Shown here: piece by piece, positions 1-47,319 of the stretch
How the letters are laid out: each line of letters begins with the position of its first letter
How positions within the stretch are numbered: position 1 is the stretch's first letter
Sequence record: NC_042046.1
DNA from: Escherichia phage C119
DNA length: 47,319 nt
Reading direction: 5' to 3' (one strand)
Made by a program: the position numbers and the translations under genes
The notes under the pieces: model-generated
What the model saw: only the letters and a program-made list of their open reading frames with translations
Database searches by the model: none
Told to the model about the DNA's origin: nothing

Positions 1-190
1 GAAAAAAAAAAAAAGCCAGGATGAGATTCCTGCTGATTGGGTACGCTTTGATGCGCTACAGACGAATATCGTTGTTAATCATATCGCACTCGTATATAAA
101 GGTCGCGCAGGTATTGCTAAACTCAATCTGGACGCGGAACAGGAAAACCCGTATACTGATACCGTTCAATCAAATAAAGAGGATAAATTG

Positions 191-673
191 ATGATTAAGA
201 TTAAACTCGATGGCGAACAGGAGTTCGAAATCGCCCCGGAAGTTGCTAAGCATATCGAAGCTGTTAAGGCTGATGCGGAGCAGGCTAAAGCTAAAGCTGA
301 CACTCTGGAAGCTGAGCGCGACGCACTGAAAGCTAAAGTTGATGGCATCCCCGCTGAAATAGAAGCTGCTTTAGCCAAAGCTAAGACTGATGCTGACGAA
401 ATGGCTGCCCTGGTCGCAGTTGCCGCAGAAGCTGGCGTTAAATGTGATGGCCTGGATGCTAAAGCAATCAAAGTTGCTTACGTTAAAGAAGTGTCTGGTA
501 TTGAAGTTGCTGAGAAATCTGACGCATACATCGATGCAGCCTTTGATATCGCTAAAGATAGTGATAAAATGGCCGAAGCCCGCAAAGCAGTTGCTGCTGC
601 GGATAAATCTGACGCAGCCGACGCGCCTAAGAAATTAGACCCGCGCGCTCGCCTCGCTAAATTGAAAAAATAA
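191..673 (+). CDS. Head scaffolding-like protein (Ala/Lys/Glu-rich, predicted coiled coil)
   Basis: ATG 191 preceded by GAGG at 179-182; low-complexity A/K/E-rich product; sits between the head-morphogenesis genes and the capsid gene. The same frame is open upstream to the window start (position 2). Confidence 0.5.
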   Translation: MIKIKLDGEQEFEIAPEVAKHIEAVKADAEQAKAKADTLEAERDALKAKVDGIPAEIEAALAKAKTDADEMAALVAVAAEAGVKCDGLDAKAIKVAYVKEVSGIEVAEKSDAYIDAAFDIAKDSDKMAEARKAVAAADKSDAADAPKKLDPRARLAKLKK

Positions 674-684
674 GGAGTCTTAAT

Positions 685-1152
685 ATGGCAATTCGTCGTC
701 AAGCTACTGCTGGTATGGTTGCAGATACCTCTCTGTACAATATTGATGGTGCCTGTGTAACATCTTCGGCTCTCGTGCGCAATGTTGGCACTGCTGTTGG
801 AGTTGGTTCAGTTGTTGATGGTCACAAGGTGCTGGTAGCCCCGGCATCTGGTAACGTTTACGGCGTCCTGGTTAAGTCACACTATGAAAGCCCTCGCGGT
901 TCTTACGGTGGCGCTGTTGGCAATGTCGACAACTTCTCCGTGGCTAACGTAATGACTCACGGTCGAATCTGGATGGCAACTAGCCTTTCAGAAGCGCCTG
1001 CATTTGGTAGCGCCGTTACCGTTGATGCCAATGGGTTAGCAACAAGCGGTGATGCCTTAGGTACTAACTGGACATTCGCAGGTGGATTCCAGGCAGCTGA
1101 TGCCGCATCTGGAGAACCAGCGCTCGTTGAAGTCCAGGTCATTCAGAAGTAA
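685..1152 (+). CDS. Capsid-associated / head decoration-like protein (155 aa)
   Basis: ATG 685 with AAGGAG at 672-677; Gly/Val/Ala-rich small protein directly upstream of the capsid region; followed by a hairpin plus T-tract at 1170-1193. Confidence 0.45.
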   Translation: MAIRRQATAGMVADTSLYNIDGACVTSSALVRNVGTAVGVGSVVDGHKVLVAPASGNVYGVLVKSHYESPRGSYGGAVGNVDNFSVANVMTHGRIWMATSLSEAPAFGSAVTVDANGLATSGDALGTNWTFAGGFQAADAASGEPALVEVQVIQK

Positions 1153-1245
1153 TTATCACCTCCAAATCAAACCTCCTTCGGGAGGTTTTTTATTGCCTGT
1201 TTTCTGTTAGACTGTCAATGATCATTAACCAATCAGGAGATAGAA

Positions 1246-2691
1246 ATGGCTTACACAGAAATTGCTATGGCAGTAGGGAATTCACCTGAAATCTTAGCCA
1301 GGAACGTAAAAGTGATGATGTCATCAGGCTTTCAGCCATATGGTGATGTGCAGATGCTAAGCGGCACCCTCTTTGGCATGAAGATGGCGAAAGGAACAAC
1401 AAACAACGTTGAAGACTTCATGGTTACATCCGACACCACAATTCAGGGGCTAGTTAACATGGTTAACCGATATCTAGCGCAGGGCTGGAAAAGGTTTGGC
1501 AATGCTCACTTCGAGGATGGCGCTTATATTTCAGCTCTGGCTAAAGGTGATTTTGCAAGTGATGAAGGAGGGGGTTCAGGTGAAGCAGGTCCACAAGGTC
1601 CGGTTGGTCCGCAGGGTCCAGCAGGTCCCGCAGGCGAAGCTGGTCCGCAAGGCCCTCAAGGTCCAACTGGTGCAACTGGCCCAGCAGGTGCGGCAGGCGC
1701 CAAAGGTGACACTGGTCCGGCAGGCCCTGCAGGCCCGCAAGGTCCTCAAGGCGAGACTGGAGAAGCTGGTCCACAGGGTCCTATGGGCCCAACAGGTGCA
1801 ACAGGTCCGGCTGGCCCAAAAGGTGATAAAGGTGATGCAGGTCCAGTTGGTCCGGCAGGCTTGACATTCCGTGGGGTGTACGACGCAGCGACAGCTTACG
1901 TTAAAGATGATGTTGTTACATTCAATAACTCCAGCTGGTTTGCTACCACTGCTGTTACCGGAGAGAATCCAGATGTTAGCGATTCCTGGGAATTGCTGGC
2001 TGCACAAGGCGCCCCTGGCCCACAAGGAGCAACCGGTCCAGCAGGCCCGACTGGCCCAGCAGGCCCGGCTGGCATTCAAGGTCCTCAGGGAGAAAGAGGC
2101 CTTCAGGGTGAGCAGGGTCCGACAGGTCCGCAAGGCTTGCAAGGTGCAGCAGGTGCAGTCGGGCCTCAAGGCCCAGCAGGTCCTCAGGGTGAGCCAGGAA
2201 TACAGGGTCCTGTTGGCCATCAAGGTCCAATTGGCCCTAAAGGCGATAAGGGAGACCCGGGAATATCAAGAACCTTCATGAAAGTTAAAACATCGCCTGA
2301 TGTTGGCACTAATCATATGTTAAGACTACCAGCTCCTCTTAACAACCTATCTGTTGGTATAAGGCTTGATTCAACAGTGCTTTTTAGCATTAGAGCCTGG
2401 ATTGATGAGGGAAGCACTGCCAGGAACATAAGAGGTAATATTGAGGGCTTCAATAATACAGATAACTACTTCAATACAACAGTAAGGACAGCAATATCTT
2501 CATCTTCCGTAACTGGAACAGCATTGGTTACTGGCATTGGTGAATTTCAAAGAATAAGGCCATATGTTTTTAGCTTTTATGAAACCACAACAGGAACGGC
2601 GTGGAGAGTAACAATAAATCTATTTACAGTCGGTTATGTTGTGAGCGACAATCAAGACCTGTGTATAGAAGTTGTAAGGCTTGATGCATAA
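1246..2691 (+). CDS. Collagen-like triple-helix repeat protein (481 aa) with globular N- and C-terminal domains
   Basis: ATG 1246 with AGGAGA RBS; two long runs of Gly-X-Y repeats ([28 protein letters not shown]... and [31 protein letters not shown]...) separated by a non-collagen segment; C-terminal domain of about 140 aa. Confidence 0.8.
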
Positions 2692-2782
2692 AATCAATAG
2701 AGAAATGATTACTCTATTGTTCCAATTAAAATCTCGTGTATAATTGACACGTAAACTCATAAACAAAAGGATGCATCTTAAT

Positions 2783-3730
2783 ATGACTATCAAACTTGAC
2801 GCTTTCGAGCAAGAAAAGATCACTAACCACCTGCGAGCCATGGGCGTTGATAAGGCTGATGCAGCTGGTATCTGGACCGTGAAGCAGCTCACCGCAAGCC
2901 TGAATAAAGCTTACGAAACCGAGTACGACCAGAACTCCGTGGTAAACCTGTTCCCTGTAAGCAATGAAATTCCTGGCTACGCTAAGTACTTTGAGTATCC
3001 GGTATTTGATGGCGTTGGTATTGCTCAGATCGTGGCTGACTACACTGATGACCTGCCGCTGGTTGATGCTTTGGCAACTGAACGTCAGGGTAAAGTTTTC
3101 CGTTTCGGTAACGCGTTCCTGATTTCCATTGATGAAATTAAAGTTGGTCAGGCTACCGGTCAGTCTCTGTCTACTCGCAAGCAGTCTCTTGCTTTCGAAG
3201 CTCATGACAAGCTGCTTGATAAACTGGTGTGGTCCGGCTCTACTGCTCACGGCATCCCGAGTGTGTTCGACTACCCGAACATCAACAACGTTGTTAGCGG
3301 TGGTTCATGGTCTCAACCAACTACAGCAGTAAGCGATATTACAAGCCTGCTGGATATCATTGAGACTTCAACTAATGGTCAGCACCGTGCAACTCACCTG
3401 CTTCTGCCTACTACCGCCCGTCGTATTATGCAGAACCTGGTGCCTGGCACTTCTGTTAGCTACGGTGAGTTCTTCCGTCAGAACAATAGCGGCGTAACCG
3501 TTGAGTTCGTTCAGTACCTGAATGATTACAATGGCACTGGTACCTCTGCAGCTATCGCTTACGAGAAAGACCCTAACAACATGGCAATCGAGATTCCGGA
3601 AGCGACTAACGCACTGCCGGCTCAGCCGCGCGACTTGCACTTCCGTGTTCCGGTAACTTCTAAAGCAACCGGTTTGATCGTGTTTAGGCCTTTAACTATG
3701 GCTGTCATGAAGGGCATTACTTTTGCTTAA
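2783..3730 (+). CDS. Major capsid protein
   Basis: About 315 aa ORF in the canonical position after scaffold/decoration genes, followed by a strong hairpin plus T-tract terminator. Start is uncertain: in-frame candidates at 2744 (TTG), 2771 and 2783 (ATG); RBS AAAGGA at 2766-2770. Confidence 0.7.
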   Translation: MTIKLDAFEQEKITNHLRAMGVDKADAAGIWTVKQLTASLNKAYETEYDQNSVVNLFPVSNEIPGYAKYFEYPVFDGVGIAQIVADYTDDLPLVDALATERQGKVFRFGNAFLISIDEIKVGQATGQSLSTRKQSLAFEAHDKLLDKLVWSGSTAHGIPSVFDYPNINNVVSGGSWSQPTTAVSDITSLLDIIETSTNGQHRATHLLLPTTARRIMQNLVPGTSVSYGEFFRQNNSGVTVEFVQYLNDYNGTGTSAAIAYEKDPNNMAIEIPEATNALPAQPRDLHFRVPVTSKATGLIVFRPLTMAVMKGITFA

Positions 3731-3751
3731 TAGCACTTTTTGACAATGACA

Positions 3752-3778
3752 AGCACCCTTCGGGGTGCTATTTTTTTG
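3752..3778 (+). terminator. Rho-independent terminator after capsid gene
   Basis: agcacccttcggggtgct hairpin followed by T7 tract. Confidence 0.7.
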
Positions 3779-3800
3779 TCTAAAGAAAAGTGGAGGGGTT

Positions 3801-4331
3801 ATGATTAAGGTAAAAGACATAATTGATCTTATAAATGTTGATAGTGAAAGTGGGGTGATAACATGGAAGCTCAGGGATTCAGCGAGGCCTCAGTGGAATG
3901 CAAGGTTTGCCGGAAAGAGGGCAGGTAACGAGTTCCAGGTTAGAACTGGTGGAAAGTACAGAAGAATAAGGTTTACTGTTAACGGAGAGACGGCTACATT
4001 ATTGGAGCATAGGATGATCTGGGAATTTGTTAATGGTGAAATACCTGATGGGATGGAGATAGATCACATAGACAAAGACTCAACGAACAACTCAATATCA
4101 AACCTTAGGGTTTGCAACAGAGCTCAGAATAGCTCAAACAAGGATAGGCATGCTGACAATACATCTGGGTATAAAGGTGTATCATACTTTAAGCAAACCG
4201 ATAAGTTCAGGGCGAGAATAATGCATAATGGTAACGACATGCATATAGGTTACTTCGATACAGCTGAAGGCGCTCACCGGGCCTACATGTTAAAGCAGGC
4301 AGAGTTGTGCGGTGAGTTTGCTAGAGGGTAG
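3801..4331 (+). CDS. HNH homing endonuclease with AP2-like DNA-binding domain (copy 1)
   Basis: ATG 3801 after GGAGGGG RBS; motifs NGEIPDGMEIDHIDKD...NLRVCNRAQN (HNH) and SGYKGVSYFKQTDKFRARI (AP2-like); paralogous to ORFs at 21437 and 31791; free-standing between capsid and neck genes. Confidence 0.8.
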   Translation: MIKVKDIIDLINVDSESGVITWKLRDSARPQWNARFAGKRAGNEFQVRTGGKYRRIRFTVNGETATLLEHRMIWEFVNGEIPDGMEIDHIDKDSTNNSISNLRVCNRAQNSSNKDRHADNTSGYKGVSYFKQTDKFRARIMHNGNDMHIGYFDTAEGAHRAYMLKQAELCGEFARG

Positions 4332-4373
4332 CTATTGAGATATAATCAAACAATCGAAACAAAGGAGGAATAA

Positions 4374-4619
4374 ATGAAACTGTTACATAAAGGTGCTTGT
4401 GTTATCCGTCTTGGCGCAAAAGATTATCTTCCAGGCGACACTATCGAGGTTGAAGAGTTATCAGTTGGATTAAAGATTCTGGTAGCTGAAGGTAAGCTTG
4501 AGGTTGAGGATGACCACAAGGCAACTAAAGAAATCGAGCAGGAAGTTAAAGCCAAGGCTAAGCCCAAGAAGCAACCAAAGACTATTGATGAAGCTGAGAA
4601 TGGCGGCGACTACAAATAA
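4374..4619 (+). CDS. Hypothetical head/neck-region protein (81 aa)
   Basis: ATG with AAAGGAGG RBS; Lys/Glu-rich C-terminus; followed by a UUCG-tetraloop hairpin at 4626-4648. Confidence 0.6.
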   Translation: MKLLHKGACVIRLGAKDYLPGDTIEVEELSVGLKILVAEGKLEVEDDHKATKEIEQEVKAKAKPKKQPKTIDEAENGGDYK

Positions 4620-4663
4620 ACCAAAAGGGCGCTTCGGCGTCCTTTATTGTATGGAGATATCAC

Positions 4664-5065
4664 ATGAATGAAGAAGTAATTGCGTACATGCGCACGCTTT
4701 ACCCGCCTCTTAAGAGTCAGCCTGATGATGTTCTTAACGCATGGATTGAGGTAGCCAAGCTATTCATCTGCTTAGACAAGTTTGGTGACAAGCAGGTTCA
4801 GGCACTGGCATTCTACACTCTTCACTTGCTTAGCCAGGATATTGCACTTAAGACTGAGAATGATTCAAGCCAGACATCATCTGAGCGGGTTAAGTCCTAC
4901 TCACTTTCAGGCGAGTACACGATTAGCTACGATACAAGCACTGCCGCAGCTAGCTCATCAAACCTTGAGGAATCCTCATGGGGTAAGCTTTACATTGATT
5001 TGATGCGTCGCAAGGTTGGCCGCTGGGGCTTGATTACCTCTGGTGGGTCGAGGTGCTGCCGATGA
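4664..5065 (+). CDS. Head-tail connector / adaptor protein (133 aa)
   Basis: Position between capsid and tail genes; GGAGA RBS; stop overlaps the next start (ATGA). Confidence 0.5.
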   Translation: MNEEVIAYMRTLYPPLKSQPDDVLNAWIEVAKLFICLDKFGDKQVQALAFYTLHLLSQDIALKTENDSSQTSSERVKSYSLSGEYTISYDTSTAAASSSNLEESSWGKLYIDLMRRKVGRWGLITSGGSRCCR

Positions 5066-5430
5066 ATCATGCACTTTTGCAGCAGCAAATTAAGGCTGGT
5101 ATTAATCTCCTGTCAGATGGTGATGGAGTTTTCGAAGCTACGACACAGCCAGCCATCTCTATCGTTAATGGCTATGAAGTGCGCACACCAGGCACTTCCT
5201 ACACTGTGCGGGGTGTTATCCGTGAATTCAAAGCGAGAGACATTGATGGTGACATCATCAAATTCGGTGACCGTCGCGGAATTTTTACTGCTGATTCAGT
5301 TGTATCGGAAGGAGACCGCATCTACATTGACCAGGAAGCATACACAGTAATTGACCCTCGACCAGTGAAGCCAACTGGCACGGTAATCGCCTACAGGCCA
5401 GTATTGCGGAGGGCTGCAACTTATGGCTAA
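5062..5430 (+). CDS. Head closure / head-tail joining protein
   Basis: Translationally coupled (ATGA overlap at 5062-5065) in the neck gene run; alternative GTG start at 5053. Confidence 0.5.
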   Translation: MNHALLQQQIKAGINLLSDGDGVFEATTQPAISIVNGYEVRTPGTSYTVRGVIREFKARDIDGDIIKFGDRRGIFTADSVVSEGDRIYIDQEAYTVIDPRPVKPTGTVIAYRPVLRRAATYG

Positions 5431-5851
5431 TGACGTTGTTAGTTTCAGGAACTCAATTAACGCATGGATTGATGGAGTCACGGAGGGTGTAGAATTGATT
5501 GTGGAAGGCACATTAACCAAGGCTGCCAACGACATCGTTAAGCTATCTCCCGTTGATACTGGTCGATTTAGAGGTAACTGGCAGGCTACTGGCAACTCAC
5601 CAGCTGCGCAGTCACTGAATAATTACGACCCTGACGGAAATGAGACTCGAAACTCTCTTCGTAGGCAGATCTACGCACTCGCCAGTGATAACAATACGAA
5701 CGTAATTTACATTACCAACCGCCTTGATTATGCGCAAGGTCTTGAGTTTGGTTCATCCAATCAGGCACCTTCTGGTGTTCTTGGAGTTGTCCAAAAGAGG
5801 CTTGGCCGTTACTTTGCTGAGGCGGTACAGGAGGCTAAACGTGCACTATGA
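5423..5851 (+). CDS. Neck / tail completion protein (HK97 gp10-like by position)
   Basis: ATG 5423 after GGAGGG; 142 aa; coupled with flanking genes. Confidence 0.45.
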   Translation: MANDVVSFRNSINAWIDGVTEGVELIVEGTLTKAANDIVKLSPVDTGRFRGNWQATGNSPAAQSLNNYDPDGNETRNSLRRQIYALASDNNTNVIYITNRLDYAQGLEFGSSNQAPSGVLGVVQKRLGRYFAEAVQEAKRAL

Positions 5852-6239
5852 AATGATGGTTGCAGCAAGGAAACTGGTTAGTGATGCGGCAGTTGATATT
5901 GCTGGCAGTCTACCAGTTGCTTACGAGAACTGCGGATTCACGCCACCCAAAAACGGAAGTTCATGGTTGAAGTTTGATTACACGGAGGTTGATAGTGTGA
6001 CATGGGGATTGCAGCGAACATGCAGGTATTACGTAGGCATGGTTCAGGTCTCTATATTCTTTTCACCAGGTGAGGGGACTGATAGACCTCGCCAATTGGC
6101 TGGGCGATTGTCAGAAGCTTTCGCCGATGGTACAATGCTTGACAGCGGATACATTTATGAAGGCGGATCCGTATTTCCTCCAGTGAAATCGCAATCCGGC
6201 TGGTTCATTCCTGTCCGATTCTACGTACGTATGGATTAA
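5841..6239 (+). CDS. Tail terminator-like protein
   Basis: GTG 5841 six nt after GAGG (the ORF track extends to 5724, probably too far upstream); immediately precedes the major tail protein gene. Confidence 0.4.
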   Translation: MHYEMMVAARKLVSDAAVDIAGSLPVAYENCGFTPPKNGSSWLKFDYTEVDSVTWGLQRTCRYYVGMVQVSIFFSPGEGTDRPRQLAGRLSEAFADGTMLDSGYIYEGGSVFPPVKSQSGWFIPVRFYVRMD

Positions 6240-6253
6240 TTAAGGAGATTTAC

Positions 6254-6904
6254 ATGGCCCATCTCAGCAATGGCACACAAATTTTTTTGCAAGGCTCTAA
6301 ATCTGAATCGGTAGCCGTAACGGCTATCACTAACGCAGCTCAGCCAGTTATGACGGTAGCTGACGCTTCAACTTTCGCAGCTGGTGACTTCATTGTTGTT
6401 GAGTCATCTTCATGGTCTAAACTTTCAGAGAAACAGTTGCGAGTAGTTACATCAACGGATACAACAATTACCGTTGAAGGCATTGACACTACTGACCCGC
6501 TTCAGTTCCCAGCTGGCGGAACGGCATCGATCTACAAGGTTCTTACCTGGTATGAAATGCCTTGTGTTCAAGACGTTTCAACTGATGGCGGAGAGCAGCA
6601 GTTCGTTACTTATCAGTGCCTGGCTGATGACCGTGAGCAGCAGATTCCAACTTATAAGTCAGCGGTAAACACGACCTATACGTTTGCTCACGAGTTCACC
6701 AACCCGATCTACCCGGTACTCCGTAACTACGACGAGTCTGGCGCGCTGATTGCGATTCGTGCATACGTTCCTAAAGCTGGCGAAGTTCGACTTTGGACTG
6801 GCACTATCGCGTTTAACGAAACTCCAAACGTTTCCGTTAACGAGATCGAAACTGTATCCGTAGCAATTACGGTACGTGGACGCTATAGCTTCCTGGCTGC
6901 ATAA
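6254..6904 (+). CDS. Major tail protein
   Basis: ATG 6254 with AAGGAGA RBS; 216 aa; directly upstream of the chaperone/tape-measure genes; strong terminator follows at 6910-6935. Confidence 0.65.
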   Translation: MAHLSNGTQIFLQGSKSESVAVTAITNAAQPVMTVADASTFAAGDFIVVESSSWSKLSEKQLRVVTSTDTTITVEGIDTTDPLQFPAGGTASIYKVLTWYEMPCVQDVSTDGGEQQFVTYQCLADDREQQIPTYKSAVNTTYTFAHEFTNPIYPVLRNYDESGALIAIRAYVPKAGEVRLWTGTIAFNETPNVSVNEIETVSVAITVRGRYSFLAA

Positions 6905-6909
6905 CAATC

Positions 6910-6935
6910 AAGCCCCTTCACAGGGGCTTTTTTTA
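6910..6935 (+). terminator. Rho-independent terminator after major tail protein gene
   Basis: agccccttcacaggggct hairpin followed by T7. Confidence 0.75.
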
Positions 6936-6977
6936 TGTTATAATTTCAACTCAAACAAACACGAGAGGATTATTTAA

Positions 6978-7292
6978 ATGGCGAAATTCAAATTAAAATT
7001 AGGCGCGCTCCCTGATTTCAAGCTTCCGGTTAAGTTCCAGATGATCAACGGCGAGGAAGCTGAGGTTATCTTCAATGCCAAGCACCGTAAGGCTAAGGAG
7101 ATTCAGGAAGTATTCCAGACCGAAGGCCTTAAGGATTTTGACTTTGTTAAAGAGATTTGCAGCGGCTGGAACCTTGAAGAAGAATTTAACGACGAGAACA
7201 TCGAAGAGCTGGTATCTCTGTTCCCCGCATCCGTTCTGGCACTGACTAATGCTTACATGCAAGCTCTGGCGGGCCAGCGCGCAAAGGTCTAA
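6978..7292 (+). CDS. Tail assembly chaperone (lambda gpG-like)
   Basis: ATG 6978 with GAGAGGA RBS; 104 aa acidic protein immediately upstream of the tape measure gene. Confidence 0.7.
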   Translation: MAKFKLKLGALPDFKLPVKFQMINGEEAEVIFNAKHRKAKEIQEVFQTEGLKDFDFVKEICSGWNLEEEFNDENIEELVSLFPASVLALTNAYMQALAGQRAKV

Positions 7293-7609
7293 AGCGCGCA
7301 GTATATCTACAGTATCAAAGAGAGCCAACGGACGCCGAACTTGAAGCCATTGGAATGCGGCGTTCCGATTACGAAGATGAGGAGCCAGAGGAGTTACACT
7401 TCGATGATGACATGATGCTGGCATGGACTGTTTATCAGGCAGCTTCAACTCAATGGCGTGTAGGTATGAACGGCGCTACCGGAATAGATTATTCAGTACT
7501 CCCTTTCCTCTTTGATGTGTATAATGTCAAGGACAAAGAGATGACTTTAAATGACTTGCGAATACTGGAGTGCAAAGCACTTGAGATGATGCAAGTAAGG
7601 CAAAAATAA
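7250..7609 (+). CDS. Tail assembly chaperone frameshift extension (gpT-like), probably expressed as a G-T fusion by -1 frameshift
   Basis: The -1 frame is open from 7250 through 7609 and overlaps the last 40 nt of the gpG-like ORF; candidate slip site at GCA AAG G (7281-7287); no good independent RBS for the ATG at 7355. Confidence 0.55.
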   Translation, partial: CLHASSGGPARKGLKRAVYLQYQREPTDAELEAIGMRRSDYEDEEPEELHFDDDMMLAWTVYQAASTQWRVGMNGATGIDYSVLPFLFDVYNVKDKEMTLNDLRILECKALEMMQVRQK

Positions 7610-7633
7610 CCTCCCTTTGTGGAGGTTTTTTTA
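7609..7633 (+). terminator. Hairpin plus T-tract between chaperone and tape measure genes
   Basis: cctccctttgtggagg followed by T7. Confidence 0.5.
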
Positions 7634-7643
7634 TGGAGGTTAC

Positions 7644-10600
7644 ATGGCAGAATTTGCAGGTATCACACTTGGCGTTGACGTTCGCCAGGTTGACCAGGGC
7701 ACAAAGTCCCTGCAAGAATTTAAACGTGCCAATGAACAGGCGGCAGCTGGAGTTAGCGAGTTCGTTAATGCTGAGCTGGTTGCGAAGAATCAGGCTCGCG
7801 ACACTGCAAGGTATCTTTCTGAGCAGAGAAGTGCTTTTCAGTCGCTTCAGTCTGCAATTGATCCAACAGCTTCAAAATTGCGAAAACTTCAAGATGCAGC
7901 AAGTTCTCTTGATAAGGCCTTCTCCGCAGGGGTTGTTCCAGAGGCTGAGTTTTACAGGCTTGGTGAAGCATTAGAAACGCAAACAAATAGGTTAATAAGG
8001 TCTAGGTCAGCATTAACTGAGGAGGGTAGGGCGGCTATAGAAGCTGCAAAAAATAAAGAGTCCGCTGAGAGGCAAGCGCAATCATTTATTAGGTCGCTTC
8101 AAGCGCAGGCTGATGCAGCGACATTAAGTAGGGATGAGTTCTTAAAGTTAAGGGCGGCACAGCTTGGAGTTAGCGATCAGGCAGCACCAATAATAGATAG
8201 AATAACACAGGCATCAAGTAACAATACTAACGCTATAGCAAATCAAAGTAGGGCGTTTCAGGCGGCTGGGATATCGGCAGGTCAGTACAATCAGGCCTTA
8301 AGGTTCCTTCCTGTACAGATCAATGATATCACCAGCTCGATTGCTAACGGTATGCCTTTATTTATGGTGCTTACCCAGCAAATACCGCAGATTACAGATT
8401 CATTTGGTGGATTTTCAAATACATTATCAGCTGCGCAAGGTGCAGTTATAGATTATGTATCATCAATAGGAGAGCTGAGAAGTTCATTTGCTGATGTTAA
8501 GACTCTTGGTGATGAGGCTATCTTAAGGTTTGGTCGTGCTGCAACTATATTTGGTGGCGCGATAGTTGCTTCATTAGCTGTTCTTGGTAAAGCCGCTTAC
8601 GACTCATTTATTGAGGTTAGGCAACTTAATAACGCAATAATTGAAACTGGAAGGTCGTCGACTTTATCAGTTGCCGCTATCAAGGATTACGCTGATCAGC
8701 TAAATGAAACATCAAGGGCAACAAAAGGTTCTATTGGTGACATTTACCAGTCGCTAGTATCAAACGGAAGGCTTACTGTTAGTCAGATTAACTTAATCGC
8801 TAAGTCTGTTGCTAACCTTTCAGCTGTTAGTTCAAGGTCTGCGGAATCAATAATATCTGACTTTGATAAGATAGCAAAAGATCCAGTTAAGGGGCTGATA
8901 GAGTTAGATAAGCAATTTAACTTTCTTAGCGAAGGGCAGTTGACCCTAGTTAACAACCTAAAAGAAACGGAAGGGCAAACAGCAGCAGTAACAGCAGCTT
9001 TAGAAATATTTGCAGCTAGAAATGAGTCAGTTACAAAGCAGATTGAAGGCTCGCTTACACCTCTTGAATTGGCTTGGGGCGATTTCCGTAAGTTCGTTTC
9101 AGACACATGGGATGCTATAGGTGACAGGACTATAGGAGCTCTAAACCTATTTACTGACGTTATAGCTGCGACTATTGAGCGAATAAGACTGATAATTGGC
9201 ACTGGCGACAAGCTAATAAATGATTTCGTAATACGCGGAATAGAGGCGTTACAAAAGATACCAGGAGCATCTGGCGTTGGTAATGGAATAGCCGAACAAC
9301 TAAGGAAGGATAATGACGCAATAGAAAAGGAAAACATAAGGCTAGCTAAATCTATCGCTGATAGGGATGCAAGGGTTCGCAGGGGCGAGACTGGTTACTT
9401 GAGTGTTGGAGAGGGTTCAGAAAGTCAAACTGGAACTTCTGATAGAGATTCAGAATCAAGAAGAAAGGCTTTGGCCGATGAGATTAAAGCAATTGAGGAG
9501 AGAAGTAAAAAGACAAAATCTGGAGCAAAAGAAGAGAGGGATTTGACTATAAGTTATGAGTCTGGCGTTCTAGCTCTTCAGGCTCAGCTTAAGGTTCTTC
9601 AGGAGCACCGCCAGATTAGTGATGTTATCAGTAACGAACGCAAGCAGCTTTTTGCGGAGGAAGCTAAGTTTGCAATCCTTAATGAAAGGCTTGCAGACGG
9701 AACCATCACAAAGCAACAGCGATCATTACTGTTGCAGCAGGATAAAATCTTAGGACTTGCTCGCGAGAAGGCTGAGATTGGCGACCAGATTGTGCTGCAA
9801 GAAAGGGCCAATAAACTTCTTGATGACAACATCAAGAAGACTCGGCAGATTAACGCTGAAGCGGCATCAATTAGTGTTGGAGCAGGATTATCTCAGCGCG
9901 AAGCGGAAAGGCGGCGTGAGTTGGCGGCGCTAGAAGCCCAGCAAATTTCTAAAGGTGGCTCCGTAGATGACACTGACTTCCAGGCTTTACTTCAGGCTCG
10001 TCAGAATTTCTACAATCAGGAAGATGCATTACGTGGTAACTGGCTGGCTGGCGTTAAATCTGCGTTTGCTGAGACGGCTGATGAATTGGCAAACTTTAAT
10101 CAGATTGGTTCCGAGCTAGCCATGAGTGCCTTTAACGGATTGACTGACCAGATAACAAACCTGGTAACTACTGGAGAAGCTAGCTTCCGTGAGTTTACCG
10201 CATCGATTCTGAAGCAGATTGCACGCATTGCAACGCAGCTACTTTTAATTAAGGCGATTGAATCAACCATCTCCAGTTTTGGCGGTAGTGGTGGTGCAAT
10301 TGGCTCTATTGGTAGCGCATTTGGTTTCGCTTCTGGCGGTTATACTGGAAACGGTGGTAAGTACGAGCCAGCTGGCACGGTGCATAAAGGTGAATTCGTC
10401 TTTACGAAGGAGGCAACCTCAAGGATTGGCGTTGATAACCTTTATAAGTTAATGCGCGGATACGCAAATGGTGGAGTGGTTGGTGCTGGTCCTGGCTATG
10501 CGACTGGCGGGCTTGTTGGTGGAAGTAACGTTAATGTTGGTGGAGTGAATGTTACCGTTCAGACAGGTCTTGGCGGTGGTGGCGGTAATGACGCTAAACA

Positions 10601-10697
10601 GTTAGAATCTGGTATCAGGGTTATCATCGCGGAAGAGATTACTCAGTCCTTCCAGCAGGGCGGAACGGCTTACCAGTTCTTGCGAGGTTATAGTTAA
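7644..10697 (+). CDS. Tail tape measure protein
   Basis: About 1017 aa, long alpha-helical Ala/Gln/Glu-rich protein with Gly-rich C-terminal region, downstream of the chaperone pair; ATG 7644 after GGAGG (ORF track starts at an alternative TTG 7617). Confidence 0.85.
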   Translation: MAEFAGITLGVDVRQVDQGTKSLQEFKRANEQAAAGVSEFVNAELVAKNQARDTARYLSEQRSAFQSLQSAIDPTASKLRKLQDAASSLDKAFSAGVVPEAEFYRLGEALETQTNRLIRSRSALTEEGRAAIEAAKNKESAERQAQSFIRSLQAQADAATLSRDEFLKLRAAQLGVSDQAAPIIDRITQASSNNTNAIANQSRAFQAAGISAGQYNQALRFLPVQINDITSSIANGMPLFMVLTQQIPQITDSFGGFSNTLSAAQGAVIDYVSSIGELRSSFADVKTLGDEAILRFGRAATIFGGAIVASLAVLGKAAYDSFIEVRQLNNAIIETGRSSTLSVAAIKDYADQLNETSRATKGSIGDIYQSLVSNGRLTVSQINLIAKSVANLSAVSSRSAESIISDFDKIAKDPVKGLIELDKQFNFLSEGQLTLVNNLKETEGQTAAVTAALEIFAARNESVTKQIEGSLTPLELAWGDFRKFVSDTWDAIGDRTIGALNLFTDVIAATIERIRLIIGTGDKLINDFVIRGIEALQKIPGASGVGNGIAEQLRKDNDAIEKENIRLAKSIADRDARVRRGETGYLSVGEGSESQTGTSDRDSESRRKALADEIKAIEERSKKTKSGAKEERDLTISYESGVLALQAQLKVLQEHRQISDVISNERKQLFAEEAKFAILNERLADGTITKQQRSLLLQQDKILGLAREKAEIGDQIVLQERANKLLDDNIKKTRQINAEAASISVGAGLSQREAERRRELAALEAQQISKGGSVDDTDFQALLQARQNFYNQEDALRGNWLAGVKSAFAETADELANFNQIGSELAMSAFNGLTDQITNLVTTGEASFREFTASILKQIARIATQLLLIKAIESTISSFGGSGGAIGSIGSAFGFASGGYTGNGGKYEPAGTVHKGEFVFTKEATSRIGVDNLYKLMRGYANGGVVGAGPGYATGGLVGGSNVNVGGVNVTVQTGLGGGGGNDAKQLESGIRVIIAEEITQSFQQGGTAYQFLRGYS

Positions 10698-10728
10698 TAA
10701 ATGGGGCTTCGGCCCCTAAGGATTTTAA

Positions 10729-11079
10729 ATGGCATTAGATACTTTTACATGGTGTACCCAAATTCAAGGTGGATCAGCAAACTTTACTAACGCGAATAAC
10801 GTTAGGGTTGTTAGCTTTGGCAATGGCTACGAGCAGCGCGGAACCGGAGGTTACAGGACCAATAAGCGCACCTACAACATGACCTACACCAACACCAGCT
10901 GGAAGGAAGTGTTGGACTTCTGCTTTGCTCACATCATCACCCCGTTCGCATGGACAACTCCGCAGGGTGAGCTTAAGCTGTTTGTTGTAGCTCAGGACAG
11001 TATCAGCGTCACACCAAACACCAAGGACGTGCAGACTGTATCAATGCAGTTTGTAGAAGTTTTCACATCTATGCAGTAA
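10729..11079 (+). CDS. Minor tail protein (lambda gpM-like)
   Basis: 116 aa ORF immediately after the tape measure gene, TAAGGA RBS; first gene of the M-L-K-I-J run. Confidence 0.65.
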   Translation: MALDTFTWCTQIQGGSANFTNANNVRVVSFGNGYEQRGTGGYRTNKRTYNMTYTNTSWKEVLDFCFAHIITPFAWTTPQGELKLFVVAQDSISVTPNTKDVQTVSMQFVEVFTSMQ

Positions 11080-11151
11080 ATAGCACTAATTGCTAAACAG
11101 AAATACCAAGGAAGGTTTACAATTAAAAAACTTAAACAAGAGGTGATTGAT

Positions 11152-11367
11152 ATGAAAATTAATTTGCTTTGCACAAATGCTGAAGTTGGTGTCTTTGATT
11201 TAAATGTTGGTCAAACTTATGTGGCATACTTCAATGATGATTATGGTCATTATGAACTTTCTGATGAAGGTTTTTCTTATGAGTTAAGCGAGGTTAGAGG
11301 TGCTCCTTTGACTTTCTACTGTAAATCTTTTAGTGGTGGATTGGTGACATTCATTAAAGTAAACTAA
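11152..11367 (+). CDS. Hypothetical small protein (72 aa) inserted between tail genes M and L
   Basis: ATG 11152 with AAGAGG RBS; preceded by cassette motif aaatagcactaattgctaaa (11078-11097) and followed by its own hairpin terminator (11368-11389); AT-rich relative to neighbours. Confidence 0.6.
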   Translation: MKINLLCTNAEVGVFDLNVGQTYVAYFNDDYGHYELSDEGFSYELSEVRGAPLTFYCKSFSGGLVTFIKVN

Positions 11368-11389
11368 GGCCCTACGGGGTCTTTTTATT
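11368..11389 (+). terminator. Rho-independent terminator after the inserted small gene
   Basis: ggccc-UACG-gggtc hairpin followed by tttttatt. Confidence 0.6.
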
Positions 11390-11400
11390 GGAGAAATATT

Positions 11401-12165
11401 ATGGCTACGCCATTGAGCACTAAGTTTGAGAATCAATTACAAAGCTTGTTCCCTGGTGAGGTTGTCACGTTGATTGAGGTTGACGGAGGAAAGTTTGGTG
11501 CACCAGTTTACCGATTTCATGGGGAGAATATCAGCTATACCCCAGAAGAAATCATGATGGCGCAATCAACAGGCCAGCCACTACCAGCAAAGACAATTAC
11601 CTTCCGTGGGCAAGAGTACGGAGCAAGGCCTTTCGGTATTCAGGGGATCAATATGACCTCTGATGGCAAGGCAAATAAGGTGACTCTAGTCGTATCCAAC
11701 GTAGACCAGAATATATCTGCGCTTATCCGCACTTACAATGGACTTGTTCAGGCCAAAGTTACTATCTGGATCACCCTCCGCGAGAATATTAACGAAGATG
11801 GCACCATTGCTGATGGGGATTACCGCAAGCTGGTTTACTTCATTGAGCGACCTAAGCAGGTTGATTACAATACAGCCTCATTTGAACTAACTAGCCCAAT
11901 GGATATGGATGGTATTTACATTCCAGCGCGACTTGTTCAGTCTGTTTGTTATTGGGCACAGCGAGGGCTTTACCGATCAGGTAATGGATGTAACTACATG
12001 GGTACTCGATATTTCGATAAGGACAACGCGCCTGTGACTGACCCATCGCAAGACTTCTGTGCCGGAACGGTTCGTGCGTGCAAGCTAAGGTTCGGAGAAA
12101 ATAATCAGTTAGACTTTGGTGGTTGCGCTGCTGCAAGCCTGCAAGCTAAAGCCAACCAAAACTAA
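11401..12165 (+). CDS. Minor tail protein L (lambda gpL-like)
   Basis: 254 aa; C-terminal Cys cluster (CYWAQ...GNGCNY...FCAGTVRACK...GGCAAAS) as in Fe-S-binding gpL-type proteins; position between M and K. Confidence 0.75.
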   Translation: MATPLSTKFENQLQSLFPGEVVTLIEVDGGKFGAPVYRFHGENISYTPEEIMMAQSTGQPLPAKTITFRGQEYGARPFGIQGINMTSDGKANKVTLVVSNVDQNISALIRTYNGLVQAKVTIWITLRENINEDGTIADGDYRKLVYFIERPKQVDYNTASFELTSPMDMDGIYIPARLVQSVCYWAQRGLYRSGNGCNYMGTRYFDKDNAPVTDPSQDFCAGTVRACKLRFGENNQLDFGGCAAASLQAKANQN

Positions 12166-12174
12166 GGAGAGGTA

Positions 12175-12921
12175 ATGTTAACGCCTAAAGTTAAGATCGA
12201 AATATTTCGCCACGCCAACGAGGTTTACCCGCAAGAATCTTGCGGGGTTGTAACTCAGAAGGGGATGGCGCAGAAGTATCACAGGATTACCAACGTATCC
12301 AAAACACCAGAGCAATCATTCATTCTCGACCCAATGGAATTCATGGAGATTTCGGACAATGAAAGCGTTGTTTATGTTGTACATTCACATACTGGTGATG
12401 GCGCTACTACTAGGCCAAGCGCAGCTGATATTTGCAGCTGCAATGAGTGCGATCTGCCTTATGTTATTGTTTCTATACCTGAAGGGGACTTGCGGATTAT
12501 TCAGCCAGAAAAGATGCCGCTTGCTGGTCGCCCATGGGGTCTTGGCAGCTTCGACTGCTGGGGTTTGGTTATGGAATTTCACAAGCTACACGGTGTTAAG
12601 CTTAACGATTATCGCGTAGATTATCAGTGGTGGACCAATGAATACCCTGACAATATCTACGATGATAATTGGGAGTTAGAAGGGTTCGAATTAGTCAGAA
12701 GCAATGATATTCCAATTGGCTCAATGGTTATGATGCAGATTCAGAGCGAGAAGACCAACCACGCCGCCATATACATTGGTGACAATAAAATCCTACACCA
12801 TTTATATGGTAAGATGAGTAAGGTTGATTTGTACGGCGATTACTATCGTGAGCGGACTGTACGAATCGTAAGGCATAAAGATTTACCGGAGGATGCTGGT
12901 TATGACCCAGAACGTGATTGA
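12175..12921 (+). CDS. Tail assembly protein K (JAB/MPN plus NlpC/P60 domains)
   Basis: JAMM-like motif HSHTGDGATTRPSAADICSC and NlpC/P60-like GSFDCWGLV...H; AAGGAGAGG RBS. Confidence 0.8.
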   Translation: MLTPKVKIEIFRHANEVYPQESCGVVTQKGMAQKYHRITNVSKTPEQSFILDPMEFMEISDNESVVYVVHSHTGDGATTRPSAADICSCNECDLPYVIVSIPEGDLRIIQPEKMPLAGRPWGLGSFDCWGLVMEFHKLHGVKLNDYRVDYQWWTNEYPDNIYDDNWELEGFELVRSNDIPIGSMVMMQIQSEKTNHAAIYIGDNKILHHLYGKMSKVDLYGDYYRERTVRIVRHKDLPEDAGYDPERD

Positions 12922-13468
12922 TGTTAAGTTGGGATTAGGTTTGGGCAGGAGGTTTGGAAAGCTACATAAGCTTTGCGTTAAAACGGTTCCAGAGGCAATG
13001 CGGGCGCTGTCTGTAAACATCCCTGAGTTTAAAGATTTCATGCGTAGCCATGTGGGCCAGAACACAAGGTTTGCTGTATTCGTTGACGGTAAGAATGTTA
13101 ACGAGCACAAGATTAATGACCTTGAGACTGTGCGTGAAATTAGGATTATGCCAATCCCGCAAGGTCGAAAATCTGGCGGCTTATTCCAGACCATCCTTGG
13201 AGGTGTACTTTTGGTGGCATCATACTTCTTTCCTGTTCTTTTGCCAGTGGCTGTAGGCCTCCTTGCTGGTGGAGTGGCTCAGTTATTGGCGCCACAAGCT
13301 ACAGGATTGAATGACCAGGCATCACAAACAAGCAACCGAGCATCATACGCATTCGGCTCAGCAGTAAATACAATTGCGGCAGGCAACCCCGTTTGCTTAC
13401 CTTATGGATATCGAACTGTTGGTGGTGCTGTATTTAGTGCAGGCTCGTATGCAGAAGACATTAGTTAA
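12893..13468 (+). CDS. Tail assembly protein I (gpI-like)
   Basis: ATG 12893 after GGAGG, overlaps the end of K; hydrophobic C-terminal half; position before J. Confidence 0.65.
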   Translation: MLVMTQNVIDVKLGLGLGRRFGKLHKLCVKTVPEAMRALSVNIPEFKDFMRSHVGQNTRFAVFVDGKNVNEHKINDLETVREIRIMPIPQGRKSGGLFQTILGGVLLVASYFFPVLLPVAVGLLAGGVAQLLAPQATGLNDQASQTSNRASYAFGSAVNTIAAGNPVCLPYGYRTVGGAVFSAGSYAEDIS

Positions 13469-13475
13469 AATCACA

Positions 13476-13500
13476 ACCCGCCTAGTGCGGGTTTTTTATT
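13476..13500 (+). terminator. Hairpin plus T-tract between gpI-like and gpJ-like genes
   Basis: cccgcctagtgcggg followed by ttttttatt. Confidence 0.5.
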
Positions 13501-13509
13501 TAGTGTAGA

Positions 13510-16500
13510 ATGGCACAAATGGTTAAACAAACAACGAGGTTATATGATATGGCCGATTTGCCAAAGATTTATGGAAGCAAGGGTGGTAGCAAGAAGCCGC
13601 ACACACCTGTAGAGCAAGAAGATAACCTGATTTCACTAAACAAGATTAAGGTGCTACTGGCTGTAGCTGATGGAGAGGTTGATTCTAGTTTCTCGCTCAA
13701 GGATGTTTACCTTGCTGACGTTCCGGTGCAAAACCAGGATAACTCATTCAACTATGAAGGTGTTACGGCAGAGTTTAGGTCTGGTACTCAGTCGCAGGAT
13801 TACATCGCAGGACTAGATGGCGCAGCTTCAGAGATTCAGGTTAGTCGTGAAATCAATAATGACACACCTTATATCATCGCAGTCAACAACAGTCAGCTAT
13901 CAGCAATTCGAGTCAAGCTGTTCTGGCCTCGACTCGTTAAGCAAGAAGAGAATGGAGATTTAAATGGCACAACATGTGAATATGCAATCGATTTATCAGT
14001 TAATGGCTCAGCGTACACTGAGTATATCAGAGGCGTGGCTAACGGTAAAACTACAACAGGTTACGACCGCAGTATCAGGGTTAACTTACCAGCCGAGTTT
14101 AGCAGCGCTCTTGTTCGTATTAGGAAGTTAACGCCAGACTCAACAAATAGCACCCTGGTTAACGGGATGCAGATCACAACCTATCAGGAAGTAATCGATG
14201 CTAAATTCCGCTACCCTCTTACGGCACTTGTTTACGTGGAGTTCAGTTCTGACCTGTTCCCTAACGGGATCCCAACTATAGCCATTAAGAAAAAGTGGAA
14301 ACTTATCCGCGTACCGACAAACTACAATCCAGAGACAAGGGCTTATAGCGGCACATGGAATGGAACTTTTAAAATGGCATGGTCTGACAACCCGGCCTGG
14401 GTTTTATATGATCTGGTGGTTAGTCAGCGCTACGGATTGGATCAGCGAGAGCTTGGTGTAGAGATTGATAAGTGGGGTCTGTATGAAGCAGCGCAATTCT
14501 GCGACCAGATGGTTCCTGATGGTAAGGGTGGAATGGAGCCGCGATATACTTGTAACGTTGTCATTCAGCAGAAAGTGGAAGCGTATCAGCTTATTCGTGA
14601 CATCTGTTCTATCTTCCGCGGTTTAACCTTCTATGATGGTGAGCAAATCGGGATTGTTGTAGACAGGCCGCGCCAGCCAAGCTATGTGTTCACTAATGAT
14701 AACGTTGTTGATGGATTGTTTAACAGGACATTCTCTAGCGACAAGAGCCTTTACACGACAGCCAACGTTCAGTTTGATGACGAGCAGAACAACTACCAGC
14801 AGGATGTCGAGCCAGTATTCGACTTAGAAGCAACACGCCGATTTGGTTACAACCCTGTAGACTTGACTGCAATTGGCTGCGTAAGGCGAAGCGAGGCTAA
14901 CCGTCGCGGGCGTTGGTTGCTGAAAACAAACCTTCGCAGTGAAACGGTAACGTTCACAACTGGCCTCGAAGGCATGATTCCTATGATTGGTGATGTAATT
15001 GCCGTTAATGACCAGGCTTGGTCAAGCAACTACACATTAAACCTTTCGGGTCGAATTGTTGAAGCTACAGGTTTGCAGGTGTTCGTGCCATTCGCTATTG
15101 ATGCTGACCCTGGCGACAGGATTTTAATCAACAAGCCAGATGGGAGCCCAGAGTACAGGACTATCGCTTCAGTATCTGCCGATAAGTTGACGCTTGAACT
15201 GAATACAGCATTCAGCTTCACACCTCAGCCGGATACGGTATTTGCAATCGACAAGCAGAATCTGGCGTTGCAGCAATACGTTGTGACAGGAATTCAAAAA
15301 GCAAACACGGACGGCGAGGATTCATTCCAGTACAGCATCACTGCGGTGCAGTATGACCCGAACAAGTATGACGAGATTGACTATGGTGTGAATATTGACG
15401 ACAGGCCAACAAGTATCGTTGACCCTGACAGGATTTTACCACCTGAAAATATCACCGTTACTAGTTACAGCAAGGTAGTTCAGGGCTTAAGCGTTGAGAC
15501 GATGGTTATTGGTTACGACAAGGTGCAGTATGCGAAAACATACAACGTACAGTGGCGCAAGAATAACGGCAACTGGATTAACGTACCTGAGACAGCTAAT
15601 ACCGAGGTTGATATTGAAGGCATTTACGCTGGCATCTACGACGTCAGGGTTCGCGCCGTAACTGACCAGAAATCAGTGTCGGCATGGTCAGATATCACGA
15701 CAGTTAGCCTGACTGGCAAGATTGGGGAACCTTCGGAGCCGCCTGTAATTACGGCTTCTGATGATGAGGTTTTCGGGATTAGGGTTAAGTGGGGCTTCCC
15801 TACTGACTCAGCTGATACCGCTTACACCGAGCTTCAGCAGGTTCCTGATAATGGTGACGGAACATATACACCGGAGAACGCGTCACTGCTTACGCTGGTT
15901 CCGTATCCTCAATACGAATATTGGCACACCACTCTACCAGCAGGTAACGTGAGGTGGTACAGGGCCAGGATTATTGACAGGATAGGTAACGTATCTCCGT
16001 GGACTGATTTTGTCAGAGGTATGGCATCCGATGATGTAAGTGCGATCATTGGTGACATCAAGGTTGATATCGAAAACTCTGATGGTTACAAGTATCTTCT
16101 CCAGAACGCCATTGATGCAAATACTGACATCCAGAATCAGGCCGAAGCTATAATCGAGAACGCCCTGGCAAATGATACTGACGTACGCGTTATGACAAAG
16201 GAGAATCTTAACAGGAAGGCGGAATATCGCCAGGCAGTAAGTTTGATTGCTGATGAAACTCAGGCCCGTGTGGACGCTCTCACGCAGCTTAAAGCGCAGA
16301 TTGATGATGAGATTGTTGGTCAGATTACGACAATTGAAACCGCACTTGCTACGGAGACCGAAGCCAGGGCTACAGCTGATACTCAATTAAGCTCAAGGCT
16401 TGGTGATAACGAGGCGGCTTTGAATCAGAAGCTTGACTCTTATGCCACGGTCGAAGGTGTTGGTGTTCAGTACGGCGTTAAGCTCGGCCTGAAGTACAAT

Positions 16501-16935
16501 GGGGTTGAGTACGGCGCTGGAATGAGCATGGAGTTAACTGGTAGTGGTGGAAATGTTCGTAGTCAGTTTATTTTTGATGCTAACAGGTTCGCAATCAGTA
16601 ACGGCATTAGTTCTGGTTCCGGTCAGTGGTCGCTACCTTTCGTTGTGGAGAATAACCAGGTGTTCATTCAGAGCGCGGTGATTCAGGATGGTTCAATTAC
16701 TAACGCGAAGATTGGTAACAGGATTCAATCAAACAACTATGTTGCTGGTAGTGCTGGTTGGGCAATTGATAAATCTGGTTTTGCTGAGTTAAGTAACGCT
16801 ACCGTTCGCGGTAGTTTGTACGCTAACAATGGTAACTTCGCGTTTAACGGAACCAACAATACTGTCGTAATAAACAATAACGGCATAACTGTTAATTTAC
16901 CAAATGGAGGTAGGGTAGTGGTTGGAGTATGGTAA
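13510..16935 (+). CDS. Host specificity / central tail fibre protein (lambda gpJ-like)
   Basis: 1141 aa, last gene of the tail-tip run, followed by a bidirectional terminator. Confidence 0.85.
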   Translation: MAQMVKQTTRLYDMADLPKIYGSKGGSKKPHTPVEQEDNLISLNKIKVLLAVADGEVDSSFSLKDVYLADVPVQNQDNSFNYEGVTAEFRSGTQSQDYIAGLDGAASEIQVSREINNDTPYIIAVNNSQLSAIRVKLFWPRLVKQEENGDLNGTTCEYAIDLSVNGSAYTEYIRGVANGKTTTGYDRSIRVNLPAEFSSALVRIRKLTPDSTNSTLVNGMQITTYQEVIDAKFRYPLTALVYVEFSSDLFPNGIPTIAIKKKWKLIRVPTNYNPETRAYSGTWNGTFKMAWSDNPAWVLYDLVVSQRYGLDQRELGVEIDKWGLYEAAQFCDQMVPDGKGGMEPRYTCNVVIQQKVEAYQLIRDICSIFRGLTFYDGEQIGIVVDRPRQPSYVFTNDNVVDGLFNRTFSSDKSLYTTANVQFDDEQNNYQQDVEPVFDLEATRRFGYNPVDLTAIGCVRRSEANRRGRWLLKTNLRSETVTFTTGLEGMIPMIGDVIAVNDQAWSSNYTLNLSGRIVEATGLQVFVPFAIDADPGDRILINKPDGSPEYRTIASVSADKLTLELNTAFSFTPQPDTVFAIDKQNLALQQYVVTGIQKANTDGEDSFQYSITAVQYDPNKYDEIDYGVNIDDRPTSIVDPDRILPPENITVTSYSKVVQGLSVETMVIGYDKVQYAKTYNVQWRKNNGNWINVPETANTEVDIEGIYAGIYDVRVRAVTDQKSVSAWSDITTVSLTGKIGEPSEPPVITASDDEVFGIRVKWGFPTDSADTAYTELQQVPDNGDGTYTPENASLLTLVPYPQYEYWHTTLPAGNVRWYRARIIDRIGNVSPWTDFVRGMASDDVSAIIGDIKVDIENSDGYKYLLQNAIDANTDIQNQAEAIIENALANDTDVRVMTKENLNRKAEYRQAVSLIADETQARVDALTQLKAQIDDEIVGQITTIETALATETEARATADTQLSSRLGDNEAALNQKLDSYATVEGVGVQYGVKLGLKYNGVEYGAGMSMELTGSGGNVRSQFIFDANRFAISNGISSGSGQWSLPFVVENNQVFIQSAVIQDGSITNAKIGNRIQSNNYVAGSAGWAIDKSGFAELSNATVRGSLYANNGNFAFNGTNNTVVINNNGITVNLPNGGRVVVGVW

Positions 16936-16958
16936 ATGATTAAGCCCCTTTCGGGGCT
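16932..16958. terminator. Bidirectional rho-independent terminator between gpJ-like gene (+) and receptor-binding gene (-)
   Basis: aagcccctttcggggctt hairpin flanked by T-rich sequence on the plus strand. Confidence 0.7.
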
Positions 16959-16965
16959 TTTTCTT

Positions 16966-17937
16966 TTAGTAGAAGTTGGGAATAAATGGAAGTGCCATTG
17001 ATATGTTTGTATCAAATGGGAATTGCGCGCCAGTTTGAGTTGAATAGTTACCTATAACAGTGCCTGGGACGGCTCTAACTGAACCTCCAGACATGCAAAC
17101 ACCCTTGTATCGTAAGTTATTATATCCACCAGTGACTCTAGTTGTCGCTCCGCATCTAAGTATTGGGAAGAACCCACCATTCACCGACTGGTAACCATTA
17201 TTAATCTGCATAAATCCACTTAGAACAAATGGCCTCCTGACGCTAGAGAAAACTATCTTCCCAGCGCTGTTTGATATCGTTAAACCCGGACCAGCTACTG
17301 GAGGTGTATTATTGAAAATAACTAACTGAACGTAAGTACTTGCAGCAACATCATCAATCCCATTGTACGTTATATCCCTACACCATATCGTACTACCATC
17401 ACTTTCAAGTGATACGTTTTGGTTATCCCATTTACCAAAAGGAATGCCGCCAACTGGCAATGATGCAGAGCCATTAACCTGGATGCCACCAACCCAAGCA
17501 GCAGTCATTAATCTGGAATTACTTGATATCGCTGTAAAGTCAGTCGAGTTCTCAACAAGGACACCGGGGCTTGATTGTGATGATGCTGGTAAAATCTCAA
17601 AGCACTGACCGCCAAACTGCAATATGCGACCATTAGCGCCGTTAAAGTTACTTAATGTAATCCTTCCAACCCCATCATTAACCTTCGAGAACCCATTCAT
17701 GTAATAAACTTCTGGTATAACATCATATGCATCAACATAAACAGCCTGAGTTGGCAGGCAGAATGCTGTTGAGCCAGGAGTCATAGTCAGACCGAAATCC
17801 CATGATGATGCTGGTGAGCTTAACCCGCTAGTGTTTATTGAACCAGTCACGGCTGGAACTCTCAAGCCAGCTGTAATTTCCATTGCTGGCCTTCCGTCAT
17901 TCAAATCTATCAAGATACCTTGAGGCATTATTTCCAC
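16966..17937 (-). CDS. Putative receptor-binding protein / tail fibre (323 aa)
   Basis: Minus-strand ORF convergent with the gpJ-like gene, Gly/Ser/Asn/Thr-rich beta-type composition, immediately downstream of a lipoprotein gene (Llp-pb5-like arrangement). Confidence 0.5.
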
Positions 17938-18173
17938 TCCTTTGAGCCGTGATCTGCAACTGAGCCGCCGTAGCCTCCACCAACCTTTGACTCAATGCCA
18001 GCATAACGAATATCAACCTCTCCAGCTGCAACAATAACACCACCTTTCCACTTAGCTACGCAAACATCACCCGCCTGAGTCGCACACCATCCGTCAGGGC
18101 GCGGACCAGAAGAACAACCTACCGTCATGATTGCTGCTGCTGCGATGATTGCTGATTTGATGAAGTTAGTCAT
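17928..18173 (-). CDS. Small lipoprotein, candidate superinfection-exclusion factor (Llp/Cor-like)
   Basis: Minus-strand ATG at 18173 with AAGGAA RBS; N-terminus [23 protein letters not shown] has a signal peptide plus lipobox; mature part about 60 aa with two further Cys; overlaps the start of the receptor-binding gene. Confidence 0.6.
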
Positions 18174-18356
18174 TTTGTATTCCTTAGTCAGTATGTTTCG
18201 TTTCGATGGAGTAACTATAGCAAAGGCTTCTGCTGTAGTCTTTAGCAAATCGTGCTATTTTATATACGCGTAACCGATGTAACTCGATGTATACAATCTC
18301 ATCCGCTGAAAATTGTATACGCTTTTTACGCGAAGATACGCATTAGTTACATTTAT

Positions 18357-18424
18357 AAATCCTTATATAATAAGGGTTTAGAGTATTATTATTATTATAT
18401 ATATTACTATGTATATCTTGTAAC
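18357..18424. repeat. AT-rich element copy A with (TTA)n microsatellite
   Basis: aaatccttatataataagggtttagagtattattattattatatatattactatg...; near-identical to the element at 38617-38686; lies in a divergent intergenic region. Confidence 0.8.
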
Positions 18425-18719
18425 TACTCTCTATAGCTATGTTGTTGTGTTTTACTAAAATACTATGTTTGATTTCCTGTTAAGGAGAAAATGCATATAT
18501 ATATAGATAGGGTGCAAATTTGGTGGATACATTGGTTACAAGGGTTACATTCAGCATTCATGCGGCGTACAGAGCATCAAAGCGTATTTATGTGAGTTTT
18601 ACAGCTATATACAAAATAGCACGAATAATCAAAAAGCATGATTCCTGATTGGTTATAGTGCACTCACCGGCAGCAGTGGTGCTGCTTTTGATGCAAAAAA
18701 TGCACCACAAAATCCGGGA

Positions 18720-19451
18720 GTGAAAATAATTCAACCCCAAAAACTAGAGATGATAGATATGAATCTGATTAATATTGATGAAAACGTAACCATGAGTAGC
18801 CTTGAAATTGCCGAGATCACGGGAAAGCGACATGACCACGTATTAAGGGATATAAGGGAGATGCTAAATGATGAAGAGGTATCCCCAGATTTGGGGACAC
18901 CATGCGTAGTTGATGATAATACAAAATTGTATTCTCAAAATGGAGGATGTGGCCTCAAATTTGAGGGCACCTACACTAACGAGCAAAACGGTCAGTCTTA
19001 CCCATGTTTTAACTTGCCATACCGTGAAACTATGATTTTGATGGTCGGTTATAACAGAAAGGTAGCCGCAAGAATTATTGACCGCTGGCTTCATCTTGAG
19101 CGGGAGAATAAATTACTAAAAGACCACATGAAGAAGATGGTTTCACTTGACGAGGTCAAAGTTTACAAGATCGAGGCTGCGTCAGCAAAAGCCGCGCAGC
19201 ACAGAGCTGAGGATAACTATTACGCGATTGAGAAGTTCATGTTTAAGAGCATGGATAAGTGTGGAAATCCTGCGGAACTTGATGAGCAATACTTCGATGT
19301 TAAGTTCGAGTCAAATCGTTACCATGACTCTCAAGAGGTGGTTTACAAATATCAGGCTCAGCTTGAGGTTGCCTGCGAAAAGTTAAAGGCTAAAGATGAG
19401 CTTATTGCTAATCTAGTTGATAAGAATAGCGAGATTCTTAAGTTGAAATAA
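18720..19451 (+). CDS. Rha-family phage regulatory protein / antirepressor-like
   Basis: N-terminal region contains SSLEIAEITGKRHDHVLRDIREML, a signature I recognise from Rha/antirepressor proteins; start ambiguous (GTG 18720 or ATG 18750/18759/18792). Confidence 0.6.
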   Translation: MKIIQPQKLEMIDMNLINIDENVTMSSLEIAEITGKRHDHVLRDIREMLNDEEVSPDLGTPCVVDDNTKLYSQNGGCGLKFEGTYTNEQNGQSYPCFNLPYRETMILMVGYNRKVAARIIDRWLHLERENKLLKDHMKKMVSLDEVKVYKIEAASAKAAQHRAEDNYYAIEKFMFKSMDKCGNPAELDEQYFDVKFESNRYHDSQEVVYKYQAQLEVACEKLKAKDELIANLVDKNSEILKLK

Positions 19452-19524
19452 TAGGCAAAACCAATTGGATAAAATTAGCCACGGATGGCATAGTTAAACC
19501 ACACAAACAAAGAGAGATATAGAA

Positions 19525-19719
19525 ATGGCATACTTCATTATTCAAGAGCGAAACAATCCTATTTTCGGCACATGTTACTACTGTGTAGATGGCTCAGGTT
19601 ACACAAGCAATAAATCAGAGGCGGCAAGATTTGATACAAAGCAGGAAGCTATTGAATACGCCCACGTGACAGATGAGGAGCTTGGTTCAGTAATGAAGAT
19701 TATTAAGGTGAAGGAATAA
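19525..19719 (+). CDS. Hypothetical protein (64 aa)
   Basis: ATG 19525 preceded by conserved leader acaaacaaagagagatatagaa, nearly identical to the leader at 20725-20747. Confidence 0.55.
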   Translation: MAYFIIQERNNPIFGTCYYCVDGSGYTSNKSEAARFDTKQEAIEYAHVTDEELGSVMKIIKVKE

Positions 19720-19722
19720 ATT

Positions 19723-20691
19723 ATGAGCTTCAAGGTTTACACTAGCGACGAGTTAACCAACGAAGCCTACCACAAGGAGTCAGACCATGTGTCTGGCTCT
19801 GGTCTGGCTCACATCTTCTCAACTTGCCCCGCTGCTTATAAGTTTGCAGAGCATGATGATAGCAATAAGGCTTTAAAGTTCGGTACATTAGCCCACACGG
19901 TTATTCTTGAAAACTCTGTATTCGATGCGACTTACTATCGCCAGCCAGCGCAAGAAGAGTTTGATGATCTGATTACTAGCAAGACTGCTTTGGCAACTCG
20001 GTTGAAGTCGATGGGTATTGCTGGAACATCTGGTAAGGATTATCCAGAATTAATGGAGATTCTGGCGCTGAGCGGTGAATCACTTAACGTATGGTGGGAT
20101 ATTCAGCGCTCTAACGAGGTTAAAGCGAACGGTCGCGAGATTGTATCAGCTAAAGACTTTGACACAGTACATGCGATGCGAGAGGTGCTGTGTGGCATTC
20201 CTGCATACAATGCGATAGTGAACAGTAAAACCGCTCAGCGAGAGTTATCAATCTTCGGTGAGATTAACGAGTGCGGCGTTAAGGTTCGTCTTGACCATGT
20301 CGATGTCGTTGATGATGTAGTTTATATCCGTGACTACAAGACGACTAGCGACGCATCTCCATCTGGATTTGGGAGATTGGCCTTCAAGCATGGTTACTTG
20401 CTAAAAATGGCGCTTCAGCATGATTTGTTTGTTCGCGCCTTTAATGAGAAGCGTCGAGTTGTTGTTCAGCTTCTTTGCCAGGAAAAGAAAAGCCCATTCC
20501 TTCCAATGTGCTACACGATAACAAAAGAGCACTTAAAGGTTGGTAGATTGCAATACATGAGCGCCCTATCCACATACAAGCAATGCAAGAAACTTGATAT
20601 TTGGCCTGGTTACGGATTTGGCGAAACAGAGATGGAACTGCAAGTTCCTGAGTATGAGATGAAGAAGTACGAAGATAGCACGAATAGCTAA
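19723..20691 (+). CDS. PD-(D/E)XK family recombination exonuclease (YqaJ/RecE/Cas4-like)
   Basis: Motif VRLDHVDVVDDVVYIRDYKTT (D...D/E-x-K core) and gene order exonuclease then annealing protein; stop codon lies inside the cassette motif. Confidence 0.6.
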   Translation: MSFKVYTSDELTNEAYHKESDHVSGSGLAHIFSTCPAAYKFAEHDDSNKALKFGTLAHTVILENSVFDATYYRQPAQEEFDDLITSKTALATRLKSMGIAGTSGKDYPELMEILALSGESLNVWWDIQRSNEVKANGREIVSAKDFDTVHAMREVLCGIPAYNAIVNSKTAQRELSIFGEINECGVKVRLDHVDVVDDVVYIRDYKTTSDASPSGFGRLAFKHGYLLKMALQHDLFVRAFNEKRRVVVQLLCQEKKSPFLPMCYTITKEHLKVGRLQYMSALSTYKQCKKLDIWPGYGFGETEMELQVPEYEMKKYEDSTNS

Positions 20692-20747
20692 AACGGTATT
20701 AAATTGATGGGGTATAGTTACCTCATCGACAACAAAGAGAGATAGAA

Positions 20748-21395
20748 ATGAAGACTTCAGAGAGTAACAAAACAGTTTTACAGGCACTATTTAAAGCTCG
20801 CACAGGATTTGCGAAGGCGGCAAGAGACAAGCAGAACAGTCACCTAAAGAATAGATACGCAACACTTGATTCCATGCTGGAGGCTGTAATCCCAGCACTT
20901 GATGATAACGACTTAATGATTATGCAGAGCATGTTAGAAACATCAACTACTGACAATCTTAACGTAGAGACGACTCTCTATCACGTTTCTGGCGAGTGGG
21001 TTAGCTTCTTCATGATTATGCCAATAGTTAAGAAAGACCCGCAAGGAGTAGGATCTGCATTTACATACGCTCGGCGTTACTCACTAGCGGCGGCTTTGGG
21101 AATTAGTCAGTCTGACGATGATGCGCAGATGGCAGTTAAGAGCGTCAAGGACTGGAAGCGCGATATTGAGAAGGCAGAAACTCGAGAAGAGCTTATCGAA
21201 ATCTACAAATCATGCAAATCACAAGCTGACACGGCAACGTGGGGTATAGTAGAGAAAGCGATAATAGATAAACAAGCAGAGATCAAAATGGCTTCCGCAA
21301 GTGGCTTCAACCCAGCTAAGCCAAAGGAAGTCGCTAAAAAAGTTGCAAACGCAACGAATGAAGTAGTAGAATCACAATCAATCGAGCAGTTCTAA
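20748..21395 (+). CDS. ERF-like single-strand annealing protein
   Basis: Segment NRYATLDSMLEAVIPAL...FTYARRYSLAAALGI is typical of ERF-family annealing proteins; located between exonuclease and SSB. Confidence 0.55.
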   Translation: MKTSESNKTVLQALFKARTGFAKAARDKQNSHLKNRYATLDSMLEAVIPALDDNDLMIMQSMLETSTTDNLNVETTLYHVSGEWVSFFMIMPIVKKDPQGVGSAFTYARRYSLAAALGISQSDDDAQMAVKSVKDWKRDIEKAETREELIEIYKSCKSQADTATWGIVEKAIIDKQAEIKMASASGFNPAKPKEVAKKVANATNEVVESQSIEQF

Positions 21396-21436
21396 ACTAA
21401 ACGGGGCTTCGGCCCCAAAATCAAACGAGATATGAA

Positions 21437-21931
21437 ATGAATTGGGACAAATACTTTGATATCGTGGATGGTAAGCTGGTGTGGAAGTATAGAGAAGAGA
21501 TGCGGCCACAGTGGAACGCAAGATATCAAGGAAAAGAGGCAGGAGCGATAAGGAATGGATACCTTCAGACCGAAATCAATGGGAAGTGTTATTTTTGCCA
21601 TAGAATTATGTGGGAAATGATTAACGGTCGTATACCGGATGGAATGTGCATAGACCACTTGAATCACAAGAGAGATGATAACAGGATTGAAAATCTTAGA
21701 GTTGTATCTCATCAAGATAATTGCAAGAATCAGAGCTTGCGATTGAAAAATAAATCAGGAGTATCGGGAGTTTACTGGAATAAGAAAGCAAATAAGTGGC
21801 TAGCTCAAATAAGTATAAAAGGAAAAAGAAAGCATGTTGGTTTCTTTTTATCAATATCTGACGCTGAGAATGCGATAAAACAAGCAAGAAAAGAAAATCT
21901 TTACCACGAAAATCATTGCTCTAATATTTGA
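21437..21931 (+). CDS. HNH homing endonuclease with AP2-like domain (copy 2)
   Basis: NGRIPDGMCIDHLNHKRDDNRIENLRVVSHQDNCKNQ (HNH) and SGVSGVYWNKKANKWLAQI (AP2-like); N-terminus MNWDKYFDIVDGKLVW parallels copy 3. Confidence 0.8.
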   Translation: MNWDKYFDIVDGKLVWKYREEMRPQWNARYQGKEAGAIRNGYLQTEINGKCYFCHRIMWEMINGRIPDGMCIDHLNHKRDDNRIENLRVVSHQDNCKNQSLRLKNKSGVSGVYWNKKANKWLAQISIKGKRKHVGFFLSISDAENAIKQARKENLYHENHCSNI

Positions 21932-21954
21932 AATAAACAAAAAGAGGTATCAAA

Positions 21955-22377
21955 ATGCACGTAATTACAGGTCAGATTCGTAAGGCTCCTTTCACTAAAG
22001 ATGGTCAGAACGCCAAGGGTAACTGGAAGATGTACGCTATCGAAATGAGCGAATCTTATAAAACACGAGATGGAGAGCGTAAGTATAGTAATTATCGAGC
22101 TACCTTCTTTGCTAGCGAGGCGCAAATTAGCTGGTATGACGAAGCATTTCAGGAAGGAAAAGTTATCTCTGTGAGCGGCGATTCATTAGCGGTTAATGAG
22201 CGCGAACATAATGGCAAGACATATATTACGCTTGAGTTGCAGAATCCTCGATTGATGTTTAGTCAGCGAGGAGGTGAATCAGAACAGCAGCAGCAGCGAC
22301 AACAAGCTCAACAGCAACAGAGACAGCAGCCGCAGCAACAAAGCCGATTTAGTGATGAAGATGATATTCCGTTTTAA
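21955..22377 (+). CDS. ssb: Single-stranded DNA-binding protein
   Basis: OB-fold-sized N-terminal domain, Gln-rich linker and canonical acidic C-terminal tail ...FSDEDDIPF. Confidence 0.85.
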   Translation: MHVITGQIRKAPFTKDGQNAKGNWKMYAIEMSESYKTRDGERKYSNYRATFFASEAQISWYDEAFQEGKVISVSGDSLAVNEREHNGKTYITLELQNPRLMFSQRGGESEQQQQRQQAQQQQRQQPQQQSRFSDEDDIPF

Positions 22378-22385
22378 TGCAAAAG

Positions 22386-22411
22386 ATAAAGCCCCTTTCG
22401 GGGCTTTTTTA
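22386..22411. terminator. Bidirectional terminator between ssb (+) and tailspike (-)
   Basis: aaagcccctttcggggcttt hairpin with A-tract upstream and T-tract downstream. Confidence 0.75.
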
Positions 22412-25126
22412 TTGTGACGTTACATCACCATTCAAACTCAAAAATACTGATTGTTTTGTCAAATCAACACCACCTTTAAGCGAATAGTATCTTGAAGCGC
22501 AATAATCAGACTCATCTGAATAGCTGCCAACGTAAACACCAAAGCCATATCCAGAGCAAGCTACATCACCAGCGCCTTGACCTGAATACATGGTTACATA
22601 GTTACCAGCTGTTGTTAGTATAGGTCTGACATCAATATCTATATACTGAGAATCAAATGACCTTCTAACTCTAAATCCAGTATTCAGGTTTAAGATGCTC
22701 CACCAAACCTTACCAGATACATCAAAACCAAGAGCAATATTGTAAGTACCACCATTGACCATTCTTGATGAGACTGGCAACACACCTGATAAAACTCTTG
22801 TTTCACCTGATGCTGATATTAACAATGAGACACTGTGTTCTCCTGATGCCATCACGTTATACTGCAAGTAAAGAGCATTACTATTAACTCCAAAACCAGT
22901 CCCTATAGCTATAAGGTTAAAGTCTTCAGCAACAGTTATGGTCGGCGATATATTGCATGTAGCGGTGAAACCTAGTGACGGGTCAAATCCAGTGCATATA
23001 ATCTTATCTTTATTTGCCTGTGAAAGCCTTAGCCAATATTGCTGCCCAACTGATGATGCCGCTGCGGCGAATACTGGTGTATTAGAGACCCCATCAAAAG
23101 CTGAAGTGTCGTTTGCTGGCTTAATTCTTGTCTTCCTTTTGTCTATCAGTCCGTTTATCTTCAGGTTTCCTGAATACTCAGCAACATAGTTAGTGTCCCC
23201 TGAGAAATTTGGGCCAAAGTAACCAGATTCAACAACCCCATCGATCACAACATCAGATCTTGAGTCAAGGAATCTGAAGTTGCCAGCGGAAGTTGGCCTT
23301 CCATCGCCATTGTTAGATACATAGTTAAGCCCAACAAAACCATAGATTCTTACAGAGCTATTTGAAAACGAAACGTTATAATCTCTGTAGTTTGAGTTTA
23401 TGCTGTTCCTGTTACTATTTAATCCATTAAATACCACATTTCTAGAGTTTACAATTCTAACACCGTCACCACCGCAATCCTGCGCCTCTATAGCTGACAT
23501 GGTGATGTTTTGGCAGTTATCAATCAGGATGCCATAAGCATCATCAAGCTCATTATAAGCCGACCAACCCGACCAAATAAACTTACCGCCAACAATCCTA
23601 CAGTTTCCGGCATTCCTAAGTATTAGACAATTTCTTCCACAGGTGTTTACCTTTATGTTATTCCATGTGAAGTCTGTTGTTTCGTTAATCAATCCGTCTT
23701 TTTTTATGTGCTGAATAAGAACATCATCAAGAACAGGAGAGTAGTTACCAGCAGCAACGAAAATTCCGTAAACATCAAACCCAGCAATGTGAGTGTTTCT
23801 TATCGTTAAGTCCCTCCTAGGGTCAGCACCAGTGTTGAATGGGTAATTGGTTGATAACCCAGTCGGCGTAGGGATGTAAATCCCAGCAGTACCATCAGTA
23901 AACGCCGTGTCTTGCTGGGCTCCAGTGCCGTAAAGAGCAATACCTTCAATATGAATGAGCGAGCAAGAATCAGAAACCTCAATTAAAGAGCCAATTGATG
24001 AACTAAGCTGAGTTATTCTTGACTTGTGCTTGCCAAAACCAATTATAGAGCAAGATTTATTTCTCATTACCAGGTTTGATGCCATGTAGTCGCTATCAAG
24101 CTTTAATGCCAGCCCGGAGTCTAGGATTTGCTGTATCTGTGTCGTTGAGTCTGATGTCGATGACTTAATGGCCCCAAGTTCGCAAGGCGACAGCTCCCCG
24201 CTACAGATTCTTTCCCAGTAATAACCTGTACTTGATTCAAAAACCAATCCTGAAGATAATCCATATGATAAAGATGACTCCGGCTTACAAACAAAGAACC
24301 CACCACCATAACCAAGACCACCAATGTAAGAATCACAATAGACAACCTCTAAGTCATAAATTCTGGCAGAGTTTGTCATTGCTGATACTGATTCAAACCT
24401 TCTTGTGTAATCCTGTTGAATCCAAAAACCAACTCCAATACCACCTGTAGACTGTGGTGATGAGTTTTGTGGTATGGATTTTGGAACGCTACCAGACCAG
24501 TAATAAACCGAAACATGATTGTCATTAAAGTAAATTGCAGGCTGAGTTCTTGAGTTTATTTCTCCACCATTTGAGAAATCAACTACAAGAGCAGATGACA
24601 CAGAAGCCGCAGCAGAGCTTGCTATTGTAGCTGAAGAGGAAGCCGAGTTAGCGCTACTTTCAGCTAACTGCCTATCAGAAGATACCTGATCTTTGTCAGA
24701 AGAAACTTGAGCAGCATCAACAGCAACTTGCTGAGATTGCATGTTGACATTATTTACGCTTTGCTGGAAAGAATCAGAATCAAATTGATTAAAAGCATCA
24801 ACTGCCGCTGCAACCTCTGTTTCACGGGACTGATAATAACGAAGTGTCTCAGCAACGTCCTGAGCAAGACCTTGGACAGTAATTCCGTCATGAGCAAGGA
24901 TTGAGTACTGAGTCCCAGCTGGCGCAGTAAAACCTTTATCATTGAATACACGAATCTCTGTATCGCTTAAAATCTCAGCGATAGTAACAATGCTTGTCGG
25001 GGTGGTGTTAAAAATCATTGTTGCGCCAACTCGGATTAGCGTTAGTGGTTGCCTCCACGTGGTGCCAACACCAGTTACAGTTCCGTCAGCTGCAAGCGAT
25101 GCAGTTCCAGCGTCATAAATTGCCAT
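22409..25126 (-). CDS. Tailspike / tail fibre with right-handed beta-helix (pectate-lyase-like) domain; candidate depolymerase
   Basis: 905 aa; N-terminal anchor-like region, Ser/Ala-rich linker, then long Asn/Gly/Ile/Val-rich repeats (...NCRIVGGKFIWSGWSAYN...GILIDNCQNITMSAIEAQDCGGDGVRIVNSRNVVFNGL...) typical of beta-helix tailspikes. Confidence 0.65.
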   Translation of the reverse strand: MAIYDAGTASLAADGTVTGVGTTWRQPLTLIRVGATMIFNTTPTSIVTIAEILSDTEIRVFNDKGFTAPAGTQYSILAHDGITVQGLAQDVAETLRYYQSRETEVAAAVDAFNQFDSDSFQQSVNNVNMQSQQVAVDAAQVSSDKDQVSSDRQLAESSANSASSSATIASSAAASVSSALVVDFSNGGEINSRTQPAIYFNDNHVSVYYWSGSVPKSIPQNSSPQSTGGIGVGFWIQQDYTRRFESVSAMTNSARIYDLEVVYCDSYIGGLGYGGGFFVCKPESSLSYGLSSGLVFESSTGYYWERICSGELSPCELGAIKSSTSDSTTQIQQILDSGLALKLDSDYMASNLVMRNKSCSIIGFGKHKSRITQLSSSIGSLIEVSDSCSLIHIEGIALYGTGAQQDTAFTDGTAGIYIPTPTGLSTNYPFNTGADPRRDLTIRNTHIAGFDVYGIFVAAGNYSPVLDDVLIQHIKKDGLINETTDFTWNNIKVNTCGRNCLILRNAGNCRIVGGKFIWSGWSAYNELDDAYGILIDNCQNITMSAIEAQDCGGDGVRIVNSRNVVFNGLNSNRNSINSNYRDYNVSFSNSSVRIYGFVGLNYVSNNGDGRPTSAGNFRFLDSRSDVVIDGVVESGYFGPNFSGDTNYVAEYSGNLKINGLIDKRKTRIKPANDTSAFDGVSNTPVFAAAASSVGQQYWLRLSQANKDKIICTGFDPSLGFTATCNISPTITVAEDFNLIAIGTGFGVNSNALYLQYNVMASGEHSVSLLISASGETRVLSGVLPVSSRMVNGGTYNIALGFDVSGKVWWSILNLNTGFRVRRSFDSQYIDIDVRPILTTAGNYVTMYSGQGAGDVACSGYGFGVYVGSYSDESDYCASRYYSLKGGVDLTKQSVFLSLNGDVTSQ

Positions 25127-25178
25127 GTTATTTCTCCTATTTGATAGATGAAACCTATTGTATCAGATTAAATGCAAT

Positions 25179-25198
25179 AAAAAACCCTCCGAAGAGGG
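25179..25198 (-). terminator. Rho-independent terminator downstream of primase gene (minus strand)
   Basis: ccctccgaagaggg hairpin; T-tract on the minus strand (plus strand aaaaaa at 25179-25184). Confidence 0.55.
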
Positions 25199-25204
25199 TG
25201 ATTG

Positions 25205-26128
25205 CTATGAATGCTTATCTATCAGATCTTGCGGGTTATATAACCTTCTTTCAAGCCCCATCTTGAAATTGCCACCTTTAGGTATTACGACTTTTAGACC
25301 TCTATCATCAGCAACATAAAGCGACTCCTTTTCATCAGCTAAGCAAGCTATCCTGCACTCTTTATTCCTGAGTTCATAAGCAACCATTTCTAAGTTGTGG
25401 TGAGTTAGGCAGTCGTAAGTTGTCCTTTTTGTGCATGCCGATACATGTAGTGCGTTAATCCAGCCAACAGTGAGGTAGATAGCGCCATCACTACATTTAC
25501 TTACCGGAACAACCGAGCCGCGAGTGTAGTCTTTTGCGAGATATGACTCATTACCCTCTTCATCTATAAACTTTACGTTACAAGGCTCATCTGATAAACC
25601 ATCCTCGTAAACCATAAAGCATTGCTCGGCTATAATTTCTTCTCCAGACCCCTTTATTCCTATTTTGTATTCCCGTTCAGTAATAATTGCTTCAAATCTC
25701 GTAAGCTGTGTCATTTCTACAGACTTGGTGCGAGAGATTACCTTCTCGATTGATTCAATGGATGCCTGAGCGCCAAAGTTATATCTCTGAACTCGGCTCG
25801 CTGCTTTGTTTGCCTTCACTATGATTTCGACGGGAGTCAAATTAAGCCAGTCGCCAAGTAAATTTATAGCTTCCACAAATCTAAGGCCGGAACATTTCAT
25901 AACCCAGCCTATTCCTGAGTCACTGCCGCACTTAGAGCAAACTGCGGCCCCATTACCTTTTTCGCTTCCTATTTCGTCTGTAAACCTGAATCTGTCAGTA
26001 CCAAAGCAATAAGGGCACGGCCCGTGCTTCTTGCTAAGGTGTCTATCATTCCAACCAAGCTCCTTTGCATAAAATGATTTCCACAATCCAGCCATTTTAG
26101 GTATTACTTCATTCTTGTCGTAATTCAT
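25205..26128 (-). CDS. DNA primase-like protein (Zn-ribbon plus Toprim-like)
   Basis: C4 zinc ribbon HGPCPYCFGTDRFRF...AAVCSKCGSD near the N-terminus followed by an acidic-residue-containing domain; location in the replication module. Confidence 0.5.
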   Translation of the reverse strand: MNYDKNEVIPKMAGLWKSFYAKELGWNDRHLSKKHGPCPYCFGTDRFRFTDEIGSEKGNGAAVCSKCGSDSGIGWVMKCSGLRFVEAINLLGDWLNLTPVEIIVKANKAASRVQRYNFGAQASIESIEKVISRTKSVEMTQLTRFEAIITEREYKIGIKGSGEEIIAEQCFMVYEDGLSDEPCNVKFIDEEGNESYLAKDYTRGSVVPVSKCSDGAIYLTVGWINALHVSACTKRTTYDCLTHHNLEMVAYELRNKECRIACLADEKESLYVADDRGLKVVIPKGGNFKMGLERRLYNPQDLIDKHS

Positions 26129-26140
26129 TTTTATTTAATC

Positions 26141-26173
26141 CAATAAAAAGGTTGTACCGATTATGGCACAACC
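26141..26173 (-). terminator. Rho-independent terminator downstream of the HTH regulator gene (minus strand)
   Basis: ggttgt...acaacc hairpin followed by a T-tract on the minus strand. Confidence 0.6.
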
Positions 26174-26180
26174 TTAATTT

Positions 26181-26654
26181 TTACTCTTTAGCTTTTCGTG
26201 CTTCTTCTCTTTCTTTCTTAACCTTTCGCCATGATTTACGCTGCGGCTTGGTTGCTAACTCAGCTTCTGTAACAACTCGAAGCATCTGACGCTTCTTGCA
26301 TCGCAGTGTTAGAGGCTTGCCGTTACCGTCGAACTGTAAATCAGGTCGGCAGAATGTAGCCCTGAACCCCTCGCCAGTTCGCTTATATCGATTATGCGCA
26401 AGCTGTGCGCCGCGAGCTGAAATCATTCCCCGCTTACACCATTCTTCTACAGCCTGGCGCGTAACCTTTAGCTGCTTAGCTAGATTGGCCTTGCTGCCGT
26501 AGAAGTCCAATACAATCTCAAGGCGCGCCCTTAATCCCGCTCTCACTTCATCCTTTAGTACATAGTAACCTGATGGACGCTTACGCGGCTTCTTGTCTTC
26601 TGTGCGAATTGTTCCGTTGTTACCATTAAGAGTACGCTTGTCAATTGAATCCAT
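26181..26654 (-). CDS. Helix-turn-helix DNA-binding protein (putative transcriptional regulator)
   Basis: HTH-like segment LAKQLKVTRQAVEEWCKRGMIS; very basic C-terminus; divergently oriented to the helicase operon. Confidence 0.55.
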   Translation of the reverse strand: MDSIDKRTLNGNNGTIRTEDKKPRKRPSGYYVLKDEVRAGLRARLEIVLDFYGSKANLAKQLKVTRQAVEEWCKRGMISARGAQLAHNRYKRTGEGFRATFCRPDLQFDGNGKPLTLRCKKRQMLRVVTEAELATKPQRKSWRKVKKEREEARKAKE

Positions 26655-26665
26655 TTTCTCACCTC

Positions 26666-26746
26666 AATAGCACTTTTTGTTAAACATTGGTTTATATGGC
26701 TGTTATTATATCGTCAATCGAACGAACATTAAAGGCATTTGATATT
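26666..26746 (+). promoter_or_regulatory. Conserved cassette copy upstream of helicase operon
   Basis: aatagcactttttgttaaa followed by tttatatgg (-10-like) and leader tcaatcgaacgaaca resembling the cassette leader. Confidence 0.5.
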
Positions 26747-28690
26747 ATGGAAAACCGATTGAAAACAATACAAAAACAGATTGAAGAATTGGGCGAAGAT
26801 AAGATTAAAGAGATTCAAACTAAATTCACCTCTTCTAACTGTATGGTTCCGTATAGCTATCAGTGTGTTATGTACAATGAGATTGCAAAGCGCATTAGTC
26901 GCTATGAGCATCCATTTATCGCAATGGCTTCAGTTTCTGCTGGTAAGACTCTGGTTTTTGGTATGGTTGCTAAGCGTTGCTCTGAGCTTGGCTTGCCTAT
27001 GCTTGTTCTTGCTCGTCAGGCAGAGCTGGTTAGCCAGAATGCTTCTGAGATTTCTGATTACGGGGTTCCTAACTCCATTTATTGCTCTGGGCTTGGAATA
27101 AAATCATCTTATTTCCCTGTGGTGGTTGGCTCTGAGGGCACAGTAGTTGGCGGGCTTAAGAAGTCACTTGGCGATTTCTGTCCTGCGGTAGTTGCTATTG
27201 ATGAGTGTCACCATATTGATGACCAGGACATAGCGGAGGCAATTGATAACAATGAGACTGCGCAACAGGCATCAGATAAGGGGCGTAGCCAGTATACGGT
27301 CATCATCCTGACTTTAATGGAGCGCTGCCGTGCTAAGTATGGCAAGAATCTTCGTATCTTTGGACTGACTGGTTCTCCTTTCCGTGGAACTACGCCAATA
27401 GTTGTTGAAAACAAAAAGGAGTTGGGATTTTGGCGTGAGACGGTCACAAATATCGATACAAACTACCTGGTAGAGTTCGGTTCCGTGGTTCCGACAAACT
27501 TTGGTGCTACTGATGGCGTTGGTTACGACCTGTCAGAGTTTGATGCATCATCTGAAGATGGTGTTCAGGATTACACTAAAGCCCAGCTTGAAGCCATGGA
27601 TAAAAAGATTCAGGCATCTGGAACAATGACAGCGGAGATAATGAAGAAAGTATGGCTTGCCGCGAAAGACAGGAATGGAGTTCTGGTAACATGCGCAGGT
27701 GAGCGCCATTGCCACGAAGCCGCAAGTTACCTTCCTGAAGGTGAAAAGTTCTGCATTATAACTGGAAAGACTGGCGAGAAGCAGCGCAAGGAGTTGCTTG
27801 ATAAGTGCTTTAGCGGGGAGATTAAATATTGCTTTCAGGTTCAGGCGCTAACCACTGGCGTAAATGTGCCTACATGGGATACAAGCGTTATTCTGCGTAA
27901 GATCGGTAGCCTTACGCTCCTGGTTCAGCTACTTGGTCGAGGAATGCGTAAGCTTAAGAAGCTCCATGAAGATAAAGGAATGGTAAAGAATGACCATTTG
28001 GTACTGGACTTCGCAGGAACGATGGACTCTATGGCATCATTGTACTTCAATCCAATTCTTGAGCAGGCTCAATATCAGCTACGAAAGAGTAATGGCAAGG
28101 AGACTAAGCAGTGTCCAGTATGCGGAACAGAGAACAGCTTCTTTGCTCGACGTTGCATGCATATTGATGAGAATAATAATCGCTGCGAATATTTCTGGGT
28201 TAGTCGCACATGTGAAGACCAGAAAGACCCACGAACCGGAAAGGTTATCGTTAAAGGCTGTGGAGTTCAGAATGACGTTGCAGCTAAGATTTGTAGGGGT
28301 TGCGATTGCACTTTGCTTGATCCAAATCTCAACTTAAGCGGCAAACATTACCGCAAGAACGACTGGTTTGATGTTGTTGACTTTAAGGTTGGGCTAACAA
28401 AGAACCAATCAGGAATCATCTACAACTACATCCTTGATGATGGCATGGGTGGGACATTCAAAGCTCATGAGGTTTTCTTTGTAGAGTCTGGCCATCGAGT
28501 ATGTAAAACGCTCTGGTTGAACAATGGAATTAAAGGTCACGTAGTCGACATGAACGCTAAGCGATATATGGCTGCATATCGCAATGCTCGCAAGATTATG
28601 GAGTATGCGCAGTACATCCATGCCCCTAAGAGGGTAACTCACCGCAAGACCGCTAAAGGTGGCGATAATATTGCTAATAAGGAGTTCTAA
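26747..28690 (+). CDS. Superfamily 2 (DEAD/DEAH-type) helicase with C-terminal Cys-rich zinc-ribbon region
   Basis: Walker A SAGKTLVFG, DEAH-like VAIDECHHID, C-terminal CPVCGT...RRCMH...CRGCDC; ATG 26747 (ORF track begins at 26687). Confidence 0.75.
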   Translation: MENRLKTIQKQIEELGEDKIKEIQTKFTSSNCMVPYSYQCVMYNEIAKRISRYEHPFIAMASVSAGKTLVFGMVAKRCSELGLPMLVLARQAELVSQNASEISDYGVPNSIYCSGLGIKSSYFPVVVGSEGTVVGGLKKSLGDFCPAVVAIDECHHIDDQDIAEAIDNNETAQQASDKGRSQYTVIILTLMERCRAKYGKNLRIFGLTGSPFRGTTPIVVENKKELGFWRETVTNIDTNYLVEFGSVVPTNFGATDGVGYDLSEFDASSEDGVQDYTKAQLEAMDKKIQASGTMTAEIMKKVWLAAKDRNGVLVTCAGERHCHEAASYLPEGEKFCIITGKTGEKQRKELLDKCFSGEIKYCFQVQALTTGVNVPTWDTSVILRKIGSLTLLVQLLGRGMRKLKKLHEDKGMVKNDHLVLDFAGTMDSMASLYFNPILEQAQYQLRKSNGKETKQCPVCGTENSFFARRCMHIDENNNRCEYFWVSRTCEDQKDPRTGKVIVKGCGVQNDVAAKICRGCDCTLLDPNLNLSGKHYRKNDWFDVVDFKVGLTKNQSGIIYNYILDDGMGGTFKAHEVFFVESGHRVCKTLWLNNGIKGHVVDMNAKRYMAAYRNARKIMEYAQYIHAPKRVTHRKTAKGGDNIANKEF

Positions 28691-29079
28691 TGGTTAAGGT
28701 TTTTCACGACAAAACAAGCACGGACAAGGCTAAAGAGGTTGTTCACCAAATAAATTCAATAGCTTGGGTTCGCCACAACCATCCAGAGATATTTGCTTTT
28801 CACGTGAAGAATGAAGGTCTCAAGTCTATCGGCACAGCAATGAAGGACAAGCAGGAGGGAGTAATTAAGGGTGTATCAGATATTCTACTGATTGGACCAA
28901 ATGGCTTTGCCGCAATAGAGCTTAAGCGAGCAATAAAATCAGATAGCAAGGTTTCAAAGGAGCAAAAGGAGTTCCTGGAAAAGGTATCAGAAACAGGAGG
29001 TTACGCAGCAATCTGTTATGGGTTTGAAATGTTTAAGTTGGCAATTACAGATTATCTATCAAATAGCACGAATTGCTAA
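28690..29079 (+). CDS. VRR-NUC domain nuclease
   Basis: Motif DILLIGPNGFAAIELKRA...KEQKEFLEKV is the PD-(D/E)XK variant typical of VRR-NUC; TAATG overlap with helicase; stop lies inside the cassette motif. Confidence 0.65.
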   Translation: MVKVFHDKTSTDKAKEVVHQINSIAWVRHNHPEIFAFHVKNEGLKSIGTAMKDKQEGVIKGVSDILLIGPNGFAAIELKRAIKSDSKVSKEQKEFLEKVSETGGYAAICYGFEMFKLAITDYLSNSTNC

Positions 29080-29137
29080 AGAGATTTCGCAAGGATGCGA
29101 TATAGTTACTTCATCGAAACGAAGAGAGAGAAACAAA
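29061..29137 (+). promoter_or_regulatory. Conserved gene-boundary cassette (reference copy)
   Basis: aaatagcacgaattgctaaa - 12 nt - ggatgcgatatagttacttcatcgaaacgaagagagag then ATG; dyad TAGCA/TGCTA; -10-like TATAGT. Confidence 0.6.
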
Positions 29138-29332
29138 ATGACTACTATCTACACTGAAAAGCTGTACAAGTCACGCAAAACTGGTTATGAATATGAATTA
29201 GCAATCACCCCTGAGGGTTATATTCTTGATGATGGAGACGGTTACTCATTCGAAGTTAGCCCAACATACAAAGATGATTTAGAGACTGTTAAAAACGCAT
29301 TCGGCGAAAAATTTGATGAGGTGTCAGAATAA
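29138..29332 (+). CDS. Hypothetical protein (64 aa)
   Basis: First ATG after the cassette leader. Confidence 0.6.
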   Translation: MTTIYTEKLYKSRKTGYEYELAITPEGYILDDGDGYSFEVSPTYKDDLETVKNAFGEKFDEVSE

Positions 29333-29550
29333 TGAAATTAACCTTTGATAAGCAATGGGAACTCTTTCAGGCAATGGTGGCGCAGGAGTTGAGTAAAGCT
29401 GGATATAAAAATGATGTTTGGGATTTAGCTTGGTGTCTTGATTATAGTTTCGAAGAGGATTATCTGAACACTGATATCGAAACATGGCGCGACCGAATGA
29501 TTGCTGATATCGAAGAAATGAAGAAAGATTGCCCGGAGGATTTTTCATGA
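29332..29550 (+). CDS. Hypothetical protein (72 aa, acidic)
   Basis: ATG 29332 coupled to the upstream stop; GAGG RBS. Confidence 0.55.
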   Translation: MKLTFDKQWELFQAMVAQELSKAGYKNDVWDLAWCLDYSFEEDYLNTDIETWRDRMIADIEEMKKDCPEDFS

Positions 29551-29747
29551 TTACTGCGACTTGCGTAATGACGAACGGCTCATTCACCCTGCTCAATGAG
29601 TATGAATTCAAACTTGACCCGATTAATGACCAGGTTGAAATAGTTAGCGATGACGGATTTGCATGGAAGTTACATAATGAATTTGATGGGTACTACGGGT
29701 GTAATGATGCGAAAGGTAAGCATGTAAGTTTTCTTGTTTATGAGTAA
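29547..29747 (+). CDS. Hypothetical protein (66 aa)
   Basis: ATG 29547 after GGAGG; overlaps upstream stop. Confidence 0.5.
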   Translation: MITATCVMTNGSFTLLNEYEFKLDPINDQVEIVSDDGFAWKLHNEFDGYYGCNDAKGKHVSFLVYE

Positions 29748-29821
29748 ATAGCACTTTTTGTTAAAACTAAAATACAAGGATGGATTATATTAATTACATC
29801 AGCAAATGAGAGGGTTAAGAG

Positions 29822-29947
29822 ATGAAAATTATAGACAAAGAGATGTTCGAGATTGCGCAGTCTTTCGCAAATGACGCAGTTAAGACTGGATCTGAATATT
29901 GCTGGATTTGCGCTCGAGAAGCTTTAAAAATGGCTTACGGCCTATGA
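29822..29947 (+). CDS. Hypothetical small protein (41 aa, CxxC)
   Basis: ATG 29822 after cassette copy at 29746-29766 and leader catcagcaaatgagaggg; contains CWIC; ATGA overlap with the next ORF. Confidence 0.4.
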   Translation: MKIIDKEMFEIAQSFANDAVKTGSEYCWICAREALKMAYGL

Positions 29948-30183
29948 TAGTTGAAACCGGACGCGCCGCTGTATGGGCGCATTGTGGAGAGGCGGGATTG
30001 CAGGATGACATCAAGATGATAGGTAAATACTTTGATATTGATGACATATCTGTAGTTTTCAATGGGAAGTTTAGTTATATGAACCAGCGGCCACGCAAGT
30101 ATGTAAGAGTTCCAGCAACGCCTAGCCTCGCAATGTATCGTGAGGAAGGTAAGAAGATATTTAAGAAAGGTGCGAAGAAATGA
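29944..30183 (+). CDS. Hypothetical protein (79 aa)
   Basis: In-frame ATG 29944 of the 29899 ORF, coupled to the preceding small ORF. Confidence 0.45.
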   Translation: MIVETGRAAVWAHCGEAGLQDDIKMIGKYFDIDDISVVFNGKFSYMNQRPRKYVRVPATPSLAMYREEGKKIFKKGAKK

Positions 30184-30437
30184 ATTTACCTGGTCTGGAT
30201 TTTGATGAGAGTAAGTATCAGGTTGTGTTTTTTGGTGAGAAGCCTTATCGGAAGATTCCTTTCTCTGAGTGGATTCCTCCGGACTACCTCGATGTACTGG
30301 TGCAAATTGAGATTGGTAAGGCTGAGTTGATGTACTACTCACCTGGCTGCAATATGATGATGCCTAGTGAGTATTCTCCAGCAATTGCTGCGCTTGAAAC
30401 TGAGTTTCTTGATTACTGGCTAAAAGAAGTTAAATAG
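30180..30437 (+). CDS. Hypothetical protein (85 aa)
   Basis: ATGA-coupled ORF; stop followed directly by a cassette motif. Confidence 0.5.
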   Translation: MNLPGLDFDESKYQVVFFGEKPYRKIPFSEWIPPDYLDVLVQIEIGKAELMYYSPGCNMMMPSEYSPAIAALETEFLDYWLKEVK

Positions 30438-30505
30438 CACTTTTTGTTAAAACACATCGCCATGGATGGCGTATAGTGTGTTCATCGAAACGAGAGACGA
30501 TTCAG

Positions 30506-30574
30506 ATGAAAACATTACTACCGTTGATGGCTATGCCATTAACCTTTATAATCATGTACTTCATAATCTGCTAA
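30506..30574 (+). CDS. Possible 22-aa hydrophobic micropeptide (MKTLLPLMAMPLTFIIMYFIIC)
   Basis: First ATG after the cassette leader ttcatcgaaacgagagacgattcag, the position other cassette-driven genes occupy. Confidence 0.3.
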   Translation: MKTLLPLMAMPLTFIIMYFIIC

Positions 30575-30588
30575 CAGGAAATTAAATA

Positions 30589-31725
30589 ATGTCTATAGCT
30601 AAAATCACCAACGAAGAGTTAAAGCAAGAACTGGCTAACGGTATGACTAACAAGGCAATCGCAGAGAAGTACGGTATGAATATTCGTAACGTAGAGCTGC
30701 GTCGCAGCAAGTTGGCTAAGGCTGGGGATGGTCACGGTCGCGATGTGAGTAACCTAATTCCTCAGGGCTACATGGTTAAAGGTGTATCTAGCCTTGTTGA
30801 TAATGATGGCAATGTGAAGTTGCAATGGGTTAAGTCCTCTATTGATGCAGAGAAGCTTGAGGAGATGATGAATCAAGCGCGAGAGGCATTCTCTAGCGAG
30901 CTACCAAAAGAAAAAGCAGTTAAATCTGAAGGTCTGAATTTTGATGAAGATACTTTAGCTATGTATCCAGTATTTGACCTTCACATTGGCGCAATGGCCC
31001 ACAAGCATGAGTGCGGAGAAAACTACGACACAGCAACGGCAGAGAAAGTAATGAACGATTATTTTGACTACGCCGTACAGAAATCTCCAAATTCAAAGAA
31101 TGCTGTACTAGTGCTAGGAGGTGATCTGCTTCATTATGATTCTTTGGAAGCCAAAACTCCAGCCAGTGGTCACATCCTGGACAGTGACAGTCGCTACGCC
31201 AAGATTGTTTATGTTTGCATTCGAGCGGTTCGCCGCGCAATTCGAAACATGCTTAGCAAACATGAAAACGTAGAGGTTAAAGTTATATCTGGTAATCATG
31301 ATGAAAGTGGTATGGTTTGGTTGCGGGCTGCGCTTGCTGCATTTTATGAGGAAGAGCCACGCGTTAGTATTGATGTTAGTCCCGCGGCAATGATGGTAAC
31401 TAAGTTTGGTTCTACAATGCTTGGTTTCACTCACGGGCATCAAATGCGTAAAGCTGATACTCGCCTTTCGGTTATGGCTACTGACTGGCGACGTGACTTT
31501 GGTTTAAGTGATTATGTATACACCCACTCAGGCCACTGGCATTCACAGAAGATTACAGAGACAAATCTTGGTATTGATGAGGTTCATGGTCAGCTTGGTT
31601 CACCAGATGCATATAGTGCGAATGGCGGGTGGCGCTCACAAAGGCAGGCTGCGGTAATCATATATCATAAAGAGTTTGGTGAGGTTGGTCGTTTTATCTG
31701 TCGCCCAGAAATGTTTAATAAATAG
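30589..31725 (+). CDS. Calcineurin-like metallophosphoesterase with N-terminal HTH-like segment
   Basis: Phosphoesterase motifs DLHIG, GGDLLHYD, GNHDE, GH.H (FTHGHQ); N-terminal EELKQELANGMTNKAIAEKYGMNIRNVELRRSKL resembles an HTH. Confidence 0.6.
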   Translation: MSIAKITNEELKQELANGMTNKAIAEKYGMNIRNVELRRSKLAKAGDGHGRDVSNLIPQGYMVKGVSSLVDNDGNVKLQWVKSSIDAEKLEEMMNQAREAFSSELPKEKAVKSEGLNFDEDTLAMYPVFDLHIGAMAHKHECGENYDTATAEKVMNDYFDYAVQKSPNSKNAVLVLGGDLLHYDSLEAKTPASGHILDSDSRYAKIVYVCIRAVRRAIRNMLSKHENVEVKVISGNHDESGMVWLRAALAAFYEEEPRVSIDVSPAAMMVTKFGSTMLGFTHGHQMRKADTRLSVMATDWRRDFGLSDYVYTHSGHWHSQKITETNLGIDEVHGQLGSPDAYSANGGWRSQRQAAVIIYHKEFGEVGRFICRPEMFNK

Positions 31726-31743
31726 CACAAATAGTCAAGAAAC

Positions 31744-31770
31744 TACCCGCGAAAGCGGGTGTTTTTGTTT
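31744..31770 (+). terminator. Hairpin plus T-tract upstream of HNH copy 3
   Basis: acccgcgaaagcgggt followed by gtttttgttt. Confidence 0.55.
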
Positions 31771-31790
31771 CACACAACTGAGGAGGTAAT

Positions 31791-32282
31791 ATGAATTGGA
31801 ATGATTTTCTCGAATATAGAGATGGAAAGCTTTACTGGACAGATCCACACTCAACAAAATTTAAGCCAGGGGATGAGGCTGGATGTAGGCATCATAGGGG
31901 TTATCATTATATAAGGAGATATAAAACCACGATGTCAAGGCATAGGATAGTATGGACAATGTTTAATGGAGAGATACCGGAAGGCATGGAGATTGATCAC
32001 ATAGACCATGACGTTGAGAATGATCGGATTGAAAACCTAAGAATGGTTACAAGGAGGCAGAACAATCAAAACAAAAAGCTAGATGAAAGAAATACTAGCG
32101 GACATGTTGGGGTTAGTTGGAACAAGAAGGCAAACAAATGGAGAGCAATGATAGGTATAAAGGGTAATGACGGGAAGCGGAAAACGGTATATGTTTATTA
32201 TGGTGACTCTTTCGACGACGCGGTATTGGCAAGGAAGAAAGCTGAATCTGAATACTCATTTCATGAAAATCACGGAAAATAG
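31791..32282 (+). CDS. HNH homing endonuclease with AP2-like domain (copy 3)
   Basis: NGEIPEGMEIDHIDHDVENDRIENLRMVTRRQNNQNK and SGHVGVSWNKKANKWRAMI; GAGGAGG RBS; stop TAG is the TAG of a cassette motif. Confidence 0.8.
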   Translation: MNWNDFLEYRDGKLYWTDPHSTKFKPGDEAGCRHHRGYHYIRRYKTTMSRHRIVWTMFNGEIPEGMEIDHIDHDVENDRIENLRMVTRRQNNQNKKLDERNTSGHVGVSWNKKANKWRAMIGIKGNDGKRKTVYVYYGDSFDDAVLARKKAESEYSFHENHGK

Positions 32283-32355
32283 CACGAATTGCTAAAACAC
32301 AAATCAAAAGATGGGGTATATTTACTCCATCAAAACAAAACGAGAGGATACAAAG

Positions 32356-32541
32356 ATGGCTAAGTTCACACAATCAGATGCACAGATTGAAGTTAAAGAT
32401 GTTGGTTTTGGTAAGACATTTCGGATTGCACAGGCTTACGGAACTAGCGAAGAAGATGTAAAGGTTGACACTATTAACCTTACTGCTAAGAATGCACGTG
32501 AGATCGCTTATGCAATCCTTGCGGCACTTGGAGAGCGTTAA
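32356..32541 (+). CDS. Hypothetical protein (61 aa)
   Basis: ATG 32356 after a complete cassette (32277-32355). Confidence 0.55.
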   Translation: MAKFTQSDAQIEVKDVGFGKTFRIAQAYGTSEEDVKVDTINLTAKNAREIAYAILAALGER

Positions 32542-32729
32542 TGTTGCAAACAATTAAAGCTGATATGGTAAAGGTGGGTGATGAGGTTTTGTTCTCAAAT
32601 TGCCAACGGCAAAAAGTTAAGGCCACAAGCCTTGAGTATTACCCTAGCTGTACGTTCGTAATGATTAAGACCATGGGCGGTAACTGCTTCCCAATTAATG
32701 TAAACACACTTATTTGCGTAAACCGTTAA
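32541..32729 (+). CDS. Hypothetical protein (62 aa)
   Basis: TAATG-coupled ORF. Confidence 0.5.
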   Translation: MLQTIKADMVKVGDEVLFSNCQRQKVKATSLEYYPSCTFVMIKTMGGNCFPINVNTLICVNR

Positions 32730-32741
32730 GAGATTATCAAA

Positions 32742-32915
32742 ATGACTAAATTATTCTGCGTTAGCAACAAATCAAAATCACTGCCTTTCACTGTAAACAA
32801 CCCTTACAGTGGTGAGTACCAGGGGGATGGTAATTACAAGATTTATGGAGATGACATGACTTGGATCTTCACCCCGATTGATGGAGAATTGGTGGAATTC
32901 ATTATCGCAGACTAA
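32742..32915 (+). CDS. Hypothetical protein (57 aa)
   Basis: ATG 32742; strong terminator follows at 32941-32970. Confidence 0.45.
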   Translation: MTKLFCVSNKSKSLPFTVNNPYSGEYQGDGNYKIYGDDMTWIFTPIDGELVEFIIAD

Positions 32916-32940
32916 CTTATAAGAAACATCAACTTGAAAA

Positions 32941-32970
32941 CAGGCGGCCTTTAAGGCTGCCTTTTTTTCG
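32941..32970 (+). terminator. Rho-independent terminator before the lysis cassette
   Basis: aggcggcctttaaggctgcct hairpin followed by T7. Confidence 0.75.
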
Positions 32971-33030
32971 TTTATGTCAAAGTTTAATATCTGGTATTAT
33001 TTAATCAAATCAACTTAAAGAGGCCGCAAC

Positions 33031-33246
33031 ATGAAGCATTTCTATGACGCAGCCGCCTTATCCGGTAGCGGAGTAGCTATGGGCGGCGGTTTATCTGACA
33101 ACACAATCATCGGCATTATCGGCTTAGTTATCGCCGTATGCTTTGGTATTTTTGGCGCATGGCTGCGATGGCGTGACAGTAAGGCGCTCCATAAAGCACT
33201 TGAGGATGGTGACATTCGAGAGGCAATGAGAATCAGGAGTAAATGA
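33031..33246 (+). CDS. Holin
   Basis: 71 aa, single hydrophobic TM segment IIGIIGLVIAVCFGIFGAWL, charged C-terminus, immediately upstream of the endolysin; AAGAGG RBS. Confidence 0.7.
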   Translation: MKHFYDAAALSGSGVAMGGGLSDNTIIGIIGLVIAVCFGIFGAWLRWRDSKALHKALEDGDIREAMRIRSK

Positions 33247-33728
33247 TGAGCTTCAAGAATAAGGTCATTGGTTCGGCTGTGGCTGGAGCCATGGCATTAG
33301 CTATTCCGTTCCTGAATGAGCATGAAGGAGTTAAGTACAGGCCTTACAGAGATATTGCTGGAGTGTGGACTGTTTGCCAGGGAATCACTGGTCCTGATGT
33401 TATTCTCGGTAAAAAGTACACCCAGAGAGAATGCGATGCACTCCTGATGAAGCACCTTTCAATTCATAGAGCTGCTGTAGATAAAGCGCTGAAGGTTAAT
33501 GTTCCAGTTAGCACCAGGGCGGCGCTGTACAGTTTTTCATTCAATGTTGGAACCAGTGCAATGCGCAATTCAACTGCTATAAGGCGCATAAATCGTGGTG
33601 ATATCAGGGGAGGATGCGAGGCGTTATCTATGTGGAATAAAATCAGCGTTGGTGGTAAGAAAGTTGTTAGCAAAGGCCTGGTTAACAGGCGTAACGCGGA
33701 GATTAAGCTATGCGTCTCGGAATTGTAG
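33243..33728 (+). CDS. Endolysin (phage lysozyme family)
   Basis: Motif NEHEGVKYRPYRDIAGVWTVCQGITG matches the catalytic E...D...T region of phage lysozymes; sits between holin and spanin. Confidence 0.75.
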   Translation: MMSFKNKVIGSAVAGAMALAIPFLNEHEGVKYRPYRDIAGVWTVCQGITGPDVILGKKYTQRECDALLMKHLSIHRAAVDKALKVNVPVSTRAALYSFSFNVGTSAMRNSTAIRRINRGDIRGGCEALSMWNKISVGGKKVVSKGLVNRRNAEIKLCVSEL

Positions 33729-34114
33729 TTCTGGTAATTGCATCACTGACTGGCTGCTCTGCTATGTCAGCCATTTCTGATTTCTTACCAGCAAAGGATG
33801 GCGTCGAGGCAACGGCGCAGGTTGGCGAGTCAAACCAGAAAACTGGCGTTGGATTATCCAGCCAGACAGACAAATCTAGCTCAACAGAGAGCGATATGCG
33901 CAACTCAACTAACAGAGATGTAGATTCATCAAGCCATAAAAAGACTGCTGCTACGGGTCTCTCAGCTAACACAATAACAGCTGAAAAGATTGAAATTCAT
34001 AGCACTGAAAACTCTGGGGTTGACTCTTTAGTCTGGGGTATTCTGGCTGGATTAGTTTCAGGTTTGCTAACTTACTTCGCTTTAAGATTCGCAGGAAACA
34101 AAAAAGGAGCCTAA
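33710..34114 (+). CDS. Unimolecular spanin (u-spanin-like)
   Basis: N-terminal lipoprotein signal MRLGIVVLVIASLTGCSA plus C-terminal TM helix LVWGILAGLVSGLLTYFAL in one polypeptide, the arrangement described for T1 gp11. Confidence 0.65.
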   Translation: MRLGIVVLVIASLTGCSAMSAISDFLPAKDGVEATAQVGESNQKTGVGLSSQTDKSSSTESDMRNSTNRDVDSSSHKKTAATGLSANTITAEKIEIHSTENSGVDSLVWGILAGLVSGLLTYFALRFAGNKKGA

Positions 34115-34130
34115 TGGCTCCTTTATTTTA
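34100..34130. terminator. Bidirectional terminator between convergent spanin (+) and minus-strand operon
   Basis: aggagcctaatggctcct hairpin flanked by A-tract and T-tract. Confidence 0.7.
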
Positions 34131-34463
34131 CGCGAACAGTTGGTCGTCTGTCATTTCTTTTATGGTCATCATCTCATTGGTGTACTTATCACTCTCACCT
34201 CCGAGGCACCTAAAGCTAAAACCGAATGGTCGCTTCGTGCTTCCTTTGCTCCAGTAACTGCCATTAACTCCATCGATGTAACCTTCAGTCATGCATCTTG
34301 CCAGAAACTCCTTTGACGCAGATGATGCAAAGTAACGCGCATTAACTCCAGCTGCCTTAGCCATTCTTTCACATTCTTTGTGGCGGTAAATGAATACCGC
34401 CAGGTGCTGCCTGTTAAACTTTTCGTAGCTCTCGCAGAACTTGAACACATCAAGGATGAACAT
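34128..34463 (-). CDS. Hypothetical protein (111 aa)
   Basis: Minus-strand ORF coupled downstream of the 529-aa gene. Confidence 0.5.
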   Translation of the reverse strand: MFILDVFKFCESYEKFNRQHLAVFIYRHKECERMAKAAGVNARYFASSASKEFLARCMTEGYIDGVNGSYWSKGSTKRPFGFSFRCLGGESDKYTNEMMTIKEMTDDQLFA

Positions 34464-34467
34464 TTAA

Positions 34468-36057
34468 TTACCCCAGCAGCCGTGGATTGATATATACCTT
34501 GTCACCAATCAGGCAGGTATAGTTTTTATCATCAAGCATCGGGAGTAAGTGGTCTTTAATTTTAGCCATAACACCAGCCTGTGACTCGAAAGGTCGAACC
34601 TTACGCGCAGCTTCATAAAGTGAGCGCAAACCCACAACTCCTTTACTGTTCTTGCCTTGCTTGATAAGGATATCAATTAACTTGTTCATCTCAGCGTTAT
34701 CGCCAGCATGACCAGCTGCGTTAGCAGAAGATAAGTAAGTCTTGCTAAGTTCTTCAAACATCAATAAAGCCTCCTGCATCGTTTCCAGTCCAATCTCCCT
34801 GGACTTCTGCGGACTACCGCCATTTGGATTAAACCAGTTACGTATGGTGTGAAGAACGGCAGCAAGGCGAATAACCTGCTTATCCATTTTACCTAGTGCG
34901 CCACGGAGCATTGTGTGTGAATACTTGCCGCCATCCGCAAGGTGTGGCTCCATTTCCTGTCGAGCACGGTTAAGGTGCTTCATTGCTGAGTTACTAATAG
35001 TCAACTTCACATCTTGCTCACTCATAATTTCATGAACAAGACGGAAGTAATCAGCCTTCAACGCTCCGTCAATCGGCTCATATGTTGACTCGCCATTATC
35101 ATCGACGAAAACACGCTCACCAAGGAATGACTTTTCACGCACAAGCAAGAAACGTTCGGATACACCAATACCGCGAGCACCAGCATTCATGATTGCGACT
35201 ATTGTTTCATCCTGCGCAATTACAGAAATACACCCCATAGCAATAAAGCTCATGTTGTTCTCTGCGTTCGCACGCGCGATAGATACGTTACCAGCATCCC
35301 AGGCCTTAAGTACCAGTTCGCTGTTTGTTTTCTTTGTTCCATCACCATAGGTCATGCCAAGCAGTGAGTTGACGCTCGTCGCCTCATCCGAGATGACAGC
35401 GAAGCTACCCTGACGATGGTTAATGCGTGCCAGACCTTCAGGAGTAGTATCAGATACAGGGAATACGATGTCGCAAAGTTTCTCGAGCTTATCTTCCAGC
35501 TCCTCCTTCTCCTCAAACAAACCAGCCATCTCAGAAGGCGACTTCTCCTGCTTCATTTCTTTAGCCAGAGCCGACAGCTTGGCCATAATCTTTTTACGGT
35601 CACGCTTACGCAGATCGTTTAGTCGCTCAGTCTCTGCAATCATTGGAGCCAGAGACAGCGAGTTAATGGCGGATTTACCAGTTGATGGAGGCTGGCTGGT
35701 CACTACATACAGTGATGTTGGTTGTTGAGTTCCGTGATACTCAACCGTAAAGCGACCTAACATAGCTGCCGAGATGCAACCAAGGAAGTGCATATAAGCA
35801 GATGATTCAGGAAACTGAACAGAACGAGCAATGTTGCTTGATAGTTTGCCAACTACATCATAGTCGTTACCAAGCGAGATAACAGGATACTTGTCGCCAG
35901 TAGAATCAATCTCAACCGGAGCTTTCCAGAATGATGCGCTCTGGCGATAACCGTTCGCATTAATAGCAACACGTAAAGGAGGTAATCCATCCTGAGCGGC
36001 AACAGCCATTACTTGTTCAACAGTCAATTTGTCATCATTAAAATCAAACATTATCAT
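34468..36057 (-). CDS. Putative P-loop NTPase of unknown function (529 aa); full-length paralog of the ORF at 39457-40017
   Basis: Walker A-like VVTSQPPSTGKSA; N-terminus (MIMFDFNDDKLTVEQVMAVAAQDGLPPLRVAINANGYRQS) and C-terminus (VVGLRSLYEAARKVRPF...CLIGDKVYINP) are shared with the 186-aa ORF. Confidence 0.6.
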   Translation of the reverse strand: MIMFDFNDDKLTVEQVMAVAAQDGLPPLRVAINANGYRQSASFWKAPVEIDSTGDKYPVISLGNDYDVVGKLSSNIARSVQFPESSAYMHFLGCISAAMLGRFTVEYHGTQQPTSLYVVTSQPPSTGKSAINSLSLAPMIAETERLNDLRKRDRKKIMAKLSALAKEMKQEKSPSEMAGLFEEKEELEDKLEKLCDIVFPVSDTTPEGLARINHRQGSFAVISDEATSVNSLLGMTYGDGTKKTNSELVLKAWDAGNVSIARANAENNMSFIAMGCISVIAQDETIVAIMNAGARGIGVSERFLLVREKSFLGERVFVDDNGESTYEPIDGALKADYFRLVHEIMSEQDVKLTISNSAMKHLNRARQEMEPHLADGGKYSHTMLRGALGKMDKQVIRLAAVLHTIRNWFNPNGGSPQKSREIGLETMQEALLMFEELSKTYLSSANAAGHAGDNAEMNKLIDILIKQGKNSKGVVGLRSLYEAARKVRPFESQAGVMAKIKDHLLPMLDDKNYTCLIGDKVYINPRLLG

Positions 36058-36091
36058 CTCTCTCTAAATGCCCCCGAAGGGGCTTGATTAT

Positions 36092-36271
36092 TTACTTGAT
36101 ACGAACTTCAATCATCTGACCTTTATGAGGAAGATACAGCTTTGCGCGACCTCTAATCATTACGGTGATGATATTCTCCTTAAGGTCAACGTGAAGTACT
36201 TTGCGGAACAGTGGCCCCATTTTTACCATCATGCCAGGTTTGATGTTTTCGATAGTAGTCATGATATCCAT
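36092..36271 (-). CDS. Hypothetical protein (59 aa)
   Basis: Minus-strand ATG 36271 downstream of cassette copy (motif 36337-36355, leader 36290-36320); just below the ORF-track size cutoff. Confidence 0.5.
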   Translation of the reverse strand: MDIMTTIENIKPGMMVKMGPLFRKVLHVDLKENIITVMIRGRAKLYLPHKGQMIEVRIK

Positions 36272-36353
36272 TTTTTAGCCCTTTTAATGTATTTCGTTTC
36301 GATGAAGAGAATATATCAATTTTTGTTGTTAAGGTCTTTAGCAAAAAGTGCCA

Positions 36354-36470
36354 TTAAAGACCAACCAGACATTTGCCAACTACAACAGCGATTGCGCCCA
36401 TGAAGCCAAAGAAACCAAACTTAATTACTTGTTCCATTACCGCATCAACTGCTTTAGAGATGTTTTTCAT
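36354..36470 (-). CDS. Small membrane protein (38 aa)
   Basis: ATG 36470 with AAGGTG RBS; hydrophobic helix FGFFGFMGAIAVVVGKCLVGL; the longer ORF-track version would span a cassette motif. Confidence 0.45.
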   Translation of the reverse strand: MKNISKAVDAVMEQVIKFGFFGFMGAIAVVVGKCLVGL

Positions 36471-36555
36471 TTTGTTCACCTTAGTGTTTGTCTTCTTGAT
36501 GGAAACAAATATACCCGCCGAAGCGGGTAGTGTCATTAGCAAAAAGTGCTATTAA

Positions 36556-36750
36556 TTAAAACCTTTCGCCAGATGATAGCTTATTACTAGGCATTTTATC
36601 TATGAAAGTTTCAAGCAACCATTTTCTAGTAATGAAATCAACCACGCAAAAATAGCCTCTATCTTTGCAGTATCTGTACTTAGTGCCGTGTTGTATAGAC
36701 TTGCAATAAATTGAATCTTTTGTTATGTAAATTCTTACTGTCTCATTCAT
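36556..36750 (-). CDS. Hypothetical protein (64 aa, Cys-containing)
   Basis: ORF-track ORF in the minus-strand small-gene array. Confidence 0.5.
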   Translation of the reverse strand: MNETVRIYITKDSIYCKSIQHGTKYRYCKDRGYFCVVDFITRKWLLETFIDKMPSNKLSSGERF

Positions 36751-37100
36751 TTGTATTGGCTCTCGAATTTATAAGTTCCGCAAACAGTTGTAAATCCAAC
36801 ATCTTCAGAGCGAATCAGCGTCCATGAGTCACCATCTTCATCAAATATTTTACCAGCGTTCTGTCCAAGAGATGCGGTCATTTCTACCTGATAGCGACGA
36901 CCTTGCTTGAATGACTTTGATACTCCTGATTTATGGTTAACAAATGTGACATAAAGAGTCTTAGTCTTGATGTAACGCCCCCGCTCAGTGAGATTTTGCC
37001 ATTTACCATGAATCTTGATTTGCTCAATACCATCTTTAACGCGAGCTTTAAACAGATTGTTATCTGAGCTGATCCAGTTTTTAGTGATAGTGGTAGCCAT
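36747..37100 (-). CDS. Hypothetical protein (117 aa)
   Basis: ORF-track ORF, coupled to the downstream gene. Confidence 0.55.
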   Translation of the reverse strand: MATTITKNWISSDNNLFKARVKDGIEQIKIHGKWQNLTERGRYIKTKTLYVTFVNHKSGVSKSFKQGRRYQVEMTASLGQNAGKIFDEDGDSWTLIRSEDVGFTTVCGTYKFESQYK

Positions 37101-37125
37101 TACTATTTTCCTTTTTGGTTTGTTA

Positions 37126-37428
37126 TTAGTTAGCGTTATGACGTTCGATATAGTCGCGGATTGTTTCGCCTACGCTTTTAGCGGCACCAAAAGTGCCCTT
37201 TGCGTGGCGTGAATCGCGGTACGTCTGGAAGAATTTACGAGCGATGTTTGCGAACATTGAACCAGTCACGCGAGCATCACCGAAATTTGTTTCGATAGCG
37301 TTGCTAATGCCATCCTTGAACTCATTTTCAGTCATGAACATCTCTGCCATGCCAGCAGTCTCGAAAAGGTTAGCTAATTCATTCATGTTGTTATGGTCTT
37401 CGGCTGTAAACAGGTTCATGTTAATCAT
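37126..37428 (-). CDS. Hypothetical protein (100 aa)
   Basis: Preceded on the minus strand by cassette leader attcatctcatcgaaacgaaactaa. Confidence 0.55.
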   Translation of the reverse strand: MINMNLFTAEDHNNMNELANLFETAGMAEMFMTENEFKDGISNAIETNFGDARVTGSMFANIARKFFQTYRDSRHAKGTFGAAKSVGETIRDYIERHNAN

Positions 37429-37502
37429 CTTCGTGATTCTTTAGTTTCGTTTCGATGAGATGAATATACAATAAAAGCCCCGAAGGGCTTTAGCAATTCG
37501 TG

Positions 37503-37655
37503 CTATTTCTTTGCTGCTTTTGCAATTGCCTTCTGGACGATGTTGAAGCTCTCAATCAAATCTTCTTTGAAGTAGTCACCAACAGGCCAACCCTTACCGC
37601 TGTACTTGGCTATGGTTTCTAGATCGTAATAGTTCAAGTCAGATGGCTTTAGCAT
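37503..37655 (-). CDS. Hypothetical protein (50 aa)
   Basis: ATG 37655 adjacent to the upstream stop (TAA-ATG); stop TAG is the TAG of a minus-strand cassette motif (37489-37507). Confidence 0.4.
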   Translation of the reverse strand: MLKPSDLNYYDLETIAKYSGKGWPVGDYFKEDLIESFNIVQKAIAKAAKK

Positions 37656-37895
37656 TTACTTAACCTCATCAAAAGTTGCAATACCAGGAATAAACACTCC
37701 AACCTTCCAGCCTGTAATGGCAATCCATCCAGAATCGTGCTTGTGTGGTCGCTCAGCGCCATTAATAACCCATTCGTTCGGGATTGCCTTGCCGTTAATG
37801 ATTAGACGCTCAGCGTCGTATAAAGAGCCTTTTACGAATGGTGTTAGTATTTTCTTGTCGGTACTTGTAATGCAATTGGTGCAGCGAATTTTCAT
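37656..37895 (-). CDS. Hypothetical protein (79 aa)
   Basis: ORF-track ORF with GAGG RBS. Confidence 0.55.
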   Translation of the reverse strand: MKIRCTNCITSTDKKILTPFVKGSLYDAERLIINGKAIPNEWVINGAERPHKHDSGWIAITGWKVGVFIPGIATFDEVK

Positions 37896-37905
37896 ATCTC
37901 AATCC

Positions 37906-38085
37906 TCAAATAAATGGTAAACATTCGACGCAGCCAAGTCCATCGCAGCACAGAAATTCATCTTCTGACTGGAATTGCTTAGCCAAATCAATGTCCAGCT
38001 TTCCGCGCAGCACAAGGTTGGTGTAAACTTCGTTAAGTCCAATCAGTGCGCATTCGTGGCGCAACTCGTCTTTATCAATCTTCAT
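37906..38085 (-). CDS. Hypothetical Cys-rich small protein (59 aa)
   Basis: Minus ATG 38085; C-terminal CCDGLGCVECLPFI; overlaps neighbours. Confidence 0.4.
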   Translation of the reverse strand: MKIDKDELRHECALIGLNEVYTNLVLRGKLDIDLAKQFQSEDEFLCCDGLGCVECLPFI

Positions 38086-38269
38086 AACGCTCTACCTCGA
38101 AGTTGTATACCATTACGTTTCTATCATGCTTGTTCTTTATCACCATTGACTCAAGCTCTTCGTATACAGCCACTACATTGTAAACACCACCAGGCTCAAG
38201 GCCGTAGAATTCGTACTCTTCATCGTCAAAACCATCCGTTTTACTTAGTGCTGTTATTTTTACCTTCAT
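38075..38269 (-). CDS. Hypothetical acidic protein (64 aa)
   Basis: First gene after minus-strand cassette copy (motif 38325-38345, leader 38270-38292). Confidence 0.55.
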   Translation of the reverse strand: MKVKITALSKTDGFDDEEYEFYGLEPGGVYNVVAVYEELESMVIKNKHDRNVMVYNFEVERYED

Positions 38270-38616
38270 ATCTATCTCCTCGTTGTTGATGAGTTTACTA
38301 TAGCCTTGCCATCCCCATTTGTCTTTAGCAAAAAGTGCTATTCGTCAGATTTATGGATTGTTGCAGGCATTGCGATGATTAGCATGACTATTACACATAA
38401 AGCAATATTTCATCGATTGCAATGATTTTCTGGACTGTTGCGAATTTATCAATGATTGATGGATTGATGGAATGAAGTGAGGGTTGTATCAACTAGTTGG
38501 TTGGTTTTAGCTTTCACAAGGAGCTTTCCTTTATGTACGCGTTATGGCTTGTTCAACCGTGTAGAGAAATTGCCATATTTACGCCATCCACGCCAGTTTA
38601 CGCGCTGGTTACAAAA

Positions 38617-38686
38617 TAAATCCCTTATATAACAACCATTTAGATTTATTATTATTATTATTATTATATATGTTATTCCGTAACCA
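38617..38686. repeat. AT-rich element copy B with (TTA)7 microsatellite
   Basis: aaatcccttatataacaaccatttagatttattattattattattatatatgttattccgtaacc; direct repeat of the element at 18357-18424. Confidence 0.8.
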
Positions 38687-38941
38687 TGATTATCTGAGAT
38701 ATTGGTGATATTTTTTGATATTGCGCGGCGCATAAAGATTTAGATAAAGAGATAGGGATGCAAGCGGGGTGGCGAAAATGGCTTAACATACCATAACGGC
38801 AATAACAGCCTTGATACGACTAGCGTCAGCATGTAACAATTTAGCATAACGTGCGATTACCGAGTTGAACGTGTAAATAACGCTTGCGACATTCACCAAT
38901 CATGGTAAGATGCTCTCACACCAAACGAGAGGAGTAGTAAA

Positions 38942-39457
38942 ATGAGTAATACAATTCGTGAAGCAAACCCGACACTTGGCGACCTGGTGCGGCACCTTGT
39001 TAAGATGGCTCTTAATTCAGAGGATGGAAGCGTAACAGTTCCCGTTAAGTTGCTTTACAAGAATCTTTACGGAGAAATTGATAACGACTATGTAGCAGCT
39101 GACTTTAGACCTGGCGGCAAATATTCACTTCCAAAGCTTAAGGCTTCCTATGTTTCAAATACAGCCAGCAGAATGCAGGAAGTTAAAGACGCAGATAAGC
39201 GCGCAAGGTTCTCTTGTGGAGAGATGGAGTATAATGGTGATGAGCATTATTGCGTAAAAATCACAATGGTCAACGGTGCTGTTAAGAATGGAACCCGAGC
39301 TAAGACAAACAGTCAATTAGAGGAGAAAGCGGTAAGCGAGTTTAAAGCTAGGCTACTTAAGCTTTCCCCCAGCGTAGCAGGAATGAGTGGAGATGAACTG
39401 AAGGGTGCGGTAGCTATGATTAACGCATATCAGGAAATGATTAAGGAGACTAAATAA
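38942..39457 (+). CDS. Hypothetical protein (171 aa)
   Basis: ATG 38942 with GAGGAG RBS; first gene of the rightward operon after the 650-bp noncoding region. Confidence 0.6.
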   Translation: MSNTIREANPTLGDLVRHLVKMALNSEDGSVTVPVKLLYKNLYGEIDNDYVAADFRPGGKYSLPKLKASYVSNTASRMQEVKDADKRARFSCGEMEYNGDEHYCVKITMVNGAVKNGTRAKTNSQLEEKAVSEFKARLLKLSPSVAGMSGDELKGAVAMINAYQEMIKETK

Positions 39458-40017
39458 TGTTTGATTTCAACGAGGATAAGTTAACTGATGACCAGGTGAT
39501 GGAAGTCGCCAGGCAAGATAACCTGCCGCCACTTCGTGTGGCAATCAGTACTAATGGATACCGCCAATCATTCAATTTCTGGCCCAGCGCCGAAGAGATG
39601 CTGTGCGTCAAGTTGAGCTACAAATACGGTGTCGTAGTTAGCAGGATTAGCCGCCATGGCTGGAATGGAGTGGTTGGCATTCGATCTCTATACGAGGCAA
39701 TACGAAATGTCCAGCCATTCGTCGGGCGCGAAGGGATTATGCATGACCTGACAAATAACATCATCCCAGAACTACAAGAGGCGGGAATTGTTTGCCTCAT
39801 TGGCGATAAGATTTATGTTCATCCGGCCCTGGTTGAGATGGATAAGGACGACGTGCAAAACTGGTGCAGTCAGTGCCGATCCGACGTGCCACGCTCAAAC
39901 TACGTGCCACCGCAAACAACAATCCATGGCTATAATGCCGATGAGGTGGAGAAGGCCATACAGTTCTACCGGAAAGCGAAAGCTCTCCCGAATGGTGAAT
40001 ATAGCACAAATTGCTAA
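39457..40017 (+). CDS. Truncated paralog (186 aa) of the 529-aa NTPase-like protein, lacking the central P-loop core
   Basis: N-terminus MFDFNEDKLTDDQVMEVARQDNLPPLRVAISTNGYRQS and C-terminal block VVGIRSLYEAIRNVQPF...CLIGDKIYVHP align to the ends of the 34468-36057 product; AAGGAG RBS; stop inside a cassette motif. Confidence 0.65.
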   Translation: MFDFNEDKLTDDQVMEVARQDNLPPLRVAISTNGYRQSFNFWPSAEEMLCVKLSYKYGVVVSRISRHGWNGVVGIRSLYEAIRNVQPFVGREGIMHDLTNNIIPELQEAGIVCLIGDKIYVHPALVEMDKDDVQNWCSQCRSDVPRSNYVPPQTTIHGYNADEVEKAIQFYRKAKALPNGEYSTNC

Positions 40018-40074
40018 ACAATAAATTGGGTAGTCAGCTATGATTACCCTATCAACAACAAAGAGGAAATAACC

Positions 40075-40305
40075 ATGAAAGCTGTAATTATTGAAGGTTT
40101 CGCAGGCGCTCGCACAGAGGTGTCAACCTCAGTACATTACGAAGGCATCGTGAGTATTGATATCAACTTCGGTAACCATGGCGACGGATGTGCGCTTGCT
40201 CACTATACTGCCTACCAAGCGCGCAAACTGGCGGCGGCGCTTATTCAGGCGGCTGAGGGGATTGAGAATGGTAAGGGTTACACTGGTCGGCGTAGAAGCG
40301 AGTAA
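40075..40305 (+). CDS. Hypothetical protein (76 aa)
   Basis: ATG after a complete cassette (39998-40074). Confidence 0.55.
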   Translation: MKAVIIEGFAGARTEVSTSVHYEGIVSIDINFGNHGDGCALAHYTAYQARKLAAALIQAAEGIENGKGYTGRRRSE

Positions 40306-40355
40306 ATTCAGTATCATAATTGAAGCAAATGACAACTAAACGATAGGAAGCTAAC

Positions 40356-40589
40356 ATGATTACCATTAACCTTTCAGAAGAGCATGCTGCCGAGATTAGG
40401 GCTATACTAATGCATTGCCTTAGCCGCAAGATGTTTAGCGCGTCAGAATCGCTTACAGAGGTTGTAAATCAGATTCGAAATCAGGAGTTTGAAGATATAC
40501 TGCCGTGGGAAGAGGACTTGGCCTGGCTTGAGTACGAGCAGATTTGCACGGCACTATCAGGCTGCCAACTGGCTAGCCAATACAAGTGA
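40356..40589 (+). CDS. Hypothetical protein (77 aa)
   Basis: AGGAAG RBS. Confidence 0.5.
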   Translation: MITINLSEEHAAEIRAILMHCLSRKMFSASESLTEVVNQIRNQEFEDILPWEEDLAWLEYEQICTALSGCQLASQYK

Positions 40590-40707
40590 CAATCTACGAA
40601 CACAAATTCAGCAGCAGGGGTATCGATATGCTCCTGCATTACGTAGACGAGAGATACGCCATGTTAATGCAGAAGACGCATGGCGGCACAATAACGAGGA
40701 TTGAGAT

Positions 40708-40869
40708 ATGAGCTTGAATTTTTTTAAAACTAGCATAATTGAAGTTGATGAGGCAGTTTACTTTCACGAAAATCACGGATTCGACACCGAATGCCTTGCT
40801 GATGAGGGTATGGTACTTATTGTTGAGCGAGATGAGTTTTCAGAAAACGTAAAATGGAGTGAAAAATAA
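40708..40869 (+). CDS. Hypothetical protein (53 aa)
   Basis: ATG 40708 after ACGAGGA; TAATG overlap with the next gene. Confidence 0.4.
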   Translation: MSLNFFKTSIIEVDEAVYFHENHGFDTECLADEGMVLIVERDEFSENVKWSEK

Positions 40870-41120
40870 TGAGCAAGTACAACCGACAGATTGTTGGGCT
40901 GAATGGTAAAGTAACAACCATTGATGTATATCGGGTTCTGGATGCATTCCAGGTAACTGACCCCGCAACTCAACACGCCATTAAGAAAATGCTTTGTAGT
41001 GGGTTGCGTGGGCACAAGGACTATTTAACAGACCTTGATGAAGCTATTGAGTCGCTTAATAAGGCTTATGAACTTCGAAAGCAGCGTGATGAGCTTGGAT
41101 ATGTTTATTTCAGTAAATAG
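40869..41120 (+). CDS. Hypothetical protein (83 aa)
   Basis: ORF-track ORF; stop TAG is the TAG of the cassette motif at 41115-41134. Confidence 0.55.
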   Translation: MSKYNRQIVGLNGKVTTIDVYRVLDAFQVTDPATQHAIKKMLCSGLRGHKDYLTDLDEAIESLNKAYELRKQRDELGYVYFSK

Positions 41121-41192
41121 CACAAATTGCTAAACATCCATCGCAAGGATGCGTTACCATTACTTTATCGAAATTAGACGAGGAAAGATTAA

Positions 41193-41321
41193 ATGTGTGG
41201 ATATGATGAGTTGCCAAGTGAATGGTGTAAAAAAATGATGGATGAGGCTAAAGATGGGGATGAAGTAATGGCGTACTTTGAGTTGATGAACATGTGGCGC
41301 GAACGTGAGGAGAAGAAATGA
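41193..41321 (+). CDS. Hypothetical small protein (42 aa)
   Basis: ATG after cassette leader, GAGGAAAG RBS; ATGA-coupled to the next ORF. Confidence 0.4.
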   Translation: MCGYDELPSEWCKKMMDEAKDGDEVMAYFELMNMWREREEKK

Positions 41322-41611
41322 AAATTAACGTATTCACTGGCAACTTATTGGCAGCCAACGATTCTGAGGGTGGAGACGGCAAGCGAGCAATTCATATGTG
41401 GAGTAAGAAACAAACAATGAGGCGCATATCTATTGATGAGGCAATTAAAATTGGTAGCTTCGTTTGCTTGTGGGTATGTGATGGTGAGCTTCAAGCGGAA
41501 CAGGTTAGGAATGGTTACGTATATACTGGATATGATGAATATGACGATGAGAGAGAATTGTTTCAGCCTGCATTTTATCTCGACGCTGAATTTTACATCG
41601 CTGGAGAATAA
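41318..41611 (+). CDS. Hypothetical protein (97 aa)
   Basis: ORF-track ORF. Confidence 0.55.
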   Translation: MKINVFTGNLLAANDSEGGDGKRAIHMWSKKQTMRRISIDEAIKIGSFVCLWVCDGELQAEQVRNGYVYTGYDEYDDERELFQPAFYLDAEFYIAGE

Positions 41612-41614
41612 CCC

Positions 41615-41749
41615 ATGATATGGATTCACACGTACTACACTGGCAAGTTCAATAGCGTAATGCACAAACGAGTGTATGACAGCTATGAAGCGGCAAAGGC
41701 ACAGCAGGCAGTCCTGGGTGGCGATATTCAATCTTACAAGAAGGCTTAA
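41615..41749 (+). CDS. Hypothetical small protein (44 aa)
   Basis: ATG 41615 after GGAGA. Confidence 0.35.
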   Translation: MIWIHTYYTGKFNSVMHKRVYDSYEAAKAQQAVLGGDIQSYKKA

Positions 41750-41751
41750 TC

Positions 41752-41991
41752 ATGTTCGGACTTACTCAACCACAATTTAATGCAGTTCGCGCCCAAGCTA
41801 AGAAACTTAACGAGGCGGTGGATAAGCTGACAAGCAAGCAGAAGCAGGATAATGACATCATGAAGGCGATTATCTGTGAGTTTCATAGCCCAGTCAGTAC
41901 AATCATCGAGAAGATGAAGTTTGTTTGGGTTGCAGGCTATCTTGCTGGTCGCGTAGGTAAGCGTGAAGATGGGGAGCAGATTTATGACTAA
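41752..41991 (+). CDS. Hypothetical protein (79 aa)
   Basis: ORF-track ORF. Confidence 0.5.
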   Translation: MFGLTQPQFNAVRAQAKKLNEAVDKLTSKQKQDNDIMKAIICEFHSPVSTIIEKMKFVWVAGYLAGRVGKREDGEQIYD

Positions 41992-42178
41992 ATCACTAGG
42001 GAAAGTCAGATGTATTGTGTCTTACAATGATAAGAAGTTCAAAACTGGTAAATCTTACAGCATTTTGTCATCACCCGCATATGGTTGGGTTAAATGTGAG
42101 TCAGAAGATGGGTGTATAGAGATGGTTAAAGATGGCATTGACATTGAGTTTGGTTACTTTGAGGTATTTTATGACTGA
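41984..42178 (+). CDS. Hypothetical protein (64 aa, Cys-containing)
   Basis: ATG 41984 overlapping the upstream stop (ORF track begins at GTG 41963). Confidence 0.45.
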   Translation: MTKSLGKVRCIVSYNDKKFKTGKSYSILSSPAYGWVKCESEDGCIEMVKDGIDIEFGYFEVFYD

Positions 42179-42464
42179 GCTATCAATCTGGTTCCTGGCT
42201 GGCATGTTGACGTGGATTTATTTCGTCGTCATGGCTTGACGAAAATGTTAAAAGTGGTTAGTATTAACCACGTAGACGGCAATGACCGTAACGCGCATCG
42301 CGGAGATGCAAGCCGATAGCCGGGCTGGATAAAGATACGAGGCAAATAAAACCGCAGTTAGACATTGAGAACTTCGCGAAGCGAACCAATCAATGCAGTA
42401 AGTCGGGCTTGACATTCCGAGGATTGTGAAACCTCCCCGCATTCGGTAAGCGGGACTCATTCTA

Positions 42465-42540
42465 GTTCTGCTGGCGTAACAGGATAACGCAGAGACCTCC
42501 TAAGTCTCAGTTACTGGTTCGAGTCCAGTGCGGAACACCA
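42465..42540 (+). tRNA. tRNA-Arg (anticodon CCU, reads AGG) with encoded CCA
   Basis: Hand-folded cloverleaf: acceptor gttctgc/gcggaac (7 bp, one G-U), D-arm gcgt-aacaggata-acgc, anticodon arm gagac-ctCCTaa-gtctc (U33, A37 present), 4-nt variable loop, T-arm actgg-TTCGAGT-ccagt, discriminator A, CCA. Confidence 0.75.
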
Positions 42541-42556
42541 AACATGGAGCATCCTA

Positions 42557-42742
42557 GTGAATAACTACGAAGTCCGTTTAACTTCCCGCCTAATGGGTCG
42601 GCAATGCAAATCTTGCCAGCAATCCTACGAAGGTAGGTTCATTGCTAAAAGCCCTGAAGAAGCAGTTGCAGCCGCAAAGGCAGCATTTAAGATTGACCTG
42701 ACAGTCCACAAAGTCAGCGTTGATAAAGTATCCCTCGTTTGA
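42557..42742 (+). CDS. Hypothetical protein (61 aa, CxxC)
   Basis: GTG start with GGAG RBS; followed by a strong terminator. Confidence 0.45.
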   Translation: MNNYEVRLTSRLMGRQCKSCQQSYEGRFIAKSPEEAVAAAKAAFKIDLTVHKVSVDKVSLV

Positions 42743-42769
42743 GATTGGTCATCTCGCAATGCAGTACTT

Positions 42770-42795
42770 TGCCCTCCTTGTGAGGGCTTTTTTTC
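42770..42795 (+). terminator. Rho-independent terminator upstream of terS
   Basis: gccctccttgtgagggc followed by T7; then TACAAT -10-like and AGGAGG RBS for terS. Confidence 0.75.
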
Positions 42796-42841
42796 GTCCA
42801 TAGTCATGGTACAATGACTTTTAAAACAGGAGGAATATCAA

Positions 42842-43357
42842 ATGTCAGAAGAGAAAAAAATTCACCAGAAGATTGGTAACTTCAAGGAGCTTTACAATAA
42901 GAAGTATGGCGACATTGCCAATCTTAAGATTAACCACAGATACACTCCCGAGCAGGTATTCGACATGGCTGTAAGGTATTTCAGCTGGGCTGAAGAGCAG
43001 GCAATTAAAGCTATCGAGACAGCAAGCTTTCAGGGTGTCGTAACGGAAAACCTTGTTCACAAGCCGAGGGTATTTACGATAACTGGATTCCAGCTTTTCT
43101 GCGGCGTTGGTCATAATGCTATTAGCAAATGGCGCTCATCACCAGGATTCGATGAAGTTATGGAGTTCGTCGACTCAGTTATCTTTGAACAGAAGTACCA
43201 GTTGGGTGTTAACAACATCGTCAACCCTGGACTTATTAGCAAAGACCTTGGCATCGATAAGCCGCAAGAGGTTAACATCAACAACGCTTCTAATGCTGTA
43301 GTAAACGACGAGGAAGCAATGAAGTCTGCTCTGGCTTCTGTAATGGATAAACTATGA
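42842..43357 (+). CDS. Terminase small subunit
   Basis: 171 aa ORF immediately upstream of, and ATGA-coupled to, the large terminase gene. Confidence 0.65.
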   Translation: MSEEKKIHQKIGNFKELYNKKYGDIANLKINHRYTPEQVFDMAVRYFSWAEEQAIKAIETASFQGVVTENLVHKPRVFTITGFQLFCGVGHNAISKWRSSPGFDEVMEFVDSVIFEQKYQLGVNNIVNPGLISKDLGIDKPQEVNINNASNAVVNDEEAMKSALASVMDKL

Positions 43358-44922
43358 AGACATTGGTTTGGGAAGAAATGACGCCAGCCGAAAAGCTGGC
43401 AGTTAAAGTGCTGTCCACTCACAGCTTCGAGGCATTCCTTCGCGTGTGGTTTCAGCTAAGCCAGGGAGAGCGATACATCCCTAACTGGCATCACAAGTAC
43501 CTTTGCCGAATAATTGACGAGGTTATTAGTGGCGAGCGTAGGGATACCATCATTAACGTGGCTCCCGGGGCCGGGAAGACCGAGATTACTTCAATACACT
43601 TCCCTGTATACTCAATGCTTAAGCTAAAGAAGGTGCGAAATCTGAGCCTCTCATTCTCTGACAGTCTGGTGAAGCGCAACTCTAAGCGTGTTCGCGACCT
43701 TATAAAGTCAGCTGAGTTTCAGGAACTATGGCCCTGTAAGTTCGGCACGTGCAAGGATGACGAGATTCAGGTTCTTGACGAGAGTGGAAAGGTTAGGTTC
43801 GAAGCGATATCTAAGGCAATTGGCGGTCAGATTACCGGCGCTCGTGGCGGTTATATTACTGAAACCTATAGCGGTTGCTTGATGCTTGATGACCCAGACA
43901 AGCCAGACGATATGCTCAGCAAGGTAAGGCGAGAAGCTGTCCACGTTTTACTTAAAAATACCATTCGCTCACGTAGGGCGAGTAGCGTTAAAGGTAAAGC
44001 TACGCCGATTTTGTCCATCCAGCAAAGGCTTCATACGCAGGATTCGACGTGGTTCATGACTTCTGGTGGTATGGGTATCGACTTTGATGTATTGAAGATA
44101 CCGGCGCTGGTCACTGAAGAATATGTGAATGAACTTCCTGACTGGATTCGTGAGCAGTTCGAGAAGGACGTGCTTTCATCCGAGTACGTCGAGCGAGATG
44201 GTGTTAAGTATTACAGCTACTTCCCGCAGAAGGAATCTGCGCATGACTTGATGGCAATGTGGGACTCAGATCCGTACACGTTCCTAAGCCAGTACCAACA
44301 ATCTCCAGTAGCCTTAGGTGGAAACCTGATTAACGTAGATTGGTTCGTGAGGCTTGACGAGAACAACAGGCCGCCAGTCAAGTATGACTACCGCTTCATT
44401 ACAGCTGATACTGCCATGACTACGAAGAGTTACAGCGATTATTCTGTGTTCCAGCTTTGGGGTAGAAAGGATAACAAGATTTATCTTCTGGATATGGTTA
44501 GGGGTAAATGGGAGGCTCCAGAGCTTGAGCAAACTCTTCTGAACTTTGAGAGTAAGCACCGAGCAGCTAGTAAAACAGATGGTATCTTACGTAAGGTTAT
44601 TATCGAGAAGAAAGCATCTGGCATAGGGCTTATCCAGTCAGCAGGTCGAACGATGCGGACTCCTATTGAGCCTTTCGTTCCCGATACAGATAAGTTAACC
44701 AGGGTGATGAGCGCATTACCACAGATTAAGGCTGGTAACGTAGTTCTGCCAGACTCAGCGCCATGGCTTACATCTCTGCTAACTGAGTTCTCGGCGTTCA
44801 CTGCGGACGATTCACACCCCCATGATGACATTGTAGATACAACAACGATGGCAATAAACTGTGAATTGAACTTGAGTGACGACCCAAGAGCTAGGTTAAT
44901 GAGGCTAGCTGGAGTTAAGTAA
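43354..44922 (+). CDS. Terminase large subunit
   Basis: 522 aa; Walker A NVAPGAGKTE; C-terminal nuclease-type acidic residues; followed by the portal gene. Confidence 0.85.
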   Translation: MKTLVWEEMTPAEKLAVKVLSTHSFEAFLRVWFQLSQGERYIPNWHHKYLCRIIDEVISGERRDTIINVAPGAGKTEITSIHFPVYSMLKLKKVRNLSLSFSDSLVKRNSKRVRDLIKSAEFQELWPCKFGTCKDDEIQVLDESGKVRFEAISKAIGGQITGARGGYITETYSGCLMLDDPDKPDDMLSKVRREAVHVLLKNTIRSRRASSVKGKATPILSIQQRLHTQDSTWFMTSGGMGIDFDVLKIPALVTEEYVNELPDWIREQFEKDVLSSEYVERDGVKYYSYFPQKESAHDLMAMWDSDPYTFLSQYQQSPVALGGNLINVDWFVRLDENNRPPVKYDYRFITADTAMTTKSYSDYSVFQLWGRKDNKIYLLDMVRGKWEAPELEQTLLNFESKHRAASKTDGILRKVIIEKKASGIGLIQSAGRTMRTPIEPFVPDTDKLTRVMSALPQIKAGNVVLPDSAPWLTSLLTEFSAFTADDSHPHDDIVDTTTMAINCELNLSDDPRARLMRLAGVK

Positions 44923-44933
44923 TCATGATAAAC

Positions 44934-44959
44934 TGCCCCTTACTCAGGGGCTTTTTTAT
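44934..44959 (+). terminator. Hairpin plus T-tract between terL and portal
   Basis: gccccttactcaggggc followed by ttttttatt; the same cttttttattggagaaat...atg junction precedes gpL at 11380-11403. Confidence 0.55.
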
Positions 44960-44971
44960 TGGAGAAATTAC

Positions 44972-46246
44972 ATGGTAAAAGCAGACAGCTACGCAAACAT
45001 CTTTCTCAACGGGAGTGATGGTAGCGAGATTTACGGAAAGCTTGGCGGCCTTGGCCTAACAGCTCCAGCGCAGCTTGAGCAGCTTTACGTCAACAGCGCA
45101 CTGGTTCGCCGAATCATTGATATCGTGCCGGAGGTTGTACTTGGTGCTGGCTTTAACATCGAAGGCATCAGCGATGAAGGTGCTTTCTGGTCTCGATGGG
45201 ATGATTTAGACCTTTCAGATAGCGTAATTGACGCCCTGGCGTGGGCAAGGTTATACGGTGGCGCAGCTGTAGTAGCAATAGTTAAGGATGGTAGGGCGCT
45301 AACTAGCCCAGCTCGTGAAGGTGCGGAGCTCGAAACCGTTCGCGTATACGACCGGCAGCAAGTAAAAGTGCAGACTCGCGAGGAGAATCCACGAAACGCT
45401 CGATTTGGTAAGCCATTAACTTACCGCATCACGCCAAATGGTTCAGCTACGTTCTATGATGTACACTACACACGTTGCCATATCATTGATGGCGAGCGAG
45501 TGCCTAACAATTTACGTCGTAATAACGATGGTTGGGGCGCAAGCGTGCTAACTAGTGACTTAATCGACGCGATTGACGACTATCAGAACTGCGAGAGACT
45601 GGCTACTCAGTTACTGCGTCGTAAGCAGCAGGCTGTATGGAAAGCTAAAGGCCTTGCTGACTTGTGCGATGATTCGGATGGATTTGGCGCGGCTCGTTTA
45701 CGTCTGGCTCAGGTAGATAATAACAGTGGCGTTGGTCAGGCTATCGGGATTGACGCGGAGAGTGAAGAGTACAACGTTCTCAACTCAGATATTGGCGGTA
45801 TTGATACATTTCTGAGTCAGAAGTTCGATCGAATCGTTGCCCTGAGCGGCATCCATGAAATTATTCTCAAAGCCAAGAATACTGGCGGTGTATCAGCCAG
45901 CCAAAATACGGCTCTGGAAACTTTCTATGGTTACGTTGACCGCAAGCGCAAGGCTGAATTACTGCCCCTTCTTGAGTTCCTGATTTCATTCATTGTAAGT
46001 GAGCAGGAATGGTCAGTAGAATTTAACCCTCTATCGCAGATTAGCGACAAGGATAAATCTGAGATTCTTGAGAAGAACGTCAATTCAGTTGCCGCATTGA
46101 TTGCAGCTGGAATCATTGACGCAGACGAAGCAAGAGATACGTTGCGCGCAATTTCAACTGAGGTTAAGATTGGCGAAGGCTCAATTCAAACGGAGGTTGT
46201 AATTAATGAATCAGAAGACCCGCTGGATGTATCCGCAAATAATTGA
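44972..46246 (+). CDS. Portal protein
   Basis: 424 aa, directly downstream of terL, acidic C-terminus. Confidence 0.8.
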   Translation: MVKADSYANIFLNGSDGSEIYGKLGGLGLTAPAQLEQLYVNSALVRRIIDIVPEVVLGAGFNIEGISDEGAFWSRWDDLDLSDSVIDALAWARLYGGAAVVAIVKDGRALTSPAREGAELETVRVYDRQQVKVQTREENPRNARFGKPLTYRITPNGSATFYDVHYTRCHIIDGERVPNNLRRNNDGWGASVLTSDLIDAIDDYQNCERLATQLLRRKQQAVWKAKGLADLCDDSDGFGAARLRLAQVDNNSGVGQAIGIDAESEEYNVLNSDIGGIDTFLSQKFDRIVALSGIHEIILKAKNTGGVSASQNTALETFYGYVDRKRKAELLPLLEFLISFIVSEQEWSVEFNPLSQISDKDKSEILEKNVNSVAALIAAGIIDADEARDTLRAISTEVKIGEGSIQTEVVINESEDPLDVSANN

Positions 46247-46970
46247 GAGCCAGATTAATCGCAGCCTTTTGGTTGCGGTATCTGAACTTATTGAGCAAAT
46301 GAAGTTATCTGCAAAGAGGCTAAAAATTGACACAGCGCAGGAGATTGAAGAGGAAGATTCAGACCTTTCAGATGTAATCTCAGCGCTGCTATCTGGTTTT
46401 GTTTCCACTCTGCCTGCGCTGGCACTAGCAATATATCGTTATAACTCGGCGCAATTCCTTAAGGTGGCCAACAACTCCGGAGGTAAGGATAATCCTGTAG
46501 TTCTTGCGCTAGGATTGTATGGTATTAACGCGGATGAACCATGGTGGCTCGACACCAGGAACTCATGGATTGTTGGCACGCAGTTAAGTGCATCAAAGCT
46601 GCTAAACAACATCAAGGATGATTTCATAAACAACGCCATTACTGCGCAGGCTGGTAACACTGTTGACCTTGATGATAGATACCGAATCTACAGAAAGAGA
46701 ACAGCAAATATCGCTGCTGGAATTACAGGGTCTCTAAACTCAAACCTTATGCGGAGAAGGCTTGAAGATGCCGGTGTATCTCAGTATGTTTGGCGTGGTA
46801 GACTTGACGACAAAGAGCGACCATCTCACGTTTTGCGTGAGGGGGTTAGCTTTAAATCAGATGGTTCGGACGCTGGAAAACTTGACGGCCTTGCGATATT
46901 CCCCGGTCAGCAATACGGGTGTCGTTGCTGGGCTGTTCCTAAATGGGAGAATTTAATTAATGAAGAGTAA
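46206..46970 (+). CDS. Head morphogenesis protein (Mu F / SPP1 gp7-like)
   Basis: Position after portal; C-terminal ...GQQYGCRCWAVP resembles the conserved C-terminus of MuF-like minor head proteins. Confidence 0.65.
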   Translation: MNQKTRWMYPQIIESQINRSLLVAVSELIEQMKLSAKRLKIDTAQEIEEEDSDLSDVISALLSGFVSTLPALALAIYRYNSAQFLKVANNSGGKDNPVVLALGLYGINADEPWWLDTRNSWIVGTQLSASKLLNNIKDDFINNAITAQAGNTVDLDDRYRIYRKRTANIAAGITGSLNSNLMRRRLEDAGVSQYVWRGRLDDKERPSHVLREGVSFKSDGSDAGKLDGLAIFPGQQYGCRCWAVPKWENLINEE

Positions 46971-47313
46971 AATGCGTTATGATAGCGCCAAGGTAAAAGC
47001 CCGTTTCGATGAGAACGGTTTTCTCGTGGACACCCCAGTGGTTGCTCGCGTAGGTGTACAAACCTACTATATGCCAGATGGTTCAGAGCGCCGAGAGTTC
47101 CGTCCGGCTTCAGAGGTTTTTAAAGCCGATTCGCTGCAAAGTTACCAGGGTAAGCCGCTTACTCTTGGTCACGTGGTTGTAAACTCTGAAAATGCTAAAG
47201 AGGTGGTTGTTGGTTCTGTATCTGGGTCAGCAATGCGTCAGGACTCGGCAGTGATTGTTCCTCTTACCGTTTACGACAAGGAAGCAATTGAGAAGGCCAA
47301 AAGAGCCAAGTAA
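46960..47313 (+). CDS. Hypothetical head-module protein (117 aa)
   Basis: ATG 46960 overlapping the MuF-like stop; lies between the head-morphogenesis gene and the scaffold-like frame at the window edge. Confidence 0.45.
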   Translation: MKSKMRYDSAKVKARFDENGFLVDTPVVARVGVQTYYMPDGSERREFRPASEVFKADSLQSYQGKPLTLGHVVVNSENAKEVVVGSVSGSAMRQDSAVIVPLTVYDKEAIEKAKRAK

Positions 47314-47319
47314 GGAAAA

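What the first reader, a model, noticed from the sequence alone, without database searches (positions are those of the whole stretch)
18357..38686. Two direct copies of an AT-rich (TTA)n element, one at each divergent operon junction
The ~68-bp sequence at 18357-18424 and the one at 38617-38686 share aaatcc(c)ttatataa...tttaga...(tta)n...tatatat...tta.t...gtaac in the same orientation, about 20 kb apart. Each lies in a long noncoding gap (18249-18719 and 38290-38941) from which operons diverge leftward and rightward. The microsatellite differs in length (about 5 versus 7 TTA units), consistent with slippage. Candidate roles are a shared bidirectional promoter/UP-like element, a nucleoid-protein or phage-regulator binding site, or a replication-origin component. 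ORF-track entries across them (18252-18458, 38542-38733) are low-complexity artefacts.
Basis: seen in the sequence. Interest (0 to 1): 0.6.

Follow-up and report, generated by a model that had tools for sequence, protein, structure and literature searches.

The report
Paired iteron-flanked AT-rich origin-like elements
This T1-like coliphage carries two copies of a small module, phased short repeats beside the most easily melted DNA in the genome, which is kept across the T1 phage family and is the best sequence candidate so far for the family's unidentified replication origins.

Summary
The window is a Rogunavirus (T1-like, about 99% identical to phiKP26/AHP24). Each copy is a module of about 110 bp. 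It has three (T/A/C)ACGC repeats spaced 9-10 bp plus GTTACA, then a 66-68 bp core of about 85% A+T holding the (TTA)n run, then an inverted GTAAC.

- The two cores are the two least stable duplex stretches of the whole window, about 4.6 SD from the mean.
- The same two-outlier pattern, at the same two intergenic positions, holds in Rtp, T1, TLS and a Klebsiella Webervirus, although the sequences differ.
- Each lineage has its own short motif on both sides of both cores. These motifs differ between phages of the same host, which suggests a phage-encoded binding protein.
- The promoters of the flanking operons lie at the gap edges, so the element is not needed as their promoter.
- A non-Drexlerviridae phage with the same replication genes has one such element just upstream of its DUF3987 helicase operon.

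Best reading: replication origin(s) built from repeats plus an unwinding element, as in SPP1 oriL/oriR (confidence about 0.5). Main rival: operator arrays controlling early transcription. All evidence is from sequence comparison; nothing has been tested experimentally.

The parts
18265..18294 (+). Copy 1, upstream phased array TACGC-GTAAC-N4-GTAAC-N5-GTATAC
   Evidence: Tandem Repeats Finder gives period 10, 2.3 copies, at 18270-18291. The block is nearly invariant between Rogunavirinae and Braunvirinae. Coordinates.
18316..18351 (+). Copy 1, repeat array: TATACGC (18316), TTACGC (18326), TACGC (18337) and GTTACA (18346), with start-to-start spacing of 9, 10 and 9-10 bp
   Evidence: Conserved in all relatives aligned.
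18352..18419 (.). Copy 1, AT-rich core (85% A+T). It holds ATAAATCCTTATATAA (18355-18370) and (TAT)5 (18384-18398)
   Evidence: Second least stable 50-bp stretch of the window (dG -47.0, against a mean of -67.4 with sd 4.4) and the least stable 80-bp stretch. Also.
18420..18424 (+). Copy 1, GTAAC, inverted with respect to GTTAC at 18346 and 74 bp from it
   Evidence: The spacing is 72-76 bp in all copies that have GTAAC.
18505..18549 (+). Copy 1, right-hand block: AGATAGGGTGCAAATTTGGTGG, then phased GGATACA (18525), GTTACA (18535) and GTTACA (18544)
   Evidence: Shared 8-mer in the same order as in gap 2. GTTACA is enriched around both cores: 7 of 35 genome copies lie in 882 bp, p = 6e-6. Coordinates.
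38578..38613 (+). Copy 2, repeat array: TTTACGC (38578), CACGC (38589), TTTACGC (38597) and GTTACA (38608)
   Evidence: The spacing is the same as in copy 1.
38614..38679 (.). Copy 2, AT-rich core (85% A+T). It holds ATAAATCCCTTATATAA (38616-38632), an IHF-like TAACAACCATTTA (38630-38642) and (TTA)7.3 (38646-38667)
   Evidence: Least stable 50-bp stretch of the window (dG -46.5). Also.
38680..38684 (+). Copy 2, GTAAC, inverted with respect to GTTAC at 38608 and 72 bp from it
38698..38772 (+). Copy 2, right-hand blocks: GATATT three times, phased 9 and 10 bp (38698, 38707, 38717), and AGATAGGGATGCAAGCGGGGTGG (38750-38772)
18196..18261 (-). Context, not part of the element: leftward promoter of the 21-nt direct-repeat type (AATAGCACGATTTGCTAAAG ... 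TATAGTTAC) at the left edge of gap 1
   Evidence: Repeat families D6, D7 and D13. The repeat consensus aaATAGCACnnnTTGnTAAAA is published for TLS (PMC11447400).
18612..18677 (+). Context: rightward promoter of the same direct-repeat type at the right edge of gap 1
   Evidence: Repeat family D3.
38279..38344 (-). Context: leftward promoter of the direct-repeat type at the left edge of gap 2
   Evidence: Repeat families D6, D7 and D13. AAGACA-17-TATAGT was found by the promoter scan.
38345..38480 (.). Context: conserved block found only in gap 2, with GATTGTTGC, TTGCAATGAT and AGCAATATT motifs. It is the probable packaging-start (pac) region
   Evidence: Conserved between Rogunavirinae and Braunvirinae. 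Its motifs are absent from gap 1. The records of T1 (terminal repeat annotated 1..2800), Rtp and ESCO41 start inside the equivalent block.
38884..38911 (+). Context: sigma-70-like promoter TTGCGA-N16-TAAGAT for the rightward operon of gap 2
   Evidence: Read from the sequence. Rtp has TTGATA-N16-TAATAT at the equivalent place. This is a prediction only.

Best explanation
The two copies are paralogous cis-acting modules that most likely serve as the phage's replication origin(s).

**Proposed mechanism**
- A phage-encoded DNA-binding protein occupies the helically phased short repeats and the inverted GTTAC...GTAAC pair, which sit about seven helical turns apart.
- The 66-68 bp AT-rich core between them, which includes the (TTA)n run, is the unwinding element where the duplex opens.
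- The phage's own replication proteins are then loaded there. These are a P4-alpha-type primase, a DUF3987 MCM/Orc-like AAA+ helicase with a C-terminal winged helix, and an SF2 helicase.
- Negative supercoiling from the transcription that diverges on either side would help opening.
- The second copy either fires as a second origin or acts as an auxiliary site. Precedents are P4 crr (an enhancer) and SPP1 oriR (a bound barrier that triggers the switch to recombination-dependent concatemer synthesis). Copy 1 lies directly upstream of the recE-erf-ssb operon.

**What is shown and what is inferred**
- Shown: the anatomy, the extreme instability, conservation across the family, lineage-specific motifs at both loci, and separation from the flanking promoters.
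- Inferred: protein binding, its identity, unwinding, and initiation of replication.
For: 1. Repeat arrays of at least three units with 9-10 bp phasing occur only at the two copies.
2. The two cores are the two least stable 50-bp stretches of the window: -46.5 and -47.0, against a mean of -67.4 +/- 4.4 and a third-ranked value of -53.7.
3. The same two-outlier pattern occurs at the same two intergenic positions in four other genomes.
   - Rtp: -46.2 and -46.8.
   - T1: -44.0 and -44.5.
   - Webervirus mtp10: -45.1 and -45.3.
   - TLS: -45.6 and -46.5.
   - The property is kept although the sequences are not. P4 shows no such outliers.
4. Each lineage has its own motif enriched at both loci, typically on both sides of the core.
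   - Window and T1: GTTACA/TGTAACA. mtp10: ATCTTAC, 12 of 18 genome copies. TLS: TGTTCAC, 4 of 8. Rtp: also CCGCGGA, 6 of 6.
   - T1, TLS and the relatives of the window all infect E. coli, so a host protein would not explain different motifs.
5. The GTTACA-to-GTAAC distance stays at 72-76 bp while (TTA)n varies from 4 to 7 units.
6. The block 18265-18427 is the best conserved part of gap 1 between two subfamilies, better than the flanking promoters and genes.
7. The flanking operons have their own promoters at the gap edges. TLS keeps copy 1 between co-directional genes.
8. Salmonella phage STGO-35-1 lies outside Drexlerviridae but has the same DUF3987, primase, SF2-helicase and exoVIII genes.
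   - It has one outlier AT-rich core, containing TAA/AAT runs.
   - That core is flanked by 6 of the 7 genome copies of CGTGGGG/CCCCACG.
   - It lies in the gap just upstream of the operon that holds the DUF3987 helicase.
9. The phage has its own replication proteins and no DnaA boxes at the elements.
   - The primase is homologous to the N-terminus of P4 alpha (E = 1e-13).
   - The DUF3987 model has pLDDT 89. Its C-terminal secondary-structure order reads as a winged helix, and its best structural matches are MCM subunits and Cdc6/Orc1, though with low TM-scores of about 0.33.
   - No DnaA-box match falls in either core.
10. The origin of T1-like phages is reported as not found (PMC7718038; PMC11447400).
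11. There are precedents.
    - SPP1 has two origins of similar organisation, direct repeats plus an AT-rich unwinding element, both bound by gp38 (PMC6316719).
    - P4 ori and crr share the same repeats.
Against: - There is no experimental evidence of initiation, unwinding or protein binding at either copy.
- Both copies lie in the main early regulatory regions. Arrays of operators for a phage regulator would give the same lineage-specific, two-locus motif pattern, as with lambda OL/OR.
- AT-rich intergenic DNA is common in phages and also marks strong early promoters.
- Relatives' annotations label part of copy 1 a 'promoter', although by prediction only and with a 14-bp spacer.
- The identity of 'block A' between the two copies of one genome is broken in Shigella phage Sd1, so concerted evolution is not strict.
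- No clean co-variation was found between motif class and the recognition helices of the candidate binding proteins.
- The motif classes are heterogeneous. TACGC/GCGTA changes orientation between lineages.
- GC skew follows transcription and says nothing about origins.
- Copy 2 lies within about 200-250 bp of the mapped or assumed packaging end, so a packaging role for that copy cannot be excluded.
Confidence: 0.5

Rival explanations
1. Early-transcription control regions. The phased repeats and inverted motifs are operators for a phage-encoded regulator, for example the conserved Cro-like HTH protein at 26181-26654. That regulator would switch the early operons leaving both gaps on or off. 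The AT-rich core would be an RNA-polymerase entry or UP-like region, or a cluster of weak early promoters. The two copies would then be analogous to lambda OL and OR.
For: - Both copies lie in the two long regulatory gaps upstream of early and DNA-metabolism operons.
- Lineage-specific motifs at two loci are what operators of a phage regulator would look like.
- The cores contain sigma-70-like matches: TTTAGA-17-TATATT at 18377-18405 and TTTAGA-17-TATTAT at 38639-38667.
- A 34-codon ORF with a ribosome-binding site follows copy 1.
- Software-predicted 'promoter' features overlap the element in AHP24, AHP42, AKS96 and ETEP102.
- A conserved Cro-like HTH protein is encoded.
Against: - The promoter-like matches are 9 of 12, lie in low-complexity DNA, and are not more frequent than in shuffles in gap 1.
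- The -35-like hexamer is not conserved in Braunvirinae.
- The annotated promoter has a 14-bp spacer.
- The flanking operons already have promoters at the gap edges, 150-300 bp from the core.
- TLS keeps copy 1 where nothing diverges.
- A 66-130 bp block about 5 SD less stable than the genome mean is far more than a UP element needs.
- The property conserved across genera is instability, not hexamer positions.
Confidence: 0.25
2. Packaging or recombination site. The element would be an accessory site for terminase or IHF at the packaging start (pac). Alternatively it would be a preferred break or recombination site that seeds recombination-dependent replication by the RecE/Erf system.
For: - Copy 2 lies about 150-250 bp from where the T1, Rtp and TLS records start. 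T1 annotates a terminal repeat at 1..2800, and TLS pac was placed by restriction mapping (PMC11447400).
- There is an IHF consensus match in the Braunvirinae cores (TATCAACCTTTTA), a 1-mismatch site in copy 2, and an exact site at 38487-38499.
- Copy 1 lies directly upstream of recE-erf-ssb.
Against: - Copy 1 is 20 kb from the packaging start.
- Only one submolar pac fragment is reported for TLS (PMC11447400).
- A separate block found only in gap 2 (38345-38480) coincides with the record starts, and its motifs are absent from gap 1.
- IHF-like matches are not enriched in the window.
- STGO-35-1 has its single element next to the helicase operon, about 3 kb from the terminase large-subunit gene.
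Confidence: 0.08
3. No specific function. The copies would be AT-rich intergenic filler with a slippage-prone microsatellite, duplicated once and carried along.
For: - The (TTA)n length varies between copies and between relatives.
- Low-complexity AT-rich DNA is common between phage operons.
Against: - The element is better conserved than the neighbouring genes across two subfamilies.
- The architecture recurs in five further genera with different sequences.
- The spacing is fixed despite variable microsatellite length.
- The repeat arrays are statistically unexpected.
Confidence: 0.04

Closest known systems
Bacillus phage SPP1 oriL / oriR
   Same: - SPP1 is a virulent siphophage that packages by the headful from a pac site.
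- It has two separated loci of similar organisation: direct repeats plus an AT-rich unwinding element.
- AT-rich islands are the strongest compositional bias of its genome.
- Replication is followed by a recombination-dependent switch that uses a 5'-3' exonuclease, a single-strand annealing protein and SSB.
- All of this is from PMC6316719. The T1-like phages encode the analogous exoVIII, Erf and SSB next to copy 1.
   Different: - There is no sequence or protein homology. SPP1 uses gp38, a gp39 loader and a DnaB-type gp40. This phage has a P4-type primase, a DUF3987 AAA+ helicase and an SF2 helicase.
- SPP1 oriL lies inside gene 38, whereas both copies here are intergenic.
- Binding and initiation are demonstrated for SPP1 and not here.
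Satellite phage P4 ori / crr with the alpha protein
   Same: - P4 has two cis loci several kb apart that share the same short repeat in both orientations, spaced about 10-11 bp. This is annotated in NC_001609 and was read here.
- The window's primase is homologous to the N-terminus of alpha (E = 1e-13).
- The TLS motif TGTTCAC matches 7 of the 8 bases of the P4 repeat TGTTCACC.
   Different: - The window's motif is GTTACA, not TGTTCACC.
- The helicase is DUF3987, with no detectable homology to the D5-type helicase and origin-binding part of alpha (hhalign probability 0.3%).
- P4 ori and crr are not stability outliers, whereas here the AT-rich core is the dominant feature.
Repeat-plus-unwinding-element origins in general (lambda ori, iteron plasmids)
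   Same: Phased direct repeats lie next to an AT-rich region of low stability.
   Different: - There are no DnaA boxes in the elements.
- The repeats are only 5-7 bp, rather than 17-22 bp.
- An inverted motif pair brackets the AT-rich core, which is more like the origin layout of viruses whose initiator is itself the helicase. This comparison rests on my own knowledge and was not tested.
- The element is present in two copies.
21-nt direct repeats of TLS and T1-like phages (aaATAGCACnnnTTGnTAAAA)
   Same: They are also repeated intergenic elements of the same genomes. One sits at the left edge of each gap and one at the right edge of gap 1 (PMC11447400).
   Different: - The sequence is different and there are about 15-20 copies.
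- They always point in the direction of transcription, about 76 nt upstream of start codons.
- They are promoter-associated. The AT-rich element is separate from them and lies between them.

Membership tests
Replication origin built from repeats plus an unwinding element | Array of three or more short direct repeats with helical phasing | tested here: met
   Spacing of 9 and 10 bp at 18318/18327/18337 and at 38580/38589/38599. These are the only such arrays in the window, and one arose in 200 shuffles.
Replication origin built from repeats plus an unwinding element | Adjacent AT-rich region of exceptionally low duplex stability | tested here: met
   The two least stable 50-bp stretches of the window. 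The same holds in Rtp, T1, mtp10 and TLS.
Replication origin built from repeats plus an unwinding element | Repeats bound by an initiator encoded by the same replicon | not testable with these tools
   The only support is indirect. Motifs are lineage-specific and shared by both loci. A candidate AAA+ helicase with a winged helix exists.
Replication origin built from repeats plus an unwinding element | Replication starts there | not testable with these tools
   This needs marker-frequency sequencing, 2D gels or plasmid-amplification assays.
Replication origin built from repeats plus an unwinding element | Host DnaA boxes (in DnaA-dependent origins) | tested here: not met
   No TTWTNCACA match (up to 1 mismatch) in gap 1 or in either core. 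The window holds 66 matches against 110 expected.
P4 ori/crr system | Same repeat at two separate cis loci | tested here: met
   The P4 annotation and sequence were read.
P4 ori/crr system | Type 1 repeat TGTTCACC | tested here: not met
   The window has (T/A/C)ACGC and GTTACA. Only TLS has TGTTCAC.
P4 ori/crr system | Alpha-type fused protein combining primase, helicase and origin binding | tested here: not met
   Only the primase part is homologous. The DUF3987 helicase is unrelated to the D5-type part of alpha (Pfam).
Sigma-70 promoter / UP element (bidirectional) | -35 and -10 hexamers with 16-18 bp spacing, conserved in relatives | tested here: inconclusive
   Only 9-of-12 matches in low-complexity DNA. 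Gap 1 has 2 sites against 3.8 +/- 2.0 in shuffles; gap 2 has 7 against 3.0 +/- 1.6. TTTAGA is not conserved in Braunvirinae. The annotated promoter has a 14-bp spacer.
Sigma-70 promoter / UP element (bidirectional) | Lies at a point of divergent transcription and is needed for the flanking operons | tested here: not met
   Separate promoters sit at the gap edges. The TLS equivalent of copy 1 lies between co-directional genes. A third divergence at 26655-26686 lacks the element.
pac site (start of headful packaging) | Coincides with the start of the packaging series | tested here: not met
   Copy 1 is 20 kb away. Record starts and the T1 terminal repeat fall in a separate block found only in gap 2. 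Copy 2 is only about 150-250 bp away, so an accessory role is not excluded.
Rfam RNA families | Match to a curated covariance model | tested here: not met
   No hit with E <= 1 in either gap.

The most novel reading that the evidence does not exclude
The two elements are the long-sought replication origins of the T1 phage family, or an origin plus an auxiliary cis site.

- A lineage-specific phage initiator, possibly the DUF3987 MCM/Orc-like helicase with its terminal winged helix, binds inverted and phased short motifs about seven helical turns apart.
- It opens a microsatellite-containing unwinding element.
- The same design accompanies this replication gene set outside Drexlerviridae.
- Initiator specificity has diverged between phages of one host: GTTACA, TGTTCAC, ATCTTAC and CGTGGGG.
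Probability: 0.45. Interest if true: 0.7.

Novelty: new member of a known kind. Interest (0 to 1): 0.55.

Why it matters
T1 is one of the classical T phages, and its relatives (Drexlerviridae) are abundant, used in therapy, and notorious laboratory contaminants. Two genome papers read here state that no origin of replication could be found (PMC7718038, PMC11447400).

A short, conserved and precisely delimited pair of candidate sites turns that open question into simple experiments: marker-frequency sequencing, plasmid amplification on infection, and footprinting.

If confirmed, it would:
- define cis elements needed for engineering or rebooting these phages;
- show how initiator and origin specificity diverges among phages sharing one host;
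- give a second example, besides SPP1, of a two-origin virulent phage that packages from a pac site.

If instead the sites are operators, they would define the early regulatory switch of the family, which is also unknown.

Tried and rejected
- **Rfam on both gaps:** no hits, so a structured RNA is not supported.
- **DnaA-box scan:** nothing in gap 1 or in either core, and the pattern is depleted in the window.
- **IHF consensus:** exact in the Braunvirinae cores and at 38487, one mismatch in copy 2, but not enriched overall. Left as a weak lead.
- **Sigma-70 and terminator scans:** uninformative inside the cores.
- **GC skew:** it mirrors the direction of transcription only.
- **Search for the element in 5,426 E. 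coli genomes and 72,556 plasmids:** no match. There is no sign of satellites or plasmids borrowing it.
- **IMG/VR contig L006:**
  - It has GTTACA repeats plus an AT-rich (TTA)n block next to a Toprim primase(-helicase) gene.
  - Its protein has no similarity to the window's primase or helicase.
  - It was selected by my own search pattern, so it is kept only as an aside.
- **Concerted evolution of 'block A':** it holds in the window and in four Braunvirinae genomes but fails in Sd1. Downgraded.
- **Co-variation between motif class and recognition helices** of the Cro-like HTH protein and the DUF3987 winged helix: no clean pattern, and the TLS helicase extraction failed.
- **PDB sequence searches** with the DUF3987 and HTH proteins: nothing.
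- **Homology of the P4 alpha helicase and origin-binding part to DUF3987:** none.
- **The search for related loci in IMG/VR:** few loci returned.
- **Literature:**
  - I could not find any description of this element, nor transcription-start or origin mapping for T1-like phages, in the library.
  - The Rtp genome paper is not held, and the T1 genome paper (Roberts et al. 2004) was not looked up and did not surface in the searches. Prior description there cannot be excluded.

Full report
**Identity of the window.** Both gaps match T1-like phages of the genus Rogunavirus (Drexlerviridae) at about 99% identity, namely phiKP26, AHP24 and AHS24. The 47.3-kb window is about the length of a whole genome of this group; phiKP26 is 47,285 bp.
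- Gap 1 (18249-18719) lies between a leftward lipoprotein gene and a rightward Rha-type regulator, which is followed by exoVIII (recE), erf and ssb.
- Gap 2 (about 38270-38941) lies between a leftward operon of small early genes, which further on includes the DUF3987 helicase, and a rightward operon of small genes that leads to the terminase.

**Checking the observation.**
- A local alignment of the two gaps pairs 18337-18424 with 38599-38684. The score is 63, against 21.5 +/- 2.3 in shuffles.
- After removing the period-3 runs the score is still 43, against 22.0 +/- 2.6 (maximum 32) in dinucleotide-preserving shuffles.
- Tandem Repeats Finder gives a perfect (TTA)7.3 at 38646-38667 and an imperfect period-3 run at 18384-18410.
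- The ORFs that cross the copies are low-complexity and lie on opposite strands.

**Anatomy of one unit.** Immediately to the left of each copy is an array of (T/A/C)ACGC repeats with start-to-start spacing of 9 and 10 bp, ending in GTTACA (18316-18351 and 38578-38613).
- Such arrays of three or more occur nowhere else in the window and arose once in 200 shuffles.
- The GTTACA is matched by an inverted GTAAC 72-74 bp to the right.
- Between them lies a core of 85% A+T.
- Further co-linear similarity follows on the right: AGATAGGG.TGCAA...GGTGG at 18505 and 38750.
- More GTTACA/TGTAAC copies surround both cores. Seven of the 35 genome copies lie in 882 bp, p = 6e-6.

**Physical property.** With nearest-neighbour energies, the two cores are the two least stable 50-bp stretches of the whole window. 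They score -46.5 and -47.0 kcal/mol, against a mean of -67.4 with sd 4.4; the next stretch scores -53.7.

**Conservation in close relatives.**
- Both copies are present at the same two positions in Rogunavirinae and in Braunvirinae. In Rtp they lie at about 160-290 and about 28040-28165.
- In gap 1 the block 18265-18427 is the best conserved part between the two subfamilies, better than the neighbouring promoters and genes.
- The number of TTA units ranges from 4 to 7 between copies and phages, yet the GTTACA-to-GTAAC distance stays at 72-76 bp, about seven helical turns.
- The microsatellite therefore looks like adjustable filler inside a unit of constrained length, not the functional core itself.

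**Conservation across the family.** Sequence similarity is lost in more distant genera, but the architecture persists.

| Phage (group) | Two least stable 50-bp stretches | Third-ranked |
|---|---|---|
| Window (Rogunavirus) | -46.5, -47.0 | -53.7 |
| Rtp (Braunvirinae) | -46.2, -46.8 | -52.5 |
| T1 (Tunavirinae) | -44.0, -44.5 | -52.3 |
| TLS (Tempevirinae) | -45.6, -46.5 | -53.9 |
| mtp10 (Webervirus) | -45.1, -45.3 | -55.8 |

- In every one of these genomes the two outliers lie at the equivalents of gap 1 and gap 2. P4, used as a control, has no such outliers.
- Each lineage has its own short motif enriched at both loci, usually on both sides of the core.
  - T1: TGTAACA/GTTACA.
  - mtp10: ATCTTAC/GTAAGAT, 12 of 18 genome copies.
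  - TLS: TGTTCAC/GTGAACA, 4 of 8.
  - Rtp: additionally CCGCGGA, 6 of 6.
- T1, TLS and the relatives of the window all grow on E. coli, so the differing motifs argue for a phage-encoded binding protein rather than a host protein. This is inference.
- In TLS the equivalent of gap 1 is not a divergent junction: the tail gene and recE are on the same strand. The block is kept all the same.

**Relation to promoters and to the packaging site.**
- The 21-nt direct repeats described for TLS (aaATAGCACnnnTTGnTAAAA; PMC11447400) are abundant in the window.
- With their downstream TATAGT they sit at the left edge of both gaps and at the right edge of gap 1. Gap 2 has a sigma-70-like promoter at its right edge.
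- The element lies between these promoters, 80-270 bp from each of them, measured from the inner edge of the promoter to the nearest edge of the module.
- Sigma-70-like matches inside the cores are weak. They are no more frequent than in shuffles in gap 1, and they are not conserved.
- Gap 2 has an extra conserved block (38345-38480) with motifs that are absent from gap 1. The records of T1 (terminal repeat annotated 1..2800), Rtp and ESCO41 begin inside its equivalent, so this block is the likely packaging-start region.
- The function shared by both copies is therefore unlikely to be packaging.

**Link to the replication genes.**
- The phage encodes:
  - a primase homologous to the N-terminal part of P4 alpha (E = 1e-13);
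  - a Cro-like HTH protein and an SF2 helicase;
  - a DUF3987 protein.
- The DUF3987 protein gave a confident structural model (pLDDT 89).
  - Its C-terminal secondary-structure order (H-S-H-H-S-S) reads as a winged helix; I did not run a separate fold search on that domain.
  - Its best structural matches are MCM subunits and Cdc6/Orc1, with Foldseek probability 1.0 but TM-scores of only about 0.33.
- No DnaA boxes lie in either core.
- Salmonella phage STGO-35-1 (Caminolopintovirus) is not in Drexlerviridae but has the same DUF3987, primase, SF2-helicase and exoVIII set.
  - It has a single outlier AT-rich core with TAA/AAT runs (-46.8 and -50.1, next -54.5).
  - The core is bracketed by 6 of the 7 genome copies of CGTGGGG/CCCCACG.
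  - It lies in the gap just upstream of the operon that contains the DUF3987 helicase.
- The design thus travels with this replication module.

**Interpretation.**
- The anatomy is that of a replication origin: phased repeats, an inverted pair at fixed spacing, an extreme unwinding-prone core, lineage-specific motifs, and association with the replication module.
- Two-locus precedents exist.
  - SPP1 oriL and oriR have a similar organisation of direct repeats plus an AT-rich unwinding element, and both are bound by gp38. oriR is proposed to stall the fork and trigger the switch to concatemer synthesis (PMC6316719).
  - P4 ori and crr share TGTTCACC repeats. Notably, the TLS motif is the same heptamer.
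- Two genome papers state that no origin could be found in T1-like phages.
- I therefore rate 'origin(s) of replication' as the best explanation, at about 0.5.
- The main rival, at about 0.25, is that the motif arrays are operators of an early-gene regulator. That would also be lineage-specific and present at both early regulatory regions.
- A packaging or recombination role (about 0.08) and no function (about 0.04) are less likely.
- All of this is comparative sequence evidence. Binding, unwinding and initiation are inferred, not shown.

**Caveats.**
- Identity of 'block A' between the two copies of a genome holds in most genomes but not in Sd1, which is mosaic.
- The TACGC/GCGTA-class motif changes orientation between lineages.
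- No clear co-variation with the recognition helices of candidate proteins was found.
- The older T1 and Rtp genome papers could not be read or were not looked up, so prior mention of these AT-rich regions there cannot be excluded.

Noticed in passing
window: 3729, 11079, 18241(-), 18612, 20671, 26666, 29059, 29744, 30430, 32275, 36334(-), 36532(-), 37488(-), 38321(-), 39997, 41113: About 16 copies of the promoter-associated 21-nt repeat AAATAGCAC-N3-TTGCTAAA, which contains the palindrome TAGCA-N5-TGCTA. It is followed about 22 nt later by TATAGTTAC and by a conserved leader, CATCGAAACGA. The repeat itself is published for TLS (PMC11447400). The conserved leader box and the palindrome suggest a dimeric regulator and a shared 5' UTR signal.
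   Followed up: partly
window 38345-38480: Conserved block found only in gap 2, with GATTGTTGC, TTGCAATGAT and AGCAATATT motifs and a GATTGATG x2.8 tandem. The T1, Rtp and ESCO41 records start inside its equivalent. It is a candidate packaging-start / small-terminase binding region of the family.
   Followed up: partly
window 18505-18526 and 38750-38772: A second block shared by the two gaps, in the same order: AGATAGGG(A)TGCAA...GGTGG, 70-85 bp to the right of each copy. In gap 1 it overlaps a 34-codon ORF (18491-18595) with the ribosome-binding site AAGGAG, annotated as kp_41 in phiKP26.
   Followed up: no
window 1246-2691 (repeats at 1576-2237): A 481-aa ORF with long runs of 9-bp-period GGTCC/GGCCC repeats, which read as Gly-X-Y collagen-like repeats. 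It lies in the head/late region.
   Followed up: no
window 4007-4079, 21598-21670, 31940-32012: Three paralogous 73-nt stretches (66-78% identical). They probably belong to multiple HNH-type endonuclease genes, since relatives annotate several HNH endonucleases at comparable places.
   Followed up: no
L006 1400-1680 (IMGVR_UViG_3300009405_000494): An unrelated 4.3-kb viral contig with many GGTTACA/TGTAAC copies on both sides of an AT-rich (TTA)n block. The region lies just downstream of an 841-aa Zn-ribbon and Toprim primase(-helicase) gene. That protein has no similarity to the window's proteins.
   Followed up: partly
L051 2900-3230 (Salmonella phage STGO-35-1, record about 44260-44560): A single AT-rich core that is a stability outlier, bracketed by 6 of the 7 genome copies of CGTGGGG/CCCCACG. 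It lies immediately upstream of the operon encoding the DUF3987 helicase. It looks like the same kind of element in another phage genus.
   Followed up: yes
L038 2050-2230 (Shigella phage Sd1, gap 2): Sd1 combines a Rogunavirus-type copy 1 with a Braunvirinae-type copy 2, which has GATATACA in place of GTTACA. This is evidence of modular exchange of these intergenic elements.
   Followed up: partly
L049 400-435 and 28755-28775 / 28995-29012 (phage TLS): The repeats flanking the TLS cores (GTGAACA/TGTTCAC) are the same heptamer as the P4 alpha-protein repeat TGTTCACC. The TLS and P4 primases share the Zn_Ribbon_Prim domain (PF08273).
   Followed up: partly
window 38698-38722: Three GATATT hexamers phased 9 and 10 bp apart, just to the right of copy 2. 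They have no counterpart in gap 1.
   Followed up: no

What the first reader, a model, noticed from the sequence alone, without database searches (positions are those of the whole stretch)
18720..26654. No lysogeny genes despite Rha-like and HTH regulators
Across the whole window there is no integrase, excisionase, CI-like repressor or attachment-site signature, while recombination and lysis genes are present. This points to a virulent lifestyle; the Rha-like and HTH proteins are then more likely transcriptional regulators of the lytic programme than lysogeny components.
Basis: inference. Interest (0 to 1): 0.2.

Follow-up and report, generated by a model that had tools for sequence, protein, structure and literature searches.

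The report
Virulent T1-like phage without lysogeny genes
The window is the published genome of the strictly lytic coliphage phiC119, which has no integration or repressor genes, so the finding is correct but ordinary and already in print.

Summary
A Pfam scan of every stop-to-stop ORF of at least 60 aa in all six frames found no tyrosine or serine recombinase, excisionase, transposase, ParAB, protelomerase or S24-type repressor.

No part of the window matches any of 5,426 complete E. coli genomes or 72,556 plasmids. The phage tRNA-Arg has no host match.

The window is Escherichia phage phiC119 (47,319 bp; Rogunavirus, Drexlerviridae; 99.3% identical to phiKP26). Its 2016 paper already reports clear plaques, a 20-min latent period, a burst of 210 and "no integrase and repressor genes".

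- **HTH protein (157 aa).** It is a core gene of this virulent family: 829 phage records, including T1, always between primase and a divergently transcribed helicase. Its fold resembles Cro.
- **Rha-like protein.** It is accessory. T1 lacks it, its N-terminal domain is swapped among relatives, and it has no ANT antirepressor domain.
- **Side result.** About 14 copies of a promoter module (ATAGCACnnnTTGnTAAA, 20 nt, TATAGT) drive the non-structural genes. The repeat is already described for phage TLS with unknown function. I propose the HTH protein binds it; this is untested.

Verdict: real, correctly interpreted, already known, low interest.

The parts
17928..18248 (-). Phage lipoprotein gene (annotated Cor-like), next to the DUF6453 gene at 16966-17937. 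It is the only gene with a lysogeny-sounding name in relatives: T1 annotates its counterpart 'lysogenic conversion protein Cor'.
   Evidence: PF24052 E 9.2e-36 and PF20051 E 9e-137. The T1 annotation has cor at the same syntenic position.
18241..18640 (.). AT-rich divergent control region upstream of rha. It holds two copies of the ATAGCAC promoter module in opposite orientation: first A at 18258 (-) and a degenerate copy at 18616 (+). These two copies are the 17-nt inverted repeat that was detected first.
18720..19451 (+). Rha-like protein. GenBank uses the GTG start at 18720 (243 aa). Homologue alignment favours ATG at 18753 or 18762. The N-terminal Rha domain has a helix-helix-hairpin topology that looks winged-helix-like. 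The C-terminal part is a long two-helix hairpin. There is no ANT domain.
   Evidence: PF09669. phrog_8235 E 1.1e-108. 100% identical to the 'regulatory protein' of phage C119. AF2 pLDDT 75. Alignment A3.
19525..19719 (+). 64-aa conserved protein of unknown function.
   Evidence: phrog_5247 E 7.7e-35.
19723..20691 (+). RecE / exonuclease VIII-like PD-(D/E)XK exonuclease. It serves homologous, not site-specific, recombination.
   Evidence: PF12684 E 1.1e-15. phrog_412 E 1e-97.
20748..21395 (+). Erf single-strand annealing protein.
   Evidence: PF04404 E 8.7e-23. phrog_155.
21437..21931 (+). HNH_3 + AP2 homing-type endonuclease. It is one of three in the genome.
   Evidence: PF13392 E 1.5e-17 and PF00847 E 1e-5.
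21955..22377 (+). Single-stranded DNA-binding protein.
   Evidence: phrog_44 E 3.6e-30.
22388..22407 (.). Bidirectional intrinsic terminator between the converging ssb and tailspike genes.
22409..25126 (-). Tailspike (Tail_spike_N plus a right-handed beta-helix).
   Evidence: PF18668 E 3.3e-13 and PF13229 E 1.7e-4.
25205..26128 (-). DNA primase with a zinc-ribbon primase domain.
   Evidence: PF08273 E 1.2e-9. phrog_510 E 1.2e-96.
26148..26175 (-). Intrinsic terminator or attenuator between the HTH gene and the primase gene. A terminator is annotated at the same place in T1.
   Evidence: 11-bp stem plus a T run. T1 terminator at 35930-35969.
26181..26654 (-). 157-aa Cro/CI-type HTH regulator, a core gene of Drexlerviridae. 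It has an invariant N-terminal basic arm (DKRxxNGNNGTxR), an all-alpha Cro-like HTH (residues about 35-93) and a conserved C-terminal extension.
   Evidence: phrog_2856 E 1.7e-85. 829 phage records, including T1 at 54% identity. A2 alignment. AF2 pLDDT 88.8. Foldseek best hits are Xfaso1 Cro and N15 Cro, probability 1.0, TM 0.73. Profile against PDB finds Cro proteins at E 0.013-0.025.
26655..26746 (.). Divergent control region. The module ATAGCACTTTTTGTTAAA lies at 26667-26684 (+). Twenty nt further on is TATTAT (26704-26709, +, towards the helicase gene). That hexamer overlaps the invariant TATAAT (26710-26705, -) of the HTH gene promoter.
   Evidence: Alignments A4 and A5 across T1, Webervirus, Changchunvirus, Warwickvirus, Tlsvirus and Henuseptimavirus..
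26747..28690 (+). SF2 helicase (ResIII + Helicase_C). The start is probably ATG 26747, by homology with the curated T1 start and the 87-99 bp intergenic length in six other genera, rather than 26687 or 26696.
33031..34114 (+). Lysis cassette: holin, lysozyme and spanin.
   Evidence: PF00959 E 6.1e-36. phiKP26 RefSeq annotation.
42465..42540 (+). Phage tRNA-Arg (CCT). It is not similar to any E. coli sequence, so it is not an att-type identity segment.

Best explanation
The window is the genome of Escherichia phage phiC119, a T1-like siphovirus (Rogunavirus, Drexlerviridae) that can only grow lytically. It has no means to integrate, excise, persist as a plasmid or hold itself repressed.

**The region 18720-26654** is the recombination and replication part of the lytic programme.
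- One rightward operon runs rha, orf64, recE-like exonuclease, erf, HNH, ssb and ends at a bidirectional terminator.
- One leftward unit runs HTH regulator, terminator, primase, terminator, tailspike.
- The HTH gene is transcribed divergently from the helicase operon.

**The HTH protein (inferred mechanism).**
- It is a family-wide Cro/CI-type DNA-binding protein.
- It is probably made early from a canonical sigma-70 promoter (TATAAT at 26710-26705).
- It then most likely acts at the shared control region to shut off its own promoter and switch on the helicase promoter.
- It may do the same at the roughly 14 other module promoters (ATAGCACnnnTTGnTAAA, 20 nt, TATAGT), which lack a correctly spaced -35 element.

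**The Rha-like protein (inferred).**
- It is an accessory DNA-binding protein (Rha domain plus coiled coil) inserted between cor and recE in some lineages.
- It appears to be expressed from a degenerate copy of the same module, and it is not needed for the basic programme.

**Shown:** gene content, absence of lysogeny functions, identity with a published lytic phage, synteny, and motif conservation and geometry.
**Inferred:** which protein binds the motif, and the direction of regulation.
For: **Identity**
- The window is 99.2-99.3% identical to phiKP26.
- The Rha protein is 100% identical to the 'regulatory protein [Escherichia phage C119]' on a 47,319-bp contig, the same length as the window.
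- The phiC119 paper gives a genome of 47,319 bp, clear plaques and no lysogeny genes.

**No lysogeny functions**
- The six-frame Pfam scan was negative.
- There is no copy in E. coli genomes or plasmids and no host match for the tRNA.
- The HTH family occurs only on contigs of about 45-53 kb, 78 kb at most.
- It occurs once in 185,579 species genomes, on a 46.7-kb contig.

**HTH protein**
- It is a core gene present in T1.
- The helicase / regulator / terminator / primase arrangement is conserved in T1 and six other genera.
- Its fold and sequence signals are Cro-like.
- The control region holds invariant elements.

**Promoter module**
- The 18-mer occurs 9 times against 0.08 expected. GTGCTATT occurs 16 times against 2.2 expected.
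- A -10-like hexamer lies at a fixed 20(+/-1) nt downstream in phiC119, T1 and Vibrio phage Vc1.

**Rha**
- It is absent from T1.
- Its N-terminal domain is swapped while the C-terminus is conserved.
- It has no ANT domain.
Against: - No experiment links the HTH protein to the repeated motif.
- The predicted recognition helix of the HTH is not strongly conserved in alignment A2, although the motif is nearly invariant. The most conserved parts of the protein are its N-terminal arm and C-terminal extension.
- The motif could instead be a UP-like or enhancer element read by host RNA polymerase, or a 'stoperator', as the TLS authors suggest.
- The dyad symmetry is only partial, because the right half is TG(C/T)TA.
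- The Rha fold search gave no significant structural neighbour, so its DNA-binding role rests on the family name and on topology.
- No lysogen-isolation experiment is reported for phiC119. The lytic call rests on clear plaques, growth curves and genomics.
Confidence: 0.9

Rival explanations
1. The Rha-like protein is not a regulator of the phage's own lytic programme. It is an accessory host- or prophage-directed factor, for example an antirepressor acting on repressors of resident prophages, or an anti-defence or superinfection-related factor, acquired as a mobile module.
For: - It is accessory and patchy: about 79 near-full-length matches against 829 records for the HTH gene.
- It is absent from T1 at the same locus.
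- It is much more divergent than the flanking genome: 91% identity to phiKP26 against 99% genome-wide, and 55% to Rogue1.
- The segment 18651-18837 is the only stretch here that does not align with phiKP26.
- Its N-terminal domain is swapped among relatives.
- PHROG neighbours are annotated as antirepressors.
Against: - It lacks the ANT/KilAC domain (PF03374) that most Rha homologues carry.
- It heads the recombination operon and has a degenerate copy of the phage's own promoter module.
- No target repressor is known.
Confidence: 0.3
2. The repeated ATAGCAC...TTGnTAAA element is read directly by host RNA polymerase as a UP-like or unusual -35 element, or it acts as a roadblock ('stoperator'). 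The 157-aa HTH protein then regulates only its own locus, or it serves replication, for example as an origin-binding factor between the primase and helicase genes.
For: - The TLS paper offers exactly these readings.
- The motif is conserved in phages of E. coli, Klebsiella and Vibrio. That fits recognition by a conserved host enzyme.
- The predicted HTH recognition helix is variable.
- The gene sits between the primase and helicase genes.
Against: - TTGnTA lies 22 nt from the -10 hexamer in every copy. That is outside the usual sigma-70 spacer range.
- The element is centred at about -42, as class II activator sites are.
- The copy in the HTH leader is invariant, and its -10 overlaps the -10 of the HTH promoter.
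Confidence: 0.45
3. The phage is cryptically temperate, or it persists (pseudolysogeny or carrier state) by a non-canonical mechanism that domain searches miss.
For: - Many small ORFs have no known function.
- Drexlerviridae-sized contigs turn up in bacterial assemblies. This could reflect carrier states rather than contamination.
- The genome carries a Cro-type HTH and a Cor-like lipoprotein that are typical of lambdoid temperate phages.
Against: - No recombinase, partition or telomere-resolvase domain occurs in any frame.
- No integrated or plasmid copy is found in 5,426 E. coli genomes or 72,556 plasmids.
- Homologues never lie on chromosome-sized contigs.
- Plaques are clear and the lytic cycle is short.
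Confidence: 0.03

Closest known systems
Escherichia phage phiC119 (GenBank KT825490; PeerJ 2016 4:e2423) and its sister phiKP26 (NC_042038), genus Rogunavirus
   Same: - The genome length is the same (47,319 bp), and the Rha protein is 100% identical to the C119 'regulatory protein'.
- Nucleotide identity to phiKP26 is 99.3%, with full synteny.
- phiC119 is published as lytic, with no integrase or repressor genes.
   Different: - Nothing differs for phiC119.
- Compared with phiKP26: the Rha N-terminus and its upstream region differ (18651-18837). phiKP26 has a 509-bp deletion covering the 3' part of the HNH gene and the 5' end of ssb. The record is permuted differently.
Escherichia phage T1 (Tunavirus, AY216660), archetype of the virulent Drexlerviridae
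   Same: - Gene order is the same: cor | recE-like exonuclease, erf, ssb | terminator | tail fibre, primase, terminator, HTH regulator | helicase, resolvase.
- The HTH regulator is 54% identical.
- T1 has the same ATAGCAC, 20 nt, TATAGT promoter modules.
   Different: - T1 has no Rha gene between cor and the exonuclease gene.
- T1 has a Dam methylase and nucleotide kinases that were not found here.
Cro / CI HTH proteins of lambdoid phages (P22 Cro, N15 Cro, Xfaso1 Cro, P22 C2 N-terminal domain)
   Same: - The core is an all-alpha HTH.
- Supporting signals: Foldseek probability 1.0, TM 0.73; Pfam P22_Cro E 2.6e-5; profile hits to Cro chains at E 0.013-0.025.
- The gene sits at a divergent promoter region, as cro and cI do.
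   Different: - The protein is 157 aa, with a conserved basic N-terminal arm and a C-terminal extension of about 60 aa.
- It has no partner repressor, no S24 or oligomerisation domain and no immunity region.
- The Pfam scores are below the gathering cutoffs (24.3 bits against 30.2).
Rha / Roi / Ant-type phage regulators (PF09669; P22 rha, HK022 roi, Rha+ANT antirepressors)
   Same: The N-terminal Phage_pRha domain scores above the Pfam cutoff.
   Different: - The C-terminus is a lineage-specific coiled-coil hairpin instead of the ANT/KilAC domain (PF03374).
- The Rha domain carries an inserted loop of about 25 aa.
- The gene resides in a virulent phage.
The 21-nt direct repeats of phage TLS (aaATAGCACnnnTTGnTAAAA; Phage 2024 5:173, PMC11447400)
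   Same: The consensus, the orientation with transcription and the intergenic location are the same. The TLS authors note similar repeats in T1, Rtp and Rogue1.
   Different: Beyond the passages of the TLS paper I retrieved, I add three points:
- a fixed 20(+/-1) nt distance to a -10-like hexamer;
- the absence of a properly spaced -35 element;
- a partial dyad centred near -42, and a proposed link to the core HTH protein.

Membership tests
Temperate phage (integrative lysogeny module) | Tyrosine or serine site-specific recombinase (integrase), or a DDE transposase | tested here: not met
   No PF00589, PF00239, PF07508 or PF00665 hit at E <= 0.01 in any stop-to-stop ORF of at least 60 aa, in six frames.
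Temperate phage (integrative lysogeny module) | CI-type maintenance repressor (HTH plus S24 peptidase or oligomerisation domain) with an immunity region | tested here: not met
   No Peptidase_S24 hit. The only Cro/CI-like HTH is the 157-aa core protein, which lacks such a domain and is conserved in virulent T1.
Temperate phage (integrative lysogeny module) | attP sharing an identity segment with a host attB; prophage copies in host genomes | tested here: not met
   No megablast match of the whole window in 5,426 E. coli genomes. No blastn match of the tRNA region. One hit in 185,579 species genomes, on a phage-sized contig.
Plasmid prophage (P1- or N15-like) | Partition system (ParA/ParB), plasmid replication gene or protelomerase; copies among sequenced plasmids | tested here: not met
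   No such Pfam domains. No match of 18001-43000 in 72,556 PLSDB plasmids.
Drexlerviridae / Rogunavirus | High nucleotide identity to, and synteny with, recognised members | tested here: met
   99.2-99.3% identity to Rogunavirus KP26 over 92-97% of the query. 95.7% identity to Rogue1 over window 1-25000, and 97.6% over 18000-27000. T1-type gene order.
Rha family (PF09669 / TIGR02681) | Phage_pRha domain above the curated cutoff | tested here: met
   Pfam gives 63.2-67.5 bits against a cutoff of 29.9. The NCBIfam TIGR02681 score is 34.9 bits, below its cutoff of 45.95.
Ant-type antirepressor (Rha/Bro-N + ANT/KilAC) | C-terminal ANT/KilAC domain (PF03374) | tested here: not met
   No PF03374 hit even at E <= 1. 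Most distant Rha homologues do carry it.
Ant-type antirepressor (Rha/Bro-N + ANT/KilAC) | Binds and inactivates a phage repressor | not testable with these tools
   This needs a biochemical or genetic assay.
Cro/CI HTH family | Sequence membership (P22_Cro or YdaS Pfam models above cutoff) | tested here: inconclusive
   24.3 bits against cutoffs of 30.0-30.2. Some homologues do have precomputed PF14549 or PF15943 hits.
Cro/CI HTH family | All-alpha Cro-like HTH fold | tested here: met
   The AF2 model has pLDDT 88.8. The top Foldseek hits are 3bd1 (Xfaso1 Cro) and 6on0/2hin (N15 Cro), with probability 0.96-1.0 and target TM 0.69-0.73. The E-value is only 0.016.
Cro/CI HTH family | Sequence-specific operator binding and regulation of divergent promoters | not testable with these tools
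   Only the context is shown: an invariant element and overlapping -10 hexamers in the control region.

The most novel reading that the evidence does not exclude
The 157-aa Cro/CI-type protein encoded between the primase and helicase genes of every Drexlerviridae phage is the missing trans-factor for the family-wide repeat ATAGCACnnnTTGnTAAA, which is known from TLS with unknown function.

On this reading the protein is made early from a canonical sigma-70 promoter. It binds the partial dyad centred near -42 of about 15 promoters that lack a -35 element, and so acts like a class II (cI-at-PRM-like) activator. It also shuts off its own promoter, whose -10 hexamer overlaps that of the helicase promoter. 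The result would be the early-to-middle switch of T1-like phages, built from a lambdoid switch protein in a lineage that has no lysogeny.
Probability: 0.25. Interest if true: 0.45.

Novelty: already known. Interest (0 to 1): 0.06.

Why it matters
As stated, the finding only re-derives what the phiC119 paper and the literature on T1-like phages already say. These phages are obligately lytic, which is why they are proposed for biocontrol.

Its practical value is as a sanity check. An 'anti-repressor' or 'Rha' label, a Cro-like HTH or a 'Cor lysogenic conversion' label in an annotation should not be read as evidence of temperance.

The more interesting by-product concerns transcription in T1-like phages, which is still unexplained after 80 years of work on T1. 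It appears to run on one conserved promoter module with activator-type geometry. A conserved Cro-like protein sits at the one copy that is invariant across the family. That makes a concrete, cheap experiment possible.

Tried and rejected
- **Rha fold search (PDB).** There was no significant neighbour; the best hits were MarR-type winged helices at E 0.5. 'Winged helix' is therefore only a reading of the topology.
- **Sequence search of both proteins against PDB chains.** Nothing useful came back. Only the profile of the HTH family reached Cro proteins, and weakly.
- **Local repeat search around rha and the HTH gene.** It gave a 17-nt inverted repeat (18250-18266 / 18608-18624). I first took this for an operator pair or a small mobile element. 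It turned out to be two divergently oriented copies of the genome-wide promoter module.
- **Generic sigma-70 scan.** Promoter-like sites were fewer than in shuffled sequence (22 against 31), so it was uninformative. The real promoters lack a canonical -35 element.
- **Fetching the phiC119 record or its contig directly.** This failed: it is not in the phage collection, and the protein is not on record in the contig index. Identity therefore rests on the 100% protein match, the contig length and the paper.
- **TTGnTA as an ordinary -35 hexamer.** Considered and rejected, because the spacer to the -10 hexamer is 22 nt in every copy.
- **Rha as the factor for the module.** Considered and rejected, because T1 has the module but no Rha.
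- **Incomplete assembly hiding a lysogeny module.** Considered and rejected, because only about 108 bp are missing at the junction.

Full report
**What the window is**

Megablast places the window in the genus Rogunavirus (Drexlerviridae, the T1-like siphoviruses).
- It is 99.2-99.3% identical to Escherichia phage phiKP26 over 92-97% of the query, and 94-98% identical to Rogue1, AHP42, AKS96 and JK06.
- The Rha-like protein is 100% identical to the 'regulatory protein [Escherichia phage C119]', which lies on a contig of 47,319 bp, exactly the window length.
- The phiC119 paper reports a genome of 47,319 bp.
- The record itself is not in the searchable phage collection.
- The window is circularly permuted relative to phiKP26. 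Its ends fall inside the head protease/scaffold gene (DUF2213 is split over the two ends). About 108 bp of the phiKP26 sequence are missing at the junction.
- For the question asked, the window is therefore the whole genome.

**Checking the observation**

- I took every stop-to-stop ORF of at least 60 aa in all six frames: 78 ORFs of at least 100 aa and 143 of 60-99 aa, 27,892 residues in all. I scanned them against Pfam-A at E <= 0.01.
- The hits account for a complete T1-type virion, packaging, lysis, recombination and replication set.
- There is no Phage_integrase, Resolvase/Recombinase, rve transposase, excisionase-type HTH, Peptidase_S24, ParA/ParB or protelomerase.
- A rough greedy ORF tiling (not a gene caller) covers 94% of the sequence. 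The largest gap it leaves is 244 bp.
- The only 'recombinases' are Erf and a RecE-like PD-(D/E)XK exonuclease, plus a VRR-NUC nuclease. These belong to homologous recombination.
- Lysis genes are present at 33031-34114.

**Independent checks for a prophage form**
- None of the window (1-18000, 18001-43000, 43001-47319) matches any of 5,426 complete E. coli genomes. 18001-43000 matches none of 72,556 plasmids.
- The phage tRNA-Arg(CCT) has no blastn match in E. coli. It does not look like an att-type identity segment.
- Homologues of the HTH protein (113 clusters) lie on contigs whose longest examples are about 45-53 kb, 78 kb at most, never on chromosome-sized contigs.
- A scan of one genome for each of 185,579 bacterial and archaeal species found a single copy. 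It lies on a 46.7-kb phage-sized contig in a Nitratidesulfovibrio assembly, which is presumably contamination.

**Literature**
[quoted passage not shown] It reports large clear plaques, a 20-min latent period and a burst of 210. It calls ORF23 a 'regulatory protein' (PMC5028729).
- The same is said of the Rogunavirus UDF157lw (PMC10838988).
- It is also said of the Drexlerviridae phage 2019SD1, whose authors discuss its 'anti-repressor' explicitly (PMC8590004).
- The finding is therefore correct and already published.

**The HTH protein (26181-26654, minus strand)**
- It is a core gene of the family. tblastn finds it in 829 phage records, 722 of them near full length, including T1 at 54% identity.
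- Its context is invariant in T1, in a second Rogunavirus contig, and in Webervirus, Changchunvirus, Warwickvirus, Tlsvirus, Tunavirus ISF001, Henuseptimavirus and the Vibrio phage Vc1.
  - The helicase gene is transcribed divergently 87-99 bp away.
  - The primase gene follows downstream.
  - A terminator between regulator and primase was seen in the window and is annotated in T1.
- Sequence signals are weak but consistent: P22_Cro and YdaS at E 2.6e-5, below the Pfam cutoffs, and profile hits to Xfaso1 Cro and P22 Cro chains at E 0.013-0.025.
- The AlphaFold model is confident (pLDDT 88.8). Its best structural neighbours are all-alpha Cro proteins, with probability up to 1.0 and target TM 0.73, although the E-value is only 0.016.
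- The T1 record notes HHpred similarity to the P22 C2 repressor.
- It is therefore a Cro/CI-type HTH. It carries an invariant basic N-terminal arm (DKRxxNGNNGTxR) and a conserved C-terminal extension, and it has no CI-type C-terminal domain.
- 'No CI-like repressor' is thus right in substance, with that nuance.

**The Rha-like protein (18720-19451)**
- The Rha domain is solid: PF09669 at 63-67 bits against a cutoff of 29.9.
- The protein is accessory.
  - T1 has only a 46-codon ORF at this position and no Rha homologue anywhere.
  - Near-full-length relatives occur in only about 79 phage records.
  - phiKP26 is only 91% identical here and Rogue1 only 55%.
  - The segment 18651-18837 is the one stretch of this region that does not align with phiKP26.
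- In the homologue alignment, the C-terminal ~110 residues are nearly identical among Rogunavirus-type proteins, while the N-terminal Rha domain comes in two very different versions.
- The model shows helix-helix-hairpin-helix followed by a long two-helix hairpin. It has no significant PDB neighbour.
- Unlike most Rha proteins, it has no ANT/KilAC domain. The 'anti-repressor' label in RefSeq and PHROGs is therefore not backed by the defining domain.
- Rha domains are also common in other phages annotated only as 'DNA-binding protein' or 'Roi'.

**A regulatory pattern that bears on the interpretation**
- Aligning the helicase/regulator intergenic region across genera showed two invariant elements. 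One is a TATAAT hexamer on the regulator strand. The other is the block TTTA(A/G)CAAAAA(G/A)TGCTAT just upstream of the regulator's ribosome-binding site.
- That block is not unique. With up to 3 mismatches it occurs 9 times in the window against 0.08 expected. Its core GTGCTATT occurs 16 times against 2.2 expected.
- Read in the local direction of transcription, the copies form a module. Its parts, in order, are:
  - ATAGCAC-nnn-TTG(C/T)TAAA;
  - 20 or 21 nt, often containing the terminator hairpin of the preceding gene;
  - TATAGT or TATATT;
  - a CATCGAAAC-like box in about half the copies;
  - the Shine-Dalgarno sequence and ATG.
- The same module with the same spacing is present in T1 (about 14 copies) and in Vibrio phage Vc1 (about 6).
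- The TTGnTA lies 22 nt from the -10 hexamer, too far for a normal -35 element, and nothing -35-like sits at 17 nt.
- The element contains a partial dyad, TAGCA-N5-TG(C/T)TA. If transcription starts about 7 nt after the -10 hexamer, the dyad centre is near -42, the position of class II activators.
- In the regulator/helicase region, the -10 of the module promoter (TATTAT, 26704-26709, +) overlaps the invariant TATAAT (26710-26705, -) of the regulator's own promoter. In T1 that promoter reads TTGAAT-17-TATAAT. The module lies in the regulator's leader.
- The 17-nt inverted repeat seen upstream of rha is simply two divergent module copies. One serves the Cor-like lipoprotein/DUF6453 operon. The other is degenerate and serves rha.

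**Is the repeat new?**
- No. The 2024 reannotation of phage TLS describes a 21-nt direct repeat, aaATAGCACnnnTTGnTAAAA, in 21 places. [quoted passage not shown]
- The authors note similar repeats in T1, Rtp and Rogue1. They leave the function open: stoperator, enhancer-binding site or UP element (PMC11447400).
- In the passages I retrieved, I did not see the fixed distance to a -10 hexamer, the missing -35 element, the partial dyad or the link to the HTH protein.

**Most likely mechanism**
- Shown: phiC119 has no lysogeny apparatus and belongs to a family never seen as prophages.
- Shown: the region 18720-26654 is part of the lytic recombination and replication programme. Its genes are organised in short units bounded by terminators and headed by a conserved promoter module.
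- Inferred: the HTH protein is made early from its sigma-70 promoter. It then binds the module, represses its own promoter and switches on the helicase promoter and the other module promoters. I give this about 0.25-0.3.
  - The main weakness is that the predicted recognition helix is not well conserved although the motif is.
  - The motif may instead be read by RNA polymerase itself.
- Inferred: Rha is not the factor for the module, because T1 has the module without Rha. Rha is an accessory DNA-binding protein. Its role may be fine-tuning of phage transcription or something directed at hosts or resident prophages, and it remains open.

**Verdict**
- Both are already published for this very phage, so novelty is nil and interest is low.
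- The promoter module and its possible link to the Cro-like protein are the only things here worth an experiment.

Noticed in passing
window 3730, 11080, 18258(-), 18616, 20675, 26667, 29063, 29748, 30434, 32279, 36552(-), 37506(-), 38341(-), 40001, 41117 (first A of ATAGCAC; strand of transcription): A promoter-type module is repeated genome-wide: ATAGCACnnnTTGnTAAA, 20/21 nt, TATAGT, then a CATCGAAAC-like box in about half the copies. It is conserved with identical spacing in T1 and Vibrio phage Vc1. The repeat itself is described for TLS with unknown function. The activator-like geometry (no -35 element, partial dyad centred near -42) may be a new point.
   Followed up: partly
window 47301-47319 and 1-12 (record ends); 46960-47313 and 2-670: The record is cut inside the head protease/scaffold gene (DUF2213 is split over both ends). 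About 108 bp present in phiKP26 (7757-7864) are missing. The ends are A-rich and do not align with phiKP26. This is probably an assembly-end artefact in the deposited genome.
   Followed up: partly
window 1246-2691: The gene published for phiC119 and phiKP26 as 'DNA polymerase I' is a collagen-repeat protein (Collagen, E 1.6e-25; weak CBM_5_12). RefSeq calls it a tail fibre. No DNA polymerase domain was detected in any ORF of at least 60 aa in any frame, so the phage probably relies on the host polymerase.
   Followed up: partly
window 3765-4331, 21437-21931, 31791-32282: There are three HNH_3 + AP2 homing-type endonuclease genes. phiKP26 lacks window 21558-22066, a 509-bp deletion that removes the 3' part of the middle HNH gene and the first ~110 bp of ssb. 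T1 has no HNH gene between erf and ssb.
   Followed up: partly
window 39457-40017 (+) and 34468-36057 (-): The 186-aa protein is a 'mini' paralogue of the 529-aa DUF3987 ATPase. It shares the first ~48 residues (69% identity) and the last ~60 residues (46% identity) but lacks the whole central ATPase domain.
   Followed up: partly
window 26687-26747: The helicase start is probably ATG 26747, not TTG 26687 or ATG 26696. Homology with the curated T1 start and the 87-99 bp intergenic length in six other genera support this. The -10 hexamers of both divergent promoters would otherwise lie inside the coding sequence.
   Followed up: partly
window 18492-18596: A 34-codon ORF with a strong AAGGAG ribosome-binding site lies in the AT-rich region between the lipoprotein gene and rha. 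It is annotated as gp41 in phiKP26, and T1 has a 46-codon ORF at the same place. Its function is unknown.
   Followed up: no
window 22409-25126 (-): The tailspike gene (Tail_spike_N + beta-helix) sits on the opposite strand from the other virion genes. It lies between ssb and primase, inside the replication/recombination region. This placement is conserved in T1 and Vc1.
   Followed up: no
L003 (NZ_VSMK01000220.1, 46,669-bp contig of a Nitratidesulfovibrio liaohensis assembly): A complete Rogunavirus-like phage genome sits as a separate contig in the assembly of an unrelated sulfate reducer. The HTH protein is 85% identical and the helicase, regulator, primase, tailspike order is the same. This is most likely contamination with a coliphage.
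   Followed up: no
L010 (Vibrio phage Vc1) and L002 (T1), leaders upstream of many genes: A second repeated leader motif, ACCAATCAG(GAG), occurs 18 times in Vc1 (counting both strands) and in several T1 module leaders just before the Shine-Dalgarno sequence. In phiC119 the corresponding leader box is CATCGAAAC.
   Followed up: no

What the first reader, a model, noticed from the sequence alone, without database searches (positions are those of the whole stretch)
22386..25198. Beta-helix tailspike encoded in the early region on the opposite strand
The 905-aa protein with pectate-lyase-like beta-helix repeats is not in the tail cluster but sits between ssb and primase, on the minus strand, insulated by a bidirectional terminator at 22386-22411 and the primase terminator at 25179-25198. 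The phage therefore carries three putative adhesins in three places (gpJ-like fibre, the 323-aa receptor-binding protein, this tailspike). The isolated placement suggests a horizontally exchangeable host-range module, and the beta-helix suggests polysaccharide depolymerase activity.
Basis: partly seen in the sequence, partly recalled or inferred. Interest (0 to 1): 0.45.

Follow-up and report, generated by a model that had tools for sequence, protein, structure and literature searches.

The report
O157-specific tailspike of a T1-like phage
The 905-residue gene between ssb and primase is the side tail-spike of coliphage phiC119, an enzyme that most likely cuts the O157 sugar coat of E. coli. 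Both the gene and its odd genome position are standard, already described features of T1-like phages.

Summary
A 905-aa ORF lies at 22409-25126 on the minus strand, between ssb and primase, with a terminator hairpin at each end.

The window is the whole genome of Escherichia phage C119 (phiC119), a Rogunavirus in the T1-like family Drexlerviridae.

The protein is a chimera:
- Residues 1-118 form the N-terminal anchor shared by the side tail fibres and depolymerases of 838 phage records, mostly Drexlerviridae.
- Residues 240-902 are 45% identical to tailspike TSP2 of phage CBA120, the solved O157-specific glycosidase. All five active-site residues are conserved (D485, E547, D550, R573, Y602).

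The position is not special to this phage. T1 (annotated 2004), TR2, PeterMerian and Opt-79 have the same layout, and Maffei et al. 2021 described this locus as the variable lateral-tail-fibre cassette.

DNA similarity to other genera stops at the ssb terminator and resumes about 300-400 nt inside the gene's 5' end.

A near-identical phage, BECP10, needs the O157 O-antigen to infect.

Interest is low.

What I add: the explicit TSP2 catalytic match, and a family-wide terminator plus extended -10 promoter-like element in front of the gene.

The parts
22409..25126 (-). Tailspike / lateral tail fibre gene, 905 aa, about 97 kDa
   Evidence: ORF. PHROG 4818 'tail fiber protein', full length, 1484 bits. 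100% identical to 'tail fiber protein [Escherichia phage C119]'. Mass.
24773..25126 (-). Residues 1-118: conserved Drexlerviridae N-terminal anchor domain, presumed to attach the spike to the virion
   Evidence: tblastn finds residues 1-118 in 838 phage records, mostly Klebsiella and Escherichia T1-like phages. Residues 1-175 match Klebsiella depolymerases DpK2 (7LZJ) and Depo32 (7VYV/7VZ3) at E 1e-35. DpK2 was immunogold-located on the tail tip appendages of phage RAD2 (PMC8552709).
24602..24778 (-). Residues 117-175: Ala/Ser/Gln-rich long helix, probably the trimeric helical bundle or neck
   Evidence: Single helix 117-175 in the AlphaFold model. Sequence shown. DpK2 has an N-terminal triple-helix bundle. 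tblastn matches to residues 1-175 stop at about residue 118, probably because BLAST's low-complexity filter masks this stretch.
24416..24583 (-). Residues 182-237: Tail_spike_N (D1-type head domain)
   Evidence: Pfam PF18668, E 2.7e-13, above the cut-off. Many homologues lose similarity at about residue 186 or about residue 236, so this domain is flanked by recombination junctions.
22421..24409 (-). Residues 240-902: TSP2-like receptor-binding and glycosidase module (D3', beta-helix D3, C-terminal D4)
   Evidence: phmmer versus PDB: 5W6P/5W6S and 6W4Q, E 5e-174. BLASTP 45% identity over 652 aa to CBA120 ORF211. Foldseek top hits 6W4Q/5W6P, E 6e-50.
23477..23674 (-). Active-site codons: D485 (23672-23674), E547 (23486-23488), D550 (23477-23479). 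R573 (23408-23410) and Y602 (23321-23323) lie just outside this span.
   Evidence: They align with TSP2 D506, E568, D571, R594 and Y623, the residues shown by mutagenesis to form the catalytic machinery (PMC7506556).
22388..22413 (.). Terminator hairpin shared by the convergent ssb and tailspike genes; also the 3' boundary of the variable cassette
   Evidence: The hairpin AAAG(A/G)CCCC-TTTC-GGGG(C/T)CTTT plus T-run is conserved across the loci compared, and sequence diverges immediately after it. blastn similarity to other genera ends at 22408-22417.
25174..25199 (-). Intrinsic terminator after primase, upstream of the tailspike gene
   Evidence: The hairpin is kept across subfamilies with compensatory stem changes (CCCTC/GAGGG, CCTCC/GGAGG, CCCGC/GCGGG, CCGCC/GGCGG), always followed by T6-9.
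25157..25165 (-). Extended -10 promoter-like element TGATACAAT. The predicted transcription start is near 25150.
   Evidence: TGnTAnnnT lies 12-16 nt after the terminator T-run in all distinct upstream sequences examined, including T1 (TGATAAAAT) and Webervirus LF20 (TGCTATTAT), while the flanks diverge. The motif alone is not enriched in the window, 10 found versus 9.9 expected. The evidence is therefore positional conservation only; function is inferred.
25134..25138 (-). Shine-Dalgarno AGGAG, 7 nt before the ATG
22414..24713 (-). Variable cassette: no nucleotide similarity to Drexlerviridae that carry other tailspike alleles
   Evidence: blastn of window 19701-28700 against 24 loci. Outside the O157 clade, similarity stops at about 22410 and resumes between 24714 and 24830.
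21955..22377 (+). ssb, the conserved right-hand homology arm
   Evidence: PHROG 44.
25205..26128 (-). DNA primase, the upstream neighbour on the same strand
   Evidence: PHROG 510, E 1e-96.

Best explanation
The gene encodes the lateral tailspike of phage phiC119.

Domain roles:
- Residues 1-118 are the anchor that T1-like phages use to fix their side fibres to the tail tip.
- Residues 117-175 form a helical bundle, presumably trimeric.
- Residues 182-237 form a small head domain.
- Residues 240-902 form a beta-helix glycosidase module of the CBA120 TSP2 type.

Mechanism (inferred): the protein assembles as a trimer. The spikes bind the O157 O-antigen and cleave it with an acid/base pair (D485 and D550, with E547 as back-up). 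In TSP2 this pair sits in the cleft between adjacent subunits. Cleavage lets the virion work down through the LPS layer until the GpJ tip and its separate receptor-binding protein reach an outer-membrane protein receptor.

Genetics: the gene is a cassette. Its conserved arms are the ssb 3' end plus terminator on one side, and the first 300-400 nt of the gene plus promoter region plus primase on the other. These arms allow homologous recombination to swap the 2.3-kb specificity part. The same enzymatic module has also been grafted onto the anchors of myoviruses (Kuttervirus TSP2) and podoviruses (phiV10, P22-like prophages).

Expression: the gene probably has its own extended -10 promoter placed just after the primase terminator.

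Shown here: domain homologies, conserved catalytic residues, synteny, mosaic break-points, and conservation of the terminator and -10 element.

Inferred: trimer formation, virion attachment, O157 cleavage, promoter activity.
For: - The window is the phiC119 genome (100% identical protein, contig 47,319 bp). It is a Rogunavirus by 99+% identity to AHP42, Rogue1 and JK06.
- TSP2 homology: E 5e-174, 45% identity, Foldseek E 6e-50.
- Catalytic residues conserved: D506/E568/D571/R594/Y623 correspond to D485/E547/D550/R573/Y602. Their role was established by mutagenesis (PMC7506556).
- All 19 records carrying this allele at >=95% are O157 phages or close kin. The remaining 88 matches (<60% identity) are Kuttervirus TSP2 and phiV10 / O157 typing phages.
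- At 45% and 39% identity the module exceeds the >=30% RBD identity used to define an RBP subtype (PMC10408124).
- BECP10, 99.4% identical over this region, loses infectivity on wzy and rfaJ mutants and has periodate-sensitive adsorption (PMC8402813).
- UDF157lw, 99.3% identical, makes haloed plaques (PMC10838988).
- The N-terminal anchor is shared with 838 phage records and with DpK2, which was immunogold-located on tail appendages.
- Synteny with T1, TR2, PeterMerian, Opt-79 and L025; published description.
- Break-points.
- Module on other anchors: P0004 carries the P22 Head_binding domain in a P22-like prophage.
- Terminator and -10 conservation.
Against: - No direct biochemical or virion-proteomic data exist for this protein in phiC119. 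Gel-band proteomics of the near-identical AHP24 group reported the 124-kDa GpJ-like fibre but not this 97-kDa protein (PMC4070988).
- Identity to TSP2 is only 45%, so specificity could differ in detail. TSP2's ion-binding residues (R284, D415, K465, N565) are not conserved.
- phiC119 is reported to lyse some Salmonella serovars, which an O157-only spike does not explain.
- The AlphaFold model is a monomer, with low confidence for residues 1-100 and 631-706.
- The -10 motif is not statistically enriched in the genome. Read-through from primase cannot be excluded.
Confidence: 0.85

Rival explanations
1. The protein is a virion spike that binds but does not cleave its glycan, acting as a pure adhesin.
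For: No enzymatic assay exists for this protein. Some beta-helix spikes are binding-only. TSP2 ion-site residues are not conserved.
Against: All five residues of the TSP2 catalytic apparatus are conserved. The most conserved stretch (70% identity, residues 401-450) lies in the beta-helix. A near-identical phage makes haloed plaques.
Confidence: 0.06
2. It is an active depolymerase, but its substrate is a surface polysaccharide other than the O157 O-antigen (core, ECA, colanic acid or another O-type).
For: Identity to TSP2 is 45%. [quoted passage not shown] The UDF157lw authors argue that halo activity is not solely tied to the O-antigen.
Against: Every phage carrying this allele or its TSP2/phiV10 relatives is an O157 phage or carries a known O157 spike. 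BECP10 needs wzy, the O-antigen polymerase.
Confidence: 0.08
3. The protein is mainly a soluble enzyme made with the early replication genes and released at lysis, not a structural part of the virion.
For: The gene sits among replication and recombination genes, co-oriented with primase. It was not listed among the gel-band proteins of AHP24-type virions.
Against: The N-terminal 118 residues are conserved across the family while everything downstream varies, the signature of a virion anchor. The homologous DpK2 is on the virion tail tip. A terminator separates the gene from primase.
Confidence: 0.05
4. On expression only: the gene has no promoter of its own and is transcribed by read-through from the regulator-primase transcript. 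The conserved TGnTAnnnT would then be something other than a -10 element.
For: The motif is not enriched genome-wide. There is no -35 element. GenBank annotators placed no promoter there.
Against: A strong hairpin plus T-run is conserved directly upstream. The -10-like element keeps its position even in Webervirus, where the upstream neighbour is ssb rather than primase. The spacing from the -10 to a CATC..A-rich leader box resembles that of the phage's other promoter-like units.
Confidence: 0.3

Closest known systems
Lateral tail fibre / tailspike locus of Drexlerviridae (T1 gp ST26 'tail fiber'; BASEL phages; Maffei et al. 2021, PMC8594841 S1C Fig)
   Same: - Same position between the exo-erf-ssb recombination genes and primase/helicase.
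- Same orientation relative to primase.
- Same conserved far N-terminus with a variable remainder.
- Same terminator shared with ssb.
   Different: The locus here is a single gene with no separate chaperone or second fibre gene; PeterMerian has two extra genes. The C-terminal module is an enzymatic beta-helix rather than a fibre.
CBA120 TSP2 (ORF211; PDB 5W6P/5W6S/6W4Q), the O157-specific tailspike glycosidase of Kuttervirus
   Same: Residues 240-902 are 45% identical. The D3'/beta-helix/D4 architecture is the same. The catalytic residues D506/E568/D571/R594/Y623 are all conserved. Both phages infect O157:H7.
   Different: - The N-terminal 168-residue region that docks TSP2 into the branched four-spike complex is absent, replaced by the T1-like anchor and helix.
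- The chloride and sulfate site residues differ.
- The virion is a siphovirus.
Tail spike protein of phage BECP10 and 'tail fiber' of AHP24/AHS24/AHP42/AKS96, Rogue1, JK06 (orf75), phiJLA23, phiKP26
   Same: The same gene at 99.3-100% nucleotide identity, with the same neighbours and terminators. BECP10's authors already proposed it as the O157 O-antigen determinant.
   Different: None of substance. In the JK06 and UDF157lw records the gene is split into two CDS.
Klebsiella Webervirus capsule depolymerases DpK2 (RAD2, 7LZJ) and Depo32 (GH-K3, 7VYV)
   Same: Homologous N-terminal ~175 residues (E 1e-35). Same overall plan: anchor, helical bundle, beta-helix, C-terminal domain. Similar size, about 905 aa.
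   Different: The beta-helix modules are unrelated in sequence (11-12% identity in Foldseek). The substrate is K2 capsule. The gene neighbourhood is rearranged, lying after ssb on the same strand and next to gpJ.
phiV10 / O157 typing phage tailspikes and a P22-like prophage tailspike (P0004)
   Same: The same receptor-binding module at 39-47% identity.
   Different: Podovirus anchors (P22 Head_binding PF09008). The gene lies in a P22-type late region next to ant/mnt/arc and an integrase.

Membership tests
Drexlerviridae lateral tail fibre locus | Gene lies between the recombination module (exo, erf, ssb) and the primase/helicase module | tested here: met
   Same order in AHP42, Opt-79, TR2, PeterMerian, T1 and L025.
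Drexlerviridae lateral tail fibre locus | Only the far N-terminus is conserved across the family; the rest is allelic | tested here: met
   Residues 1-118 occur in 838 records. Similarity of 113 of 120 homologues ends between residues ~173 and ~430, with clusters at ~186 and ~236. The DNA break lies at 24714-24830.
Drexlerviridae lateral tail fibre locus | Protein is attached to the virion tail tip | not testable with these tools
   Only by homology to DpK2 (immunogold). Gel-band proteomics of AHP24-type virions did not report it.
CBA120 TSP2-type O157 tailspike glycosidase | Homologous D3'/beta-helix/D4 module | tested here: met
   E 5e-174; 45% identity over 652 aa; Foldseek E 6e-50, probability 1.00.
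CBA120 TSP2-type O157 tailspike glycosidase | Catalytic Asp506/Asp571 with the alternative Glu568/Tyr623(/Arg594) | tested here: met
   D485, D550, E547, Y602, R573; roles from PMC7506556.
CBA120 TSP2-type O157 tailspike glycosidase | RBD identity >=30% to an experimentally verified O157 RBP (subtype criterion of PMC10408124) | tested here: met
   45-47% to CBA120 TSP2, 39% to phiV10; criterion quoted.
CBA120 TSP2-type O157 tailspike glycosidase | N-terminal region (about 168 aa) that assembles TSP2 into the branched TSP1-4 complex | tested here: not met
   No similarity before TSP2 residue 263. The N-terminus is the Drexlerviridae anchor instead. The protein therefore works like TSP2 but is not part of a Kuttervirus-type branched complex.
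CBA120 TSP2-type O157 tailspike glycosidase | Homotrimer with an inter-subunit active site; cleaves O157 O-antigen | not testable with these tools
   Only a monomer model was made. Indirect support: BECP10 depends on the O-antigen.
   Pfam gives only the generic Beta_helix, below its cut-off (21.7 vs 25.9 bits), and no Pectate_lyase family. The nearest relatives use hydrolase-type carboxylates. The resemblance is at fold level only.
Intrinsic (rho-independent) terminators | GC-rich hairpin directly followed by a T-run, conserved in relatives | tested here: met
   25199-25184 (-) and 22388-22407 (+). Compensatory stem changes appear in relatives. In the minus direction at 22407-22388 the T-run is poor (ATCTTTTGCA).

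The most novel reading that the evidence does not exclude
The side-fibre gene of T1-like phages may be an autonomous, portable transcription unit: terminator, then a -35-less extended -10 promoter, then the gene, then a shared terminator.

In most family members this promoter is overlapped at about +1 to +15 by an inverted copy of the family's unexplained 21-nt repeat (ATAGCACnnnTTGnTAAA). Elsewhere in the genome that repeat sits about 20-22 nt upstream of the -10-like hexamer. If so, one unknown factor could switch the replication-side promoters on and the fibre promoter off, or the reverse.

The O157 Rogunavirus clade (C119, AHS24, phiKP26, Sf12, Opt-79) has lost this copy, which might free tailspike expression from that control.
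Probability: 0.12. Interest if true: 0.4.

Novelty: already known. Interest (0 to 1): 0.14.

Why it matters
This is the likely determinant of O157 specificity in a group of phages used for O157:H7 biocontrol: phiC119, AHP24, BECP10, UDF157lw.

[quoted passage not shown] It states that UDF157lw encodes no tail spike and assigns its halo activity to another ORF.

The explicit match to the solved TSP2 enzyme, including the catalytic residues, gives ready-made mutants and a structural template. The defined cassette borders (22414-24713) give practical swap points for engineering host range.

None of this changes current understanding. The locus, its variability and its proposed role are already in the literature.

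Tried and rejected
- Enrichment of the extended -10 motif. TGNTANAAT occurs 10 times versus 9.9 expected. The promoter argument therefore rests only on positional conservation across relatives.

- Sigma-54 reading of the TAGCAC...TTGCTA repeat. Rejected on my own reasoning: the TTGC element is 2 nt too close to the first element, and GG is replaced by AG.

- TTGCTA of the repeat as a -35 hexamer. Rejected because the spacing to the -10-like TATAGT is about 22 nt.

- The conserved block after the repeat (GGATGnnnTATAGT...) as the start of a small conserved protein. Checked at one unit: that ATG is out of frame with the real erf start at 20748, and its Shine-Dalgarno spacing is implausible.

- Compositional evidence for foreign origin. 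GC is 0.41-0.42 over 22-25 kb, within the range seen elsewhere in the window, so it is uninformative.

- Virion proteomics in the literature. The Rogue1 and AHP24 papers analysed only a few gel bands and did not list this protein, so virion presence in this clade remains unproven.

- Papers not held. Plattner 2019 (TSP2-O157 complex) and the Rtp genome paper could not be read. Conservation of sugar-contact residues could therefore not be checked.

- The terminal receptor of the 323-aa DUF6453 protein was not resolved.
Full report
**What the window is.**
The 905-aa product of 22409-25126 (-) is 100% identical to 'tail fiber protein [Escherichia phage C119]', on a contig of exactly 47,319 bp. 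The window is therefore the whole genome of phiC119, an O157:H7 phage published in 2016 (PMC5028729).

Over 22300-25300 it is 99.3-100% identical to phiJLA23, phiKP26, AHP42, Rogue1, AHP24, AHS24, AKS96, BECP10, JK06 and UDF157lw. AHP42 and e4/1c are classified as Rogunavirus, Rogunavirinae, Drexlerviridae. [quoted passage not shown]

**Checking the observation.**
The ORF, its strand and its neighbours are as described. The neighbours are ssb at 21955-22377 (+) and primase at 25205-26128 (-).

Both hairpins exist:
- 22388-22407, 8-bp stem. It is followed on the + strand by a good T-run and on the - strand by a poorer one.
- 25199-25184 (-), followed by TTTTTATTGC, 5 nt after the primase stop.

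Both fold much better than shuffled controls. AHP42's depositors annotated the same overlapping + and - strand terminators between ssb and the gene. T1's 2004 annotation shows the identical arrangement: ST27 (+), overlapping + and - strand terminators, tail fibre ST26 (-), primase ST24 (-).

**What the protein is.**
It has four parts:
- Residues 1-118. tblastn finds them in 838 phage records, dominated by Klebsiella and Escherichia T1-like phages. Residues 1-175 match the Klebsiella depolymerases DpK2 and Depo32 at E about 1e-35. DpK2 was located by immunogold on the tail appendages of siphovirus RAD2 and has an N-terminal triple-helix bundle (PMC8552709).
- Residues 117-175. One long Ala/Ser/Gln-rich helix in the model.
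- Residues 182-237. Pfam Tail_spike_N, E 2.7e-13.
- Residues 240-902. These align with CBA120 TSP2 at E 5e-174 and 45% identity. TSP2 structures are also the top Foldseek hits, E 6e-50. The model has pLDDT 85-96 across the beta-helix.

TSP2 is the spike that gives CBA120 its O157:H7 specificity. Its catalytic machinery is Asp506/Asp571, with Glu568/Tyr623 (and Arg594) as an alternative apparatus (PMC7506556). All five are conserved here as D485, D550, E547, Y602 and R573. TSP2's ion-binding residues are not conserved.

The 'pectate-lyase-like' label holds only for the fold. No pectate-lyase family matches, and the generic Beta_helix hit is below its cut-off.

**Specificity.**
The C-terminal module occurs in 107 phage records:
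- 19 at >=95% identity. The ten phages listed at this level are the Rogunavirus-group phages above; several have O157:H7 as stated host.
- 88 at <60% identity. Those listed are Kuttervirus TSP2 alleles (CBA120, PhaxI, ECML-4, EP75, FEC14 and others), phiV10 and O157 typing phages 9 and 10.

A 2023 survey groups receptor-binding domains of >=30% identity into one subtype and lists an O157 subtype. It names eight genera, none of them Drexlerviridae (PMC10408124). By that criterion this spike belongs to the O157 subtype.

Experimentally, BECP10 (99.4% identical here) shows periodate-sensitive adsorption and cannot plaque on wzy or rfaJ mutants. Its authors attributed O157 specificity to this 'TSP' (PMC8402813). 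UDF157lw makes haloed plaques (PMC10838988).

**The position is canonical.**
The same order holds in Opt-79 (Rogunavirinae), TR2 (Braunvirinae), PeterMerian (Tempevirinae), T1 (Tunavirinae) and an uncultured relative carrying a 61%-identical allele. That order is helicase, then regulator-primase-fibre, then convergent ssb-erf-exo.

In Klebsiella Webervirus the gene follows ssb on the same strand.

Maffei et al. 2021 described exactly this. Their S1C Fig legend states that the flanking recombination and primase/helicase genes are conserved and syntenic. [quoted passage not shown] They also proposed that Drexlerviridae use these fibres on O-antigen as primary receptor. In their scheme a separate RBP locus downstream of gpJ sets the terminal receptor.

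- GpJ homologue at 13510-16935 (PHROG 31).
- The DUF6453 protein at 16966-17937 with an adjacent phage-lipoprotein gene.
- This spike.

**Evidence for module exchange.**
- Protein junctions. Of 120 homologues, 113 share only the N-terminal part, with junctions clustering at residues ~175-186 and ~236. The remainders carry a wide range of Pfam domains, including PF12708, PF13884, PF03009, PF13472/PF00657 and PF13088.
- DNA break-points. At DNA level, similarity between C119 and other genera ends at 22408-22417, just past the ssb terminator. It resumes at 24714-24830. The terminator itself is nearly invariant across the loci compared.
- Recent transfer. Phage e4/1c shares ssb plus the whole spike at 95.3% identity. 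Its flanks are 80-84% identical and its primase is unalignable by blastn. This points to a recent transfer within the genus.
- Other anchors. The enzymatic module also sits on foreign anchors: the Kuttervirus TSP2 N-terminus, and the P22 head-binding domain in a P22-like E. coli prophage.

**Expression (inferred).**
The three leftward genes (regulator, primase, spike) are each followed by a terminator-like hairpin.

The post-primase hairpin is kept across subfamilies with compensatory stem changes and a T6-9 run. An extended -10-like element follows 12-16 nt later in every distinct upstream sequence examined:
- TGATACAAT in C119, at 25165-25157.
- TGCTACAAT, TGGTATACT, TGATAGAAT, TGCTATTCT and TGGTAGACT in other lineages.
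- TGATAAAAT in T1.
- TGCTATTAT in Webervirus LF20, where the upstream gene is ssb.

The motif is not enriched in the genome, so only its conserved position argues for function. I read the gene as its own transcription unit, with about 0.7 confidence on this sub-claim.

**Noticed on the way.**
Most Drexlerviridae carry the inverted repeat TAGCA-N5-TGCTA between that -10 and the Shine-Dalgarno of the fibre gene. The C119 clade does not.

In C119 the motif occurs 9 times exactly and 16 times with one mismatch allowed, against 2.1 expected. It is the core of the 21-nt repeat aaATAGCACnnnTTGnTAAAA reported for TLS, T1, Rtp and Rogue1. The TLS authors list its function as an open question (PMC11447400).

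In C119, about 17 oriented units each precede a gene. Typically a TATAGT-like hexamer follows 20-22 nt after the repeat, and a CATCGAAAC-like box follows 5-6 nt after that.

**Verdict.**
The feature is an ordinary, already annotated and already discussed part of T1-like phage biology.

My additions are modest:
- The explicit TSP2 catalytic match.
- The precise cassette borders.
- The conserved terminator and -10 arrangement.

Noticed in passing
window 11080, 18258(-), 18616, 20675, 26667, 29063, 29748, 30434, 31722, 32279, 36354(-), 36552(-), 37506(-), 38341(-), 40001, 41117 (also 3730): About 17 oriented copies of the 21-nt repeat ATAGCACnnnTTGnTAAA, each upstream of a gene. Its core, TAGCA-N5-TGCTA, occurs 16 times with <=1 mismatch versus 2.1 expected (0/100 shuffles). 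Typically a TATAGT-like -10 hexamer follows 20-22 nt later, then a CATCGAAAC-like box, then the Shine-Dalgarno and ATG. The repeat is known from TLS, T1, Rtp and Rogue1, with unknown function (PMC11447400). The fixed spacing to a -10-like hexamer would centre it near -42. That position is my inference, not taken from the paper.
   Followed up: partly
L010-L015, L017-L019, L021, L022 at ~3962-3976; L005 4468-4482; L007 (T1) 14904-14918; absent at window 25127-25156: In most Drexlerviridae an inverted copy of that repeat (TAGCAATTCGTGCTA on the coding strand) lies between the extended -10 and the Shine-Dalgarno of the lateral-tail-fibre gene, where an operator would sit. C119, AHS24, phiKP26, Sf12 and Opt-79 lack it and have a shorter leader.
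   Followed up: partly
window 21431-21930 (ORF 21437-21931 +): An HNH endonuclease gene (PHROG 99, E 3e-57) is inserted between erf and ssb. The 99%-identical AHP42 lacks exactly this ~500-bp stretch, with identity jumping from 21430 to 21931. This looks like a homing-endonuclease insertion. Opt-79, TR2 and e4/1c carry HNH genes at other spots in the same region.
   Followed up: partly
L024 / L010 (phage e4/1c) versus window 21976-25143 and 25144-26105: e4/1c shares ssb plus the whole tailspike at 95.3% identity, while the flanks are 80-84% identical and the primase gene gives no blastn match. The near-identity ends at the tailspike start codon and promoter, consistent with a recent recombinational transfer of the module within Rogunavirus.
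   Followed up: partly
JK06 (NC_007291) and UDF157lw (OQ243221) records, region homologous to window 22409-25126: In both records the gene is split into two 'tail fiber protein' CDS, and tblastn needs 2 pieces. The UDF157lw paper states that the phage encodes no tail spike and assigns its depolymerase/halo activity to a 'major tail protein' ORF_26. Given the 99.3% identical TSP2-like gene, that attribution may need re-examination (frameshift or sequencing error versus real inactivation).
   Followed up: partly
window 16966-17937 (-) and 17928-18248 (-): The 323-aa protein downstream of gpJ is DUF6453 (E 6e-138), and the overlapping 106-aa ORF is a phage lipoprotein (PF24052). This pair fits the 'RBP plus superinfection-exclusion lipoprotein' locus of small siphoviruses. 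Homologues occur in 362 phage records, including Dhillonvirus. Which outer-membrane receptor it targets was not resolved. A 21-nt repeat unit at 18258 (-) sits in front of this pair.
   Followed up: partly
window 26148-26175 (-): An 11-bp-stem terminator-like hairpin lies between the regulator gene (26181-26654) and primase. Each gene of the leftward regulator-primase-tailspike block therefore has its own terminator, matching the 'transcripton' picture proposed for T1.
   Followed up: no
literature on AHP24/AHS24/AHP42/AKS96 virions (PMC4070988, Table 6): Gel-band proteomics lists the tape-measure protein (theoretical 108.9 kDa) in a band observed at 94.8 kDa. The 97-kDa tailspike would migrate there too and was not reported. 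Its presence in virions of this clade is still undocumented.
   Followed up: no
phiC119 host range (PMC5028729): phiC119 is reported to lyse some Salmonella Oranienburg, Agona, Luciana and Minnesota strains in spot tests. An O157-specific spike does not obviously explain this. It may be lysis from without, or rough strains reached through the GpJ/RBP route.
   Followed up: no

Follow-up and report, generated by a model that had tools for sequence, protein, structure and literature searches.

Small inner-membrane proteins of about 20–50 residues include KdpF, AcrZ, and MgtS of E. coli and the Ibs-type hydrophobic toxins. Among metallophosphoesterases (MPEs), the phosphatase NinI is encoded in the nin region of phage lambda and hydrolyses phosphoproteins. 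Mre11/SbcD, of the Mre11-Rad50 and SbcCD complexes and including T4 gp47, has an ATPase partner, Rad50/SbcC, while the small subunit DP1 of archaeal PolD is an MPE 3′-5′ proofreading exonuclease. In cluster A mycobacteriophages, the MPE Gp48 contains the five motifs, is expressed early, and has phosphodiesterase activity; it damages the host genomic DNA, blunting defence-gene expression (PMC12287305). How T1-like phages degrade the genome of their host counts among the open questions named in PMC11447400.

We analysed the 47,319-nt stretch of Escherichia phage C119 (NC_042046.1; hereafter, the window), which is a Rogunavirus, a T1-like member of Drexlerviridae. Our best explanation for 30506–31725 is a two-gene unit conserved across T1-like phages (Drexlerviridae), a micro-gene followed by an MPE gene. 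The pair is read as translationally coupled, encoding a membrane micro-protein and a helix-turn-helix (HTH)-tethered, Mre11-like DNA phosphodiesterase. We assign this explanation as a whole a probability of about 0.5.

The MPE gene (30589..31725, plus strand) encodes 378 aa and is an ordinary, uncharacterised member of phrog_704, which in T1-like phages is a core gene labelled "DNA repair exonuclease"; its T1 orthologue, ST16, is 76% identical. The domain search suggested in the original prediction matched phrog_704 over the full length (E 1.7e-155, residues 4–376 on profile positions 2–389 of 390). The catalytic domain spans residues about 119–376 (30943..31716, plus strand) and displays D130-x-H132, G178-D-L-L-H182-Y-D184, G235-N-H-D-E, and G315-H-W-H318, together with H282, the motif-IV histidine, in T-H-G-H. 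The motif set had been read correctly from the sequence and is complete, H282 included. These five motifs (DxH, GDxxH/D, GNHD/E, H, GHxH) and the beta-alpha-beta-alpha-beta sandwich fold place the protein in the calcineurin-like superfamily. Since the metal-ligand motifs are invariant across a 41-sequence alignment reaching down to 26% identity, catalysis is under selection. Pfam Metallophos (PF00149) scored 19.6 bits, below its gathering cut-off of 21.5, and reached E 0.01 or better in only eight of the 41 relatives.

The closest solved folds are those of Mre11/SbcD. When the catalytic-domain profile was compared with PDB, only Mre11/SbcD matched (E 0.27–0.74), via the common GDLxH motif, and a single-protein PDB sequence search gave noise only. 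None of the SbcD/Mre11 models in NCBIfam or Pfam matched at E 1 or better. The "DNA repair exonuclease" label of the family rests only on fold-level resemblance, and a limited literature search found no functional experiments on it. Other names are also in use: some phage relatives are auto-annotated as "DNA polymerase II small subunit", and TLS gp66 is named "proof-reading exonuclease".

At the N-terminus, residues about 4–50 (30598..30738, plus strand) resemble a LuxR/GerE-type (sigma-70 region 4-like) HTH. The HTH-like segment of the original prediction is well borne out: AlphaFold2 places three helices there (residues 8–16, 21–28, and 32–44), the family profile matches GerE/NarL/FixJ/VraR/RhlR chains (E 0.02–0.1), and hhalign aligns the N-terminal profile to the GerE HTH with 94% probability over 47 columns and in the expected register. 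Moreover, relatives match Sigma70_r4_2, HTH_8, and HTH_1 at 5e-7 to 3e-8. The direct match to Pfam GerE (PF00196) is weak, at E 0.038 and 14.1 bits vs. a gathering cut-off of 23.5. In the AlphaFold2 secondary structure, a beta-hairpin (residues 61–85) and a helix (87–102) form a linker module (30769..30894, plus strand), in which W80 is invariant and K82 near-invariant in the family alignment. The HTH would bind DNA, and the intact, Mre11/SbcD-like binuclear-metal phosphodiesterase would cleave phosphodiester bonds in nucleic acids.

This HTH and MPE combination had been considered unusual for a phage, a view that did not hold, as it belongs to a very large phage family. By tblastn, we found an MPE homologue in 2,015 phage records (1,946 at a coverage of at least 80%), and the homologues comprise 6,157 representatives clustered at 50% identity; in nearly all of the best 150 of them, the alignment starts at the N-terminus. 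The gene is present in 508 of 522 Drexlerviridae as a persistent gene (PMC13164509). Domain make-up, intact active-site residues, and family size are established.

The MPE is most likely a DNA exo- or endonuclease, acting in DNA-end processing or in a breakdown of host DNA that feeds nucleotide salvage. The damage that a mycobacteriophage MPE causes to host DNA (PMC12287305) counts in favour of this reading. The gene context is DNA metabolism: a helicase and VRR-NUC precede the gene, as does SSB in a Vibrio phage, and polynucleotide kinase (Pnk) and dNMP kinase adjoin the gene downstream in KP36 and JK06 (PMC13164509). The homologue in a lambdoid Microbulbifer prophage follows NinG within a nin-like region. 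Both this position and the Pnk directly downstream in KP36 and JK06 would also suit an enzyme that hydrolyses another phosphoester. Candidate substrates are 2′,3′-cyclic or 3′-phosphate ends (end-healing with the neighbouring Pnk), cyclic-nucleotide immune signals, and phosphoproteins. We consider such a substrate rather unlikely, about one chance in four by our reckoning, given that an HTH is fused to nearly every member (best 150 of 6,157) and would be needless for a small-molecule phosphodiesterase, and that Mre11/SbcD gave the only PDB sequence matches. Besides, the adjacency to Pnk is lineage-specific, with the Pnk of T1 located 36 kb from the MPE gene.

An SbcC/Rad50 partner was found neither in the window nor in the annotations of T1 or KP36. 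The window holds 12 other ORFs of at least 280 aa, and ten of them matched PHROGs families of tail, head, helicase, primase, RecE, terminase, portal, or membrane proteins. The two outside the PHROGs scan, 7617–10697 and 13510–16935, are presumed tail proteins.

In the source Rogunavirus, the pair has its own copy of a promoter-like leader with the 21-nt Drexlerviridae repeat, and its own terminator. The repeat copy (aaATAGCACnnnTTGnTAAAA; 30433..30451, plus strand) includes the TAG stop (30435–30437) of the preceding 85-aa gene and is one of 19 in the window, where 1.5 are expected; T1 has 25 and KP36 has 17. This repeat was published for TLS with no function assigned (PMC11447400). A –10-like TATAGT (30472..30477, plus strand) sits 22 nt downstream of TTGTTA (30444–30449) and precedes a conserved ATCGAAAC (30484–30491, plus strand), a layout that recurs across the leader copies and probably acts as a promoter. 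A weak Shine-Dalgarno for the micro-gene follows (GAGAGA; 30492–30497, plus strand; –3.0 kcal/mol). At the other end, a degenerate 21-nt repeat overlaps the MPE stop (TAG, 31723–31725) and is followed by an intrinsic terminator (31721..31771 in all, plus strand; stem 31744–31761 plus T-run). The terminator is annotated in AHP42, and T1 ST16 has a like 3′ arrangement, with the repeat at 41955 and the terminator at 41980. A sigma-70-like TTGATG-17-TATAAT inside the micro-gene (30524–30552) could also start an MPE-only transcript.

This leader raises the question of whether the main role of the HTH-MPE is to control transcription through the repeats, as either a class-II-type activator or a "stoperator" repressor. 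The HTH is of LuxR type, and the repeats are dyads (TAGCA-N5-TGCTA, centred at about –42 from TATAGT) kept at a fixed 22–23 nt from the –10-like hexamer. Repeats and MPE gene are both Drexlerviridae-wide, the gene precedes lysis and late genes, a common place for late regulators (PMC13164509), and the binder of the repeat has not been identified (PMC11447400). However, the MPE of Jerseyvirus ZCSE9 has a closely similar HTH, and no repeat copy was found there within three mismatches, which makes binding to the repeat of T1 and KP36 unlikely. The invariant catalytic residues would be needless for a pure regulator, and another conserved HTH regulator (T1 ST23, AHP42 gp36) suits the part just as well. 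We hold a mainly regulatory role to be improbable, and the DNA nuclease remains our preferred reading of the MPE.

Between leader and MPE gene lies the micro-gene (MKTLLPLMAMPLTFIIMYFIIC; 30506..30574, plus strand), of 22 codons plus stop and absent from the annotation. Its ATG takes the position that the first-gene ATG has where the leader recurs elsewhere, so the hydrophobic ORF does fill the first-gene slot, as had been proposed. The product is predicted to form one hydrophobic helix, and its second residue is basic; of the 171 small ORFs in the window that start with ATG, only one is more hydrophobic. The original prediction left three options for this ORF: noise, a micro-membrane protein, or a translated leader.

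As noise, it would be a frame left open by chance in AT-rich spacer DNA. Given this base composition, 22 open codons alone have a probability of about 0.26, the window has other chance ORFs of equal hydrophobicity, and the ORF is called in none of the annotations inspected (RefSeq, GenBank, PHROGs). Its significance comes from conservation in related phages and not from length alone. The frame is open in 11 lineages at a median nucleotide identity of 45%, for which chance would give 0.26^11, roughly 4e-7 on the assumption of independent lineages. The comparative data thus effectively refute a chance frame, to which we give only a very small probability.

Of about 92 related loci, 76 have a hydrophobic ORF that stops 1–14 nt short of the MPE start, with 38 distinct sequences among the 76. 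In two further loci (TLS-type), an intact ORF lies upstream of an inserted HNH gene of 670 nt that separates it from the MPE gene. Intact copies of the ORF occur in 27 records of Rogunavirus, 62 of Tunavirus, and all but one of the 348 of Webervirus (347), and the same architecture is found in T1, Braunvirinae, Tempevirinae, Webervirus, and others. It is missing from a Sauletekiovirus-like lineage and a 54-kb clade, both of which keep the MPE gene, and it has a nonsense codon in one contig (L071). Thus, the micro-gene is dispensable in some lineages. It matched no PHROGs, Pfam, or NCBIfam family, and exact-sequence searches found none of the micro-peptides in a protein collection, which may exclude such short products.

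Several features suggest that the peptide itself is conserved. The lengths of 22, 23, 24, 25, and 26 codons differ by whole codons only (one lineage reaches 29 when counted from its first ATG). The in-frame pN/pS was 0.20 in Webervirus, 0.41 in Braunvirinae, and 0.39 in Rogunavirus, compared with about 0.5–8 off frame in these three larger clades, and variable sites by codon position were 8/1/9 in Webervirus. Of two smaller clades with enough changes for the frame comparison, neither discriminates: T1 gave 0.66 in frame vs. 0.48 in one off-frame, and MWRL 0.42 vs. 0.62. With an open frame, whole-codon lengths, and a synonymous excess over the other frames in the three larger clades, the ORF behaves as protein-coding. 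Moreover, hydrophobicity is retained at about 45% nucleotide identity, along with the basic residue at position 2, a Pro in the centre, and a Tyr that hardly varies.

RNA structure was considered and rejected as a cause of this conservation. No fold over the ORF was shared among 13 folded lineage representatives, and their z-scores were unremarkable (–1.1 to +2.5). A 9-bp hairpin within the micro-gene (GTTGATGGC-TAT-GCCATTAAC; 30523..30543, plus strand) is Rogunavirus-specific, with one compensatory change (A-T to C-G) in AHP42 and e4/1c. Two annotated alternatives were rejected as spurious. The 39-aa ORF of AHP24, AHS24, and Opt-79 (30466–30585) is absent outside Rogunavirus, starts within the promoter-like leader, and has a pN/pS of about 2 in its own frame; the other is the MPE 5′ extension of e4/1c and JK06.

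Both genes would lie on one mRNA and be translationally coupled. The MPE Shine-Dalgarno (AGGAA; 30576..30580, plus strand) begins 1 nt past the micro-gene stop (TAA, 30572–30574), and in related phages this stop often overlaps it as TAAGGA. Translation of the micro-gene is probable: its own Shine-Dalgarno, although weak in the window, is strong in several lineages (–6 to –12 kcal/mol), and in T1, Braunvirinae, and TLS its start overlaps the stop of the preceding gene as ATGA. A stop so close to the MPE start is also expected of a translated leader, whose peptide has no function and whose translation would govern how well the MPE message is translated or how stable it is, through termination-reinitiation or by exposing the Shine-Dalgarno. 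The stop at 1–14 nt from the MPE start in every lineage keeps this option partly alive, and the lineages that lost the ORF and kept the MPE, together with the Rogunavirus hairpin, would agree with it. However, a pure coupling device would not keep the peptide features listed above nor yield an in-frame pN/pS of 0.2–0.4, the ORF stays intact in TLS-type phages despite the HNH gene, and the lineages have no RNA structure in common. A functionless leader peptide is therefore doubtful in our judgement. Peptide-level selection, in-frame indels, hydrophobicity at about 45% nucleotide identity, and survival past the HNH gene make a micro-membrane protein the best supported option. Conservation of the micro-gene and selection on its peptide are established from these comparisons, and the 22-codon ORF seems to be a genuine gene for a small membrane protein. 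Its 22-residue, single-helix product with a basic N-terminus is most likely inserted in the inner membrane.

For the biological roles of both genes, we tentatively propose that the micro-protein and the HTH-phosphoesterase form a two-part system specific to T1-like phages, an idea we regard as possible but unlikely. In one version, the 22-residue helix would recruit or gate the DNA-bound nuclease at the inner membrane, the place of phage DNA entry and nucleoid attachment, and so drive host-chromosome breakdown. In another, the helix would disarm a membrane-bound host factor. Genetic "gene 2.5" of T1 was linked to host-DNA degradation (Roberts & Drexler 1981, as cited in PMC11447400); judged roughly from the order of the genes, ST16 is not a favoured match for it.

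The MPE gene is core in Drexlerviridae and several other phage groups, yet no tested function was found for it. The micro-gene is a conserved micro-protein gene of more than 430 deposited genomes, among them those of the model phage T1 and of many Webervirus phages of Klebsiella; it is missed or mis-framed in every annotation inspected, and a simple annotation fix is now possible. The locus is an entry point to how T1-like phages degrade host DNA and to the role of the many tiny ORFs between 21-nt repeats. If the two-part system were true, the micro-gene would be the first member of a new class of phage micro-membrane proteins that spans the family and lies hidden in deposited genomes by the hundred, including many from Klebsiella (Webervirus) phages.

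Compared with known systems, the MPE has the same five motifs as Mre11/SbcD, GDLxH and GNHD included, but the sequence match is below significance (E 0.27 or more). No gene for a Rad50/SbcC ATPase was found in the window. The phage protein carries an N-terminal HTH and beta-hairpin module and ends right past the catalytic core, whereas Mre11/SbcD has C-terminal Rad50-binding helices. The order of parts –an N-terminal helical domain, a beta-rich module, and the MPE domain– is like that of PolD DP1 and of eukaryotic polymerase B-subunits. In contrast to DP1, the annotations of T1 and KP36 show no encoded DNA polymerase to serve; there is no sequence-level match, and the phage beta module is a hairpin with no demonstrated OB fold. 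The micro-protein is phage-encoded and Drexlerviridae-specific, unlike KdpF, AcrZ, and MgtS, and has no sequence relation to Pfam, PHROGs, or NCBIfam families, but it is similar to small inner-membrane proteins in its size, single hydrophobic helix, basic N-terminus, and short ORF tightly linked to a gene. Finally, Gp48 has no reported N-terminal HTH and comes from a different phage group and host. Likened by description and not by homology, it offers a working precedent for the role that we propose for the MPE.

The hydrophobic 22-codon ORF (30506-30574, + strand) upstream of the metallophosphoesterase (MPE) gene is a candidate for a new, family-wide small gene, with good comparative support. 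Among the readings in the original prediction (translated leader, micro-membrane protein, or noise), we favor a micro-membrane protein as its putative product. The Rogunavirus phages AKS96, AHP42, and Rogue1 (Escherichia phages; T1-like Drexlerviridae) presented 98.5% identity to the 2.1 kb around the locus, and aligning the regions upstream of MPE across other Drexlerviridae showed that the ORF is not confined to C119.

A hydrophobic ORF of 22-26 codons, with its stop 1-14 nt before the MPE start, was present in 76 of the ~92 loci scanned, as 38 distinct nucleotide sequences; in one lineage it reached 29 codons counted from the first ATG. Using tblastn, it was retrieved from 27 Rogunavirus, 62 Tunavirus, and 348 Webervirus records (347/348 full-length in Webervirus). 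The peptide is MKLYFAVVLTPLISFSVMYFIIM in T1, MRYIAILFTAILFTIAIINYAIQLG in Webervirus, and M[KR]xLxLVALxPLFSFTILYFIVMN in Braunvirinae, MM01, and Phagiculus. In T1 and these last three, the ATG and the upstream gene's stop codon overlap as ATGA, while the ORF stop overlaps the MPE Shine-Dalgarno (TAAGGA). TLS-type phages keep the ORF (MRYIYVIIFPPVIAWVIVYFLVMGLS) intact upstream of an HNH gene inserted between it and MPE. It was missing from a Sauletekiovirus-like lineage and a 54-kb clade, both with MPE, and from the loci examined outside Drexlerviridae, including a Vibrio phage and a Microbulbifer prophage. In one IMG/VR contig (L071, ~1413-1487), codon 3 is the nonsense codon TAA in place of TAC, which reflects either a natural knockout or an error in sequencing.

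Several features point to a coding sequence. Among eleven lineage representatives, median nucleotide identity was just 45% and the frame was open in all eleven, the chance of an open frame being ~0.26 per lineage. Lengths differed between lineages by whole codons only. Residue 2 was basic in all representatives, which also retained a Pro at the center and a near-invariant Tyr. In-frame pN/pS was 0.20 in Webervirus, 0.41 in Braunvirinae, and 0.39 in Rogunavirus, vs. ~0.7-7.8 in the other two frames; in T1 and MWRL, two smaller clades with enough changes, it did not discriminate between frames. Variable sites in Webervirus fell 8/1/9 at codon positions 1/2/3. Shine-Dalgarno pairing was strong in Webervirus (-12.3), in the related phage loci L084 and L040, and in others, and weak both in this window (-3.0) and in phages where the ATGA overlap supplies coupling. 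No RNA fold was common to the lineages.

Rogunavirus alone has a 9-bp hairpin within the micro-gene (30523-30543); in AHP42 and e4/1c, a paired A-T to C-G change keeps it and alters two residues conservatively. A sigma-70-like site, TTGATG-17-TATAAT (10/12 matches; 30524-30552), also lies within the micro-gene, overlaps a promoter annotated in the AHP42 record, and could be the source of an MPE-only transcript. The region has no excess of promoter-like sites (9 vs. 13.7 expected).

None of the phage records inspected annotated the micro-ORF. AHP24 (locus L003, 587-706), Opt-79 (L004, 587-706), and AHS24 annotate a 39-aa ORF over it in a different frame. The annotated MPE 5' end extends across it in e4/1c (L006, 1787-3037) and JK06 (L011, 1788-2564 and 2528-3037), the latter with MPE as two CDS, and the TLS HNH gene endY (L098, 866-1537) is over-extended by ~120 nt across it. 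Searches of Pfam, PHROGs, and NCBIfam returned no match to the micro-peptides; a 15-billion-protein collection, which may have a length floor, did not contain their exact sequences.

The cassette leader is a 21-nt repeat, aaATAGCACnnnTTGnTAAAA, already published for TLS and noted for T1, Rtp, and Rogue1, with no function assigned (PMC11447400). The window has 19 copies vs. 1.5 expected, T1 has 25, and KP36 has 17, all with an identical consensus. In the window, they lie at 30433-30451 and 18 other sites (e.g., 11079, 18241-, 20674, 29062, 29747, 32278, 37489-, 38324-, 40000, 41116). In Rogunavirus, a copy immediately precedes the micro-gene; thus, the micro-gene is the first gene of its cassette, as originally noted. 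In C119, this copy is 22 nt upstream of TATAGT, after which come ATCGAAAC, a Shine-Dalgarno of the GAGAG type, and the first ATG. In T1 and KP36, the repeat is further upstream, before ST17 or gp61, and the micro-gene would be an internal, coupled operon member.

The repeat carries a dyad, TAGCA-N5-TGCTA, and keeps a constant distance of 22-23 nt to a downstream TATAGT/TATATT hexamer, which centers the dyad near -42. Such spacing is more suggestive of a promoter that depends on an activator than of a plain sigma-70 promoter. Moreover, the TAG stop of the preceding gene is often within the repeat (AA-TAG-CAC; e.g., 30435-30437 and 31723-31725), and several copies precede a terminator hairpin, not a -10 hexamer; further sites tied to this stop-codon/terminator layout are 3729, 31721, 36553(-), and 37507(-). 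From these stops and hairpins, the repeat appears to mark cassette boundaries, not promoters alone. Elsewhere in the window, the 481-aa tail fiber gene (1246-2691; phrog_5073) has long collagen-like Gly-X-Y repeats at 1576-2237, with a 9-nt periodic GGTCCN pattern.

The MPE gene itself (30589-31725, + strand, 378 aa) is labeled 'hypothetical protein', 'phosphoesterase', or (RefSeq) 'DNA repair exonuclease' in the AKS96, AHP42, and Rogue1 records; its T1 counterpart is ST16. We located every predicted motif (DLH130-132, GDLLHYD178-184, GNHDE235-239, GHWH315-318), together with the motif-IV histidine H282. The enzyme is almost certainly catalytically active, since these residues are invariant across a 41-sequence alignment with identity down to 26%. 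The protein matched phrog_704 full-length (E 1.7e-155) and fell just under the Pfam Metallophos threshold (19.6 vs. 21.5 bits).

The AlphaFold2 model (mean pLDDT 79.5) placed three N-terminal helices at residues 8-16, 21-28, and 32-44, a linker (beta-hairpin 61-85, helix 87-102), and the MPE domain at 119-376. The single sequence matched GerE weakly (E 0.038), the family profile reached GerE, NarL, FixJ, VraR, and RhlR chains (E 0.02-0.1), and hhalign aligned the N-terminal profile to the GerE HTH in canonical register (94% probability, 47 columns). Distant relatives matched Sigma70_r4_2, HTH_8, and HTH_1 at 5e-7 to 3e-8. Therefore, the N-terminus is a LuxR/GerE (sigma-70 region 4-like) HTH, and the predicted domains hold. 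Binding of this HTH to the dyad repeat is a weakened proposal: Jerseyvirus has a closely similar MPE HTH, yet its genome lacks any copy of the 21-nt repeat. A different palindromic repeat of 18 nt, TATAATAGAGTACTATTA, occurs in Jerseyvirus ZCSE9, with four copies in the early region (27044, 31370, 36916, 38011).

Contrary to the original prediction, the combination of HTH and MPE is not unusual for a phage. A tblastn search matched the protein to 2,015 phage records (1,946 with coverage of at least 80%), including Drexlerviridae, Guernseyvirinae, and Vibrio, Campylobacter, and roseobacter phages. Clustered at 50% identity, the representatives retrieved by a profile search numbered 6,157, of which 1,909 scored E <1e-30; among the 150 best matches listed, almost every alignment began at the N-terminus. 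This is a known, widespread, uncharacterized family; a limited literature search found no experimental study of it.

The MPE neighborhood is one of DNA metabolism. Helicase and VRR-NUC genes are upstream in Rogunavirus records, an SSB gene in a Vibrio phage, and NinG in a Microbulbifer prophage (holin and terminase downstream). A polynucleotide kinase gene follows MPE in JK06, and polynucleotide kinase and dNMP kinase genes are directly 3' in Webervirus KP36, ahead of the next annotated terminator. Rogunavirus records annotate a terminator after MPE, in some followed by an HNH endonuclease gene. In the window, this HNH homing-endonuclease gene (31791-32282) is inserted directly 3' of the terminator, where Rogue1 and UDF157lw lack it; two paralogous segments lie at ~4007-4079 and ~21598-21670, and T1, TLS, MM01, and Jerseyvirus have HNH genes at varying sites around MPE.

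Regarding known systems, the top Foldseek match in PDB was archaeal Mre11 (E ~1e-7), with LpxH, Rv0805, Vps29, and PolD DP1 close behind. The catalytic-domain profile alone reached eight PDB sequences, all Mre11/SbcD, at non-significant E-values (0.27-0.74). The likeness is the common GDLxH motif, through which they aligned; the difference is the SbcC/Rad50-like ATPase partner, not found in the window, where ten of the 12 other ORFs of at least 280 aa matched other PHROGs families, nor annotated in T1 or KP36. For want of both a significant match and a partner, the protein does not qualify as a member of the Mre11/SbcD family. The predicted action is most like that of an Mre11/SbcD- or DP1-type nuclease. 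Because of the DNA-metabolism context, the mycobacteriophage MPE precedent, and host-genome degradation by T1-like phages being posed as an open question in the TLS paper (PMC11447400), we favor a DNA phosphodiesterase that would be tethered by its HTH and employed in DNA-end processing, or in host-DNA breakdown and nucleotide salvage. The mycobacteriophage MPE is likewise phage-encoded, and was shown experimentally to damage host DNA, so blunting defense (PMC12287305).

Follow-up and report, generated by a model that had tools for sequence, protein, structure and literature searches.

A motor-less paralog of the replicative helicase in Escherichia phage C119

Escherichia phage C119, a T1-like coliphage, encodes, apart from a predicted replicative helicase of 529 aa, a 186-aa product that, as judged by its sequence, is a paralog of this helicase and itself no helicase. 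Selection maintains this mini-paralog, but its sequence changes rapidly and the gene is frequently lost; we therefore propose for it an optional role, probably that of a modulator or mimic of the helicase, and not that of an enzyme. Coordinates refer to the window, which is the whole stretch of DNA analysed, the 47,319-nt C119 genome.

Two genes with common ends

The two genes and their parts are as follows:

34468..36057, minus strand: predicted replicative helicase gene, DUF3987 / SF6, MCM-like (Pfam, PHROG, AF2, Foldseek)
35908..36051, minus strand: helicase N-terminal three-helix domain, residues 3-50, in common with the mini-paralog (BLASTP)
34753..35811, minus strand: DUF3987 ATPase core, residues 83-435, missing from the mini-paralog (Pfam)
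35671-35691, minus strand: Walker A PPSTGKS, inside the DUF3987 core
34474..34662, minus strand: helicase C-terminal winged-helix region (predicted), residues 466-528, in common with the mini-paralog (BLASTP)
39457..40017, plus strand: mini-paralog gene, 186 aa, PHROG 7327; N-domain, last lid helix, putative winged helix and new tail
39457..39600, plus strand: N-domain of the mini-paralog, residues 1-48 (BLASTP, homolog alignment, AF2)
39619..39834, plus strand: helix 55-67 and putative winged helix of the mini-paralog, residues 55-126 (DSSP on the model)
39835..40014, plus strand: tail specific to the mini-paralog, residues 127-186, a disordered linker followed by a conserved helix

The first-pass annotation had described the 529-aa product as a P-loop protein, which Pfam, PHROG and structure prediction sharpen to a DUF3987 / SF6, MCM-like replicative helicase of a Rogunavirus-type phage (Drexlerviridae), with unwinding as its predicted activity. 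PF13148 matches residues 83-435 (E 2.5e-42; 145.8 bits against a cut-off of 27), and phrog_2373, 'DNA helicase', matches with E 2.9e-255. Among the best 50 PDB matches listed by Foldseek for the AF2 model (pLDDT 89.8, pTM 0.87), nearly all are MCM proteins, Mcm2-7 or archaeal, with a best E of 5e-6 and probability 1.0 but TM-scores of just 0.3-0.37. Walker A occupies residues 123-129 and Walker B (VISDEAT) residues 221-227, and Q122, P123, P124, S125, G127, K128, S223, E225 and A226 are invariant in 40 homologs with identity down to 35%. The N-domain, with model helices at 13-23, 27-35 and 38-43, shows almost no variation between genomes. At the other end, residues 453-523 are modelled with an H-S-H-H-S-S topology (H453-470, E474-476, H477-484, H496-510, E514-517, E520-523); together with weak Foldseek matches of the equivalent part of the mini-paralog and the family description in PMC4889955, this topology points to a C-terminal winged helix. 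The true start is most likely the ATG at 36051 (MFDF..., 527 aa, the length of most homologs), and not 36057.

The 186-aa product resembles both ends of the helicase, as had been claimed for it: BLASTP aligns helicase residues 3-50 with residues 1-48 of the mini-paralog (33/48 identical, 69%; E 5e-20) and helicase residues 466-528 with residues 66-126 (29/63 identical, 46%; E 1e-17), and gives no match between these two terminal segments. The shuffle control proposed along with that claim (1000 shuffles of the mini-paralog segment, Smith-Waterman) finds both similarities significant, with scores of 173 vs 20.5 ± 4.2 at the N-terminus (z 36) and 157 vs 22.6 ± 3.9 at the C-terminus (z 34). The PHROG profiles of the two proteins cross-match over the same terminal parts, and both N-domains contain the motif LPPLRVAI-x-x-NGYR-x5-FW. 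The central region holding PPSTGKS, correctly reported as lacking from the short product, takes with it the entire Pfam DUF3987 match; a Pfam search of the 186-aa ORF gave no match, the DUF3987 ATPase domain being absent, and since that whole domain is missing the mini-paralog falls outside the DUF3987 family. Both ORFs are intact, as annotated at first, and lie on opposite strands 3.4 kb apart. Nucleotide identity over the segments common to both genes is 0.54-0.61 in C119, where no usable DNA-level inverted repeat was found between them. A shortened isoform made from the same gene, of the T7 gp4B or phiX174 A* type, was considered and rejected, as the mini-paralog is a separate opposite-strand gene at this level of nucleotide identity.

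The mini-paralog matches phrog_7327 with E 1.3e-98 (residues 1-181 on profile positions 1-179 of 179) and has 311 homologs. There are more than 100 distinct full-length clusters, with identity down to 47%, and each of the three parts of the protein, the new tail included, has residues that are invariant. Solely mini-paralogs and Drexlerviridae-type helicases came out of a profile search covering 1.84 billion proteins. The AF2 model (pLDDT 82, pTM 0.67) is confident and compact, with three helices plus a winged helix (DSSP: H55-67, E72-74, H75-82, H94-108, E112-115, E118-121). Foldseek relates the latter to Cdc6 and to forkhead/MarR winged helices with probabilities of 0.9-0.99 but E-values of at least 0.07, and no winged-helix family matched in sequence-profile searches with the mini-paralog; its winged helix is thus a prediction from model topology and weak Foldseek E-values. 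The novel C-terminal extension of ~60 aa noticed at first corresponds to the tail at residues 127-186, for which no similar sequence was found elsewhere in the window. The tail model has pLDDT <50 at 142-153 and a helix at 161-176; the conserved helix reads ...Y-x3-EVEKAI-x-FYRKAK, and in the homolog alignment W136, Y159, E163, V164 and A167 are invariant and F170, Y171, R172 and K173 nearly so. The Sf12 and phiEB49 copies carry an alternative tail.

Origin, selection and loss

A single ancient deletion, internal and in frame, gave rise to the mini-paralog by taking out approximately residues 45-437 of the helicase, i.e. the entire ATPase core. The cleanest deletion is seen in the Sf12 copy, where residues 1-43 align with helicase residues 2-44 and residues 39-129 with helicase residues 438-528. 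In the tree, all mini-paralogs branch as a single group from among the helicases (89/100 bootstraps), with one origin in the Rogunavirus-type lineage. Synonymous differences between the paralogs have reached saturation, and the mini-paralog is therefore a separate gene and not a fresh remnant.

Purifying selection acts on the mini-paralog, whose rate of evolution is nevertheless 5-10 times that of the helicase (dN/dS 0.15-0.49 and 0.01-0.05, respectively), with values of 0.15-0.3 across pairs with dS 0.4-2. The only value above 1 for the mini-paralog, 1.88 for the C-terminal tail between C119 and AHS24, comes from very few substitutions. Recombination has left a mosaic inside the gene (C119 vs e4/1c: dS 0.08 in the N-domain and 1.05 in the winged helix). 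Despite saturated dS, the N-domain is 61-77% identical to that of the helicase of the same genome in 13 of 14 genomes (36% in L028), which indicates that helicase-like surfaces are held by selection. No co-variation was found between the mini-paralog and its own helicase; the ends of the helicase are almost invariant, and those of the mini-paralog drift.

As to whether related phages carry one or both genes, a question posed by the first-pass annotation, both are present in ~100 of 506 helicase-bearing phage records, and the others have the helicase without the mini-paralog. Approximately 80% of related phages with a near-identical helicase have no mini-paralog, T1, Rtp and Rogue1 included; in Rogue1 and Rtp it is cut down to a 28-aa stub of start and end only, and the DTL, CEB_EC3a and 12397-type copies contain in-frame stops. 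Replication can therefore do without the mini-paralog. A role as regulator, adaptor or dominant-negative partner, suggested at first, would be plausible, but a gene that is accessory and repeatedly lost cannot encode a partner that the helicase requires.

The in-frame stops, the two stubs, the absence from most relatives and the constraint relaxed relative to the helicase would also fit a functionless remnant, that is, a slowly decaying helicase duplicate whose ORF is kept solely by translational coupling to its neighbors. We regard this as improbable given the low dN/dS at dS 0.4-2, the number and divergence of the full-length clusters with their invariant residues in the tail as well, the compact model, the N-domain identity retained in 13 of 14 genomes, and the intact C119 copy with its strong ribosome-binding site. 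Of the 'recombination remnant' first suggested, the origin by internal in-frame deletion stands, as the Sf12 copy illustrates, and the dead gene does not, in view of family size, fold and the overall dN/dS range.

Scattered occurrence together with repeated loss and in-frame stops is also typical of phage accessory and counter-defence genes, and the mini-paralog could be a decoy or competition factor that soaks up a host defence sensor of the helicase ends or poisons the helicase of a co-infecting relative. Its fast evolution relative to the helicase, the mosaic recombination and its surroundings, small genes with no assigned function at the genome end, are consistent with such a role, and some defences are triggered by phage helicases (T4 UvsW and T5 D10 trigger Retron-Eco11), although these belong to a different helicase class. 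On the other hand, no PADLOC model matched and there is no known anti-defence annotation, literature searches found no defence system sensing DUF3987 helicases, and most segments have a dN/dS below 1, which does not demonstrate positive selection. Moreover, the helicase ends are near-identical across these phages, and a poison would strike the phage's own helicase too. We consider this explanation unlikely.

Neighbourhood and proposed role

The region upstream of the mini-paralog contains:

38270..38941, no strand: noncoding region between divergent gene blocks, candidate origin and/or pac region
38942..39457, plus strand: DUF7174 gene, 171 aa, phrog_4841 (PF23796, E 1.5e-49), first gene of the rightward block
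39443..39459, plus strand: ribosome-binding site AAGGAG (39443-39448), 8-nt spacer and ATG of the mini-paralog, read from the sequence

The good ribosome-binding site and the gene blocks diverging on opposite strands from a noncoding region, both part of the first description, are borne out here. The ATG of the mini-paralog overlaps the TAA stop of the DUF7174 gene (TAATG), an arrangement also present in L028-L033 and Rogue1, and the two genes are translationally coupled. The DUF7174 gene lies directly upstream of the mini-paralog in every locus examined, and is present in Rogue1 though the full mini-paralog is missing. Within the noncoding region lie a TTGCAAT / GCAATATTGC repeat block, three ACGC repeats 10 nt apart, a promoter-like motif and an AT-rich tract, (ATT)n; conservation of its blocks extends to 7 divergent genomes, and in T1 both the record and the 2.8-kb terminal repeat begin in the equivalent region. 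The core of the promoter-like motif, TAGCA-N5-TGCTA, is partly palindromic; the genome contains 15 copies, where 0.59 would be expected, and one of them lies at the stop codon of the mini-paralog.

A predicted winged-helix protein encoded beside conserved noncoding DNA that contains palindromic and phased repeats, and with a copy of this overrepresented core at its own stop codon, might be a stand-alone DNA-binding regulator, i.e. a transcription factor or an origin/pac-binding protein for the adjoining control region that acts independently of the helicase. However, both domains that the C119 mini-paralog has in common with the helicase are acidic (N-domain pI 4.2; winged helix pI 5.4, compared with 9.3 for the helicase winged helix), and its putative recognition helix, EGIMHDLTNNIIPELQEAG, contains zero basic residues. 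The loss of most basic residues from the winged helix argues against DNA binding shared with the helicase. Phages without the mini-paralog retain the motifs and the noncoding blocks (in Rogue1 a motif directly follows the 28-aa stub), and another gene, adjoining the primase, is annotated 'transcriptional regulator'. Such a regulator is quite improbable in our judgement.

Based on these observations, we tentatively favor, at slightly less than an even chance, a motor-less paralog that acts as a non-catalytic mimic of the peripheral helicase domains and thereby tunes loading or initiation. Lacking the ATPase core, the mini-paralog is predicted to be unable to bind or hydrolyse ATP or to build a motor ring; with the motifs of both peripheral domains preserved, it may mimic these domains and occupy their docking partners, which could be the helicase's own N-domain or winged helix or, alternatively, the separately encoded P4-alpha-type primase or the DNA of the adjacent noncoding region. 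Helicase loading or initiation would be tuned early in infection, where 'early' is suggested by gene position. The nearest working model would be phage P4 Cnr, a small winged-helix protein and reportedly a regulator of the winged-helix origin-binding domain of the gpα primase-helicase by heterodimerisation. Against our reading speak the absence of the mini-paralog from most relatives with a near-identical helicase, the lack of co-variation with its own helicase and, as regards DNA binding, the acidic winged helix. In a broader and doubtful version, a 'headless helicase' would use its two peripheral domains to dock on the helicase ring, the primase or a host sensor, and gate loading at the adjacent origin-like region or shield the helicase from immune recognition. 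If true, motor deletion has turned a copy of an MCM-like phage helicase into a trans-acting protein that controls or mimics it, and the mini-paralogs would constitute a novel class of regulators or decoys derived from a helicase, in approximately one fifth of Drexlerviridae, the BASEL phages Bas01-03 included.

Comparison with known systems

The mini-paralog family is already known as PHROG 7327, of which the C119 protein is a full-length member, and many Drexlerviridae records list it under hypothetical proteins; the catalogue entry gives neither a function nor the relation to the helicase, and our literature search found no paper describing that relation.

Proteins with DUF3987 belong to the MCM-related SF6 replicative helicases of phages and mobile elements and carry a wHTH at the C-terminus, and their primase is often, though not obligatorily, fused or immediately upstream (Kazlauskas et al. 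2016, PMC4889955). Unwinding has been shown biochemically for a distant member, AgaPH, a proven 5'-3' helicase that binds its own primase (PMC11724360). The C119 helicase resembles this family in its Walker A/B motifs, MCM-like predicted fold, C-terminal winged helix and small N-terminal accessory domain. It differs in that the N-domain, ~45 aa long, consists of three helices specific to this lineage and is not PriCT, and in that the primase of C119-type helicases is neither adjacent nor fused: by the phiKP26 and T1 annotations it is not directly upstream either, lying ~8 kb away in phiKP26 (gp49; helicase gp68) and likewise distant in T1. The T1-type primase is annotated as P4-alpha-like, and no separate initiator or loader is found among the genome's annotated genes; both points fit the proposed mimic.

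Cnr of phage P4 is said, in work ascribed to Yeo et al. in 2002, to act on the winged-helix origin-binding domain of gpα through heterodimerisation. The likeness is that of a small phage protein with a predicted winged helix alongside a helicase with a C-terminal winged helix, whereas the P4 helicase belongs to SF3 and that of C119 to SF6, and the mini-paralog is an unmistakable helicase paralog that carries the helicase N-domain as well. The comparison suggests a concrete mechanism, in which pairing of one winged helix with another would regulate initiation. Homology to Cnr is unlikely, because the search of 1.84 billion proteins gave just mini-paralogs and Drexlerviridae-type helicases.

Shortened forms of replication or transposition proteins that modulate a full-length enzyme include T7 gp4B, phiX174 A*, AAV Rep52/40, papillomavirus E8^E2 and Tn5 Inh; these are made from the same gene by internal starts or splicing, and keep one contiguous end. 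Like them, the mini-paralog shares domains with a full-length replication enzyme of the same genome and misses part of its activity. In contrast to them, it is a separate gene, divergently oriented, in which both ends are kept and the middle is gone; its sequence has moved far from that of the helicase (46-69% identity), and a new tail has been added.

The helicase and its shortened paralog

The first-pass annotation had described two intact ORFs on opposite strands, the shorter of which retained only the two ends of the longer. Both were found, intact, in the following arrangement:

34468-36057 (-), 529-aa product, DUF3987 helicase
38270-38941, noncoding region
38942-39457 (+), DUF7174 gene, head of the rightward gene block
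39457-40017 (+), 186-aa product, shortened paralog of the helicase (mini)

The claimed likeness holds at both ends: mini residues 1-48 align to helicase residues 3-50 (33/48 identical, E 5e-20), mini residues 66-126 align to helicase residues 466-528 (29/63 identical, E 1e-17), and the local alignments score 36 and 34 SD over the mean of 1000 shuffles. As had also been proposed, the central part of the helicase has no counterpart in mini, and nothing aligns between the two end segments. No third copy is present in the window, where the DNA identity of the shared parts is only 54-61%, and these parts form no usable inverted repeat at the DNA level. The mini ATG overlaps the TAA stop of the upstream gene (TAATG) and lies 8 nt 3' of an AAGGAG ribosome-binding site. 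The helicase ORF contains two in-frame ATGs at 36051-36057 (MIMFDF), and the true start is probably the second (36051), two codons downstream of the annotated one, since the resulting 527-aa product (MFDF...) matches most homologs and a GAGAGAG stretch is located at a suitable distance. With this start, the helicase and mini share the opening MFDFN(D/E)DKLT. A GC-rich hairpin, GCCCCCGAAGGGGC (36070-36083), is located ~15 nt upstream of the helicase gene and scores as a terminator on the + strand only, where no gene ends.

The helicase is an ordinary member of the known DUF3987 family (145.8 bits against Pfam DUF3987, cut-off 27; match to PHROG 2373 'DNA helicase'), in agreement with the published placement of these proteins as SF6, MCM-related replicative phage helicases with a C-terminal winged helix (PMC4889955); one DUF3987 protein has been shown to be a 5'-3' helicase that binds its own primase (PMC11724360). 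Across 40 homologs, with identity down to 35%, the residues of Walker A (PPSTGKS) and Walker B (VISDEAT) do not vary. In a confident AlphaFold2 model (pLDDT 89.8, pTM 0.87), three helices form the N-domain (13-43), which a linker joins to the core (68-448); the last lid helix (453-470) and the winged helix (474-523) follow. Among the Foldseek matches listed from the PDB, almost all are eukaryotic Mcm2-7 or archaeal MCM chains, with a probability of 1.0 and a best E of 5e-6, at TM-scores of only 0.3-0.37; sequence searches of the PDB with the helicase or mini returned no match.

Mini is a full-length member of PHROG 7327 (no function assigned), and its model (pLDDT 82 overall, pTM 0.67) is confident over residues 4-140: three helices at 11-41, as in the helicase, one more helix at 55-67, and then a winged helix of S-H-H-S-S topology at 72-121, beyond which a disordered linker leads to a last helix at 161-176. 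Fold searches with mini yield only winged-helix proteins (Cdc6, forkhead and MarR; probability up to 0.99, E at least 0.07), mini orthologs and Drexlerviridae helicases; neither a winged-helix profile against the PDB nor a Pfam search with the C-terminal segments gave a match. The architecture is cleanest in the phage Sf12 mini, whose residues 1-43 match helicase 2-44 and whose residues 39-129 match helicase 438-528 (61% identity); on alignment, this protein corresponds to the helicase with about residues 45-437 removed and a tail added. In the tail of mini, W136, Y159, E163, V164 and A167 are invariant and F170, Y171, R172 and K173 nearly so; no source for it was found elsewhere in the genome, and the Sf12 and phiEB49 minis carry a tail of a different kind. 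Conserved surfaces of mini include LPPLRVAI..NGYR..FW and KGVVGIRSLYEA / CLIGDKIY. Mini can be neither an ATPase nor part of the motor ring, and it keeps, under selection, the motifs of both peripheral helicase domains.

The first helix of the N-domain (helicase ~10-24, window 35986-36030; mini 8-22) is LTVEQVMAVAAQDG, or LTPQQVIAIAESQG in relatives, and resembles the first helix of the TAL-effector repeat, LTPEQVVAIASNGG. An N-domain profile gave high summed HMM scores against TALE structures (LTPEQVVAIAS vs LTVEQVMAVAA) with no single stretch significant, and homology to TAL-effector repeats was set aside in favor of what is probably a common helix-cap pattern.

Distribution and genomic setting

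The 6.5-kb stretch around the two genes is 99-100% identical to phiKP26 and phiJLA23 and 96-98% identical to AHP24, AHS24 and Jk06, of which AHS24 and phiKP26 are classed as Rogunavirus, Drexlerviridae (T1-like siphophages); the mini protein itself is 100% identical to that of phiJLA23. The mini family is large yet narrow. Homologs number 311 proteins at E <= 1e-3, the best 120 of the 311 being mostly 175-190 aa with identity down to 47%, and when 1.84 billion representatives were searched exhaustively with a profile, only 50 matched (minis, fragments and ~520-aa helicases) and no new domain architecture appeared, in agreement with BFVD. Similar sequence, namely the helicase, occurs in 506 phage records, and a full-length mini in only about 100, including the BASEL phages AugustePiccard, JeanPiccard and JulesPiccard; T1 has the helicase (55% identical) and no mini. 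The phiKP26 record (NC_042038.1) contains mini twice, in full at the right end (46389-46961) and as an N-terminally truncated, 88% identical copy with ambiguous bases at the left end (30-473), which looks like terminal redundancy or a low-quality assembly overlap, with no second gene.

In all loci examined, mini comes second in the rightward block, right behind and overlapping the DUF7174 gene, with which it is predicted from this layout to be co-translated, and the helicase gene lies 3.4-5 kb away on the opposite strand. DUF7174 occurs without mini in Rogue1. Duplication of a two-gene segment was considered and rejected, since DUF7174 has no similarity to the helicase or to the genes flanking it.

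The 670-bp noncoding region between the divergent blocks (38270-38941) is conserved in blocks among seven divergent Drexlerviridae genomes.

Conserved blocks of the noncoding region
Promoter-like motif
Run of TTGCAAT / GCAATATTGC repeats, GCAATATTGC being a perfect palindrome
Three ACGC repeats with 10 nt spacing
(ATT)n tract of about seven units

In T1, the sequence record and the 2.8-kb terminal repeat both start at the equivalent place, which makes the region a candidate pac and/or origin region, and mini probably lies within the terminal redundancy. To our knowledge, the initiation of replication in T1-like phages is little understood. The genome annotation lists neither an initiator nor a helicase loader, and the DUF3987 helicase may therefore load itself; the primase, annotated as P4-alpha-like in T1, is encoded about 8 kb from the helicase.

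Two further features were observed in these genomes. An 18-nt motif, TTTAGCA-N4-GTGCTAT, is present at 15 sites, where chance alone would give 0.59.

Sites of the 18-nt motif
36337-36354, 36535-36552, 37489-37506, 38324-38341, 40001-40018, 41117-41134
Nine further sites: 11080, 18241, 20675, 26667, 29063, 29748, 30434, 32279, 38840

In the direction of transcription the motif reads ATAGCAC-N4-TGCTAAA, with a palindromic core TAGCA-N5-TGCTA, and its orientation tracks local gene direction where neighbors were mapped (36-41 kb). It holds a -35-like TTGCTA, adjoins promoters annotated in AHS24, and is probably a phage-specific promoter or operator element. Upstream of the helicase, an HNH endonuclease gene is adjacent in T1 (46085-46624) and one gene away in a metagenomic locus (L029, 7307-7804), and none is found at that place in the window; HNH genes are scattered and vary in place among these genomes, which is typical of mobile endonucleases.

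Origin, selection and decay of mini

When the shared segments were concatenated (129 columns) and placed in a neighbor-joining tree (100 bootstraps), the minis formed one clade in 89/100 bootstraps, nested within Rogunavirus-type helicases, with long mini branches and helicase branches close to zero. Monophyly of mini inside the helicase tree is suggestive rather than final, given how short and simple the tree is. Several independent origins, considered because the Sf12 and phiEB49 minis match the helicase winged helix at 72-74% identity, were rejected, as the tree unites the minis and places these two as the slowest-evolving branch. Also rejected was an invertible segment or gene conversion of the shared ends: a search with 8-nt seeds returned no inverted repeat, the ends have a nucleotide identity of 0.49-0.73, and dS between the paralogs has reached saturation in 14 genomes.

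Across the compared loci, protein identity to the window copy is 39-95% for mini and 72-99.8% for the helicase (at least 87% in mini-carrying genomes), and whole-gene dN/dS (Nei-Gojobori) is 0.15-0.49 and 0.01-0.05, respectively. Between mini and the helicase of the same genome, dS is saturated or >0.85 in 14/14 genomes, yet the N-domains are 61-77% identical in 13 of the 14 (the exception, L028, is at 36%), and it follows that mini is an old duplicate whose helicase-like surfaces have been held by selection. Mini is not a recent remnant. That it is a functionless remnant in this genome is very unlikely, as both the selection signal and an intact, well-signaled ORF contradict this.

The mini gene is a mosaic: between the window and phage e4/1c, dS is 0.08 in the N-domain and 1.05 in the winged helix, the e4/1c mini having an N-domain nearly identical to that of the window and an L028-type winged-helix segment (GMLYVSQLYRQIREVQPF). 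As judged from these sequences, the pattern indicates recombination between phage lineages inside the gene. Such fast, patchy and mosaic evolution would fit a decoy or a factor in competition between phages, which we consider unlikely; PADLOC, which counts against it, gave no match, and neither did NCBIfam.

Single in-frame stops occur in the DTL, CEB_EC3a and 12397-type copies.

Stop-bearing minis, with the sequence downstream of the stop still well conserved
DTL, 8671-9192
CEB_EC3a, 893-1411
L013, 10001-10528

In DTL and L013 the stop is located just 5' of the conserved tail helix (...YEG*HASRLPYHLRY...), and the stops of the three copies could reflect a recently inactivated gene, an error in sequencing or two ORFs in place of one. 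In Rogue1 (NC_019718.1), gp04 (1103-1189) is an ORF of 28 aa, MFDFSEDKLTDEQIEKLKRKKKYLLTGK, whose annotation notes similarity to rtp2 of Rtp. Its sequence runs from the first 14 mini residues, through a DEQI repeat (microhomology), into the end of a tail of the Sf12 type, and so represents a second internal deletion that kept the overlapping start and has a promoter motif directly 3'. The series from 527 aa to about 180 aa to 28 aa documents stepwise internal deletion. Based on the in-frame stops in several copies and the 28-aa remainder in Rogue1, the mini gene is dispensable.

Possible function and relation to known systems

We tentatively propose that mini is a non-catalytic mimic of the peripheral helicase domains. 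It would occupy their docking partner, candidates being (i) the helicase itself, through winged helix-winged helix or N-domain contacts, (ii) the primase and (iii) DNA of the adjacent region, and helicase loading or initiation would thereby be modulated. The dispensability of the gene speaks against such mimicry, as does the lack of co-variation of mini with its cognate helicase, although the helicase ends are almost invariant across genomes, which makes this comparison uninformative. In addition, the winged helix of the window mini is acidic (pI 5.4 vs 9.3 in the helicase), which weakens a model of shared DNA binding. That mini acts instead as a stand-alone DNA-binding regulator, with no part played by the helicase, appears to us quite doubtful.

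Members of the mini family are already on record as hypothetical proteins. Literature searches covering DUF7174, Drexlerviridae helicase escape mutants, truncated helicase paralogs and the Rogunavirus helicase gave no account of how the family relates to the helicase or of what it does. The observation stands, has a clean evolutionary explanation and lends itself to experiment. Mini consists of only the two peripheral domains of the helicase and is thus a natural probe of what those domains bind; it is present in the genetically tractable Bas01-03, phiJLA23 and AHS24 and naturally absent in their close relatives Rogue1 and Rtp, which provide matched controls. If mini regulates or mimics the helicase, gene duplication followed by deletion of the motor would be a simple evolutionary route by which a virus could gain a modulator of its own replisome; should mini lack a phenotype, it would remain a clear, datable case of stepwise decay of a phage gene.

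Truncated versions of replication proteins are already known to modulate their full-length counterparts. Unlike these, mini has a gene of its own and retains the two ends of an MCM-like helicase without the motor. The closest working precedent for mimicry by mini is found in phage P4, where the small Cnr protein reportedly forms a heterodimer with the winged-helix origin-binding domain of the primase-helicase gpα and regulates it in this way.
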